DNA from: Ginglymostoma cirratum
Taxonomy: Eukaryota
Length of the DNA stretch: 64,000 nt
NCBI GenBank assembly: GCA_024137785.1
Contig: JAHRHZ010000061.1
Span: 4,746,085 to 4,810,084, forward strand
Reading direction: 5' to 3'
Shown here: piece after piece, positions 1-64,000 of the stretch
Position numbering within the stretch: position 1 is the stretch's first letter
Layout of the letters: the number at the start of each line of letters is the position of its first letter
Program-made: the position numbers and the translations under genes
Notes under the pieces: generated by a model
What the model was told of the DNA's origin: nothing
The model's input: only the letters and a program-made list of their open reading frames with translations
Database searches by the model: none

Positions 1-1609
1 ATTCCTTTCAATATGAATGGATGAGAAAACGTGGGCTTTATATTTGTTTGTTTTCTCAATTATCTTCAGCTATATCTTTGTATCTGTTTCGATTTCTTCT
101 ACGGTTGTCATGTGAGCCTTGTTTGTGTCCTAACATATTTAAGTAAAGCAATTCGTTTATATTTCTATCATTTCACTGCCTTTAACATTTTTCAGTTTAT
201 CTTGTAAACCTCATGGTAGCTAAAACAAGTTGTAAATATTTTTCAGCTGCTGTTATTTGCCATTGTTTGTCTATATTTGTATTCCAGTTTACCTTTTCTA
301 GTTTAATTGCCTTTGCTCAAAATTAATTCCACATCCATGACATGACTTTGTCTTGTACATGTCTTTCTCAATTTTAACTTGAAATGTGATTTACATTGTA
401 GTACCTTGATATTCCTATATACATACCAAATTGCTCTAGGACATTTTCTACCTTGACTGACTCGCCACAAATACCACATAATTTGCTTTGTATTTAAGAA
501 ACTAGTTTTGAATGTAATTAAATCACCTTCAACCTTAATACGAAATTCATCATATAACATGATTACTCTTCCCAAGAGGACCCTTTTACTACAAGATTAT
601 TAATTAACTTTTCCTCCATTGAAGAATATTAGATCGAAATAATGTTTCCTGTTTGCTTATTTTAAATTCTTGGAAGTCTTACTGCAAATTCAATTTTCCT
701 AGTCTCTGACCTTGCTTACTATTTTAAATGTGCCTCAAATCTATTGATTTATACGATCTTGTAGTACAACTGTTGGAAATATGTTTATTATTTTAAGCAT
801 TTCTGATCTTTTTAAAGCCACCATTGCTGTATTGGCTATTGATACATGCATACAGGGGGGAATATTCCTGTGCACTTTCACTTGGGGACAGGTCCAATCT
901 GCGAATAAAGCAAATAGGGGATCAAGAACAGTTGAGCACAAGCCGTATTCACATTTCTTCCTTGTTATTTCACTAATCTATGGATCATTGAATGTATCTC
1001 AGTGAAGATCTGCCTCCAAGTTTTAAAAAAAAATACACAAACTTCTTTGGAAACAGATATAAAATTTAAGCCAAGAAAGTTTGGAGGGCAAGAAACAAAG
1101 ATATTTTTATGCTGTGTTCATTTTTTTTCTTCCTCACTTAGAAATATAATTGGAAATTATGCATGTTTGTTTCAATGGATTTTCTGGTGTCAGCAGGACA
1201 AGTCGTCATGTTTAAAAATTTAAAAGCTTCAGCAATTATAAATTATGCCTGCTGTTCCTAATGAGCTGGTCTCAGGTAGATAATTTGAAATTTCAACTTT
1301 ATAAGCTTTTAACTTTCCTTGGATTCCATTGATTTCCAGCTGTGTATCCATGCTTTTAGATTTTAGCATATGTTATAGTTATTGTAAGGAAATTTTGAGT
1401 ATAAATAGGCATCAGCAAAATGGTTGCATCAGTGACTGTGTAACTTTGGGTACAGCTTTCTAGTTATTACTTCACAAGTAATTCAACCCAATGTTTTGTA
1501 TGGTCAATATACCTTTTTTTAAAAAATCTAAAAGTCTTTATGAAATAATACTTGGTAAATTCTACATACAGAACTAGGGTGGGTGTTGTCTGGCAGGATT
1601 CTACTTGTT

Positions 1610-1995
1610 ACAACTAGGGCAGAGAATTCCATTGAATCTTGACCTTCCGAGTGAAGAAATTCCTCATTTTATCGCAGGCCTTAATGACCTGTCCCTCATT
1701 CCGAGATTGTGTATCCTAAACTTCAGAGAATCATGGCTCAGTCTTTTTAACCTTTCCTTTAAACGGAATTCCCTCCTTTCCCATGGGATTAGGTTGGTGA
1801 ACTTTGTTGCACTCCCTGTGTTGCAGATACGTCTTTCCATAGATCATGAGACCAAAACTACATGTAATATTCCAGATGTGGTCTCAACAAGACTCTATAA
1901 TTGCAGGAAGGGTTCTAAGTTTCTCTGCTCAAATTCTGTTGTAATATAGACTGACATAGTTGAGTGCTGTGCCTGCATGTTAACCATCTGTAACT
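1610..1995 (-). mobile_element. Decayed CR1-type LINE 3' fragment
   Basis: gtgaactttgttgcactccc...gagaccaaaactacatgtaatattccagatgtggtctc is the reverse complement of the RPHLEYCVQFWSP coding region. Confidence 0.65.
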
Positions 1996-3484
1996 TTCAT
2001 CAAACTACATTGGATAAATGGCTGAACCCCGTCAGGAAATCCATTCAGTGTCTCAAGTGAAGTGTAAATAAATACTCTTATAAGAACTGTCTGAGTACAG
2101 ATCAGCTAAAGGCTTCTACGTTTTTCGTTTCATATGCTAGATGACATGGGGGGGAAATGATTTTTTGAAGCAGTATACAAGAATAAAGAAACCATCAATA
2201 AATGTCAACGGACTAGTAATTCCCTAGATTAGGTTATAACATTCAAGTCAAGCCAAACTAGTTGATGATTTACATAACACACATACTGTCGAGTTGAATA
2301 GTGGCTTTGTTCAGTTCTGGATTTGTTTCTGAACTAATTGATTTCCATTGCTTTGGAAAATGTTTTGCAAAGTGTTGTTGCATGTAATGGTTACACAGCG
2401 GTGCAAAACTGAGAGAAATTCTTTCAATTTTCTCGTCAAATTTATCTGCCAGTTCACAGTATTTTCTTGAAGACATACCATATCCCTTTCCTGGGATATG
2501 GTTTAATAGATGCTGTTTGATCTCTGTTACCTCTGTGATCATTTAAGCTATTGTATCAATGCTATTACAGCTGAGTCAGGTCCTGTCCCAACTGTACCTA
2601 ACATACCTACGTATCAAAAGAGCAGCTAAATACAAAGGAGAAATTTAAACCCTGATCAGTTCCTAGTTGATTAGCTAATGCTGCATATAGTTATTTACAC
2701 AGTCACTCGAAGCAATAAATTGGCACTTGATTTAGCTAATTTAGCAGCTGCAGCCCCCTACATTCGTCATTGTCCAATTTTTGGCAGGAGATTTAAACAG
2801 TCATTGGGTTCTTCATTTACATTTGTAAGGGACAAGCCCATTTATGATGTGAATAATGATGATTTACCTTAGTAAATATTTGATCAGATTATTCAAGTAC
2901 GTTTTGGGTGTGGATCTCAAGAGTAGCAACAGCTATCTGGTCAGATTCTTGTGTACATGTACTGTGTGGATACCTATTACCTATAATTGATGGATTCTGT
3001 CAGTACAAAGCAACGTGCACATTATGAAGTGCAAAACGATTTGTTATAATCTGGCTGCAAATAATATTTAGATCAACTAGTAAATACAAAAGCTATTGCA
3101 TGGAATTCAATGGCGTTTTGCGAAATGTAGCTGATTGATTGATTTTTGGCACTTCCTAAAATTTCATGGAAGAAAAATATTTTACTTATTGAAAATATTT
3201 TTGTTATCAAACCATCCTATCCCTACAAGTCTCCTGTATATTGGTCCTGAAATTTTGTGGATGTTGTACTAGCGTTCTCTAGTAATGTCCTGAGATGACT
3301 GATTAAAACCTAGATACAAGGTTTCCACTGTTTTTTGGTGGTAAGGGTTGGAGGTGTAATTCAGTAGATCTTCTGCTGGAATGAAACATGAAGACAAACC
3401 TCCACTGAATTTCAAGGCTAATCTAACTTTAAGGAAGTTGGAATCTGGCATTATTTTTAATAACATGACCTATTTTAATTACAG

Positions 3485-3553
3485 CATCCAAGCTGCCATC
3501 ATCAGCCAGTCCGTCCTTCCCATCAAAACCTGTGCCTAAATCTGGCCCAGCAG
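3485..3553 (+). CDS. Exon S1, 69 bp, ASKLPSSASPSFPSKPVPKSGPA; GC donor
   Basis: ttttaattacag acceptor; CAG|gcaagt donor (GC-AG consensus); 23 codons open in phase 1; P/S-rich. Confidence 0.6.
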
Positions 3554-4847
3554 GCAAGTTCAGAAGTATTTTTCAAATAATTAACATAGGAATATATTTC
3601 ATCAGGATTATTGCTCAAAGTACAGTATGCATACTGCTGGTAATTATAAACATACGTATATGCAACACAGAAATAAATGAAATTCTGAAGAATTGCTTCC
3701 AAATATTTTGAATTGCACCAAAGTATTATATAAACCTTTGTAACTTGATGGAACTTAACTTTACAACTTCAGATTATAAATTGCTGCTTAAAAGCGGTTT
3801 GAGTGATTTTCCTCTTGGGTAAAAACTTAAGTTTACAGAAACCTATTTTAAGCACAGATCTATGTAACAGAACAATTATTTGTGTCCCTCTTTTACATCT
3901 TTTCGCTAATTTTCATGTAGAATTGTACAACTTATTTGAACTCTTCAATAGGTGCAGTGCAAACTTTAGATCCTCCTAACCTTTGGCTGCCTAGCGTAGA
4001 GTTCATGCAAGCGATTATCCAAGTACTTTTGGATCCTGCTGAAAAGAATTAATCATTGTCTTGACGTGAAGTTTATTAACATGCCAGAACATTAGAATTG
4101 ATTGTATTAATTGAGTGAACTGATGCCATTTTTAACAAATTGACCGAAAATGTTTAAAAATGAGAATTGTTTGTTTGCATCTTTTCACTAAATCAAACAC
4201 ACGGCAACTTGATGCTCGCATGAAATATATCATGTAGTCAGTACCCAACACTACTTGGCCGAACATGTATACTGTTTCTTTATTGTCATGAAACCATATC
4301 TGAATTTTTTTATCTCTGTTTTGACAATGTCGCTGAAAATAGCTAACAAAGCAAATATTCCCTGGCCTATTCTTTCTTTGGATTCATTTTCCAGTATGCT
4401 TGTGGTATTATTTTGGAAATGTGTTCTGTAACTAGTCCCTCAGTGATGTTTGCATGAAATGTATTTTCTGTCAATTATCAAACTTGTATTCAACATATTG
4501 TTCAGTTACAATATTCACCACTCACCGAAGGAAAAGGGAAATGTAATGTCACCTTGCAGACATCTGTATTTCGCTATGTAGTGTTGCATGGCTTTATACA
4601 GTAACATGGTGTGTATGTGGTATAAATTTCTCTTTTGTTGGCATTGTGTTTTATGGTTGGAGTGCCATAATTTCTTTGATAACATCCAGAGGTTCTGCCT
4701 AACTTGTTATGGCCAAATAATGAGAATTTGCATCTGTTACTGTCGAGCTTAAGTTACCACACGTGGAGGAGCCATCAGTATTCTAACATTGCGGCTTCAT
4801 TTAGTGTCTTGGATAATTTTATACCTCTTCTCTGAAAAACATTGCAG

Positions 4848-4922
4848 AAATTCAGATACCAGTTTTCCTCACTCCAAGCCCCCCTTCTCAACTTGATACC
4901 ACGGATAAGCAGCAACCCACAG
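4848..4922 (+). CDS. Exon S2, 75 bp, EIQIPVFLTPSPPSQLDTTDKQQPT
   Basis: acattgcag acceptor, ACAG|gtagat donor, 25 codons, similar to other S exons. Confidence 0.75.
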
Positions 4923-5782
4923 GTAGATTCAATTACTGAAAAATCTGGAGTGTTATTTCATTAGTGATATGTACTTTAATGCCTATAAATGCATCAAAGT
5001 TTGCTTATTTTGCATGACTGAGGCTTTAGATGTAACATTGAATTTGGAAGTATAAATTTTAATGCTTCATACTTATTGCTTTATAAAACAAATGATCAAG
5101 TTTTTTTAAGCTAGATTTTTGGTTCATAAAACGGTATTTGCATAATTTAGATGCATTATTTTCCAAATATTTTGAGCGGACACAATGAACCCTGTTTTCA
5201 ACTCACGGCCTGTGGCTGAGAAGATGGATGAGGTAATTTGCATTAAGATTTTTCCGAATGCTATTTGGATTGACTCCGGGAAGTGTGATAGAATGATCTA
5301 GTATGGTTTCTTTATCCTCTACTACTCCCTATGTGGGCATTTGCTAAACCCAATCTTATCATTTCCTTGGAAACTCCATGCAGATCAGAACTTCAGCAAT
5401 AAGGAGGATCACATGTTTGGACCCGTATCCTCTGTCCTATATGATGCTTTAAAGGATTTCCATCAAGAAGAGTTGTGTCCATTTTAAGCAATTCTAGCTG
5501 TTCACTTGCCTGAACTGTATTTGGACTCTCAGATCACAATACAATACATGGAATTACATTTGGAATTTTTAAGCATCTATCCTGCTCAGTAAACAGCAGG
5601 ATGCTCTATGAATTGGCCAATGCGCTATTATTGCACTTGTCTGTACATAGTGTTTGTATGTTGAAATGCAAATTAGGTTCCACTTTCAGTTAACTTATGA
5701 TAAATTCTTTTTCCAATGATGTCGGTTTCTCTCTGCTTGACCAGCAAACTGTTTCAATGTATTTTTCTAAAATGCATTACAG

Positions 5783-5875
5783 AACCTGTGACAACACCAC
5801 CTTCTACCACTTTGCCATTCACTATATTAAGTACAACTTCTGGTCACACTGCTGTGGACAAGCAGCATCTCCCAG
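5783..5875 (+). CDS. Exon S3, 93 bp, EPVTTPPSTTLPFTILSTTSGHTAVDKQHLP
   Basis: cattacag acceptor, CCAG|gtagtt donor, 31 codons, T/S/P-rich. Confidence 0.8.
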
Positions 5876-6389
5876 GTAGTTCTGATAATAACTTTCTAGA
5901 AAAGATGTGATTGTGTGTGGTGGTGAATTATTTTGTGATCTGTTCCAAATCAATTTGCAACATCTTGTGTGTATTTTCATTTTTTCATTTCAACTGGTGA
6001 AATTACATTTTGATGCAGTAGTCATTGCTGAGCGTATATTTAAAGCCTTGTGAGAAGTTACTGTAGCCATTCTGTCAATCAGCGAGCAGGAAAACATCAC
6101 ACATTTGAAATACTTTCATTTTTGTCAAGTTTCTCTCTTGGAAAACATAGACCTTTTCTCTATCTGTCCTTCGATAAATTTGAGTTGATAATCTTGGTAT
6201 GAATTTTCCTACTAGCATGTTCTGAAATCTGATTATTTAAACTTTAGTTTGTGAGAACCTAATATTGGAACTGGGAGACTGTGAACCTTGAACAAACACA
6301 GAACTTACTTTTTGCAAAGGTCAGTGACAGCCAGTCACAGTTTGACAGCCATATCCTTGATCTCATGACTGCACATGTAGCTCCTCAAC

Positions 6390-6485
6390 AACAAGCACAG
6401 AAATTGTTGGAGAAACTTGGCAGGTCTGTCAGCATTTGTGGAGAGAAAGCAAAGTTAACATTTAGGGTCCAGTGACTCTTCCCTC
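6390..6485 (-). mobile_element. Partial, degenerate Penelope-type repeat arm
   Basis: cagaaattgttggagaaacttggcaggtctgtcagcatttgtggagag...gttaacatttagggtccagtgactcttc matches the arms at 15275 and 33400. Confidence 0.7.
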
Positions 6486-6843
6486 TAATCTCAGCTTTTG
6501 TTGTGTAGGATGCCGAATGAAGAATGTGTTTAAATGTGTGGACTTACTGTTTTGGATTCATTGTCATATTTGAATCAATGCCTTTTCCTTTTAAACATAT
6601 GGTTAATTAATCATATTAGTGGTAAGGTTTAATGCCTATTTACTAAATTTAATTGCTTAGAATATAACCTTTTTCTGACCAGCCTAATTTTGATGTGATC
6701 TATATTTGTTATGTTATGACTTCTTATTGTACCAAATTTGCTATGTTAGTTTACTTAATTTGTGGAAGTTATTTGTTTTCTCCTAATGTATCATGCAGCA
6801 ACCCAGGTAAAATCCGCCAACAGTTAATTTTTATTCACTTCAG

Positions 6844-6888
6844 GCACGACATCTGCTATAGATCCTGTGGAAACCCAGAAGTTCTCAG
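6844..6888 (+). CDS. Exon S4, 45 bp, GTTSAIDPVETQKFS (3' half of a 90 bp block 6799-6888)
   Basis: tttttattcacttcag acceptor, TCAG|gtagtt donor; use of the upstream AG (6797-6798) would include an in-frame TAA. Confidence 0.55.
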
Positions 6889-7967
6889 GTAGTTGTAAAA
6901 AGAGCTAATGTGGATGAGAGTTTTTTCTTAATTGCAACAAAATGCATGTTCTATTTATCAACAACTGTCAGTTGTAATGCTTTTGCATCTCCTAAGGATT
7001 TGAATATTATTAACTAATGTGGTGCATGTCCAGTACACACTATACAAAATATGCTTTTACAGAGCGCCAACTTGTCATTGGCTGTCAAGAGTTAATTGAA
7101 TGCATTGTTATGGAATCAATAAATGTTATGATTGTCTGTCTCATTATTTAATCAGTGTGCTTGCATGAAGCGTATTACATGGACACTAAAATCTTGCATG
7201 TAAATAAGTCAAAGTCAACAAATTTGGTGGAATACTACAAAGTATTATATTTTCTTGGTTCATTTTCACTTCCACGATATAAATCTATTCCTCCTACTTT
7301 TTTATTTGGTTGTATCTTTCTGTATATGTCTGCTTACAATGACTGCCTCACCAAAAGGGAAGATGTGTGGTCTGTGTCCAAGCTAAAGCCAATGGTGTTT
7401 AAATGTATCCATACGTGGTATAAAATGGCACATCTATTAGCCTGCCCCTTAGTCATCTTATTTTCCATCAGAAAAGTATTTTCTATTATCTTTTTCTTTT
7501 CTGATACAGTTCAAGCATTGCAACATGGAGATTCACAGTCCATATTTACTTTCTACAAGTGTGTTTACACAGTGATACCTAAACGTACCATTTAAGGAAG
7601 ATAGGAAGAAAAGATGAGCTGGTCCATCAAGCCTACCCCAACTTGAACCAAATGGGGGGGATCCCAGGACCAGGAAGAAGGAAAATTTGGCAAGTCTTTT
7701 TTTTCTCCAATGGAAATTGATCTGGACAATTACATTGACCAAGCGTTATTTATCAAGATATTTTCCTTCATGCTGTGACCTTTGTCCCATATCAAGCACC
7801 AGTATGGATATCACTACCTCTGAGGAAGGAGAGCCCATGTATCATTCCATCTATTTCTATTCTTTTGTATAACTTTAAACATTGTCCTTTTGGTACTCTA
7901 CAATAAAACTGTCATTGAGGGTTCCAAGAAAACATGATGTCACTGGAAATTCAGAATTCTCCATACG

Positions 7968-8156
7968 GAACAAAAACAAAATACTGTGGATCCGGAAATC
8001 TAAAATACAAGCAGAAAGTACTAGAGGAAACTTAGCAGTTCTGGCAGTATTTGTGGGGAGAGAAACAGAGGTGACATTTTGAGTCCAACATAACATTTTG
8101 GAACTTAAGTTGCTGCCAGACATGCTGAGTTTTTCCAGTGCATTCTGTTTTATTTT
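7968..8156. mobile_element. Degenerate palindromic Penelope-type repeat
   Basis: cttagcagttctggcagtat ... gctgccagacatgctgagtttttccag inverted arms. Confidence 0.65.
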
Positions 8157-9011
8157 AACAAAAGTCTTTGTGCGCTGAACAGTTGTCATCACTATCCTTC
8201 TGGACGGAAACGAGACCGGTACTATGTTTCACGTGCAAGAATACTGTAGAGATTCTTTCAGCAGTACCTCTGCAACATCCTCTGGATTCAATGGAAGAGC
8301 TGTCAAACCAATACTAATGTCCACATGGGTAAAAGTCATTTCCCCTGCACGTTCTTACTTTCTTGATTATAAAATGGCCAAAGCTTCAAGGAAGAACAGA
8401 GAGGACATACACTGAAGCTCTTCTTGGAACCTAGTAACATTGACACTAATAATGGGGAGGAGCTTTCTGTGGTCACTAGCAACAACCCACCCATCAAATT
8501 GCCACACTTCAAGTTCTAATGCCTTAGTGGTGATAGAGTGACAGAAAAAGAAATAAATCCTACACTTTGGATCCTAATATCTTGTGAGATATCCCATGTG
8601 GACAAAGACCAATGGATTGAAAATTAGCCTGTTGTCAAAAGCAGAAACGTGATCTTCAATAAATGTTCTGCTCAAAATGAGGGATAGCTGATGATGAAAT
8701 CTCCCTTGCTCCAGAGTACTTAGACAAGGTCTTTAAGCCTGCATCAGTATTTGAGTCTCCTCAAGCTAAGAATCATTCTCGTGATTTCCACTGATCCTTT
8801 TTTGAAGGTCACTGTTTCATTAATGATGTGGTGATACCAAGTGTGGACATAGTGCTTTTAAAATCCTCTCTGACCAACAACGAGTATAGTGATAGAATTT
8901 GTATCTTTTGATTTTATGCTGAATGGTTTAATTAATACACCACAATGTCCCCTGAACTTAACACTTAACCTTTTTCTCTCAAACTCATTCAACCATGTTT
9001 TCTGCAAATAA

Positions 9012-9710
9012 TAGGAACATAGAAAGCAAATGCAGAACTAGACCATTCAGCTCCTCGAGCGGGTTCTGCCATTCAAATGGATTGAGGTCAAGCTTCTCAA
9101 TGCCATCTTCCTGCATTATCCCCATATCCATTGATATCTTTAAGGGCTAGAAATCTATAACTTTAGCTTGAGTATAATCATTGATTTGAGCCTTTACTAC
9201 CCTCTAGGGCAGAGAATTTCAAAGATTCAAAGGAATTTCCCCCGTCTTCGGAGTCCTTTTATTCTGAGACCCTGTGCCTGGTTCTAGACTCCACAGTTAG
9301 AAACACCATTTCAATACCTATCCTGTTGCACCCTGGAAAGATTTGTACACTTCAATGAGATTTCCTCTCTTCTAAATGCTAAAGACTATTAGAACCAGCT
9401 CCTCAGTCTGTCCACAAAGGACAAGTTCACCATGCCAGGGACTGAACCTTCATTGCAGTCCCTCTGTCGGAAGTATATCCATCCTTGGCTAAGCAGTCCA
9501 AACTTGTACACTCTATTCCAGGTGTGGCCTCATAATTACATACAATTTTGTACAATTGCAACACAATTCCTTTATCCCGTACCCAAATCCTTTTGCAGTT
9601 AAAGCCAACATCCCATTTGCTTTCCTTTTTGCTTGCTGCCCCTGCATGCTAGCATTCAGTGACTTATGAAGCTGTGCACCCAGGTCCCTTTTGGACATCA
9701 TCACATCCCA
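9012..9710 (-). mobile_element. CR1-type LINE 3' fragment
   Basis: Minus ORF 9513-9704 (RDLG...RKANGMLA...RPHLE) is CR1 ORF2 C-terminal; tail aggaacatagaa. Confidence 0.8.
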
Positions 9711-9714
9711 AAAT

Positions 9715-10107
9715 GAGGGATGAATAAGAGGTGTATAAGAACCAGAACAAATTTGACAAGGCGTACATGGGAAGGATGTTTCCTATTTTGGTGAGTCCAG
9801 AATTAGAGAGCCCTTTTAAAAAAATTGGGGCTCTTCCATTCTGGCCAGAGATGGGGATAATTTTTTTTCTATCAGATGGTTATGTGATGTTGGAATTTTC
9901 TGCCTCTGAGGTAGTGGAGGTAAACTCATTGAAGATTTTTAAGGTGTAGGTAGGTAGGTAGATTCTTATTAGGCAGGTACATCAAAGTTTATTGGGGTAG
10001 ATGGGAATATAGAATTCAAAACCCAAACAGCTGTGAACTTATTTAATGACTGAGTAGGCACTAGGATCTAAATAGCCTGCTTCTGCTCCTAATCTGTGTG
10101 TTTCTAT
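9715..10107 (+). mobile_element. Decayed CR1-type LINE 3' fragment
   Basis: gggaaggatgtttcct...ggaattttctgcctctgaggtagtggagg...aatagcctgcttctgctcctaat CR1-type 3' end. Confidence 0.65.
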
Positions 10108-10545
10108 TCCACTGAGGAGCTTTCATTTCTCTTTGTAGCAATCTTTGCATATTCCGTGTCACTAACATGTATTTACATATATATATCAGTTTTTATTTTG
10201 GCTAAAGGAAATAATCCACATCAATATTGATCCAACTTTCTTTTTAAGAATTATTATTCTACTCCACATCAGGTTTTCTTTTATAACTGGAAGTCCATTT
10301 CATGCATCCACTACTCTGCAGAAATGAAAATCTCTTCCTTAATCTCATTGAACGTTTGTGATGACTTGTTTTTTGTTCTTAGTCAAGATAATCCTGCTTG
10401 TGTTGCATCAACTCACTGCACCAAAGTGCTGTGCATTGCCATGTTATTCAATGCTATTCTACTTCACTCAACCATAAATGTCATGCATAAATTAACATGC
10501 GTAAGTTCAGAGTATTTATTTGCTTTCTTTGAAACAAAATTGCAG

Positions 10546-10626
10546 AACCCGAGATACCATCATCCAGCCATGGACCTTTCCATCCAACATCAGATCTTGA
10601 TGCCATGAATAATCAGGAATTCACAG
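10546..10626 (+). CDS. Exon S5, 81 bp, EPEIPSSSHGPFHPTSDLDAMNNQEFT
   Basis: aaattgcag acceptor, ACAG|gtagtt donor, 27 codons; 3' end closely matches S8. Confidence 0.85.
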
Positions 10627-10761
10627 GTAGTTCAGTGATGCATCAGTATGTAGGCTACGTCTTTCAGCATAAATAATGCTTGCATTTTCAGTGTACTGCG
10701 CATACGTATATGGCATTGCTATCATTTTTAACTTGTTCATAGGTTATAAATTTCAAGGTTG

Positions 10762-10894
10762 NNNNNNNNNNNNNNNNNNNNNNNNNNNNNNNNNNNNNNN
10801 NNNNNNNNNNNNNNNNNNNNNNNNNNNNNNNNNNNNNNNNNNNNNNNNNNNNNNNNNNNNNNNNNNNNNNNNNNNNNNNNNNNNNNNNNNNNNN
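10762..10894. other. Assembly gap (133 N)
   Basis: Run of N. Confidence 1.
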
Positions 10895-12685
10895 CTCCAA
10901 GTGTTTCCATACTAGGTATTTGGTCAAAAATTATCCAAAGAATACTTCAATAATGCAGTAAAATACCAAAGATGATTGGATGATTTGATTTATTCCTTCA
11001 GAAAATATGTAGACAAATGATCTATTCACAGGTATTTGCCTGTGGACTACTTTGAACAGGTTCTGTAGAGATGTGAAAGAAAACTGGGCTGATTTTTCTT
11101 GCCTGTGGGTCAGGAGTTCTAACTCTATTTCAAACCTATCTGACTGAAATTGACAGTACACTACATGAGAAACCATTAAACGTAAAATTTTTTTGTTGCT
11201 CGTACAGTGTATTGTTGCATCAAAGCATTGTATATGTTGCAATCTGAATTCATTTGAAATTGTTGTGATCACAGTTTTGGCCATTGGAAAGTGTTGTTTA
11301 CAATGTCTATGCTGAATTAAGGAATTTGAGGTTTTAATGTATTTTATTCACAGTACAATGGCAAGCATCTTTTCAAAGTGATATGGACATTTCTAGTACA
11401 TTGCTTGTGCTCGTTTATACTGCAAAGTATATGCCAATAATACTGATCTTAGAATGTTATAATGTTTGTATTTTGCACGTGTTCCATATTGGAAGCATTA
11501 AAATCTAAGGATTGAGGAACGCAGCGTTTTCTTTTTAAAAAAAAAAAAAATGTCCTGGTGAATTAATTGTAATATGTGGTCAAGATGAGAAAACCTGTCT
11601 TGACCTACCTTGAACTGTTATAGTTCTTTCCAGTGTAGTCTCTGCTTTTGTTCTTTGACTTGTATCTCTCGGTGAATTCATAATTTTTTTTATTTCCTAA
11701 CCTTTCCTAACAGAAAGGTGTTCTGCCCTCTGAAAATTTAACTTTTGAACAAAACTAGAAATCAATTTTTCCAATTTTGGGAATATTCTTCCCACTTATC
11801 CTAATTTTTTTTTTTAGAATAATTAATGCCATGAGGTATTCCAAGTGGAAATCTTAGTTTTTCTATTGGGACTTCTGAACATGCTCTGCATGCACACTGA
11901 CTTGCTGCTCAGGCAGCCATTGATTTTACAGGGCAGCTACCGTATCTATCCCTCCATTCACGGTCAAAATGTTACTGTCACTTTGGTTTCCCCTTTTTAG
12001 CATCATTTCTGGCTTCAGTCTCCCAGTTGTTGCTCTTTTTGAGAATTATAGACTGCTATATGTTTCCACAGGATGTCTTGTGAGATAAGAATTTTTTTTA
12101 TCAATAAACATAATAAAATGAGGTGTAGCAATAGCGAGGATTGGTGAGGAGAAAAGCACAAGAAAAGAAGATAAAATATAATACTGGCACCAAAAGAAAG
12201 GTATCAGAATAAACTGTGGGGGTGCAGGTGGGCATCAAGAACTCAGAGTAGGGAAGAGGATGCTTGGGATGGAGAAGGACCAGAATGTCAGTTTGAATTG
12301 AAAAAAAGAGAGGCTCAGCATGAAGTGAGCATGAGGACAGAGAGTTCCTTTACAAAGTGAATGTTAACTGAAAAATTAGCTATCATCATAGTGCTTGAAG
12401 TCCTTGAGTGTCCATCGTTATCCTTGTCTATGTTTTCTTTTCTCCACTATTGGGAAAGAAGTAGTTCCTTAGCTTCTTTCTCAGATTGTCAAGTTTAACT
12501 ATCTGCTTCCCAATACAGCATCATTACTTCAAAGCAGTTTTCTGTCACTCTTGTTGCATAGCTTATTTGTGCTTCATTCCATTACACTGGTTTGGATAAT
12601 GTCTTGGTCGCCCAAAAATATTACATTTGATTTTCATCATAGTGCTCACATCAGTTTTACTTGCTTTATTGGAAAAGGATTACAG

Positions 12686-12748
12686 AATTTAAGTTATGAT
12701 CCTCCGACGTATCATTCGTCACTCCAACTTCTGAACCTGTTGCCCCAG
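12686..12748 (+). pseudogene. Probable dead S-type exon, 63 bp, EFKL*SSDVSFVTPTSEPVAP
   Basis: ttacag acceptor and TSEP motif like the other exons, but in-frame TGA and CCAG|gcatgt donor. Confidence 0.55.
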
Positions 12749-14079
12749 GCATGTAGATATTCACTAGTAGTTTGATAATTGTATTCCCTTTTATACAGAG
12801 AATTATATGTGCAATCTCTAAAAATTTTGGCTTCCTACATTTCAGGTCAGTATACTGTAATAATTTGAAGTAAATGCTTGCAAATCAGATTTAATGATTA
12901 GTGGAACTTTAAAGAAACATTGCATCAATAATATTGCATTTACCAGAAATGCAACTCTTGCTGGATGTAAAGTAGCATGTCTGCATTCAGAGAACTGCTT
13001 TAAAAAGTACATTACCTGAATATTAAATTATATCCAAGCTCGTTATTTCAGACAGGAGGATTGTTTAGCCAATAGCCATCTAAATGAGGAAATAGTTACT
13101 GCACAAAGGAAGAATTTTTGTTTCCTACAATTGCCTGTGTCTCAGTTAGTAAATTGCTCCTATTTATTTTTGGTGGTTTGGCTAAACTGTATTTCTGGTT
13201 CTATTATGTTAATTTATTTCCTGGATCTCCATTAAGAAATAACAAGTATTCTTTGAAGAATGTTGTTTCATGTTAATATCTAAAAGCCTTATTCTTCACT
13301 CTGTTTCTTTTAACTGGTTCTAATTGGTTGAATTATGTTGATTTTGTCAATAGGAGGTTTTGGGTCTAAAAACAAACATCACAGTTTAAGTGTATGCCTT
13401 TGCCTTTAAAAGCATTTTAAATCGTTTATACAAGACGTGTTTTGCATTTCAAAATTGAATGAATTTTAAGTTTCCATCTCTTAGATGCCTTTTTTAAAAT
13501 ATTTTTGCCCTTAACCTGAAGTTTTTGCTCAAGATTAAAATGCATTATCTTAAAATAAACGTAATTTGTCATAGATTTTCACCAAGTGCATTTTGTTTAG
13601 CCAAATGAGATATTGTCAATTGATAGTAAGTGATTACAACAGGATTATGTTATCAATTTGGTGAATTTATATAGTGACTTTTGCTATTTGTTTCTGCTGA
13701 GGCAGAAGACATCTCTTATAAAAAGTAGGTACTGCAGATAAATCATGATTAGAGTGAACTTCTTGACTAGTTGCAATAATTGGGGGGTGGTGTTGGGTGG
13801 GGGTATGGGAAGTTGTTAGACGGGCACATTTCTGATTTGGTTGCTCATATTACTATGAGTTTTTGTTTAGATCTCTGCTAGGAGTTGGTTTTCTGGATGT
13901 GTTGGAGTGTGTACACTGTGATACACAAGATAGTACTACTGTGTGGAGCAGGATGATGGACTAGGTCATTTGTTGTTTGCCATCATTCATATGTTCATAC
14001 AATCTTAGCACAATTACTATGACCTGACATAATATTAGCAATTAGACATTTTCTTTTGTTTCTGTGAACAACATTGCAG

Positions 14080-14169
14080 AACCTGAGGTTCCTTCCGCTA
14101 CTAGTTCATTTTCATCCATTTCAAATTTGACTTCCAAACTTGATGTCACGGAGATGGACCGGTTCAAAG
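14080..14169 (+). CDS. Exon S6, 90 bp, EPEVPSATSSFSSISNLTSKLDVTEMDRFK
   Basis: acattgcag acceptor, AAAG|gtagct donor, 30 codons; one N-glycosylation sequon (NLT). Confidence 0.85.
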
Positions 14170-14810
14170 GTAGCTGAGAAAATACAGCATGGGAAGCAAT
14201 TTCGCTGTAACTATTGAAATGAGCGTATTCATTTTGCATATTATTTTCAAATATTTACATCAATACAATATGCTCAATGGCTTATTCACTGCTGAGAGAT
14301 ACATTCATTTGTCACACATGAGCATGCACCAGCACAAAGTGCATTGTCAGCTCAATGGCTTAGTACAGCATTTATAAGCAATGTATTCAAGCATAAGTGA
14401 AGTCTATCTTGCATGGATACAACATCTTATTTAAATAAGAGATAAATCATTGCTTGGAAGAACTACACTGTTTGTCCATGTGTCTTTTTTGGCTGGTTAC
14501 CTGCATCATGCAGAATATTATGTGTATTTTCTATTCCCACATCTTCTGCTTTGACCACAGGCATTATGCAAAAAATGTTAATTTGTGTTGCAGCATGGAT
14601 TTTATGCACTGTTGCCTTTCTGAAGTATATTGGTGCAGCTGCTACACAATTCGTTATCTGAAATTTAGTCTGCCTACTGTTTGCATGAATTGTGCTCCTT
14701 GGGCCAAATTAAGCTTTTCTACGGATGTTGTGTATGTTGCTTTGTTCCCTCTATGAAGAAATGTTTTCAGATGTGATAAAAGGTGTGTTTTTTTTTGGGA
14801 ATAAAAACAG

Positions 14811-14891
14811 AACATGAGGAACCATCCTCCAAAGACTCCTTTTCACACACTACTTCTGAACCTCAAACAATGGATAACCAACAATTCCCAG
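14811..14891 (+). CDS. Exon S7, 81 bp, EHEEPSSKDSFSHTTSEPQTMDNQQFP
   Basis: aaaacag acceptor, CCAG|gtagtg donor, 27 codons, TSEP...MDNQ motif. Confidence 0.8.
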
Positions 14892-15274
14892 GTAGTGCCA
14901 TTAATATATGTAAAATAAATATTATGATTTCTTCACTGTGCCATATCACAATGCAATATGTTTATAAGTACTATATATTACATTAACTGCATCAATTCTA
15001 ATTCCTTAATTCACTTGTCAGTAAATTCCATTTCAATTAGCAATTAACAAGAGCACTTGGTTAAAATACGTTTTTTGAGCCATAAACTGATTTTGTTTAT
15101 AGTTGAGTTTTAACAAAGTACTTTGCTCAGATAACCTACTGTATCACACCCGTTGTTCTTTACTCTTATTCTACATTTAATCCTTTGTAATTCTATTTAA
15201 ATCAAGTATAACATGACTACATAGCTGCTATTTGATGTTGGTATATTATGTAAAATCATTTTGTTTTAATGGGA

Positions 15275-15524
15275 ACAAAAACAGAAATTGCTGGAAAAGC
15301 TCAGCAGGTCTGGCAGCATCTGTGAAGAAAAAAAAAATCAGGGTTAACGTTTCGGGTCCGGTGACCTTTCCTCAGAGCTGGTTCCTGTGAGGAGGAGTCA
15401 CCGGACTCAAAACGTTAATTCAGATTTTTTTCTTCGCAGATGCTGCCAGACCTGCTGAGCCTTTCCAGCAACTTCTGTTTTTGTTCCTGATTTACAGCAT
15501 CTGCAGTTCTTTTGGGGTTTTTTT
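15275..15524. mobile_element. Palindromic Penelope-type insert with minimal hammerhead core and about 15 bp target-site duplication
   Basis: About 100 bp inverted arms; tttgttttaatggga at 15260-15274 and 15525-15539; minus strand 15343-15376 reads CTGAGGA-AAGGTCACCGGACCC-GAAACGTT. Confidence 0.8.
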
Positions 15525-15535
15525 TTTGTTTTAAT

Positions 15536-16605
15536 GGGATGTTGGCAATACTGACAAGGCCAGCATTTGTTGCCCTAATTGCCTTTAAACTGAATGGTTT
15601 GATAGGTCATTTTAGTGCGCAGTTAAAATTCAACCACAATGCTGAGATTCTGGAGTCAAATCTGGGTAAGGATGGCAGATTTTTCTTTCTAAAGGGTATT
15701 AGTGAAATGATGGGATTTTACAAAAAAATCCCTTGTGACCATAGAATTGTTACTGAGACTACCTTTTCATGACGTAATCTAAAACACTACTGCAAATGGA
15801 GCTGATTGCTGGTTTAAACAAAACAAGAGGTTTATTCTGAAAGTGTGCATAGAGGAAACAGCATTCCAAGCGACTTCTTCCGTGATCGTAATTTGAGTCA
15901 TATATTTGTACAACTTGCTGTCTCATTAGGTATAGAATAGGTGCAATGATTACAGGCTTTAACAGCTGCCTGACGTGTTCTCACTAGTGCATTAAAAGGC
16001 AAAATACACCTATCCTAGTGCGCATTCCTTCGCACTGGGTCACTTTTGTCCCATTAATGCAGCATCTGACAGTTTGCAACAATAGGATGCTTGCCATTTC
16101 TGAAAGTACCTCACCTCATCCAGCCAAGGCAATCATCTCTTCTGCAAGTTAAATACTCCTTTTGAATCTGCAGTATCAACAGTATCCATCCCTTTAGAGG
16201 ATGCAGAGGAGTTTCACCCAATCCATCATAAAACCCTAACTAGATGATTATGGTTCCTGACATTGCAGGTATTCCAATCGTGGTGTCCCATTGTGTGTGT
16301 GTAAGGATGATTATCTTCCTATTTAGTTTACTGTAGTTACTATGCATCCAATATTAAATGATTTGATTACGGTATACACATTGGAGTTTTTCTAATATCT
16401 TGTCGGTGTCTTTGGCTCTGATGCACTTATTTATCTGACTATTAATTTCTGTACCTACTCTTCAAACTACAACATTTATAATTCTAGATTAATCAACATC
16501 TTTAAATTTTACTAACTGCCATGGTGGGATTTCAAACCATAATACCAGAGAATTAACACGGGACTCGTTGCTAGTCTGGTGACATTTGTACTATACTGCC
16601 GTCAT
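15536..16605 (-). mobile_element. SINE (same family as the copies at 41.5-59.8 kb) split by an insertion
   Basis: 15536-15769 and about 16480-16605 are reverse-complement matches to the 3' and 5' parts of the SINE at 59440-59800. Confidence 0.65.
15770..16474 (-). mobile_element. Probable solo LTR (705 bp) nested in the SINE
   Basis: TG...CA ends (tgacgtaat ... actacaaca), flanks ttca/ttta, minus-strand AATAAA about 60 bp from the 3' end, no coding signal. Confidence 0.5.
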
Positions 16606-16751
16606 CCTGTCTCCTGCCCTTACTGACATAGAAATTTCTGAGCTCTTCCTGTTCTATAGGCATTACTGTGTGTATAGCAGAAACCCATTTCACTTCCAAT
16701 GAAGCAACAGGATTAGCTCCATATTTCTGGCTATTATTTTAATCACTGCAG

Positions 16752-16781
16752 GATTTGCTGATGAATCAACAAACCAATATG
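16752..16781 (+). CDS. Possible 30 bp micro-exon GFADESTNQY (not counted in the total)
   Basis: ttttaatcactgcag acceptor, ATG|gtacat donor, symmetric phase 1; little homology to the other exons. Confidence 0.25.
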
Positions 16782-17204
16782 GTACATATTTGGTGGGTCA
16801 TAATGTAGTATCTTATCTGAACTTTAATCACTGGGTTGCATTTCTATGTTTACTTGCTATACCCAATGCATTGTCCTTCATTTAAGAAAGGTGTCTCCAA
16901 ATGGTGTATTTGCTGTTTAGGTGTATGAATGTTGAGTATTGTTGAATTAAGATATAAAGACCCACATTTGCAAAACTCTCAAGACAGCATCTAATGTTTG
17001 TTGTCCAACTAAAGAACCACATGTCTTGGATAATCCTGAGTGTGTGAGGAATTACATTGACAACCAGTTTAGGATTGTCACTTGGTCTCTATGTGATGCA
17101 CTTGAGTGTAATAGAAGCTACATAGATTAATACACAGGGCTCTGTTCTTTACAAACAGATAGAACATGTAAACACATTGCATCTGTTTGAGCTCAATAAA
17201 GTAG

Positions 17205-17495
17205 CTGACAGTCATTCCACAGTTCCTTTCTCAGGACAAGGCCCTGACCGATCAGAGTCAACCTACTGGTTGAAAATTAAAACAAAACTTGGCTGTTAAA
17301 TTTCAATCAGTGTTAATTGGTGCATTCTTCATGGCAATGCCTCTGCTAATCAGCACACTGTTCTCATGCAGTATCAATATTGGTTTGCCCCGTGAATTTG
17401 TATTCATCTGAAATGTTCTGATGACAGCAAGACAAAAAAAGCTTCTAAAATGTTTGTTTTTTTTCAGCAATATTCAAGTTCTGTACTGCCAAACA
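17205..17495 (+). mobile_element. Interspersed repeat with a degenerate hammerhead-like core
   Basis: ctgatga-cagcaagac-aaaaaaagcttc at 17418-17445 (CUGAUGA and palindromic AAGCTT present, G of GAAA absent). Confidence 0.4.
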
Positions 17496-18035
17496 TCTGT
17501 TTATATGAACATGCTTTTTGATAATTCTATTTTACCCCATGTAACCTTTTAAGTAGTAGTAGTATAAAATTACGCAGTGTTGATTGATCTATTGTGGCAT
17601 CGAGTGAGATTTTTTTAATCCATAACAGCAGCCATACAGTATGAGTCCTATAGGGTCAGATACCATGCATCACCTCATTCCCCCAATAAATTCTGTTGTT
17701 CCATGATAGCGTTTCTCTTGTATTCTCCTTACGCCATTCTCTTTTTGTTCAAAAGTCTCTTCCTCTCTTTCTTACATTCTTATTTCCATTCCTTCCTGTC
17801 CATCCCATAAATTGGTCACTCTGCTTCTATCTTTCAACCGATCCTAATTAGCAGGATCTAAATTTTATGTCTGAAAAATCACTGTCAAATGATGTAGTTT
17901 TCTATCTATATGTCTCTCCTTTAACATGAAGGGTTGATTGCTTTCATGATCTGTCATTTAGCCCTCTCCACTCCCAACTATCTCTGTGGAGTTTGTTTTC
18001 TTTTCATGATCTTGGCTGGCTAATCTCACAACTGT

Positions 18036-18074
18036 GTTTGTTTGTTTGTTTGTTTGTTTGTTTGTTTGTTTGTT
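18036..18074. repeat. (GTTT)n microsatellite
   Basis: About 9-10 perfect units. Confidence 0.97.
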
Positions 18075-18820
18075 CTGACATTAGCTGATTAAGCAGATCT
18101 GTCCTTATAAAACCATTGTTCGTTTACTTTCTGTGAGGGAGTGGCCATCTGTTTTGAAACTGTGATCCAGGGCTCTGCTGTTAGAAGGGATCTGCACGAA
18201 AATACTGGTTTTCTTTTCCCTTCAGGCTTATTTAACTGTGCTTTATTTTTTTGACTCATGAATATAAGATTTAATAAATCAGATACATAAATGGCTACAC
18301 TTTGCATGTAAAAATGTGATATTTTAAACTAAAAGTTTGAGGGTGTTGTATGCAACATAAATTTCCATGCACTATTTGTTTTAACATCATTATTTTCTAA
18401 ATTTAAAGTAGCAAATAACAATATATAATTGGTCCATCTTAAATTTGCTGCCTAGCTCAAGTCAAAACCTAAGTTTACTATTCCATGTTCGTAGAGTCAG
18501 TGAGATCATAAGAACCTTGTAGTGCATGTAGCAAGCATTGAGTGTTATTTTGGAAGAAGATTGGACAACAGGCAAATAATTATAGCAGAGAACGTTACAA
18601 CTATTGAGTAGGAAAATAACTGTTGAGTAAGAAGATTGGGTTGATTGTTGAAAGAATTCAGGAGTATCAGCTAAAGGAAGTGCCGTAGTGACTCAGAGAC
18701 CTGTATCTTTTGTGGAGAAAGATGTAGAAAGATTGTGATTCCTGGAGGAAAACATCCATAGAAGGAAACTTAATGGATCCAATGTGAGTCCTGCTGTGGA
18801 ATTTGAAAAACATTGGTCTT

Positions 18821-19164
18821 ATAGAGTCATACAGCATGGAAACAGACCCTTCAGTCCAAACTCATCCACGCCAACCAGACTTAGTCCTATTTGCCAGCAT
18901 TTGGCCCATATCCCATTAAACCCTTTCTATTCATACATGCATCCAGATGCCTTTAAAATGTCATAATTGTACCCACCTTCACCACTTCCTCTGGCAGGTT
19001 GTTCCATACAGACACCACCCTCTGCACGAAATTGTTACCCCTCATGTTCTTTTTAAAACTTTCCCCTCTCATCTTAATATGCCCTCGAGCTTTGGACTCC
19101 CAAACCCTGGGGAAAAGACCTTGGCTATTCACCCAATCCATGTCCCACATGATTTTATGAACTT
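18821..19164 (-). mobile_element. CR1/HER1-type LINE 3' end
   Basis: Minus ORF LFPRVWESKARGH...QRVVSVWNNLPEEVV; tail reverse complement ctgtatgactctat. Confidence 0.9.
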
Positions 19165-20244
19165 TTTAAGAACTTGGTGTTCACTTTGTTTTAACTTCAT
19201 GTTTATAGGAAATGGATTGAAAAAGCCTCAGGTGCGTTCCCTAGCAATGTACTAAATAATCACTAATGATTGGTGCAAGCTATTGAAAGAAATTGTAACA
19301 ACACATAAACTTTGGTTAAAAAGCAAACTTGAGATTTTGATTACATTTGACTTTTGATGCTGAGCTAAAGCTTTAATATTGAATTTGTTCAGTTATGCCT
19401 TTGTTTTGCTTTTGGGATAATGTGCCATAATATTTTTCACCCACAAAACAAAACAACTTGCATTTATATACCATTTTTTTACATCACAAAGTTTTCAAGA
19501 TGCTTCACAGGAACATTATTAATCAAAAGTTTATGCAATTGAAACAATTGCCTTCATTTTTTACCATCAGTTAATATTCTCAGGCACTAAGATGTTGATT
19601 GTTCTGCTCCAATAATCATGGTTGTGGTATTTACTCTCAAAAAAAAAAGCTTCACATCATTTTAGTTCACCTTTTCTCTGATATGCACACCATAAATATG
19701 CTATGACTTACGAAAAGTCTCAATAATTGTTCTCTCACAGTCCTGCAGTGGACGCTGCCCAGTGTTCAAATAACAATCAGAATATGCTCCAACTATCAGG
19801 ATTTAGAATGGCAGTATGAATGTTTAGCTGATCATGTCCTGAAATATGTTGACTAAACAAGGAAAGTCCAAACGAGCTGGCTTGTGTTTAAATAATATTT
19901 GTATTGAAAGGAAATTAGATTGTAACATTTTCAAAACTGAGGACCCAATCTCATTTGAATTCAATTTGTAGACTTTGTGTAAAATAAGCACATAATTCAA
20001 TTCTTCTAATTTTTTTTAGAAGTCAAACTGTGATGGTTTTGTCAAGGATGCTCACTAGTTAAATTTCACATTAGACCAGTTTTACAGACTCTGTTCTGTG
20101 GTTATTACATTACGTCTGTTTCCACTTCTGAACAATTAATCAACTGTTTTGAAAATGGAAAGTATAAATGTCTTTTACTACAGTTGATGTCATTAATCCC
20201 ATGTGGTCAAAAAACTTATTTCATTTTTCCAAACTACATTGCAG

Positions 20245-20334
20245 AGTATGGGGTATTATCCTCCATCATCTCAAATATTATCACTTTACGTACGACCTCT
20301 GAACCTGATGCCATGGACAACCAAGAATTCACAG
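20245..20334 (+). CDS. Exon S8, 90 bp, EYGVLSSIISNIITLRTTSEPDAMDNQEFT
   Basis: acattgcag acceptor, ACAG|gtagtt donor, 30 codons. Confidence 0.85.
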
Positions 20335-21419
20335 GTAGTTGTAGTTATGGGTATGATGTAGTCATGAACTTCATTGTAGAAAGCATCGTTTACTTGGATG
20401 GATGAGCTGTTTTGCTGGGTCAACATACTCTTCTTCATTACATATGCCAAATAAAGTTGAACACACATTTTGAAGATGTCATTCAGTTTGTTGACATATA
20501 TTTTATTTGTTCTCATTTTGTCTCTATCTATCCTTTTCATTTTAGCATTTGCATCTGTATGATTGTATATTTCTTGCATTGTCTTCATCAACTTGAAGTT
20601 AACGTGTGTGATACTTCTTTCAGTTGGATTAACTGTTTTGTAAATTTTACATCTCCTTTCACTTTCTATTGGTTTCTTTCATATTCGACTTAAATCAGTT
20701 TATATGCTTAGATCATATTAGGCAACTCTGGAGACTTTGTTATAGTGAGTAGTAAATGCCATTTAAAAACTACAGATCTTTATCTGGCCACTGTCTGCAG
20801 ACAAGGGTTAGAGGAATACAGGGCGACTATTAGGCTATGAAATTTCATGTTACAATAACAAGAAGTTTGTTTGCTGAGATTTCAATTTTGTGCTGTGTGC
20901 CATCCAATTAGTGAACAGTTTCTTTAATTAAGTTTAATTAATTAAATTTGTTAAGCTTCTTTAACTCAGTAATTGAGTTCAACTTCGTTATAAAATCAAA
21001 TTGGCATTTAGATTTTTTTTCAAATAAATTAGTTTACTGCTAACAGAACAACCCACTCAAATATGTTCAGTTTTCTCTAAATATGCAGTATTGGCACTTG
21101 GTGACCTATTTTACAAAGCACAATTGTTTGTTTATTATACAATCATAAAAAAAAGAAACAAAATAGCAAAACAATGAATCGATATAAATAAGGGTTTAAT
21201 ATTTACTCTTGTCTGTTTTTATGACATAATATGTCAGCCCTCTGTACTTCGTTCACTAAATGCATTGTTTGTTCACATGCATTAGAGTTCACTTTTTATT
21301 TAATGTTTTCATTTGCCAGTAAACTTATAATGTGAAAAATGACTTTATTTTCTGCCATTTGGCAGCATATCAATTGGCATTTTCGTTCATTTGACAACAC
21401 CGCACTTAAAGTACCTTAT

Positions 21420-21880
21420 ACAGTGTCTGTTTCCTTATCTAGGAAGAATATACTTCCCATTGTAGCAAAGATTTGTTATATAGATTTTAGGCTGAGGGGG
21501 CAGTCTTATGAATAGAGATTGAGTGGAATGGACCTGTATTTTCTGAAGATTAGAAGAATGAGAAATGATCAATTTTGAGGGCTTGCCAATGTTGATGTTG
21601 TTTTCCTTGACCAGGAGGCCATTGTCTCAGGATGAGAGCTCAACCATTTAAGAAATATGAGAGGAGAAATTTCAGAGTGGTGAATATTCTAAATTCTGTC
21701 TCCTGGAAGGTTAATAATGCACAGTTGTCTGGTATATTCAAGACTGCAACTTTCATGTACCAAAGGAGTCAAGGGCTATGGAGATTGGGCAGTAAAGTGG
21801 TTTTGATGTGGATGTTCACATGTAATTTTATTGAAGGGAGGTGCAGATTTGATTATGGCCTTACTCCTGCTACTTTACTT
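21420..21880 (+). mobile_element. Decayed CR1-type LINE 3' fragment
   Basis: ttctgaagattagaagaatgagaaatgatc...tcagagtggtgaatattctaaattctgt...atggccttactcctgct. Confidence 0.6.
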
Positions 21881-21931
21881 TTATGTTTTTATGACAGAAT
21901 TTGCTTTTCATTTTCTCTTACTAAATTACAG

Positions 21932-22021
21932 AACCTGAGATTCACCTCAATGTCGATTCATCACCTACCACGTCAAAAAAAAATTATGAATTTGATTCTA
22001 CACAAAGGAAGCAGATTTCAG
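21932..22021 (+). CDS. Exon S9, 90 bp, EPEIHLNVDSSPTTSKKNYEFDSTQRKQIS
   Basis: pyrimidine tract plus aattacag acceptor, TCAG|gtagta donor, 30 codons. Confidence 0.8.
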
Positions 22022-22583
22022 GTAGTACATAAAAATGTATGGATAGCATGGATATTCACTTTGTCTGAAGATGACACGTACACCATTGGAATGCAGCACA
22101 TGTCACTTTGTCAGTATAACTCAGCCATACACTTCCATACCCTTGAAGTTCTGAATTGTTCCAATCAGTATCACATAGTAATGCAGAATGATAAATTAGA
22201 AAAAAAGTTGAGTCTGTGTCGCTCGAAGGTATGTTCAAGAACAATGATTCTGCTGTTCTGAAGTTCTGACAGATTGAGCCCTCCCATCAGATTAAAAGGT
22301 CATATTTGCATGAACTATATTAATAAGTCTCAACTTTGCATGGAAATGAAATGGAATGTTTTTATAAATTGTTAAAACTGATTATAGGTGGATTACTTCA
22401 GTGGACTGCTTGGCTTCATATTATATTCTGCCATGCTTGCCACAGCATCTGTTTTTGTAGCTGATAAATTAGGCATGATATTAGGCAAGCTACAGTGTTT
22501 ATCTTCCACTGTAGGTGCTATTGTGCACAGTAGTTGAGCTGATCACAGAAATGTTTTATTTGTATTCTTTAACTAAGTTCCAG

Positions 22584-22670
22584 AATTTGAGGCACCATTC
22601 TCCAGCAATACACCTGTCAACAATTTAAAAACAACTCCACTTGATGTCATGGACACAAAACAATCCAAAG
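22584..22670 (+). CDS. Exon S10, 87 bp, EFEAPFSSNTPVNNLKTTPLDVMDTKQSK
   Basis: gttccag acceptor, AAAG|gtactc donor, 29 codons. Confidence 0.8.
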
Positions 22671-25600
22671 GTACTCACAATAAGACACATGAACTGACTT
22701 TGATTTTCATTTGTGTGAAATATGACAATTGCTAATCTGTAATCAACATCCTTAACTCAAAATATGCGATGGCTAGTAACGATTTTGATGGGTATGTTTA
22801 CATGCAGTAGATTCCTAACTAATGGAATATATTTTGCATAGAAGTACATTAAGATCTTTTGTGAAACTTGTTTCCTGATAGGTAGCTCAGAACTATCTTC
22901 TAAATTGAGAGGAATGTAGTGCAAGATTAGTATTGTCCAGTTGTATGCTTGAGATGAATTGTTTACTTGTCAATAACTATTAACCATTGTTCCTGTCATA
23001 TTGAATTGAACTCATTAATTCTGCTAGTAAGACAAATTCCCCAGAATACCTGCCTAAATGGATAGTCTTTTACTTAACACTCCGAAGAGATTGCATGGCT
23101 GTGAGTTGATGAAGGAAGTCACTGCATACTCTATGGAGCAGACCCAGTGAACTAGTTTGGTTAAATGGGGATGACCTGAGGTTTGGGCATTATACATTTA
23201 ACTATCGTGCTATGCTTGTGTGGAATGGCTGAATTAACTTCACATGTGAAGTTATGAATGGGACAGATTTCAAATTTTAAATTTTCCAACTTTGAACAAT
23301 TGGTTATACTTTTACAGTAAAAGCAAAATGACACTTTTTTTGGACTCCTCTCTGAAAACTTTTTCTACTTGAGGTTTATTTGACAAGGCATTTTATCTCA
23401 GCAAGAATACGATCTTAAAATATTTCAGTTGATTTGTCTTTATTAGTGGTAAGAGATCCCTCTTTCATTTAAAAAAAAATCTTGAAAAATATTAACATGA
23501 GCCAAAATTTAGAAAGCAGAGAATCGTGTATGTGCAGGGATTGTTGAGAGATGAGTAAGCACTGTCCCCCAGGATGAGTATTGAATATCTGTTGAGCATT
23601 ATCTAGAATACTGGATCTTACGGGAGAAATTTCCTCAGTTGGTAAAGTAATATGTGGTCCTGAATTTTTATGCATCTGGAGAGGCTCTATATGTCAGCAA
23701 AAATGGCAGTGGAAACTGAAGGTCTAAAGTCTCCCTTGTGAACTTACCTCCTACTGTTTATGCATAGGGTAGAGACAAACATTACACATCCAAGTTTCAT
23801 AAAGGTAACTGCATACTTTAAAGTGCAGCTGCCTTCAGGCTCACCTGGTTGTTGGAAGAAGGGGATGGTAATATGCCTTGTGTACTTAAGATTTGGTATG
23901 AAAAGTTCTAAGTTTATTAGAATTCTCTGAAGAGGTAGGATAACCTTTTGGTAAGGTACTGTTTGGGAGTCTTCAAATACACTCTGTGATTGTTAAAAGT
24001 GTGTCAGAAATGGATGAAATGTTTGGAACTGCCAAGCTCTGAAGGTATTTAAATATTTGAAAAAGAAACTATCTGGAGTTGTTTTAACAATCTGTACTTC
24101 CTACTTCACTCTGTATTTGTGATCTGAATGAAGCCATTGCAGGCATTGTCCAGAATTTTGCAAATGATAGGAAGAATTGCATCACTGCATGAGAACCAGA
24201 ATAGTTCATGTTGTAGCTTTTGTCTTTTCATAAAATCCACTTTTTATTTAATTCCCAGACATCTTTGCCGATGGGCTATACAGCTTCTTTATGTTTCATT
24301 TTGCATGGGAGGATAAAGGCTATTATCTCTTTTCTTTGTCCTTGATGAATTTGTAATATGGCAAGTGACTGCCTGTTAATGCACTTTCTTTCATTTTTCC
24401 TGCGCCATCTACAAATTAAATTAAATAACTTACATTAATGCATTTTTTGCAACATCTGTGCTAAGGAACAACCTCAAATTTGCAATCACCAACGAAAGCA
24501 CTTTGAGGCACCCATTCAAAATGGGGATGGATTATTGTAGACCAGTAGCTGTTTTTGCTTAGAATGGGAGGCAGAATTGGCAGTTTGATAATAACTGACA
24601 TTATTTTCAATGAGATGCTTAATTCTAACAGCAGATATAAGGCATAGTTGTAACCACTTCCTGAGGAAAATGCCATAACACTGCGCAGATTATAAGAACC
24701 TTAGGCACATGTTCCATGTACACTGGGCAGTGCTTAAAGCATGTTTAAACTCATTCTAGCTTTGGGCTAGACTGAATCAGTATTCTTTGGAAAAGAAAAA
24801 GTATTGTTTCTCCAGTCACTGGATCAACGTTATAACTCTGTTGCCACCCTCCTCCTGACTGCCAGGACCTACCCTAGCGCAGCTGCTGGCATGGCATTCA
24901 GCCAAAATAGGTTCTAACCAAGTCAAAAAGCTGCCTCAGATTACCTGATGGGTGCCCACAGTTGCCTGTAATATTGACATGAAAAAGGAGGCCCAAAATG
25001 TGGTGAACTCCTGATTTAAGCATGCATAGCAAGAAGATCACCAACATTCTGCCTGAGTCCAAGCTTAATCTAATTTCTCCTCCATTATTTCTTGCTTAAC
25101 TCTTCATTAGCTTCCAGCCATACTTTTGAGAAAATTATAGAAAATTCATGTGCCTTGACCTGTTGATTTCAAAACCATGAAATGGACATTGGTTTAAGAA
25201 TGTGAGACATTAAAGATTAAATTATTTCTGCCTGGGGAGATTATCCTTACTGTAATGGCTGTAAATGTCCCAGAAGAAATGTAAATCCCAAGTCAAACCA
25301 GCTGTACTGTTGTTGATTTTTTCATCTTCATCAGCCAATACTAAATTTAGGTTGCTATGTTTCCATCTTTCATAATCCCACTGACTCTGGAATAGAAAAG
25401 GTGGTTCTCCTTCAATAGATCTGTGCATAAATGTACATCTTGTACGGTACTGAGACATTTGGATCAATAGGAGAGAAACTTTCTGCAATCTGTGTGTTGT
25501 TACTTTTTAGGTTATGTTTCCTTCCATTATTGATTTTTCACAGAATGCATAATATTTAAGACAATATCCATTTGAATAACCTTAGAGAAAGCACCAAGGT

Positions 25601-25699
25601 GGCAAAGACTCAGAACACACTCTACGTGGAGGACTTCAATTTTTATCACCAATAATGGCCCAATAAACCACCACTGACGAACCCTGTTGAGTCTTAAAG

Positions 25700-27947
25700 G
25701 ACATAGCTAGTAGAATGGGCCTGTTGCAGGTGGGGAGAGAGAAACCTAATAGACCTTGAGGTTGCTGACCATAGTGCCCACTCAGCTCGTTCCAATTGCT
25801 TGCATATGATCCACATCCCTCTAAACTCTTCCCATCCATGCCCCCCTATCCAAATGTTTTTTTAAAAATGTTGCTCTTGTACCTGCCTCAACCACTTTCT
25901 CTGACAGCCCATTCCATGAGGTGCCCCTCAGGTCCTCCTTAAATCTTTCCCCTCTCACCTTGAACATATACCCTCTAGTTTTTAATTTCCCATCTGTGGG
26001 GAAAAAGACTATATGCATTCATCCTACCTGTGCCTCTCATGATTTTATATGCCTCGATAAGGTCACCCCTCATTCTCCTATGTTCCAAGGAATAAAGTCT
26101 TGTCCTGGCCAATCTCGCCCTATAACTCAGGCCTACTAGTCTGAGCAACATCTTTGTAAATCTTCTTGGCACACTTTTCAGTTTAAGTATGTCTTTCCTA
26201 TAACATGGTGACCAAAACTGTACACAATACTCCAAGTGTGGTCTCATCAACAACAAATACAACTATAACATAATGTTCCAACTCCTATATTCAATGCCTC
26301 AGCCGATGAAGCCAGCCTTCTTCACCAGCCTATCTACCTGTGACACTGCTTTCAATGAATTATGTACTTGTAATTCTAAGTCCCTCTGTTCCACAACACT
26401 CCTCAGGACCTTTACCATTTACTGTGTAAGCCCTACCTTGGTTTGACTTTCCAATGTGCAGCAGCTCACATTTATCTGTACTGCATTGCATTTGCCAATC
26501 CTCAGCCCACTTCCCTATCTGATCAAGATCACTCTGTAATTTTTGATAACCTTCCTCGCTTTAAAGGATACCTCCTAATTTTGTCTCATCTGCAAACTTA
26601 CTAATCAAGCCTTGTAAATTCACATCCAGATCATTTATGTAAAGGACCCAGCACTGACCCTTATGGCACACCACTAGTCACAGGCCTCCAGTCCAAGAAA
26701 CCACCTACAACCATCACTCTCTGCTTCCTACCATCAAATCAATTTTGACTCCAATTAGCTAGTTCTCCCTGGATCCTATGCGACCCAGCCTTCATGACTA
26801 GCTTGCTCTGCAGGACCTTGTCTAAAGCCCATACAGACAACAACCACTGCCCTACCCTCATCTATCCCTCTTGGTTACCTCTTCGAAAAACTCTAAAAGA
26901 TTTGTCAGACATGACTTCCATGCACAAATCCATCCTTGACTATCCAAATGCTGGGTGATCCTCTCCCTCAGTATCCTCTGCAATAACCTGCCCATCAGTG
27001 ATGTCAGGCTCACTGGTCTGTAGTTCCCTGGCTTGTCTTTGCTACCTTTCTTAAACAAAGGAACATTAGCCATCCTCCAGTCTTCCAAAACTTACCAGCA
27101 GCTAAAGATGAAGCAAAAATCTCTGCAATTTCTAGCCTCCCACAAAGTCCGAGGACAGACTCGATCGGGCCCAGGGGATTTATCCCCTTTAATGCGCACT
27201 AAGGCTGCAAACATCTCCTCTCTGTAATATGTATGCAGTCCAAAACATCCTCGCTTGTTTCCCTTATTTCCTTAGCATCCATGATGAAGTAAATTTCATT
27301 GAAAATCTCCCCATCTCCTGTGACTCCACACGTAGACGGCTATGCTGATCTATAAGGGGAACTATTCTCTCCCTAGCCACCCTTTTACTCTTAATATAGC
27401 TATAGAACCTCTTGGGATTGTCTTTAACCTTATCTGGCAGATCCATCTCCTATCCTCTTTTTGCTCTTCTGATTTCCCTCTTAAGTGTGTACCTACACTC
27501 TTTTTTTTTTTTTTATGGTCATCTCGGGATTTACTTGAGCCTGATAGCTGAAACCCAATGTATGCCTTCTTCTTTTTCCTGACCAGACCCTCAATATCCC
27601 TAAACCTGCCAGCTTTTCCCTTCACCCTACCAGGAACGTACTGACCCTAGACTCTCAATATCACCCCTTTAAAAGCTTCCCATTTGCCAGTCGTTCCTTT
27701 TCCTTCAAACGACTCACCCAATCGACCACTGCTAGATCCTGCCTAATGGCCCCCAAATTATCCCTGCTCCAGTTCAGCATCCTAACCTGTGGCCCTGCCC
27801 TATCTTTTTCCATTACTATGTTAAAACTAAGACGGTTATGGTCACTGGGCCCAAAGTACTCTCCGACTGACACTTCAGTCACTTGCCCGACGTTGTTTCC
27901 AAGAGGAGGTCCAGTGTTGCACCCTCCCAATTAGGGCTCTCTACATA
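25700..27947 (-). mobile_element. CR1/HER1-type LINE, about 2.2 kb, frameshifted ORF2 (endonuclease end, RT, C-terminus)
   Basis: Minus ORFs with VGEYFGPSDH, DWRMANVPLFKKGSKDKPGNYRPVSLTS, KSCLTNLLEFFEEVT, RPHLEYCVQFWSP, RMRGDLIEAYKI. Confidence 0.95.
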
Positions 27948-27949
27948 CA

Positions 27950-28430
27950 TAGTCCTCACCAATCTACCTGCTGCAGATGCATATGTACATGAAATAATAG
28001 GTAGGAGTGACCATTGCATAGTTTATTTGAAGATAAAGTCCTATCTTCACCCTGAGTATTCTCTCTATAATGTTGTGTGGCACTACCACTGTGCTAAATC
28101 GGATAGATTCATAACATTATCAAGCAACTCAAATCTGGCATCTGAGAAGTGCTGTAGGCCATCAGCTGGAGCCTATTATATTCAACCATAATTTTTAACC
28201 TCATGACCTGACATCCCCACTGTACCATTACTATCCAGATAGGGGATCAACCTTGGTTAAGTGAGAGTGCAGGAGGGCATAGGAGAGGCTGCACCAGGTT
28301 CGGCTAAAAGTGAGGTGCCAACCTGGTGAAGCTACAGCTCAAGGTTACTTGTGTGCCAAAGAGCAGAAGCATGTAATAGATACAGTTTAGCAGATATGGG
28401 TGATTTATCTACTTTAGTACTGCCAGTCTC
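27950..28430 (+). mobile_element. LINE fragment of a second family (APE endonuclease C-terminus)
   Basis: ORF 27883-28191 contains LTNLPAADAYVHEIIGRSDHCIV...VVWHYH, an SDH endonuclease motif. Confidence 0.7.
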
Positions 28431-29367
28431 CTATGCCTCTTTGGAAAAGCCCATTTCATTAGGAAGCTCTTTGCTTAGCAAATGTCAGTGAAAATTGACT
28501 TCAATTTTATAACTCTTTGTATACATTCTGTAGTTGTATTGACATGTTCTATTAAATTGGCTAAAGATATTGTTACCTTTTTGAGTCTTTTGTTGTCCAT
28601 TACAATTAAATCCTCTCCTCTACCATTTAATCAGTACCTGAATTTGATATACTGATCTCCCCTTCCTCAAATGCTTATGTTAAAGATGTAGTAGACTCTC
28701 CGCACCATCATGGCATACCTCTCACTTGCTCACAATACAGTGTTGCACTGCAGTGCTTTACTTTGGGTCACATTTGCACTTTTCATTGCTAGACTGCTTT
28801 TAATGATAACTTGTGCACAGGTACAGGCCACCCATCTCATGGAGTTGACCAAGGTGAATATAGGATTTCTCACTTTCCTAATGCTAATGCACGTTGCTTG
28901 GATGCTCACAGCATCTCTGTCTTGCCTTACCTTTTAACAGAGACACAATGCCAGCTTGTCATAATTGCAACCCCTGACACTTGCGATGTGGTCAATCCAA
29001 ATTCAGTAGCTAAAATTAATAACCTAAAGTAGAAAGATGTCACAAGTAGTCCTCCCAATAATTTCTATCTCATAGGCTGAATGTTATAGCATTATTTTAT
29101 AAGACAAAGCCTTTTTATTTTAATTGCTATTCACTTTCTCACATGCTATGTAACAGAATGCACTCATGGTTCAGTTCATGACATGAGTGCTAGTATACAT
29201 GAATATTCCTTCCACATCTATATTTGTTTTAACAATTGTTCACTTTAAAAATAATAGAATCTTGCCTTAGATATTCTCTTGAGTACAGTGCTGCTGGTTG
29301 ATGATTTTAATGTTCAAAGCATTGTGTGCATTTTCTGGCATGTCAGCACAGCCTAATATCTAACCTA

Positions 29368-29456
29368 AAGGTAAAGCTGCCATATTCCAAAGGTCCATAG
29401 GGCTACTTTCTCATCAGAGAGAGATGACTGATGGTGGGTTAACGTGAGGGTCACCT
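29368..29456 (-). mobile_element. 3' fragment of the tRNA-type SINE seen at 52.0 kb
   Basis: Reverse complement ggtgaccctcacgttaa...gagaaagtagccctatgg matches 52130-52165. Confidence 0.65.
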
Positions 29457-30045
29457 GTGACAATCCTATGACTTTAAGAGGTGTATTTTGTCCTGTTTGT
29501 TTTTATGAAGAAAGTTTGAGACAGAGGTACGGAGCAGCTTGTTCCAATCTAATAAAGTAAACAGCTTGTGATGCCTTGGGTCTTTTTTAACAGTTGAAAC
29601 AATAGAAACAGCATGAAGGGGAAGGGTCAAGTCCCACAGAACCAGGATTATCGTTTAACTTTCAGTCATTATTGGGGTCTTGAAACTGGATTTGGAAACT
29701 TTTTATTCCTCTCTTTGTTACAGCTAAAAGCTGGGTTCTCTTCCTGCTGCTAGAATTGTGTGTGACACAATCTGTTAATTAATTTATCTTTGCCAAGAGT
29801 GCATTAATGGGAGAATACACATTGGAACAGTTGCTGTTTGGTAGTTTAAGTAATCTATTATTCTGTTAAGATTTCCCATAGAGTTAAGTTATTCCAATTC
29901 TTCTTTCTTTTGTTTGTATTTTAACAAAGTGTAAGAATAAAGTTTGTTTTCCATCAAGGATGGCAGTTTGACTAAGTGAATTGCATCCGGAACACACAGC
30001 CTCCCAGTTGCCTTTGAAAATAAGAAGAAGTACCCTCTAGAACAT
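29457..30045 (+). mobile_element. Probable LTR-like insert (3' boundary uncertain)
   Basis: Starts abruptly with TGTGACA where the SINE fragment breaks off; AATAAA near 29936; no coding signal. Confidence 0.4.
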
Positions 30046-31156
30046 TTGCAAATTATTTTGAATCTATGATCACTTGTCATTGACCACACACCAAAAGAAA
30101 TCATTTTTTCCTCTATCCACTAAGTGGTGGTCATCTTCAAAATGTCTATTAGAAAGCATTATTATCTTGTCTGTTCAAAGAGAACAGTCCTAAATTTTCA
30201 AACTTCTCCTCATGACTGAAGTTCCTGGTAACATTTTGGTATTTCTCCTCTGTACCCTTTTCTTTGTATCTGATCTGAGACCCAAACAACCTTCCTCAAT
30301 TGTCACACCTAGACTTGTCCACAATTCTTCAGCAGTGTCCTAATCTATGATTTATAATCTTCTAGAATGAACATGTTGCTTTTATATTCTGTTCTTCCAT
30401 GTGCAAATGCAAGGAACCCAAACTTGTTTTTGTTTTTAGCCACATTATCTAATGACCTTCCAGATTTGAGATTTTTCTTTGTGTGTGGCAAAACATTTTT
30501 GCTTACAGAGACATTTCAAAGTTATGGTGTTTGTAGGTCATTGTCTTTCAAAATTAGTCATCCCTAAAAGTGCATCATTTCAAAGTTTTCCACACTAATA
30601 ATGCTTCTGCCCTTTTTTCCCATGCTGTCTGTGCCATCTACTAACTGTCTTCAAAATGAACTATTATTTAGACAAGTTCTGTGTCATCGGTAAACTTATT
30701 GCTCCCTGCGACTGCATGGAGCTCATTTTTAATAATTGGAAAAGGTAATGGAACAAGGCTAATTTCCTTTGGTGTCTAGTAACAACCCCACCACCAATGT
30801 CAAATGTCTGATCAGTAGTTTCCTTGTTTGTCCCTAAACCTTTCTTTTATATGACATTAGGAATCTTCCAGTTCAACGAGAATTGTAAGTGTGACCAGTG
30901 CCTGCGCTGTTTCTACCTTTTTGCTTCTTTCAACAATCTTAGATGCATCGTGTAGAGCTTTGTAAACTTATGAATACGTTTCATGGAATACTATATGTAA
31001 TTCCAATAGAATCTATTTAAAGAGATAATGAACAATTAAACTCAATAGTATTTCAATGCACTAATATATTAGCAAATCAAATATTTCTGTCAATAAACCT
31101 CAAGTCATTTTCAAGAAGGATGAATTTGTATCTGACTTCCTTCTTATCCCTTGCAG

Positions 31157-31297
31157 ACCATCATGTGCCAACTACTGACACTCCTAATGTCTTCAATTTA
31201 ATCTCAGAACATAAACTGCCGATCACTGACACCCCTAATGTATTCAAACCAATCTTAGAATCTGAACCTGCAGAGATAGCAGAGAAAGAACTGACAG
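31157..31297 (+). CDS. Repeat exon A1, 141 bp, DHHVPTTDTPNVFNLISEHKLPITDTPNVFKPILESEPAEIAEKELT
   Basis: ttccttcttatcccttgcag acceptor, ACAG|gtattt donor, 47 codons. Confidence 0.9.
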
Positions 31298-32090
31298 GTA
31301 TTTCTGAGACTAATTCTGCCTGGATCATGAACTCTCGAATGGAATAAGTAATAAGAGATGCATGTTGAGTTATGTGTTAATGCAAAAGAAGATTCTGACA
31401 CGTGCTGTGGGTGCTATGCCTCACTTTTACCATTAAATATGTGTGATAGTCAGTACATTGCCTCGCATGCAACTCATTCAGTGTTGTAGCAAATGAAATA
31501 GGTAATGCACTGAAATTTAGGCATTTTGCATATTCTTTGGTCGACACCTTATTTCATGAAGCTTTGTGGATGTGCTTGGCGTGAGGGAGACTTTCAAGCT
31601 GCACTGTCACAATGTTTGTTGGATGGTAATTAGCTTTATGTGGTGGAAGCAATGATACTGCATGGGGTATCTGTTTTCGTATCTATCACATGAACCGTTA
31701 TGGAAGACAATTGTTGCACAGAACACATAGATTATGCAAATCACTGTGCATTTCTTTTCACTTCTGGATTATTTGTTCAGCATGCTATTTCCCAAGGTTT
31801 AAAGACTTTGTTTTGCTCTAAAGTGTCTGTTAATCTGTCATCATGTATTGTTGCGTTGTTTGGATAATAGTTCGTTTTTACATCACGGAGTGATTTTTTT
31901 GCTGAATTGAGTGTCTGTTAGCATATTGGTATTTATATGAATTGTTTTGAAGGAAGTTGAATTAATTGCTTTATGCACTGAGTATAATTTATCATTTGGT
32001 TTAGTACCAAAAGTAAAAAGAATATGTACAACATTTGGTTACTTGGAAGGAATTAAATGGTTATTATAATGGTGTGACATTGCAGAAGTT

Positions 32091-32185
32091 TTCTGAAGAA
32101 GGGCCTAGACCCGAAACGTCAGCTTTTATGCTCCTCTGATGCTGCTTGGCCTGCTGTCTTCATCCAGCTCTACACCTTATTATCT
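32091..32185 (+). mobile_element. 95 bp Penelope-type insert with intact minimal hammerhead core and 8 bp target-site duplication
   Basis: CTGAAGA-AGGGCCTAGACCC-GAAACGTC at 32093-32120; cagaagtt at 32083-32090 and 32186-32193; absent from the homologous introns. Confidence 0.75.
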
Positions 32186-32293
32186 CAGAAGTTCTAAAGT
32201 GATGTCCACAAGTATAGTAATATTAATTAAGGCAATACAATTTTCATTAGAGGTTAAGAATTTCATGACTGGCTTCCTTTTTATCCACAGCAG

Positions 32294-32428
32294 ACCGTGA
32301 GGTGCCCACCTCTCACAATGTGTTCACTTTAATCTCAAATCGTGAGCTGCCAATCACTGACTCCTCATATATGCTCAATTCAGTATCAGAATCTGACCCT
32401 GCTAAGATAGGAGAGGATGAACTTACAG
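32294..32428 (+). CDS. Repeat exon B1, 135 bp, DREVPTSHNVFTLISNRELPITDSSYMLNSVSESDPAKIGEDELT
   Basis: cagcag acceptor, ACAG|gtactt donor; 6 nt in-frame deletion relative to 141 bp. Confidence 0.9.
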
Positions 32429-33389
32429 GTACTTTCACTAATATGTGTATTTGGCATGTGCAAAGTAATAGGCTAAACAATAAAGTAATGTTTGAAGATT
32501 GTGCTACCATACCAGACAGTTCGGGCAAAATCTGTGAATGCTGTTCAACATTTTTGCAGTCAAATCAGTGTTTGGTTTAGTCTTGTGTGAAACCCATTCA
32601 CTGCAGTGTAAAGTATATGTTTCCTTATATGGAAGTGCCTCAATCCTCACAACATTCTGGTATTTCTCCTTTGAAACTTTAAAACCCTTTTAAAGCTCTT
32701 CTCCAGTTTCATGCCCAGAATTGACTACAATACTTTAGCAGAGGGTTATTCAGTGCATTTTAATGTTCCCTTTACATTTATGTCTTATTTGTCTTTGTAT
32801 AAATCCAAGTAATCAAAATGCTATTTTAACAAGTTTATTAGCTGGCTTTTCAGATTTAAGAATTTATATGTATAGGTGGTAGGTCTTTTGCTTATTCGAC
32901 ATGTTTCAATGTTATATTATTTAAAACATAAAGTCGTTCAAAATTGGATCAAAATATGTCAGATCACTATTCTAAGCACCCACAATATGTCTGCCATTTC
33001 ACCACTCTGTCATTTTGCACCAATGCATGTTCTCAGCATGATCTATTCTTTTGTCAAGTTTTGTTCCATCAATAAACATTTTAACATTGCTCATGTATAA
33101 CAATTGGAAAGAGTAATGGACACAAAACTGACCCTTGGGTAACACCACTGAAAACCAAATCCCAGACTGTGAAACATTCACCTACAATCACCTACTGCTT
33201 TACAGCACTTTCTATCCATATCACTTCTGCATTTTTAATTCCATTGACTTTCATCTCAACAGACCCCTTGAATGGCACTTCGCTGAATGCCTTGGGAAAT
33301 TCCAGACATGCATCTACTTCGTTAACTTGGCCAGTCTTCTCGTTTACCACATTGAACAAGCCAGTTACTTTGGACACAGTTAGCCCTTA

Positions 33390-34204
33390 AAAAAACAAAA
33401 ACAAAGTTGCTGGAAAAGCTCAGCAGGTCTGGCAGCATCTGTGGAGGGGAAAACAGAGTTAGCGTTTCTGGTCCGGTGACCCTTCTTCAGAACCTTCGGG
33501 TCACCAGGCCCGAAACGTTAACTCTGTTTTCTCCTCCACAGATGCTGCCAGAGTTAACGTTTCGGGTCCGGTGACCCTTCCTCAGAACAGTTCTCTGTTT
33601 TCTCCTCCACAGATGCTGCCAGACCTGCTGAGCTNNNNNNNNNNNNNNNNNNNNNNNNNNNNNNNNNNNNNNNNNNNNNNNNNNNNNNNNNNNNNNNNNN
33701 NNNNNNNNNNNNNNNNNNNNNNNNNNNNNNNNNNNNNNNNNNNNNNNNNNNNNNNNNNNNNNNNNNNNNNNNNNNNNNNNNNNNNNNNNNNNNNNNNNNN
33801 NNNNNNNNNNNNNNNNNNNNNNNNNNNNNNNNNNNNNNNNNNNNNNNNNNNNNNNNNNNNNNNNNNNNNNNNNNNNNNNNNNNNNNNNNNNNNNNNNNNN
33901 NNNNNNNNNNNNNNNNNNNNNNNNNNNNNNNNNNNNNNNNNNNNNNNNNNNNNNNNNNNNNNNNNNNNNNNNNNNNNNNNNNNNNNNNNNNNNNNNNNNN
34001 NNNNNNNNNNNNNNNNNNNNNNNNNNNNNNNNNNCAGAGTTAACGTTTCAGGCCTGGTGACCCGAAGGTTCTGAAGAAGGGTCACCGGACCAGAAACGCT
34101 AACTCTGTTTTCTCCTCCACAGATGCTGCCAGACCTGCTGAGCTTTTCCAGCAACTTTGTTTTTGTTCCTGATTTACAGCATCCGCAGTTCTTTTGGTTT
34201 TTAT
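33390..34204. mobile_element. Multi-arm palindromic Penelope-type insert spanning a gap
   Basis: Arms near 33400-33550 and 34036-34165 are reverse complements; ttagccctt(t)aaaaa on both flanks; minus 33553-33586 reads CTGAGGA-AGGGTCACCGGACCC-GAAACGTT. Confidence 0.8.
33635..34034. other. Assembly gap (400 N)
   Basis: Run of N. Confidence 1.
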
Positions 34205-35954
34205 TTAGCCCTTTAAAAAGTTGTGTTGGATCTTCTTGCTTCACTGATGCATTTCCAAATGAAAGCCTATTTTGTCCTTATTAATGGCTCTCAGTAAGTT
34301 TTCCACCTGATGTTAGGCTGGCTGCTGTTTAATTTGCTAATATCTTTCTAATCCTTTCTTGAGTATAAATTAGCAATCATCCAGTCTTCTGACACTAGTC
34401 CTGTGTGCAATGAGAGTTGCAAGATTGTGACCCACTGCCTGAGAGATTTCTACATTTGGCCTCTTTTCAACAATCTCTCAGGCATTAGGCAGACTTTAAT
34501 ATTATGTATAATATATTACTAGCCACAAAATGTAATTGCATTAGAATTCTATCATGCCTCACTGAGGTAGTGCATTGGAAATTAAGCCCCACTATGCTCA
34601 GTGAACCATCCACTGCAGGCTGCATTCCCTGCTGATACTAAATTAAGCTGAAAAACAGCTGGGACAATGTCCAGGGTGAGTGAAGTCAGTGTCAATTTGA
34701 AGGGCGAAAGTGCAGGATTCATATCTAGACACTAAGACGTTGCATGGACAAATACTTTCTTGCAAACTCCAGGTACATTTAATTTGCAATAATTCCTTAA
34801 CCCATGTACAATGCATGCAGAGTGAACAGGCTTAGGTGACAAATGCTGATTAAAAGCAGATTGCACCAACCCATTGGTAATTGGGGATCTAATGTTGGCA
34901 ATGACTTAAAATAAGCCAACTGCTGGCCAAAACGTCCTTCACTTGTGAAACTTCTAAAATTGCTGTGGGATGAGGGGAACATCGCTGTGGTCATATCTCA
35001 TTGATGTACAATGATGAACAGTATTGATTTAAATGATTGTGGGTCTGGGATGGGAAATGGGCCAGACTGCAGCAGGCACTGTAATATGTTGGTCAGTCAG
35101 CTGGGCCCTCCAATATAATGCGAACAGAGCAAGTCACACTGTCATGTCATGTGTATTCTGCATGATCTGTGCAGGGAATGAAGCAATGTAATAGATGCTG
35201 AGGAACTATGGGAGCAGATGTAGTGTCTGAGGAGAAGGATGAGGATATTGAGCTACAGCAAGCTTTCCTTATTGATAACAGGTTAGCTGAGTTGGGCACG
35301 ACAAAGCAGAATAGAGCTGATTGACTCCAGGTTCTAAACAATAAGAGCTGGGTACAGAAGACGATCCTGGATTGGTCATAGTGTCACCATTTGGTTCACT
35401 TTTGTTGGCTGTCAATACAAGTTCATGTTTGGAATTGTCTGATTTGCTTGTATGTGATGTTCCCTTACTGGTTAGTGACATGTTGCTGGTCTCCAGTAGA
35501 CACTGGGGACAGAGTAGCAGACTCGGAATGTAATAATTGGGATGTAGCTAAAGACAGGTAAACTGTGCAGCCTGGTTGTTAAATGGTGACTAAGACAAGA
35601 GGATAGGATCGTATTTGAGATGTCTATGTGAGCAGAATGGTCTTATGACTGTTGTGTCATTACCTTGCCAGTCAGAGGTAATGCAAAATTGCCAATGCAA
35701 CCTTTTAAAGAAGAGTTGGGTGTGAGGGCACCGGTCTTTCAGCAGTTTTCTGATGGATGGTGAGTTGTTCTGGGAATGGCACGTCACAAGATGGGTTAAA
35801 ATTGGGTGGGTTGGCTAGGTAGTTAATAAGCCACTTTTGATAAGATACAGCAAGAAATCTCATGAACTCTCAGTGAGAATCCCTCCAAAAATCTCGGTAT
35901 AATTTGTGCTTAACCAAAAAAACATATGATCCAGCTCAACATGTATTGAATGGA

Positions 35955-35955
<1 letters not shown>

Positions 35956-35986
<31 letters not shown>
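35956..35986. repeat. (TG)n microsatellite
   Basis: About 15 units. Confidence 0.97.
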
Positions 35987-35987
<1 letters not shown>

Positions 35988-36144
35988 CTTATTTAACTTT
36001 AAAATGTATTTAATAATTATCATGCTGACAGAATAGTGCAACAGTGCTTCATTGATGCCCAGAAATATAACTACATGCATCAAAAAAAGGGATTACTTTC
36101 ACCAGAAATTAAGATTTTGTAAATGGATCCTTTCTTATCCTTAG

Positions 36145-36276
36145 AAAACCATAAGATGCCAATCTCTGACAATATACTCAGTCCACTCTCACACTATGAG
36201 CTGCCAGTCACTGACTCTCTGCATGTCATCAGTTCAATCCCTGAACCTGCTATGATAGGGAAGGATGAATTTACAG
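36145..36276 (+). CDS. Repeat exon B2, 132 bp, ENHKMPISDNILSPLSHYELPVTDSLHVISSIPEPAMIGKDEFT
   Basis: cttatccttag acceptor (second AG of the NAGNAG mutated to AA), ACAG|gtactt donor, 44 codons. Confidence 0.8.
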
Positions 36277-37465
36277 GTACTTCTAACAATACTTTTGGTT
36301 TTTTTTTGCTGTGGATAAAGCAATGGAATAAACAGTATAAGTGTGTCAAGGGTTGTGCTGCAAAAGCCAGTAGGGAGTACATTGCAGATTCTATGCCACA
36401 CTTTTACAGTTACATGAATGGTTTAGTTGTGTATGCAATACGCTGTTTGACATTGTATAAATATATGAAGAGCCCTAACTGCTGCATTTCTTGTGGGTGT
36501 TACATAATTTGCTCATCTGTTTTGGATTATTTGATTAGCACGCTCATTGTATGAAGTTTAGGCCCCAGATTTAAGGAGGATTGTAAGGTCTTGGGGTGAG
36601 TGGAGAATAAATTCATTAGAATGGTATCAGGGATGAAGCATTGTGGAGAGGCTGGAGATGCTAGGATGAGTTTTCTTAGGAAAAAAGTGAAAGGAAAATG
36701 GAACACTTACATTCAAAAGTCTGAGCATTTGGTATACATAGGGAGAAACATTTAACTCTGACATGGAAGTTGGTTAACAAAGGACTCCGGTTTCAGATTT
36801 CAGTTGAAATAGAGTTGACAAGAATTTTTCCACATACCTCTGTCTTATGATCTGCTTTGCTGCCTGAGCCAACTCCCGTTTAAAGTTCTCAAATGCATTT
36901 GGAAATTTCAGATATACATCTCCGACACTGCCTTCACCAATCCTTTTTGGTTACCTCATCACAATGCTATTCAGTTAGTCGGGCATAATTAGTATTTTAA
37001 AAAGGTGATGTTGGAGTTTCTTTGTTCCTCCTTTGGTTTCAAAATGAAAGTTTACTTTTTTACTTATTAGTGGTTTTCAGTAACTCCCATCACTGTTCTG
37101 TAGTCTTCTAGTTTCTCCTTAAACTTTTCTCGAATATAACTTTAGTGAACATGCAGTGTCCTAACACAAACTTTGATCCACTATGGATTGAAAGATTGTG
37201 ACCATTGCCAGTGCTGTTTCATCCTTTGATTCATTCAGTTATCTCAGAAGCATTATGTAGAGTTTATTATTTATGAAGTATGAATTAGACACAAAATGTG
37301 TAACTACACTGGAATCCTATTAAATGCTAATAAAAAAAAATAGACCTGTTGTGTTTCAGTATCATAGTAGGGTTAGGTTTAGGCTGAGTGTGAATCAAAA
37401 ATATTCATCAATAAATCTCTGGAGTTATTTTCAAGAGACATTATATTCCCTCTTCCCCCCTGCAG

Positions 37466-37606
37466 GCCATCATGTACCAACTCCTGACACTCCTAATGTC
37501 TTCAATTTAATCTCAGAATATAAACTGCCTGTCACTGACACCCCTAATATATTCAAACCAATTCTAGAATCTGAGCCTGCAGACATAACGGAGAAAGAAG
37601 AAACAG
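37466..37606 (+). CDS. Repeat exon A2, 141 bp, GHHVPTPDTPNVFNLISEYKLPVTDTPNIFKPILESEPADITEKEET
   Basis: cccctgcag acceptor, ACAG|gtattt donor. Confidence 0.9.
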
Positions 37607-38497
37607 GTATTTCTGATACTATTATTCTACCTGGAACATGAACTCATGAATAGAGTAAATAAAAATAGATGAATGTTGATATTTGTATTAATGCAAGATT
37701 CTGATACATGCTGTAGGTGCTATGGCGCACTTTTACAATTAAATAAGTTCGATAGTATATTGAGTCACATACAGTTCAGTGTTGTGGCACAGAACATGAA
37801 ATGAGCAATCTTCTGCCTACCTCCTGGATCATATGTATCTTACTTCCTTTTATTGGATTTTTTTGTCAACATTGATATTTAATTGAGCTTTCAAGCTCAG
37901 CTTAACTAGAAACTATTAACCCATCAAGACTGTGTACTATTTTATTGAATGAGTTTGGTTTATATGGTGGCAGCAGTATTGCTACACGGACTATCCGTTA
38001 TTATATCACATTGTTATGAATGTTTGCAAGGCATTTATTCTAATTGCATAAAGTGCAAAAAATGAGCAAGGTACTACATTTCATGGAGATTAAGATTTTT
38101 TTGTTTATCACGGTGGTTTATTTGGTCAAAATACTTGATCTCAAAGTTTAGAGAGTGCTATAAAGTAAACACATTCACTATGGTGTGAACTTTAATGGAT
38201 AACAATTAATGTTTACGGAGTGGAAGCGATGTTTGTGCATTGAGTGTCTGTTGCTATTTCAGTGTTGTATGAATCTTTTTCAATAATGCTGAGTGAATTA
38301 ATGCACAGTTAAATTGAATATTCAATGAAATGTATTGTGTGCTGTATTTGATTAGTTTTAACTGTGTTTAATGACTATAATAAAAGAATACTACAACATT
38401 GTTCAGGAATACAACTATGTTCCTCAAACTAGTACAGAGATTGTTTTCACTATTGATTAAGAATCTTGTATTTGGATTCCTTCATTATCCCCAGCAG

Positions 38498-38638
38498 ACC
38501 ATGAGATGTCAACCTCTGACACTCGCAATGCATTCAGTTCAATCTCAGACTATGAACTACCAGTTACTGATTCTCCACATGTGCTCCATCCAGTGCCACA
38601 ACCTGATCCTGCTAAGATAGGGATGGATGAATTTACAG
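38498..38638 (+). CDS. Repeat exon B3, 141 bp, DHEMSTSDTRNAFSSISDYELPVTDSPHVLHPVPQPDPAKIGMDEFT
   Basis: ccagcag acceptor, ACAG|gtactt donor. Confidence 0.9.
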
Positions 38639-39481
38639 GTACTTCTGACAATTTTTCAATATTAGCAAAGGAATGGGGTAAAGAGTATAAGCATGTTGAG
38701 TCTTGTATAACTGAAACAGGGAATTGGAGCTCAATCTATAGATTCTAAACTATACTTCTGCAGTGAAATGAATGGTTTACTTGTATCTGAAATCCAATCA
38801 TCAAAGTACGTGAAGATAGCAAGCTGCTGCGTTTTTGCAATTTGTATATCTCGTTTGGAATATTGACTGGCGTGCTCATTTCAAAAGTTTGGGCCCCAGT
38901 CTTTAAAATGGCTTGGAGTTGGCTTAGAATAATTTCACTAGACTGGTAGCAGGGCTGAAGACTTCAGTTTAAGTATTGTGTTAAATTTAGTCTGTTCCCT
39001 GGTTGTCTCCAGGGAATGCCATTTTAAGAAACTACCCTGAAAAATTGCAATGAACTGCTTATCTAGGCTACCTTTGCCCATCTAACTTTTTCCAATTAAA
39101 TGTTCCCTTGATTAACACCATGCCCTTCTGACAAATTCATGTGTTTCTTCCTTTGTGCCCACCACCTATCTAGTTACTGTTAGGAAGCAAGCATAATAGT
39201 TATCCAGACTTCTGACACTAATTGTCTGTCTACTGAGGATTGAAAGATTTTGCTTCCTTTTGACCTTTTACGTTTTTCTTTACTTTGGATGCATCATGTA
39301 CAGTTCAGTATTGTATGAAATGTACTGTAGTATATAGAATTTATTGAAAGATGGAAGAATGTGATCAATTGTGTTTTAATGCTATGATGTCCAGAAAATC
39401 CATTATGTTTAATAAACTGCTGAAGTGATTTTGAAAAGAGATTATGAATACTGCATTCGCATTCCTTCTTATCCCCTACAG

Positions 39482-39622
39482 ACCAACATGTGCCAACTCC
39501 TGACACTCCTAATGTCATCAGTTTAATCTCCGATCATAAACTGCTGGTCACTGACACCCCTAATATATTCAAACCAATTCTAGAATCTGAACCTGCAAAG
39601 ACAGCTGAGAAAGAAGTAACAG
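39482..39622 (+). CDS. Repeat exon A3, 141 bp, DQHVPTPDTPNVISLISDHKLLVTDTPNIFKPILESEPAKTAEKEVT
   Basis: cccctacag acceptor, ACAG|gtattt donor. Confidence 0.9.
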
Positions 39623-40357
39623 GTATTTCTGACAATATTTCTGCCTGGAACATGAACCAAGTATTTGAGTAAATAGGAAGTGCATGTTGAGATCTGTATT
39701 AATGCAGGAAAAATTTCTGATGCATGCTGCAGGTGCTATGCCACACTTTTATAATTAAGTGTGATAGTACAATGTCTCGCATGCAATTCATTCCGTATTG
39801 TGGCACACAGCATCGGAAACGAGCAATTCACTGCCTATCTCTTGGAATTTGTGTTTTGTTTCTCTGTTGGATTCTTTGGTCAACATCCTTATTTCATAGC
39901 ACTTTAAGGCTGTGCTTGGGTGGTGGGTATCTTTCGAGGCTGTATTGTCATGAATTTTATTGGGTGATTGATTGGCTTTATGTGATTGGGGCAGTTTTAC
40001 AGCATGAGGTATCTGTTATCATTTTACTCTACTATGAATCTTTTGGAAGGCATTATTGACAAGTCACAAAACATAGAATGAACAAATCACTGCACATTTA
40101 ATGGTAAACAAGCATTTTTGTTCTCACCGCTGAATTATTTGCTTAGCGCACTTATCCTAAAGTTTAGGCACCATGCTTTGCTATAAATTGTGTGTCGAAC
40201 TATCATCACTTCATTGTCACAATCATTTTATGGTAAGCTACTTTTCCATCGTGGAAGCAATGTTGGTGCACTGAGTTTTTGTTGCTTTAACTCTATTACA
40301 TGAATCTTTTAATTTTAATAGTGTTGTATTAATTAGTATACATGGTAATTAGTGAAT

Positions 40358-41290
40358 GTAAGTTACTTGGACTTGCAGAAGGCTTTCAGTAAGGTCCCAT
40401 GTAAGAGAGTAGTGTAAAATTGCATGATGATTGCACAATGTTCAGCACCACTCATGACCACTCATGACCACTCATGCTAAGCAGTCCTTGTCTACATGTA
40501 GCAAGGCTTGGGTGGGATTCAGTCTTGGAATAATTAATAATGAGTTATATTCATTGCCACAAATGCCAGGGAATGGCCACTTCCAACAAGAGAGAGATTC
40601 TCTTGACATTCAATATCATTATCATCAATGAATGTCTCACTATCAACATCCTTACTATTGACCAAGGACAGAACCAAATCATCTATATAAATATTGCTGT
40701 GACAATACAATGTTAGGGGCTTGGAATTCTGTAGCAAATAAATCACCTGACTCACCAGTGCCTGCCTACCGTCTACAAGGTGCTAGTTAAGAGTGTGACG
40801 GAATACCATCCATTTGCCAGGATAAGTGCAGCTCTGGCAATGCTTGGGTAGCTCGACACCATCCAGGATAAGGAAGTCCAGTTCATTGGCACCCTGTATA
40901 ACACCCTGAACATTCACTCCCTTCACTAACAATGCACAATGGCAGCAGTGTGTAGTGTATACAAGATGCACAGAATCAGCTCAAAAAGGCTCCTTCGACT
41001 GCACCTTCCAAACCTGTGACTTCTATCATCTAGGACAAGGGCAGCAAATATGTGGGAACAACACTACTTGCAAGATTCCCTCTTGGTTGCAAATTATCCT
41101 GACTTTGAGCCATATCGCTGTTGCTGAGTCAAAATCTTGGAACTCCATTCCTCACAGCAATGTGGGTGTTCCCACATGCCTGAACTGCAGCAGTTCAAGA
41201 AAGTAGCTTAACACCTCCTCCTTGAGCAATTAGTGGTGGGCAGTAAATACTGGCCTTGCCAACAATGCATTCATTCCATGAATGAATAGT
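40358..41290 (+). mobile_element. Decayed LINE 3' portion (short CR1 piece, then second LINE family with tail ...ttccatgaatgaata)
   Basis: RT C-terminal-like remnants (ctacaaggtgctagttaagagtgtgacggaatacc; ggaactccattcctcacagc); includes (ACCACTCATG)x3 at 40447-40476. Confidence 0.7.
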
Positions 41291-41524
41291 AGTAAAACAA
41301 AAATCTAGCATAGTGAGTGTCATCTATGTTCCATTCTTTTGAATAAAGGAAATATAAACTGACCCTTGATGAAGCTACTGTAAATCACCTCCCATCTATG
41401 AGGCACCAGTTGCCATCACTTTCTGTTTTGCATCGCTTTTTGTATCCATATCACAGCATTAATTCCATGGATTCCACCTTAAGAGGCTTCCTGTCTGCTA
41501 CTTTGCTGAATGATTTGAAAAATT

Positions 41525-41840
41525 CCAAGACCCAGGCTAATGTTCTGGAGACACTAATTCAAAACCAAAGGTAGCAACTGGTGGAATTCAAGTAGTTCAA
41601 TTCCTACAGCTAGAATACAAAGGGAATCTTTGGAATGGTGAACATGTCATCTCCCATTGATTCTTGTAAGAACCCATTTGATTTACTAATGATGATTAGG
41701 GAAGGGAATTCACTGTCCTTACCTGGTCTAGCCTACATGTGACTTCAGACCTTCAGCAATATAATTAACTGTTAACTGTCCTCTGAAATGGCGCAGCAAA
41801 TTCTGGAGATTAAGGGAAATTAGTGATGGTCAATAATTGA
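41525..41840 (+). mobile_element. 5'-truncated SINE copy carried in the duplication unit
   Basis: ctgtccttacctggtctagcctacatgtgact core shared with the 48.3, 52.4, 56.1 and 59.4 kb copies. Confidence 0.75.
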
Positions 41841-41925
41841 TGACCGCACCTGCAACTCCACATGCACTCACCCCTCCTCCACCTGCCATTTCCCCCCCCC
41901 ACCAAGTACGATCTATATCCTTTGG

Positions 41926-42066
41926 ACCAGCATGTACCAATTTGCAATGCTCGTAGAGCCTTCAATTTAATCTCGGATTATAAACTGCTGGTCACTAACA
42001 CCCCTATTGTATTCAAACGAGACTTGGAATCTGAACCTGCAAAGATAGAGGAGAAAGAAGTGACAG
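41926..42066 (+). pseudogene. Dead A-type exon (psiA4), 141 bp, frame still open: DQHVPICNARRAFNLISDYKLLVTNTPIVFKRDLESEPAKIEEKEVT
   Basis: Acceptor reads cctttgg (no AG at the homologous site); donor reads ACAG|atattt (GT changed to AT). Confidence 0.85.
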
Positions 42067-43060
42067 ATATTTCTGAGACTATTTCTGCCTGAAACATGTA
42101 TGTTGAGTTGTGTATTAATGCAAGAGACGATTCTTGCAGAAGCTTTGGCACACTTCTTTAATTAAATAAATCTGATAATCAGTATGTTGTCTCACACACA
42201 GTTCAGTGTTGTGGCATGCAATACATGAAATGAGTCTGGAATTTATGCATTTTGCCTCTCTCTATTGGAATCTTTGGTCAATATCCTTATGTTATTGAGC
42301 TTTGAGGCTGTGCTTAGCCAGACAGTGACTTACAAGTTGCACAGACACAAGATTTATTGAATGATAATTATGCCTTTATGGAGCAAAGTTATTCCATGAG
42401 GTATCTGTTATCATATCATTATCTTATGAACCTTCTGGAAGTCGTTGACTGTCTTCACACACTGCATATAAAATGAACAAATCACTACACATTAAATGGA
42501 AATTAAGCACTTTTGTTCTTACCATTCGATTATTCACTCAGCAAGCTAATTTCCTTAAGTGTAGAGATTGTGTTTTGTATAAATTGTGTCAAACTATAGA
42601 ATCACCAAGTCATTGCATGTTTTATGGAAAGTAGTCGTTTTTTTCACACAGTTAAATTATTCGCTGAGTACAATTATCTCCTAAAGTTTAGCCATCGTGC
42701 TTTGCTATAAATAGTCGGTCTATCATCACTTCAGTGTAAAAAATTGGATCGTAAATAACTTTTACATGGTAGAAGCGACATTGGTGCTTTGACTGTCTAG
42801 TGCCAGGTTACTTTCATATGAATCATATCATGGAATCCATAGCTGGAATTAATTATTTTACTCACTGAATATAATTTAGCATTGAATTGAATGTATTATT
42901 ATACGATGTATTCAGTTACTTTAGAGTATCTATTTAGTATTAGAACGAGAGGATACTTCAACGGTGATCAAGAAATACAGATATATTCCTCAATTTAACA
43001 AAGATTATTATCACTATTGACTAAGAATTTTGTGTCTGGATTCCTTTTTATTCCTAGCAG

Positions 43061-43201
43061 ACCGTGAGGTGCCAACCTCTGATACTCGCAATGTGTTCAG
43101 TTCAATCACAGATTATGAGCTACCAGTCACTGATTCTTCACATATCATCAATTCAATCCCAGAATCCGACCCAACTAAGATAGGGAAGGATGAACTTACA
43201 G
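43061..43201 (+). CDS. Repeat exon B4, 141 bp, DREVPTSDTRNVFSSITDYELPVTDSSHIINSIPESDPTKIGKDELT
   Basis: tagcag acceptor, ACAG|gtactt donor. Confidence 0.9.
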
Positions 43202-43973
43202 GTACTTCTGATTTTAAAAAAAACTCCTTTGATCATACCGAAAATATAATGGAGGAAACAGTTTGTGCTGAGAGTCTTGAGTTACTGAAACAGTGTGTTC
43301 GGGCACAACCTTTTGGATTCTATTCCATATTTTTACGGTTAACTGAGTGCTTTTGTTGATTTGTGAAATGCATTCATCATCGAAGCATAAAGTATATGAG
43401 GAGAGTAAACTGCTGCATTTCTCCTCCATGTTATAAAATTGATCTCTTATGGATTATTTGATCAATATGTTCAGGCGCCAACTTTAGGCATATCAAGATC
43501 TTGAAGTGAGCTGGGCAGAGATTCACTAGAATAGTAGCAGGGATGATGACTTCAATTTTTGGTGATCCTGGGGAAGCCAGGAGACTACCATTAAAACAGA
43601 GAAGGTTAAAGGAAATGGAATACTTATGTTCAAAATTCTGAGGAGTTTAGATAGAAATGTATAGGGAAAAATGCATTTTGAGTGATATTTTGTTACATTC
43701 TTTGGGAAAGTCCAATTTCTCTTACCCCTAGTAATGGTTTTCCATAACTTCCATTGCACTGCTGTTTGCTGAAGTTCTCTGGTATCTCCCTGACCCTTGC
43801 TTGTATATGCATCCAAACATACAAATTTAAAAACAAGAGTAGGCCACGCAACCTCTCCAGGCAGCTCTTCCATTCAGTAATATCATGGCTGATCTAATGG
43901 AACGTTACATTGGCCATTCTTTTCTGCTTTTTATATTCTGTGCATAACTGTGCGTCTTTTTTTAAAGTTTGAT

Positions 43974-44391
43974 ACTATTACGAGGAAAGGCTGAGGGACT
44001 TGAGGCTGTTTTCGTTAGAGAGAAGAAGGTTAAGAGGTGACTTAACAGAGACGTACAAGATGATCAGAGGATTAGATACGGTGGACAGTGAGAGCCTTTT
44101 TCCTCGGATGGTGACGGCTAGCACGAGGGCACATAGCTTTAAATTGAGGAGTGATAGATATAGAACAGATGTCAGAGTGAGGTTCTTTACTCAGAGAGTA
44201 GTAAAGGTGTGGAATGCCCTGCCTGCAACAGTAGTAGACTCGCCAACTTTAAGGGCATTTAAATGGTCATTGCATAAACATATGGATGATAAGGGAATAG
44301 TGTAGGTTAGATGGGCTTCAGTTTGGTTTCACAGGTTGGTGCAACATCGAGAGCCGAAGGGCCTGTACTGCGCTGTTATGTTCTATGTTCT
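43974..44391 (+). mobile_element. Relatively young CR1/HER1-type LINE 3' end
   Basis: ORF LFSLERRRLRGDLTETYKMIRG...FFTQRVVKVWNALP; tail gttatgttctatgttct. Confidence 0.92.
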
Positions 44392-45093
44392 TAGTTAGCC
44401 GCAAATGGTGGGTACATCCCTTGGACTTTTTCTTACAGAATGGATACATTCCGATGAATATAATCTGAAATATCTTTGTGTCTGTTTCTGCATTTCTATT
44501 GACATATCATTAACTTAATTTACCAATTATCTTTACCCAGTTCTACTATGAGATCATTAATTAACCTTATGTCTTTGAACATCATCTGCTTCTTCAGACT
44601 GTGCTGTTTTAAGAAACTACCCTGAAAGTATGCTATAAACTCATGTTCTAGGCTACTTTTGGCCATCATCTGACTTTTCCCATCAATGTGTAGATAAAAA
44701 TTTCCTATGATTATCATCGTGCCTTTCTGACAAACTCTCAGTATTTTTATTTTTATGCCCCACCCAACTGTGTGGTTACCGTTTTGTCAGTTTTCTGACA
44801 CTACTCCTTTATCCACTGAGGACTGAAAGACTTTACTGTTTATTTCTACCGTTGTCTCCTTCAGTGGCCTCGGATATACTTTGTAGAGTTTATTATTGTA
44901 TAAAATGTATTATTTGATTAATAATGTGTAATTTCAATACAATTTATTTAAAATGATAATGGAAAAATATAACCGATTTTTGTTTCAATGTAATGATGTC
45001 TAGTAAATCAAATACGTTTATCAATGAGCTGCTGGAGTGATTTTAAAGAGAGATTATGAATATTGGATTCGCATTCCTTCTTATCCCCTGCAG

Positions 45094-45234
45094 ACCATCA
45101 TGTGCCAACTCTTGACACCCCTAACGTCTTCAGTTTAATCTCAGAGTATAAACCGCCAGTCACTGACACCCCTAATATATTCAATCCAGTTCTACATTCT
45201 GAACCTGCAAGGACAACACGGAAAGAAGTAACAG
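45094..45234 (+). CDS. Repeat exon A5, 141 bp, DHHVPTLDTPNVFSLISEYKPPVTDTPNIFNPVLHSEPARTTRKEVT
   Basis: cccctgcag acceptor, ACAG|gtattt donor. Confidence 0.9.
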
Positions 45235-46045
45235 GTATTTCAGACCATATCTCTCCCTAAGCACTTGAATATATAAAAACAAGTGCATGTTGAGGTTTGT
45301 GTTAATGCAGCACATATTTGTCTGTCACCCTGTCATTGCTGCGCCACTCTTTTGCAATTAAATAAGTGTGATCGTACACTGTCTTGCATGCAAATCTTTC
45401 CGTTTTGTGGCCCACTGTATAGGAAGCAAACAAACCACTGCCTATCTCCTGAAATTTTTGCACTTTATTTCTATCTATCAAATTCTTTGGTCAATATCTT
45501 GATTCTGTGGAGCTTTAGGCTGTTTTGGCTAGACAGAGAATTTCAATACTGTACTTTTATGATGTTTATTGAATAATAATTAGCTTTATGTATTGGAAGA
45601 AATGTTACTGCATGGAGTATCTGTTATTGTACCACTGTCTTGTGAATCTTTTTGAAAGGCATGTGTAATTGCACATTTCATGGAACTTTAAGCATTTTTA
45701 AAAATCTTAGTTCACTTATTTGCTCAACAATCTGAGATCCTAGAGTCTAGGCACTGTGCTTTGCTACAAATTGTCAACCCATCATCACTTCATTGTGACA
45801 TTCATTGTATGATAGGTTACTTTTGCATAGTGGAAGCATGTTAGTGCATTTATTGTCTGTGGCCATGTCATGATCCTCTGATTTTAAAAAATAATACTTG
45901 AATTAATTCATTTTCACTCAGTATAGTTTAGGTTTGTACTGTATTTGATGTGCAGAAATACAAATGTATTCCTTAAAGCAAAATTGGAATTATTTTCACT
46001 ATTGATTTTGAATTTTGCATATGAACTCCTCCTTATTCCTAGCAG

Positions 46046-46186
46046 ACCATGAGGTGCCAACCTCTGACACTTGTTATGAGTTTAGTTCAATCTCAGACTA
46101 TGAGCTACCAGTCACTGACTCTCCCCATGTGCTCCATTCAGTACCAGGATCTGAACCTGCAAAGATAGGGAAGGATCACTTAACAG
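46046..46186 (+). CDS. Repeat exon B5, 141 bp, DHEVPTSDTCYEFSSISDYELPVTDSPHVLHSVPGSEPAKIGKDHLT
   Basis: tagcag acceptor, ACAG|gtactt donor. Confidence 0.9.
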
Positions 46187-46718
46187 GTACTTCTGACAAT
46201 AATTGTGTTTTTGGTATTAGCAAATGAATGGAATATATAGTATAGGTATATTGAGGTTTGTACAACCTAAACAGAGTTAGGGCTCACTCTGTAGATTCTA
46301 TCGCACACTTTAGCAGATAAGTGAGTTGTTTAGAAGATAAATCCCATTTGTCATTGTTCTGTAAAAGTATGAAAACAGCAAACTGAAATATTTCTTCTGC
46401 ATTTAATGCAATTTGTTCATCTTTTTGGATTATTTGATCAATGAGCTCATTGCATGAAATTTATGCTCTTGACTATAAGAAAGATATCAAGGCCCTGAGG
46501 TGAATAGAGAATAGATTGATAGGAGTGTAGCAAAGTTGAAGTTTTCAGTTTTGTGGAAAGCTTGGAGAAGCTGGGATGATGTGTGACCGAGTTGAGGAAA
46601 TCTTTCTTCATTCAAAGTAATGATAAAGTTGCATGCTGTACCTCAGAAGGCTGTGGAGGTCAAGTCACTGAACATGTTCAAGAAAGGGTTTGAGTTATAA
46701 GGAAAGGCTGGGACATTT

Positions 46719-47106
46719 TACCCTGGAGTGTCAGAGGCTGAAGGGTGACCTTTTGCAGATTTATAAAACCATGAGGGGCATCGATAAGGCAAATAGCCAG
46801 GGGTAAGGGAGTCCAAAACTAGAGGACATAGGTTTAAGGTGAGAGGCAAAAGATTTAAAAGAGACCTGAGGGGCAACGTTTTCACACAGGGTGGTGCATG
46901 TATAGAATGAGCTGCCAGAGGAAGTGTGGAGGGTGGTACAATTACAATATTCAAAAGACATCTGGACAGGTACGAGGATAGGAAAGCTTTAGAGGGATAT
47001 GGGCCAAATGCACGCAAATGGGACTAATTCAATTTAGGATACCTGGTCGGCATGGACGTGTTGGACTGAAGGGTCTGTTTCCATGTTGTATTATGCCAAG
47101 ACTCTA
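46719..47106 (+). mobile_element. CR1/HER1-type LINE 3' end
   Basis: gagtccaaaactagaggacataggtttaaggtgagag...gaagggtctgtttccatg; same family as 18821-19164. Confidence 0.88.
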
Positions 47107-48087
47107 AAGAGACTGCTACATTTTTTAGATTTTAAAAGAAATATGGGGTAGGGTGAGAAAGTGTGAATGTGACATTGAGATGGAGAATCAGCTAAGATCG
47201 TGTTGAATGGCAGAGCAGACCCAAAGAGCCACGTGGCTTCCCCTGCTCCAAATTTCCATGTTTCTGAATTTCCTTAGAATAAAGAAGGCTACAGAGAAAT
47301 AGAATTCTTACCTTCAAAACTCTAAGTGAAAACTATTTCCTTGTCCACCCTTTGAATGTTTTGGCTATGATTTTGACTCCATGATGAGCACTGGTAATTG
47401 ATTATGTGACAAAAGAAGTTATTGATCCTATCCACTTTATTAACATATTACCTCACCTTGAAATTTCTGTTTGATCACCTCGTTATCCTTTCTGTGCCAA
47501 CAAAAGCAGTTCTAAATTTTCCCACCCTCTCCTGACTGAAGTGCCTTATTACTGGTTACGTTCTAGTGATTCTCCTCTGTACCCTTTCTAAGAGACTTCT
47601 TCATTCCTTAATTGCCATGTGCAGAGTTGTCAGCAATATTTCATCAGAGGTGTAATCGGTGATTTGTGACATCCCAGCATGATATAAATGGAAGTAATCC
47701 AAGTGTTTTCTTAACTGTTTTATCTTTTGTCCTTCCGGATTTTAGGTTTTAATTGGGCAGAAATGTCATCAGTTTCCTTATGTTTTTAAAATTGCACTAC
47801 TTAAGTTCATAATTAGTCAGCTCTAAGTAGTTCATTCACTCATTGACGCCAGCAAATCCTGTCAGTTAATTCGAACCAATCACTGTACTGCCCTCAGTCT
47901 GATCTGTTACTTCACGGGTGTAGGGCACAAAATATTGTGAATAGATCAGCTATAACAAGGGGAAGGTGTAATCGACCCAAATTTGAGTGACACCACTGTA
48001 AACCACCTCCCAGCCTGTAAAACATCCATACACCATCATTTTTGTATCCACATCACTCAATTCTTAATTCAGTTGGCTTCCTTCTTA

Positions 48088-48660
48088 ATATGTCCTTTAG
48101 GGAAGGAAACAGCCATCCTTACCTCGTCTGGCCTACATGTGACTCTAGACCCACAGCAAAGTGGTTGACTCTCTACTGCCCTCTGGGCATTTAGGGATAG
48201 GCAATAAATGTTGCCTGGTCAGCAACGCCTTCATCCCGTGAATGAATAAAGAAAAATAAAAGTCTCTTATATACCACCTTGTTAACTGTCTTGGGGAAAG
48301 TCCAAGGATGCAGAAAACATGGGTTCAAATAGTGACATGGCAATTATTTGAATATAGATAATTTTTTTTCTAAAGGAATCGAACTATCCTCATTTCATCT
48401 CTGAAGCATGAAGTGAATCTCAGTAATGGTGATTCCATAAGTTACCAACAATCATCTTAAAAACCTATCTGGTTTAATAATGTTCTTTGGAGAAGGAAAT
48501 CTGCTTTATTTTCTTAATCTGCCAGCCGTGTGATTGTTAAACTATAGTATTGACCTCCTGAAATGGCCCAGCAAACCATTTGGTTCAAGAACACTTAGAG
48601 ATGGTCAACAAGTAATAGCCTTGCCTGTGACACACACACACCACATGATAGAACAATGAC
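48088..48660 (+). mobile_element. Two adjacent copies of the unit SINE family (short copy about 48088-48260; unit copy about 48300-48660)
   Basis: ccttacctcgtctggcctacatgtgactctagacccacagcaa...catcccgtgaatgaataaa; second copy more diverged. Confidence 0.7.
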
Positions 48661-49251
48661 AACAATCTTAACAGGCTTCTTATGTGGTCCTTTATTACAC
48701 GCCTTGGGAATATCTAGGTGTGTATCTATTACACTAGCTTGGCTAATCTTCTCTGTCCATGCATCCAATTAAGTTATTCAGATGTAATTAACTGTTTACA
48801 AAGTCATACTGGTACTTCTTGATTCATTCGAGTCTTTTAACATGAATAGTTTATTTATTCTTAACAATGGATTTCAATAGCTACCCCAGCATCATCATTA
48901 GCCTGACAGCTCTATAATTTTCACATTTCTCACTAATATGTTCTTATATATAAGATTAGCAGTTATCCTGCCTTCTCCTCCATCACTGAAGATTAAAAGA
49001 CTGTGCTACCCATACCTTTGGTTCTTCTGGTAATCTCAGATTCATTATGTAAAGTTTAGTATTGTATAAAATCTATTAGATGCAAACAATGTAATTAAAA
49101 TAGAATCCATTTAAAGTGATAATGGAAGAATGAGACAAATCAAATTCAAAAGTGCTTGACATCCAGTGAAGCAAATATTCAAAAATAGAAATATGAAGTT
49201 ATCTTCATGACAGATCGAGTATTGTATCCGCCTTCCCTCTTATCCCTGCAG

Positions 49252-49383
49252 ACCGTCATGTGCCAACTCGTGATGCTCCTAGTGTCTTCAGTTTAATCTC
49301 AGAATATAACCCACCTGTTACTGATATCCCGAATGTATTCAAACCAATCCTAGAGTCTGAACCCGCAGAGAAAGAAGTGACAG
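49252..49383 (+). CDS. Repeat exon A6, 132 bp, DRHVPTRDAPSVFSLISEYNPPVTDIPNVFKPILESEPAEKEVT
   Basis: ccctgcag acceptor, ACAG|gtattt donor; 9 nt in-frame deletion; not in the ORF track. Confidence 0.9.
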
Positions 49384-50303
49384 GTATTTCTGAGACCATT
49401 TCTACCTAGAATATGAATTTCTGAATGGAATAAATTGTAATAGATGCATGTTGAGGTTTTGTGTTAATGCAAGAGAAAATTCTGACACATGATGTGGTTG
49501 CTATGCCGCAATTAGATAAATAAATATGTTTGATAGTCTGCACACTGTTTCACATGCAACTCAATCTGTGTTGTGGCACACAATATATAAAACCAGGAAT
49601 TCACTGCCTATCTCTTGGAATGTATACCTTTTACTTCTCTCTATTAGTTTCTTAGTCAATGTTCTTATTTTATGGAGCCTCGCGGCTATGCTTGGCAAGC
49701 AGATAATATTCAAAGCTGTACTTTTGTGATGTGTATTGAATGATAATTGGCTATGTGATGGAAGCAATGTTATTGCATGGATTAGCTGTTTTCATACTAC
49801 TCTGCTTTGAATTGTTTGGAAGACATGTATTGTTATTCCTCAGTGCATATAGAATATTCAAATCACTGCACATTTCATGGAAAATAAGCACTTTTGATAT
49901 CACCATTGAATTATTTGGTTATCACACTCTTTTGCTAAAGTTTAGAGACTGGGCTTTGCTATAGATTATAACTTACCATCTCTTCTTTATGATGTACTAA
50001 ATTACTTTTACACAGGAAGAAATATTGGTGTATTAAGTGGCTGTTGCCAGGTCACTATCACAATAAATCTTTTTCAATAATGTGAAACTAATTAATCTAT
50101 GCACGAAGTATAATTTAATATTGAATGGAATGCATTGTTAAATGGTGACTTTGAAGAGTATTTAACAATGAATGTAATGAGAGAATATTATAATAGTGCT
50201 AGAGTGATATTCACAAATATAATTATATTTTGCAAAACATGACAAAGGTTATTTTTACACAGATTGAGAATTTTGTATTTGGATTCCTTCTTATCCCCAG
50301 CAG

Positions 50304-50444
50304 CCCATGAGGTACAAACCTCTGACATTCGCAATGTGGTTAGTTCAATCTCAGACAATGAACTGCTGGTCACTGATTCTCCCTATGTGTTCCATCCAGT
50401 CTCAGGATCTGACCCTGCAAAGATGAGGAAGGATAAATTTACAG
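50304..50444 (+). CDS. Repeat exon B6, 141 bp, AHEVQTSDIRNVVSSISDNELLVTDSPYVFHPVSGSDPAKMRKDKFT
   Basis: cagcag acceptor, ACAG|gtactt donor. Confidence 0.9.
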
Positions 50445-50732
50445 GTACTTCTGACAATAACTGCATTTTTTTGAATTAGCAAAGGATTGAGTAAAGAGTA
50501 TAGGCATGTTGAAGTTGGACTTTAAAGCAGAGTTAGGGCACAAACTGTAGATTGTATGCCACAGTAGTCAAGTGAGTAATTTAGTTCTATATGAAATGCA
50601 TTCATTATTACAGTAAGCATATGATAGAAGCAAACTGTTACAATTCTCCTATTTAAATGCAGATTGTTTATCCTTTTTGGATTATTTGATCAGAAGACCA
50701 TCAAGGTCTTGGACTGGATTAAAGATTTAATT

Positions 50733-51094
50733 GTGCAGCGTGATAACTCAGTGGTTAGCACTGCTGCCTCACAGCACCAGGGACCCAGGTTGATTACAGC
50801 CTTGGGTGACTGTCTGTGTGGAGTTTGCATGTTCTTCCTGTGTCTGCATGGGTTACCTGCAGGTTCTCTGGTTTCCTCCCACAGTCCAGAGATGTGCAGG
50901 TTAAGCGGATTGGCCATCATAAATTTTCTGCAGTGTTCAGGGATGGGTCGGCTAGGTGTGTTAGCCATGGTAAATGTGCGGTTACGGGGATAAGGTGGGG
51001 ATCTGGGTCTGGATGGGATGCTCTTTGGATGGTCGGTGTGGACTTGATGAGCCGAGTGACCTCTTTCCACACTGTAGGGATTCTATGATTCTAT
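50733..51094 (+). mobile_element. HE1-type tRNA-derived V-SINE, near full length
   Basis: ctcagtggttagcactgctgcctcacag head, tgtgtggagtttgcatgttct...ggtttcctcccacagtcca V-domain, CR1-like tail gattctatgattctat. Confidence 0.9.
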
Positions 51095-51991
51095 CAATTT
51101 GCTAACATTGTGGTAGAGATGAAGACTTTAATTTTGTGGAGAGTTTAGAGATGAGTTCTTTGTAGAACAAAAATGATGAAAGGGAAATGGCATATTTGTC
51201 TTAAATTCTGTATGTTTAGACAGAGTACAATTTGGAGAAACTGGCAGGAGAATCTGTTAGCGAAGAGCTCCAATATGAGGTAGTCTGCAAGCAGAGATGA
51301 TATGAAAGTTTTTCACATGCCTGCTTATTACCATCAGCAGTGCCACCTGAACAAAGCCTCAGTTAAAATTACAAATGACAATTGCTTCTGCACATTTTAA
51401 TGTAGACCATTACAAATACTGACAGAAATCTAAATGAAAAATACTCTCAACATTGACTCTTCAGATGTTTGGACAATGATTTTGAATTCATAGTGACCAT
51501 TAGTTTTTTATGCAGTGTGTTAAAACACCTCATCGTCTTTAGATTTCTATTAACTGCGTCGTTAACTTTTCTGATCTAACGAGAACAGTTTTAGATTTCC
51601 CAACCTCTCCCCATGACCGGTAACATTCTGGTATTTCTCCTCTGTACCCTTTCTAAGTCCCTTGTAATGTTCCTCAATTGTCATGCTTAGAATGTCCATA
51701 GTATTTCAACAGAGGCCTAATCGGTGATTTATGAAGTTCTAGCAGGATCTCTTTGCTTTCATGTTCTATTACATGTTTTACAAATGCAAGTAATCCAAAT
51801 GCTTTCTGAATCGTTTGTCAACCACTTTTCCCGATTTTAAGGGTTTCTTTATTTATATAGGTGGATTGGTCTTCTGCACATCTGCACTTTTTAAACAAAA
51901 TTATATTTGATCCAATTAGTCATCCCAAAGTGCATCTTTTACACTTCTCCACACAGCCAATGCTTCAATCCATGCCACCACTCAGTTGTCT

Positions 51992-52195
51992 TGAGCCTGT
52001 AACTAGCTCAGTTGCCTGGATGGCTGGTTTGTAGTGTACAGTGATGCCAGCAGTGTGGGTTCAATTCCCACACAAACTGAGGTTACCATGAAGGATTATC
52101 TTTCTCAATTTCTCCTTTGTTTGTGGTGTGGTTACCCTCCGGTTAATGAGAGAGCAGCCCTATGGTCTGGTTACAATATAGTGATTTTAGCTTTC
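51992..52195 (+). mobile_element. tRNA-derived SINE (different family)
   Basis: Pol III A box tagctcagttg and B box ggttcaattcc; unique to this unit. Confidence 0.7.
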
Positions 52196-52419
52196 CTTGG
52201 ACAGCTGTCCACAGTTACTATTTTTACTTTCCCAGGTTTTGTATCATCAGTACACCCTACATCTGGGATTAGCTTTCTCATAACAGTTGGAAAGAACAGT
52301 GGCCCCAAAATGGACCCTAAATCAGATCACTGTCTGTGAAACATCCATCCACCATCACTCACTACTACTTTGTATCACTTTAGGACTGTATTGTACAACT
52401 TTGCTGAATAACTTGGGGA

Positions 52420-52796
52420 AATTCCTGAGGGCCAAACTAGTGCTATCAAAATACAGTGTCAGATCCAAATATGACAGCTAGTGGAATTGGAATATTTCAA
52501 TTAATAAATCTGGAATATAAAGTGAGTCTCAGTAATGATGATTATGTTGGCTATCATCATTGTTGTTTAAAAGCCTATCAGGTTTACCAATATTGTTAAG
52601 GGGAAAAAGAAAGTCTGCTGTCCTTACCTAGTCAGGCTTACGTGTGACTCCAAATCCACAGCAATGCAGCAGACTCAACTTTTCTCTTAAGTGGCCCAGC
52701 AAGCCTGTCAGTTTAAGGGCAATGAATGATGGGTAACAAATGCTGGTATTGCCAGCAAGGTCCATATCCAATGAAAGAAGACAGGAAAAAAAAACC
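52420..52796 (+). mobile_element. Unit SINE copy
   Basis: tctgctgtccttacctagtcaggcttacgtgtgactcc...gggcaatgaatgatgggtaacaaatgctgg. Confidence 0.75.
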
Positions 52797-53284
52797 CTGA
52801 CAAGCTTCTTGTGTTGCACCATGTTGGCTGCTATGGGAAAGTCCAGACTTTCTACTCTACTAAACTACTTTGATCAATTTTCTCTGTTTCCACATCAAAG
52901 AATTGGATTAAGTTATTCAGACAAAAGCTAGCCTTTTCCAAAGTCCCGCTCGATTTTCTTGATTCACCCCAGCCTTCTAATGTGAAGATTTATTTTATAC
53001 TTAGTGATGGTTTTCAGTAAATTCCCCAGCTTCTTATTAGGTTAACTGCCGTGTCATTTCTCCCTATTGTTTGTTGAATTTGACATTAGAAAACATATAC
53101 TCTTCAGATTCTACTGCACTGTCAAATGAGGTTGAAAGATTGAGCCTAATTCTTTCGACTTTTTCTACCATTGCTTCTTTCAGTGACCTCCGATGCATCG
53201 TGAAGAGTTTAGTGTTGTAAGAATTGTATTAGTAGAAGCACAATGTGTAATTCCAGTTAAATATATTTAAAGCAAGAGTAAAAG

Positions 53285-53520
53285 AATAAAAAAAACTGCA
53301 GATTCTGGAAATCTGAAACAAAAACAGAAATTGCTGGAAAATCTTAGCAGGTCTGGCAGCAACTGTGGAGAGAAGTTGGAGTAATTGTTTCGAGTCCAGT
53401 GACCCTTCTTCAAAACTGGAGGCCTGAAGTTCTGAGTTCTTAAGAAAGGTCACTGGACCCAAAACATTAACTGATTTCTCTCCACAGGTGCTGCCAGACC
53501 TGCTGAGATTTTCCAGCAAA
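53285..53520. mobile_element. Palindromic Penelope-type insert (degenerate cores)
   Basis: ttgctggaaaatcttagcaggtctggcagca ... tgctgccagacctgctgagattttccagcaa inverted arms. Confidence 0.8.
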
Positions 53521-53646
53521 GAAAAAATCAATTGTGTTTCAATGTAACGGTGTATAGTAAAACAACTATATTTATCAACAAACATCAGGAGTTATTTTCA
53601 CAACAGATTGTATGTTAGTATCTGACCTGCCTCTTATCCCCTGCAG

Positions 53647-53778
53647 ACCATTTTGTGCCAACTCGTAGTGTCTTCAATTTAATCTCAGAACATAAAGTGC
53701 CGATCACTGATACCCCTAATGTATTCAAACCAATCCTAGAGCCTGAACATGCAGAGATAGCGGAGAAAGAAGTGACAG
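53647..53778 (+). CDS. Repeat exon A7, 132 bp, DHFVPTRSVFNLISEHKVPITDTPNVFKPILEPEHAEIAEKEVT
   Basis: cccctgcag acceptor, ACAG|gtattt donor; 9 nt in-frame deletion. Confidence 0.9.
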
Positions 53779-54640
53779 GTATTTCTGATACTATTTCTGC
53801 CTGGAACATGAACTCCTGAATGAGTAATTAATAAGAGATGCATGCTGAGCTGTGTGTTAATGCAGGAGAGGATTCTGACACATGCTGTAAATGCTATGCT
53901 ACACTTTTTTACAATTGCAACTCATTTGTAAAATGAGCAATTCACTATCAATGTACTGGAATTTAGGTATTTTGCTTCATTCAGTTGGATTCTTTCATCA
54001 ACTTTCTTGCTGGTTGGATCTCAGAGGCTTTGCTTAGCTGGAATGTGCCTGTCAAACAAGGTTGAACCATGGTGGAGTTTATTGGATGATAATTAGTTTA
54101 ATGTCTTGGAAACAGCATTAGTGCATGGAGCATCTGTTTTCATACAGTTTTGTGAGATGTTGGGTAGGCATTTGTTGTCTTGATTCAAAACACATGAAAT
54201 AAGCAAACCATTTTGTGGAAATTACATCCCTATTGGATTATTTGCTCATTGTGCTTATTCCATAAAGTTTAGATTCTTGTGAAGAATTGTGCTTCAACTC
54301 ATCATTACTATATAGTAAAGTTTATGAAATAATAATTCACTTTAATGTAGCAGAAACAATGTTATTACATTGATTTTCTGTTAGCATCGCATCATTGTAT
54401 GAATCCCTTTCAATTATATTGAATTAATTAATTTAATCACTGAGTATAAATTCATGATGAATGAAATGTTTTATTACATGATCTATTTGGTGACTTTGAA
54501 GAGTACTTTATCTTTTTTAATGAGGGAATACTACAACAGAGCTACATTGATGATCAGAAGTATACCTACATTCCTCAAAAAATACTGGCATAATTTTCAC
54601 TTTTTATTAAGAGTTTTGGCTTCCTTCTTATCCCCAGCAG

Positions 54641-54781
54641 ACCATGAGGTGCCCACCTCTAACACTCGCAATGTAGTCAGTTCAAAATCAAACTATGAGC
54701 TGCCAGTCACTGACCTTCCGTATGTGCTCCATCTAGTCCTAGGATCTGACCCTGCTAAAATAGGGAAGGAAGAATTTACAG
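54641..54781 (+). CDS. Repeat exon B7, 141 bp, DHEVPTSNTRNVVSSKSNYELPVTDLPYVLHLVLGSDPAKIGKEEFT
   Basis: cagcag acceptor, ACAG|gtactt donor. Confidence 0.9.
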
Positions 54782-56084
54782 GTACTTATGGCAATAATTG
54801 TGTTTTTGGTTTCAGTGCATGTTGAGATTTGTGCAAGGAAACCGAGAATTAGATCTTGAAATAAGTGAAGAATATGTCCGTGAGATTGGTAGCTGGACTG
54901 AAAGCTTGAAAGAGTTTCCTGAGAACAAAGTATGTTTTTAAAAAAATGAAATATTGGTGCACAAAATATTGGGGAGTTTAAATAGTACGCATAGGGAAAG
55001 ACTTTTAATTCTGACATGTGAATCAGTTAACAAAGGAGATAGTTTACTAATGAGGTAGAGATGACATGAGAGTTTTTCACGTCCCTGGGACTTATGATCA
55101 GCAGTGTCCCTTACATCGACTTGTTTAAAATGCGTTCTGACAACAGATTCCAAACTTTTTTTTTTTGGTAGAGCATATTACATGCTATCAACAATCTCAG
55201 TGAAAAGCATTCTCCTTGTTTTATTACTACCTCTGTGGCAATTCATTTTGAATCTATGGTGACCATTAGACTTTGATGACACAACAGAGGAAATAATTTT
55301 TTTTCTGTATTAAAACACTTCATTATCACCTTGAAATTTCTGTTTAATCACTTCATTACCTTTCTGATCCAACAAGATCATTCTAACATTTCCAACATCT
55401 CTTCATGACTAAAGTGCTTCAATTCTGGTAACATTATTCTCTATAGAATTTCTTCTTTGTTTTCCAAGAGCCTTACATTTCCTTTCAATTGACATGCCCA
55501 GACATCTTCACTTGGTAAGATGCTGAATCAATGATGTTTTAGCTTTGTATGAATACAAGTATTTCAAATGAATTTTTTAACCATTTCATCAATTGTCCTT
55601 CCAGATTTGAGTGTTGCCTATACTGGCGGCATGATCTTCAACTCATTTGCACTTTTTAAAGCAATGCTATGTATAGCACAATATATTTCAAAAAATTAAT
55701 ATAGTTCATTTCAAAAAATGAGTTGTCAATAAGTGTATTATTTCGCTCTTCCACGTGCATTGCTTCAGCCCATATCACCAGCTTGTCTCTGTCACCTTGT
55801 GTCTATGACTGTCTTCCTTTATTATGTTGCCAGGTTTATGTTATCAGTAACATTTTTAATGACGTTCACTTCTGGGCCTGGCTAATTCATACCAATTGGA
55901 AAGAGTCATGAACTCAAAACCGAAGCTGAGTGTTGCCACAGTAAACCACTGCCAAGCCTGTGAAACATCCATCAACCATCACTTCTGCTTTCTATCATTT
56001 TGTACCCGTATCAATCCTTCATTCTTGATTGCATTGACTTCCATCCTAAATTCTTGTCTGCCACTTTGTTGAGCAAACTGGGAG

Positions 56085-56450
56085 AGTCCTGAGGCCCGGA
56101 CTAATCTTCTGAAGACACTGGTTAAAATCCCAACATGGCAACAGGTGGTATTTAAGGAGTTCAGATAATAAATCTGGAGTATAAAGCTTTTCTCGGTAAT
56201 GGTGATCATGCTAGCTGATTATTGCTGATCGTAAAAACCCATCAACCTCACTGATACTCTTTAGGGAATGGAAATCTGCTGTCCTTCCACAGTCTGGCCT
56301 ACATGTGACTCTAAGCCACAGCATTGAGGCGGAAATATGACTTAACTTGTAAGGAGACCAGCAAGGCACCTGGATCGAAATGACTACAATTAGTGACGGA
56401 CGGCAAAAGTTGTCCTCACCAGCAACACCAATATCTCAAAAAGGATGAAA
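56085..56450 (+). mobile_element. Unit SINE copy
   Basis: aaatctgctgtccttccacagtctggcctacatgtgactct core. Confidence 0.75.
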
Positions 56451-56918
56451 TTTAGCCACAAAAAGCCCTTAACAAAGTCGTTCCGAAACTTCTTGATTCG
56501 CCCTGGCCTTTTAACATGATGGTTTATTTCATACCATAGTAATGGCTGACAAATAACTTTGCCAACCTGTCATTGGGCTGACTATTGTCCCCAAGTTTCG
56601 ACCTAACCTTTTTTATGAGTATAACATAAGAAAACTTCCATTCTTTAGATACTACTGTTGTACCCAGTGAGATTGAAAGATTGTTCCCAATGCCTGGACT
56701 ATTACGTTCTTTGCTTTTCTCGGTGCTAAGTAGAGTTTAGTGTTGTATGAAATGTATTATTAGATGCACAGTAGAATCCATTCAAATGAAAGGATAAGAT
56801 CAATTGTATTTCAATATTACAATGATCAGTAAATCAAATATACTTATCAATAAACCACTGGAGTTATTTTCAGAGAAATTATGAATTTTATTGCTGACTT
56901 CCGTCTTATACTCTGCAG

Positions 56919-57059
56919 ACCATCATGTGCCAACTCGAGATTCTCCTAGTGTCTTCAGTTTAATCTCAGAATATAAACAGCTGGTCACTGACACTCCTAA
57001 TGTATTCAAACCAGTCATAGAATCTGAACCTACAGAGATAGCGGAGAAAGAAGTGACAG
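56919..57059 (+). CDS. Repeat exon A8, 141 bp, DHHVPTRDSPSVFSLISEYKQLVTDTPNVFKPVIESEPTEIAEKEVT
   Basis: ctctgcag acceptor, ACAG|gtattt donor. Confidence 0.9.
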
Positions 57060-57976
57060 GTATTTCTGAGACTATTTCTGCCTGGAACGTGAAGTCCTGA
57101 ATGGAGTAAATAATAATAATTGCATGTTGGAGGTGTGTGTTAATACAAGAGAAGATTCTGACACATGCTGTATGTGCTATGCCACACTTTTATAATTAAA
57201 TACATGTGATGGTCAGTACACTGTCTTGCATGCAACTCAGTGTTACGGTAAAAATTCACAAAACCAGCAATACACTGTTGATCACCTGGTATTTAGGCAT
57301 TTTGCTTCATTCTGTTGGGTTCTTTGGTCAACATTCTTGCTTCCTGGAGCTTTTGAGTCTTTGCTTGGCTGGAATGTATGTGTCAAACGATCAAGGCTGA
57401 ACCATTGTGAAGATTATTGGATGCCATTTAGCTTTATGTTGTGGAAGCAATGTTAGTGCATGGAGTGTCTATTTTCCAGAACTGTCTTGTGAAACTCTGA
57501 ACTGGCATTTATTGACTTTGTTCAAAGCAATGTCCATTTCAAGGAAATGAAGCATTTCTGTCATTGTTTGCTCAGCATGCTTATTTCATAAAGTTTAGGG
57601 ATTGTGTGCTGTGACTTGTTAATCAACCTATTATTTCTATATTGCTAATTTTTTTGGTATGATGAATAACTTTTACATCATGGAATTGATGTTAATGCAT
57701 CGAGGTTCTGATACCTTCTCTTTATTATGAGTTTATTTTGATATTGAATTAAATATTTTTACACTCTGTATAGTTTATCATTGAATTGAATTGAATTTAT
57801 TATTGTGATGTATTGGTTATTTGAGTGTATTTACTTGTTATTATGAGAACAGACTACTTCAATAGTGCTCCATCAATGACCAGACCAAATTTGATTATAT
57901 TCCTTAAAACAACACAGCGATTATTTTCACAATTGAGTAAGAATTTTGTATCCGGCTTCCTTTTTATCCTCAACAG

Positions 57977-58117
57977 ACTATGAGGTACCAGTCTCTGACA
58001 CTCTTGGTACGGTCAGTTCAAAATCAGACTATGAGCTGCCAGTCACTGACTCTCCCTATGTGCTCCATCCAGTCCCAGGATCTGAACCTGCTAAAATAGG
58101 GAAGGAAGAATTTACAG
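57977..58117 (+). CDS. Repeat exon B8, 141 bp, DYEVPVSDTLGTVSSKSDYELPVTDSPYVLHPVPGSEPAKIGKEEFT
   Basis: caacag acceptor (first AG of the NAGNAG lost), ACAG|gtactt donor. Confidence 0.9.
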
Positions 58118-58383
58118 GTACTTCTGACAATAATTGTGTTTTTAGTATCAGCAGAGGAATGCAGTATATAGTATATGTATATTGAGGTTTGTGGAACAGG
58201 ACCAGAGTTTGGGCACAAACTATAGATTCCAAGCCACATTTCTGCAGTTATGTCAGTAGGTTAAATGTCTATGAAACACATTGATCATTGTTACAGAAAT
58301 ATACGATTGGACCAAACTGCTGCATTTATCCTGAATTTCACATAATTTGTCTGCCTGCTTTGAATTATTGATTGATCTGTTTC

Positions 58384-58815
58384 CAGGGGTTGGTGCTCAG
58401 GCTCTTGGTGTTTGTGGTGTACATTAATGATTTGGATATAAATATAGGGGTCTGATTAAGAAGTTTGTAGATGACTCAAAAATTGATAGGTAGATAGTGA
58501 GAAGGATGGCCATAGATTGTAGGAGATATCAACAGACTGGTCACATGGTAGAGCAGTGACAAATGACAAAAGAAAGGAAATACAGGAACAGAATTTGGCC
58601 ATTCAGCTCATTCAGATTCGTCCATCATTTAATATGATTATAGTTGATCAAACTTTTACTTCAATAACTTTTACTCACACTAACCTCATAACACTTTGCA
58701 CTATTGATAATCAAAAACTTTATTCAGCTCTAAGTATGCTCACATACTGAGATTTCACAATCCTCAGGGGCAGAGAATTCTAAACATTCACCACCCTCTG
58801 AGTAAAATTTTTCAT
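58384..58815. mobile_element. Two CR1-type LINE fragments (+ RT piece about 58384-58560; - 3' tail about 58575-58815)
   Basis: ccaggggttggtgctcagg...attaatgatttggat...aagtttgtagatgac (PQGS..G, INDLD and KFADD-like remnants). Confidence 0.7.
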
Positions 58816-59437
58816 CAATCGTGTTGCCCAGAGTTTCCATTATATTTCAGTAGAGGTCTAGTCTGTGATTGATGAAGCTCCATGATCTCTTTGCTTTTGT
58901 ATTCCATTTCTCTTTGAATAAATGCAAGTAATCCAAATGCTTTCTTAACCATTTCATTAACTGTCCTTCCAGATTTAAGGTTTTTATATATGGGCAGCAC
59001 ACTCATCTGCTCATGTACACTTATTAAAATTATGCTATTAATAGTGCACTGTCTTTCCAAATTTCTTTATCCCTAGATGCATAATTTCATACATCTCCTC
59101 ATAAGCAATGTTTCAACCATGTCACTACTCTGTCTCTGTAATATTGTGCCCATAATTTTCCTGAGAAACTTTATTTCTTTGTTAAGTCTTGTGACCTTAT
59201 GGTTTGACTCACTACACCTGAGTCTAGTTCAATTATAACAATTGCAAAGAGTAATAAACCCAAAACTGACTTGGGTGACACTACTGTAAACCATGTCCCA
59301 GTCTGTGAAGCATCTATCCACCATCATTCTCCACTTTGTGTCACTTTGCATTGATATTACTACTTCATTCTTAATTCTATGGCTTCCATCCTAACAGACA
59401 TTTTGTATGGCACTTTGTTGAATGCCTTGGGAAAGTC

Positions 59438-59802
59438 CACAGACCCAGGCTAGTGCTGTAAGGGTGTGGGCTCCAGTCCCAACAAGGTAACTGGTGAAAT
59501 TTAAAATCATTCAGTTAATAAATCTGGAATATAAAGCTAATCTCAGTAGTGGTGGTCATGTTGGCTATCATCGGTTGTGCTAAAACCCATCTTGTGGAGT
59601 AACGTTCGTTAAGCAAGAAAATCTGCTGGCTTTACCTGGTCTGCTCTACATGTGATTCTACACCCAGAACAATGTGGTTGCCTCTTAACTGTCCACTTAT
59701 ATGTTGCAGCAAGCCACTCAATAAAAGGGCAATTAGGGAAGGCCAACAAATTATCTCCTGCCAGCGACACCCACATCCTGTTAGGGGAGATGAAAAAAGA
59801 AA
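59438..59802 (+). mobile_element. Unit SINE copy
   Basis: tttacctggtctgctctacatgtgattc...gggcaattagggaaggccaacaaa...gccagcgacacccacatcc. Confidence 0.75.
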
Positions 59803-59872
59803 GTCTTAATGGGCCTCTTCAGTAGCAATTTGTTGAAGCCTTAGTAAAATCCAGAGATACATCCACCACATT

Positions 59873-59976
59873 ACACAATTCTGAGGAAGGGTCACCAAAC
59901 CCAAAACAGTAACTCTGCTTTTTTTCTTCACAGATGCTGCCAGACCTGCTGAGCTTTTCCAGCACTTTGTTTTTGT
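59873..59976 (+). mobile_element. Single-arm Penelope-type insert with 11 bp target-site duplication
   Basis: tccaccacatt at 59862-59872 and 59977-59987; ctgaggaagggtcaccaaacccaaaac degenerate core. Confidence 0.78.
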
Positions 59977-60522
59977 TCCACCACATTGCCTTGGTTAACC
60001 TTCTCTGTCATCACATCAAGCAATCAAAATAAGTTATTAAGGCACAATAACTCTTTGACAAAGTCCTGCTAGATTTTATTGATTCACCCTGTCCTGTTAA
60101 CATGAAAGTTTGTTTTATATTTAGTAATGATTTTGAGGAACTTGCTCAACTTGTCAATTACACTGGTGAATGGTTTCCAAGTTTCACTCTAATGTTTTTA
60201 GAAAACTTCACTCTTCAGATATTGCTGCTGTATTCAATGAGGGTTGAAGGATTGTGCCTAGTGTGTGCTATTACTTTCTTTGCCTCTTCCAAGGACTTTA
60301 GATGCATCATGTAGAGCTTAGTGTTGTGTGCAATGTATTATTAGATGAATAATGTATAAGTACAATAGAATCCGTTTAAAATGATAATGAGGGAATATGA
60401 AGGAATATGACCAATTGTTTCAATGTAATAATGTACAGTAATTCAAATATTTATTAATAAATCTTGAATTCTTTTGGAGAGATTATGAATATTGTATCCA
60501 CTTTCCTCCTTATCCCCTGCAG

Positions 60523-60663
60523 ACAGTCATGTCCCCGTTCCTGCCACTCCCAGTGTCTTCAGTTTAATCACCGAACATAAACTGCCGGTCACTGGTTCCC
60601 CTAATATATTCAAACCAGTTGTAGAATCTGAACCAGCAGAGATAGTGGAGAAAGAAGTGACAG
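60523..60663 (+). CDS. Repeat exon A9, 141 bp, DSHVPVPATPSVFSLITEHKLPVTGSPNIFKPVVESEPAEIVEKEVT
   Basis: cccctgcag acceptor, ACAG|gtattt donor. Confidence 0.9.
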
Positions 60664-61485
60664 GTATTTCTAAGACTATTCTACCTGGAACTCCTAAATG
60701 GAGTAAATGATGAGAGATGCATGTTGACTGTGCGTTCATGCAAGAGAAGACTCTGACACTTGCTGCAGGTGCTATGCTGCACTTTTTAAATTGGAATATG
60801 TTTGAGAGTGGACTATCTTGCATGCAGCGCATCCGATGTTGTTACACAAAGTGTATGAAATGAGCAGTCCACTGCTATTTCTTAGTATTTACGCATTTTG
60901 CTTCGTTCTATTGGATTTTTCGGTCGAAGTACTTATTTCATGTAGATTTGAGGCTGTGCTTGGCCATTAATAGACTTTCAAGGCTGAACTTTTTGATTTT
61001 TATTGGATGATAATTGGCTGTGAGTTGGAAGCAATGTTACTGCATGGGGTATCAGTTATCAATCTCCTTGGAACCTTTTGGAAGGTATTGACATTCCACA
61101 GAGCATACAGAATGGAAAAAAATACCACAGCACATTTTATGGAATTTAAGCATTTTTGTTATCACTGTGGATTATTTCCTCACTCTGCTTATTTAATAAA
61201 ATTTAGAGCTCTTACTTTGTTCTAAAGTGTCTGGCCACCTATCATCACTATATTGTGAAATATATTGGATGGATGAATTAATCTACACATAGTATAATTT
61301 AGATTTGAAGGGAATGCATATTATATGTTGTAATTGGTTACTTTGGAATAGATTTAATTATAAAGACAAAATACTGCACAGAGTGCTACATTGACATCCA
61401 GAAATATGAATATACTCATCAAAACAACATAGTATTTCCACCGAGAAATTAAGAATTTTGCATTTGGGTTCATTCTTATCCCCAG

Positions 61486-61625
61486 CAAACCAGGAGGTGC
61501 CTACCTCCTGACACTTGCAATGTATTCAGTTCAATCCCAGACTATGAGCTGCCATTCGTTGATTCTCCGTATGTCATCAGTTCAACCCTACAGCACGAAC
61601 CTGCTAAAGTAGGAAAATTTCAACT
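61486..61625 (+). pseudogene. Dead B-type exon (psiB9)
   Basis: B homology (gaggtgcctacctc...actatgagctgcca...gaacctgctaaag); +1 C insertion (acctcctgac vs acctctgac) creates TGA; no GT donor at the homologous end. Confidence 0.85.
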
Positions 61626-61889
61626 GCTTCTAATAATAGTTGTATCTTTTGCATGAATTGAGGAATGGAGGAAATTAATTTTCAGATAAGTGCTAGAAAG
61701 GCAATACCACAGCATTGTGTGTTTCCTGTCAAATCATGCCCTGGCATGATATCCAGTCATTGTTACTGTATGATGTGCCTGAAATGAGCAATCCATTGTG
61801 TATCTGTTGGAATTGATCTGTATCACTTGATCATTTGGCTGTGCGCTTTTTTTTAGTGAAATGTGGGCACAGCACATCAAACAGGATAT

Positions 61890-62360
61890 CCATCGGAAAG
61901 AGTGGAGATTTGCTAACATGCAAGTCAAGAGAAGGACTTCAGTTTTGTTGAGAGACTGGAGAAGCTTGGATGTTTCTCTTTAGAACAAAGACAATGAAAG
62001 GGGCATTGAATAATTGTGCTAAAATTCTGAGGGATTTAGACAAAGAAACAGTTGCTAATCAGATCAAGATCAGTAAGCAAAAGGCAGACATGAGGAAACC
62101 TGTAAAAGAAACAAAGGTGTCACGAGGAGAAACATTCTTGCACAATGAGTCATTATGACCTGGAATGCACTGCATGAATACATGACGCACATAGCTCCAA
62201 CAGGACCTTGCAGAAAGGATTTGGATAGATAGTTGAAGAAGCAAATATTGGAAAAGGGGCAAAAAGCAAGAGATTGAGACTAACCTGTCTACTGCAGTTC
62301 TTTGATGAGCTAACATGTTGGGCCATTAGCTTCCTTCCATGCTGTCTGATTCAATGATTT
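61890..62360 (+). mobile_element. Old CR1-like LINE 3' fragment
   Basis: gagagactggagaagcttggatgtttctctttagaacaaagac...gacctggaatgcactgc...gcttccttccatgctgt. Confidence 0.6.
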
Positions 62361-63244
62361 AGATACTGTATTTGGTTGACTTCATGGTTATACTGCTGTA
62401 ATGTTTATTGAATGATACTTATTTTATGTACTGAAAATAATGCCAAGCATAGAGTCAGCTTTACCAATGTTATATTGAAATTTTGGAATGTTAAATTATT
62501 AACCAATCTTTTGTGAAGTTTAATATTGTGTAGAAAGTATTGTCTATTACACAATCTGTGGCAGCATTTAAACCTATTGGAAGAGTTACACCAGAAACCA
62601 GGTGAGATCCCCAAATTTAGGTTCTGGTGGGACATCCCAAACTGTTAAGGTCCCAAGCGAGGAGAGATGAACTGGCACCCTTTCTTTCTTCATAAAGATG
62701 CTATGCCCCCCACACACCTTTTATCACTTAAATGAATGTGAGATTTAGCTGTATGCATAGTGTATCTGATGGTCAATGCATGGTCTTGCATGGAACCCAT
62801 CCATTTTTGTTGCACAAAGATATTAATTAACGATCCACAGCACTGCCCTAGAATTTTTACATTTTGTTCATCTCTGTTGAATTTTTTTTTGTTTGATTTG
62901 TCCTTGTCAATACAGTGCATGTCGACCTATCAACATTATATTCTATACAACAGACTGCATGTTTCTCCACAGAGAGTCTATTGACCAATCGCTTATTCAT
63001 AAATCATTTTAAATAATATTGCATTAATTCATTTAAACACTGAGTATAATTTAAAATTGTAAGAAATGTATTATTACATGCTGTATTTGATTAATTCTGA
63101 TAGCATTTAATTATTACGGTGGCAGAATACCACAACACTGCTACGTTAATGTCCAGGAATGCAAATATAATTCATCAAAATAGCGCAGAATATTTTTATC
63201 CAGGGATTAAGAAATTTGTATGGTTTTCCTCTTATCACCAGCAG

Positions 63245-63385
63245 ATCAGGAGGTGACAACCTCTGAGACCCAGGATCAATTCAATTTTATCTCAGGCACT
63301 GAGATGCTGAGCACTGACTCTCCTAACGTGTTGAGTCCAAACCCAGATTCTGAATCTGCTAACATCGAAGAGAAAGAAATTTCAG
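63245..63385 (+). CDS. Divergent repeat exon C, 141 bp, DQEVTTSETQDQFNFISGTEMLSTDSPNVLSPNPDSESANIEEKEIS
   Basis: cagcag acceptor, TCAG|gtactt donor, 47 codons. Confidence 0.85.
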
Positions 63386-64000
63386 GTACTTTTGACAGTA
63401 TTTGTGTGAACTCAGGAATTGAGTACACAATAATTCGACATTTAGGCTTGTGCTACAGTGACAAATGGTTGATTATGGGTGAAATTTAGTGTAACCAAAG
63501 TGGGTTTAGCCTATTAGTTAGCGAACCATCGGAAAACCTACCTTATTTCTGAGGTGTGTACCAACTGGGTTAAGCTCATGTCCAATATTTAACTGGCTGA
63601 TGGTAGACCTTCCGTAGGATTTAGCGGCCCAGGGTTAAAAATCCTACTCCTGAATCAGAGGCCAGCAGTATTCCAGTGCAGGCAATGACACTAGGAGTGG
63701 TGGTGACTGCTGCTGGTATTGCATCCATGGAGAGACCTAGGATCACTGAGGGGCGCAGGACATAGGTAAGTGAGGGCAGACTGGGGGTGACTGTGCTATT
63801 GGGAGGATGGTGTTAGTAGGGTGTTTGGAGTCAGATGTGGGAGGCGGCCACATTCCTGTTCAATGCTGAGTACCTCAATCAGACTTTAACCATCTTTGAA
63901 AGAGGATCCTCTCCAGAAATTAGTTATAGATACAATAAAGCTTTGACAAAGCTGTGCTGGATCGTCTTGACTCATTCTGACCTTCTAACATGAAAGTGTA

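Follow-up and report, generated by a model that had tools for sequence, protein, structure and literature searches.

Frame-preserving cassette exons by which a low-complexity spacer is made longer or shorter are known from CD44 (variant exons), CD45 (A/B/C exons) and titin (PEVK exons). The array described here shares this length-setting principle with them, although the genes are unrelated: CD44 and CD45 are membrane proteins and titin is intracellular, whereas shark ABI3BP is a predicted secreted FN3 protein. A closer system is human ABI3BP itself, for which a tandem set of ten exons in phase 1-1, each 63-93 nt long, has been published as predicted candidates for mutually exclusive splicing (PMC5740500). 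Another report describes a disordered central part flanked by two FN3 domains in the 1,786-aa human isoform, a regulated cassette region of 38 kb (chr3:100808235-100846372), and a shift in cassette inclusion in osteoarthritic cartilage (PMC9239745). Cassette inclusion also shifts in stromal-cell differentiation (PMC13518942). Matrix deposition of ABI3BP and integrin beta1 signalling are described for mammals in PMC6426741.

We analysed a 64,000-nt stretch of Ginglymostoma cirratum DNA, referred to as the window, that contains a long series of such exons. Judged by its flanking exons, the gene carrying the array is ABI3BP (TARSH), and the array is largely ordinary: one more ABI3BP orthologue with a cassette array like those of human and other vertebrate orthologues. 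We put the probability at roughly 0.85 that the array codes for the central part, low in complexity and likely disordered, of a predicted secreted shark ABI3BP, its exons likely serving as optional spacers that separate two FN3 domains. The initial annotation had presented the array as new and unannotated. The novelty does not hold, given the published human phase 1-1 cluster and regulated cassettes, and given that 25 of the 27 window exons have same-order, in-frame counterparts in zebra shark ABI3BP models (77-97% identity); the gene is, moreover, annotated in close relatives.

Structure and growth of the exon array

The features are listed below; percentages give identity to the zebra shark ABI3BP counterpart.

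12-117 kb before the window, + strand: ten upstream exons encoding a predicted signal peptide, the N-terminal FN3 and three phase 1-1 spacer exons
3485..3553, + strand: exon u1, 69 nt, GC donor; 95%
4848..4922, + strand: exon u2, 75 nt; 92%
5783..5875, + strand: exon u3, 93 nt; 97%
6844..6888, + strand: exon u4, 45 nt; 93%; an upstream AG at 6798 adds an in-frame stop and is unused in relatives' models
10546..10626, + strand: exon u5, 81 nt; 85%
12686..12763, + strand: decayed copy, in-frame stops, no GT donor; profile E 1.2e-6; like an exon retained in horn shark, basking shark and rays
14080..14169, + strand: exon u6, 90 nt; 83%
14811..14891, + strand: exon u7, 81 nt; 96%
20245..20334, + strand: exon u8, 90 nt; 93%
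21932..22021, + strand: exon u9, 90 nt; 93%
22584..22670, + strand: exon u10, 87 nt; 96%; alternative acceptor 6 nt upstream; missing in zebra shark isoform X17
28941..29050 (approximate limits), + strand: decayed copy, stop, no donor; profile E 2e-5; like a horn shark exon (tblastn 63% over 27 aa)
31157..31297, + strand: exon A1, 141 nt, in-frame internal acceptor 90 nt before its end; 89%; missing or shortened in 4/9 zebra shark isoforms
32291..32428, + strand: exon B1, 138 nt; 84%; missing in 2/9 zebra shark isoforms
36145..36276, + strand: exon B2, 132 nt; 77%; run X15 contig depth low (0.45)
37466..37606, + strand: exon A2, 141 nt; no counterpart of its own among the 9 zebra shark isoforms compared
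38495..38638, + strand: exon B3, 144 nt; no counterpart of its own among the same 9; run X15 contig 11 covers 38492-38633 and continues elsewhere
39482..39622, + strand: exon A3, 141 nt; 93%
41926..42066, + strand: decayed A copy, open frame, acceptor AG and donor GT lost; depth 0 in its bin in 4/4 runs
43058..43201, + strand: exon B4, 144 nt; 85%; joined to A4 in run X15 contig 14
45094..45234, + strand: exon A4, 141 nt; 89%; in run X15 contig 14
46043..46186, + strand: exon B5, 144 nt; 89%; sole Cys of the array (Tyr in zebra shark); run X15 depth low (0.47)
49252..49383, + strand: exon A5, 132 nt; 84%; missing in zebra shark isoform X19
50301..50444, + strand: exon B6, 144 nt; 94%; missing in zebra shark isoforms X19 and X20; run X15 contig 15 covers 50298-50444
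53647..53778, + strand: exon A6, 132 nt; 88%; missing in zebra shark isoforms X19 and X20
54638..54781, + strand: exon B7, 144 nt; 87%; missing in zebra shark isoform X20
56919..57059, + strand: exon A7, 141 nt; 93%; missing in zebra shark isoform X20
57977..58117, + strand: exon B8, 141 nt; 91%
60523..60663, + strand: exon A8, 141 nt; 89%
61486..61625, + strand: decayed B copy, frameshift, donor lost
63242..63385, + strand: exon B9, 144 nt; 89%
Beyond the window, gene end 121 kb past window end, + strand: 13 intact phase 1-1 exons, 4 decayed copies, then 7 exons encoding the C-terminal FN3 and TARSH_C

As the initial annotation had proposed, the + strand between 3485 and 63385 holds 27 symmetric exons, which are 45-144 nt long, all multiples of 3 and all in phase 1-1, with canonical AG...GT splice sites except for the GC donor of the first exon. 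Joined in silico they give 3,186 nt, or 1,061 residues, without a stop; the product of about 1,055 aa expected before fits if splicing at some of the seven NAGNAG acceptors uses the AG 3 nt further on. Skipping in any combination leaves the frame intact, all 351 possible exon-to-later-exon joins are stop-free, and the product is acidic and S/T/P-rich (D+E 16.9%, K+R 6.9%, S+T+P 33.8%), with one Cys (in B5) and no Trp, also as described. A splice-site scan with a strict pyrimidine-tract cut-off gave only 3 candidates; after the cut-off was relaxed, 15 distinct donors were found in phase 1 of the + strand, versus 1 and 0 in the other + strand phases and 3, 3 and 1 on the - strand, so that the phase-1 + strand donors exceed chance. 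Candidates near 7510, 16154-16268, 16750 and 28820 were dropped since they are not open in phase 1-1 and have no profile matches, and a 90-nt form of u4 starting at 6799 was rejected because of an in-frame stop, relatives using the 45-nt form. Tandem Repeats Finder, run on the window, did not detect the array and returned just 4 unrelated rows, and a Pfam search with three array exons gave no match.

The claim that all exons are homologous to their neighbours stands for the 17 long exons (A1-A8, B1-B9), but among the first ten, u1, u4, u6, u7 and u10 show weak homology across families (profile E 0.05-0.7). Likewise, the limits given for the array enclose the 27 exons, but the array continues outside them, with 3 intact phase 1-1 exons before the window and 13 after it. 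Four decayed copies lie inside the window and four beyond.

The sequence shows that the array grew by tandem duplication that included introns and left decayed copies. An exon of about 90 nt in phase 1-1 gained an internal 51-nt duplication, giving rise to the A and B exons of 132-144 nt; the two halves are still identical at 26-38 of 51 nt, and this 17-codon duplication created a second acceptor. These exons were then copied along with their introns, frequently as B-A pairs. A and B exons form separate groups in a tree (97/97), with A3/A4, B3/B4 and B7/B8 as sister pairs, and the flanking introns are 67-78% alike versus 61% for random pairs. Where a copy lost its frame or a splice site, it appears to have been left behind, and the symmetric phase may keep such losses cheap. 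With 40 intact exons, 8 decayed ones and an internal duplication making a second acceptor, the array illustrates exon birth and death cleanly enough for teaching.

The dN/dS between paralogues is 0.51 and 0.62, which reflects only moderate constraint. The array might be a nearly neutral linker of the same gene that grows and shrinks by unequal crossing-over, harmlessly because the exons are symmetric, and in which skipping would be splicing noise rather than regulation. We regard this as possible but improbable. The decayed copies next to intact exons, the dN/dS values and the many weak donors (CAG|GTA(C/T)TT type) speak for it, as does the range in length of the ABI3BP middle among vertebrates, 773-1,819 aa, with repeat sequence unrelated between lineages. 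However, the 25 exons shared by G. cirratum and zebra shark have kept order and frame, the first exons are recognisable as far as chimaera, and regulated inclusion has been reported in human stromal cells (PMC13518942) and cartilage (PMC9239745). A neutral linker departs from the reading as optional spacer modules in function only, and may apply to some of the exons.

Splicing of the array

Read mapping covered 36050-50650 of the array; reads can be misplaced among exons with 80-84% likeness. Among the runs listed, none is recorded as RNA. One contig of run X15 (contig 14) passes from B4 directly into A4 at the predicted GT-AG, which bears out the proposed splice sites for one junction. Two further contigs of this run end at exon edges, and depth is present in exon bins, with none on the dead A copy. 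Among the contigs listed for this region, which are dominated by repeats, at least 1 of the 8 consecutive junctions was seen and no exon-skipping junctions were present. In raw poly-A run X22, the 24% of the run that was examined put no depth on the exons.

In zebra shark, all 8 other isoforms differ from the longest one compared by whole exons or an internal acceptor, bar one 2-residue insertion, and in stingray 19/19 isoforms differ by clean deletions; both sets are computed RefSeq models, and the zebra shark comparison comprises 9 isoforms, at least 11 further isoform numbers lying outside it. Isoforms of epaulette shark, electric ray and thorny skate were left out of the counts, as their repeats misalign. 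The symmetric cassettes and these whole-exon isoforms make the splice-tunable spacer of the initial annotation likely. Alternative splicing would drop single exons or blocks, and thereby set how long the spacer between two folded ends is, how negatively it is charged and how many O-glycans it probably carries; by analogy with the mammalian orthologue, the protein may bind cells (integrin beta1 in mouse). P-x-[S/T] occurs 43 times in the array versus 27.3 +/- 4.5 in shuffles, which is compatible with O-glycosylation and goes no further.

A cluster of the Dscam kind, with one A or B exon per transcript, would explain why homologous exons of much the same length stand in tandem, and the ten human exons were predicted as such candidates (PMC5740500), but it is very unlikely here: the neighbours B4 and A4 are joined in contig 14, relatives' models string many copies together, and introns that are at least about 0.8 kb long would impose no steric block.

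Flanking exons and gene identity

Reading the flanks, as the initial annotation had advised, gave a hydrophobic N-terminus, FN3, the array, FN3 and TARSH_C, in this order, with no membrane helix or transmembrane exon. TARSH_C (PF21731) was found on one downstream exon (E 1.5e-18, 68 bits against a cut-off of 27), and the spliced model, beginning with u1, stays open through TARSH_C for 1,748 codons until it reaches its stop. Upstream, the ten N-terminal exons join into 340 aa with 0 stops and 96% identity to zebra shark; judged by zebra shark, about 32 residues on the N-terminal side correspond to a stretch of N in the upstream DNA. The zebra shark ABI3BP protein (XP_048396825.2, isoform X7) has the same domain and exon order, also with isoforms differing by whole exons, and aligns in order along the locus, the FN3 exons on both sides matching at 94-98%. 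Zebra shark differs in the missing counterparts of A2 and B3 (among the 9 isoforms compared), in the B5 Cys, and in the first exon past the window, of which only the last 30 residues are represented. Pfam recognises two fn3 stretches and TARSH_C on the zebra shark orthologue; three single FN3 exons of our gene gave no Pfam match, and a PDB search with the C-terminal part returned generic FN3 matches only. An upstream Gly-rich exon was considered as collagen, but it matches ABI3BP residues 254-277 and the idea was given up.

The earlier call for an orthologue is answered by ABI3BP. TFG lies about 95 kb downstream on the opposite strand and also adjoins human ABI3BP; TFG, ABI3BP and IMPG2 are tabulated together at human 3q12 in PMC3561653. 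IMPG2 was not found in 180 kb upstream using motifs, and genome searches for the SEA and PB1 families gave no match on the contig, both being uninformative for synteny.

The initial annotation had called the product a mucin-like stalk. Mucin PTS regions exceed about 40% S+T, whereas across the array S+T is 15-34 per 100 residues (median 21), with one Cys, and no SEA, VWD/CysD/CK or transmembrane domains (Pfam, four orthologues, for SEA and VWD/CysD/CK), so that neither 'mucin-like' nor membership of the mucins is supported. A membrane-tethered stalk of the CD44/CD45/CD46 kind in an unannotated gene would suit the phase 1-1 cassettes, 34% S/T/P, near absence of Cys and Trp and the automatic name of the little skate orthologue, but the flanking exons already refute it, barring an array spliced to an unseen transmembrane exon, and we consider it highly improbable. 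The reading frame stays open into FN3 and then TARSH_C, where it ends; Link, phosphatase, SEA and sushi families have no Pfam match on the zebra shark orthologue; and the Kyte-Doolittle 19-residue maximum of the zebra shark protein is 2.26 at residue 1 and at most 1.16 after residue 30 (hydropathy only), that inside the array being 0.8. Because the flanks are FN3 and TARSH_C without a membrane helix, the array is best read as the spacer of a predicted secreted matrix protein.

The genome's one other TARSH_C match is a distant paralogue (C162), a putative FNDC1. That our gene is itself FNDC1 or a third family member would fit the TARSH_C common to both and the name of the horn shark orthologue, but is equally improbable, as its last 276 aa are 98%, 74% and 67% identical to zebra shark, chimaera and alligator ABI3BP, it groups with elasmobranch ABI3BP (94/92, in a tree with no named FNDC1), the paralogue is 52-65% identical to shark and alligator ABI3BP alike on a long separate branch, and TFG adjoins this gene.

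Spacer lineage and charge

The repeat sequence of the array had 20/20 matches in sharks, skates and rays and none outside cartilaginous fish, and related units, including the first exons, are recognisable in chimaera. The proposed elasmobranch expansion thus stands for the sequence. It fails for the array as such: frogs, caecilians and crocodilians have ABI3BP middles of comparable length, with isoform numbers up to X50, so elasmobranchs did not invent the large cassette array.

The remaining lead is a spacer charge reversed between cartilaginous and bony vertebrates. The listed human exons are Arg/Lys/Pro-rich and basic, whereas the shark exons are acidic, reach 144 nt and carry the internal 17-codon duplication. 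Net charge per 100 residues is -10 in the window part of the array, -4.8 to -9.4 in the spacers of cartilaginous fish (9/9 sequences, 8 species) and +3.4 to +11 in those of bony vertebrates (10/10). Acidic phosphoproteins of mineralised tissue (SCPP-like) have many S-x-E kinase motifs; the array has none, versus 12.2 +/- 3.2 in shuffles, the repeats not being independent, which gives no support to a relation with these proteins.

It is a speculative and rather doubtful idea that cartilaginous fish made the ABI3BP spacer a splice-tuned polyanion, in which exon choice would set the fixed negative charge of a shark matrix protein and so tune how cartilage or vessel wall is hydrated or binds calcium, in contrast to the basic, polyanion-binding spacer of bony vertebrates. 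A natural acidic ABI3BP would help to test whether spacer length or charge carries function, because cassette inclusion is a leading splicing change in human osteoarthritic cartilage. Automatic names of the orthologues vary, that of little skate being 'mucin-2' and that of horn shark 'FNDC1-like'.

An exon array within the ABI3BP gene

A repeat search of the window returned families of 14-18 copies at 31-63 kb, the likeness of which reaches into the introns. When the window was scanned for splice sites flanking open exons rich in S/T/P and acid, 15 distinct donors fell in phase 1 of the + strand. The two other + phases had 1 and 0, and the three - strand phases 3, 3, and 1. Curation resulted in 27 exons, listed here with associated features:

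3485-63385, + strand: 27 exons, namely u1-u10 (45-93 nt) and the long exons A1-A8 and B1-B9
6799-6843: 45 nt before u4, preceded by AG, resembling the exon family and containing an in-frame stop
32291, 38495, 43058, 46043, 50301, 54638, and 63242: NAGNAG acceptors on seven B exons, making one-residue variants possible
12686, 28941, 41926 (dead A copy), and 61486 (B copy): decayed exon copies

All 27 exons have a length that is a multiple of 3 and an AG acceptor, and all donors are GT except that of u1 (CAG|GCAAGT at 3553/3554), the sole GC donor. Spliced in silico, they gave 1,061 residues with zero stops, one Cys, no Trp, 33.8% S+T+P, and 16.9% D+E. This confirms the 27-exon observation of the initial annotation, and its claim that the cassettes preserve the reading frame was borne out as well; none of the 351 possible forward exon joins created a stop.

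The window occupies positions 4746085-4810084 of its contig, and its flanks were examined from 180 kb before it to 220 kb beyond it. An exon located 169 kb from the start of the window matched Pfam TARSH_C (PF21731; E 1.5e-18), the C-terminal domain of ABI3BP, also known as TARSH or Target of Nesh-SH3. The best 25 of 1,270 homologues of this exon were shark and ray proteins (98-100%); most bore the name Target of Nesh-SH3 or abi3bpa, one was called 'FNDC1-like', and the others were uncharacterised. The automatic names of the horn shark ('FNDC1-like') and little skate ('mucin-2') orthologues are misleading. One other TARSH_C match was found in the genome, a distant paralogue (G000:C162:1792138-1805480, on another contig) with 52-65% likeness to ABI3BP across its last exons, which is probably FNDC1.

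A zebra shark ABI3BP protein mapped in order along the locus, and by sequence the two species stand near each other. The gene model begins 117 kb before the window and stops 121 kb after it, and contains 57 visible exons that code for 2,088 residues; about 32 more fall in DNA reading N. It runs from a hydrophobic N-terminus through an FN3 domain, phase 1-1 spacer exons, a second FN3 domain, and TARSH_C to the stop. There are at least 43 such spacer exons: 3 before, 27 inside, and 13 after the window. The ABI3BP stop is followed, about 95 kb further on and on the opposite strand, by a TFG exon (L032:5848-5931, in the stretch downstream of the gene, - strand) that matches PDB 9e7c in 27/27 residues, and a human 3q12 gene list holds TFG, ABI3BP, and IMPG2 together (PMC3561653). 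IMPG2 was not found in the 180 kb upstream by a motif search, nor did a genome search for the SEA family give a match on this contig. The initial annotation had pointed to the flanks and synteny for folded domains, an orthologue, and a transmembrane exon; TARSH_C and the FN3 domains identify the gene as ABI3BP, TFG lies beside it, and the transmembrane segment is absent, as hydropathy showed no second hydrophobic segment in the protein.

Arrays of this kind are present in other vertebrates. A human ABI3BP isoform of 1,786 aa is reported to carry two FN3 domains (PMC9239745), and a human cluster of 10 exons, predicted to be mutually exclusive, is described as frame 1-1, 63-93 nt, and basic (PMC5740500), whereas the shark middle region is acidic. 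In models from frogs, caecilians, and crocodilians, the middle spans 844-1,451 residues, and the isoforms mostly differ by clean block deletions. The array is therefore a genuine feature of a known gene whose orthologues bear like arrays, and the novelty proposed earlier did not hold. Among the papers listed in literature searches, judged by title and abstract start and with subscription papers and bioRxiv supplements outside the coverage, none dealt with the shark ABI3BP array.

Growth of the array

The short exons u1-u10 are collinear with those of other sharks and recognisable in chimaera. Judging from its sequence, u4 looks like the remaining back half of a former 90-nt exon, and this short form is used in the shark models examined. 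The 17 exons of 132-144 nt alternate between two families, A and B, that are cleanly separated (97/97) in a tree built on exons plus flanks; A3/A4, B3/B4, and B7/B8 are sister pairs, which suggests that B-A units were copied. Exons were 80-84% alike, and flanking introns 67-78%, compared to 61% for random pairs with the lenient aligner used. Paralogue dN/dS was 0.51 for A (28 pairs) and 0.62 for B (21 pairs, excluding B2 and B9). Each long exon is built as a 90-nt exon with its front 51-nt block doubled (halves identical at 26-38 of 51 positions, 7 tested), which left 11 of the 17 with an AG in frame, 90 nt ahead of the exon end; zebra shark isoform X8 lacks exactly the 17 front residues of A1. 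Profile searches detected eight decayed copies, which have lost splice sites, stops, or frameshifts; four of them lie in the window.

Since 25 of the 27 window exons have zebra shark counterparts in the same order (77-97%), the expansion is, by this sequence comparison, not recent. Basking shark repeats matched the long exons at 42-71%, and order was not kept. A2 and B3 (37466-38638) have no counterpart of their own in the nine zebra shark isoforms examined, yet are covered in sequencing run X15; they were either gained in this shark, lost in zebra shark, or are present in other zebra shark isoforms.

Evidence for splicing

Reads were mapped to 36050-50650 only, and run X15 consists of contigs not recorded as RNA. 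One 366-nt X15 contig joins 43058-43198 to 45091-45231, which, given a shared CAG, is the predicted B4-A4 splice (43201 to 45094), and two further contigs end at exon edges. In X15, six live-exon bins reached a depth of 2.3-4.7. The bin of B4 reached 10.6, in part through repeat sequence, and B2 and B5 had 0.45-0.47. Depth was 0 on the dead A copy and likewise in five of the intron bins; in the other intron bins, scattered pieces gave 1.3-1.7 or repeats gave very high values. Of the AG/GT junctions anticipated by the initial annotation, one of the eight consecutive ones in this interval, B4-A4, was recovered among the joins listed for X15, and no exon-skipping junction was among them. The poly-A run X22, 24% of which was read, gave no depth on these exons, nothing from run X23 mapped to the interval, and the case for skipping therefore rests on isoforms of relatives, all computed models. 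Compared with the longest of the nine zebra shark isoforms, the other eight miss whole exons or the front of A1, and 8/27 window exons are missing from one or more of them. Clean deletions of 17-378 residues relative to the longest isoform were found in stingray (19/19), basking shark (3/3), and manta (4/4). Isoforms of several relatives differ in length by one residue, comparable to what the NAGNAG acceptors of the B exons would give.

A putative matrix spacer

We consider it probable (roughly 0.85) that the array serves a secreted matrix protein as an optional spacer. The symmetric phase would allow exons to be gained, lost, and skipped freely, and splicing, if regulated, would set how far apart the folded ends lie, as well as the charge and probable O-glycan load of the presumably disordered middle between them. 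In human osteoarthritic cartilage, a 38-kb cassette region encoding the disordered part of ABI3BP is reported to be included more often (PMC9239745), in differentiating stromal cells the disordered region 391-818 is partly spliced out (PMC13518942), and in nurse shark spleen Abi3bp is listed in vascular clusters (PMC10529500). A link to integrin beta1, described in mouse (reviewed in PMC6426741), may extend to the shark protein. It is possible, at clearly lower odds, that much of the array length and skipping is neutral, which is compatible with a spacer.

Shark repeat matches fell 20/20 in sharks, skates, and rays (7,984 candidates scored). The ABI3BP middle region was net acidic in 9/9 cartilaginous-fish and net basic in 10/10 chosen bony-vertebrate sequences, which counts as one contrast and not 19 because kin share charge traits; that the shark spacer acts as a splice-tuned polyanion is improbable. 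The joined product lacks S-x-E (0 versus 12 in shuffles) and N-x-S/T sequons are rare (1 versus 9), which speaks against a mineralising phosphoprotein. P-x-S/T is commoner than in shuffles (43 versus 27).

The window also contains interspersed elements:

33394-34167: a short interspersed repeat present twice, as an inverted pair (133 nt, 98%) around an N run
15272-15513, 53289-53519, and 59919-59974: further copies of this repeat
~25750-27950: a GC-richer stretch within the long u10-A1 intron, resembling by eye a LINE fragment that has decayed (- strand)
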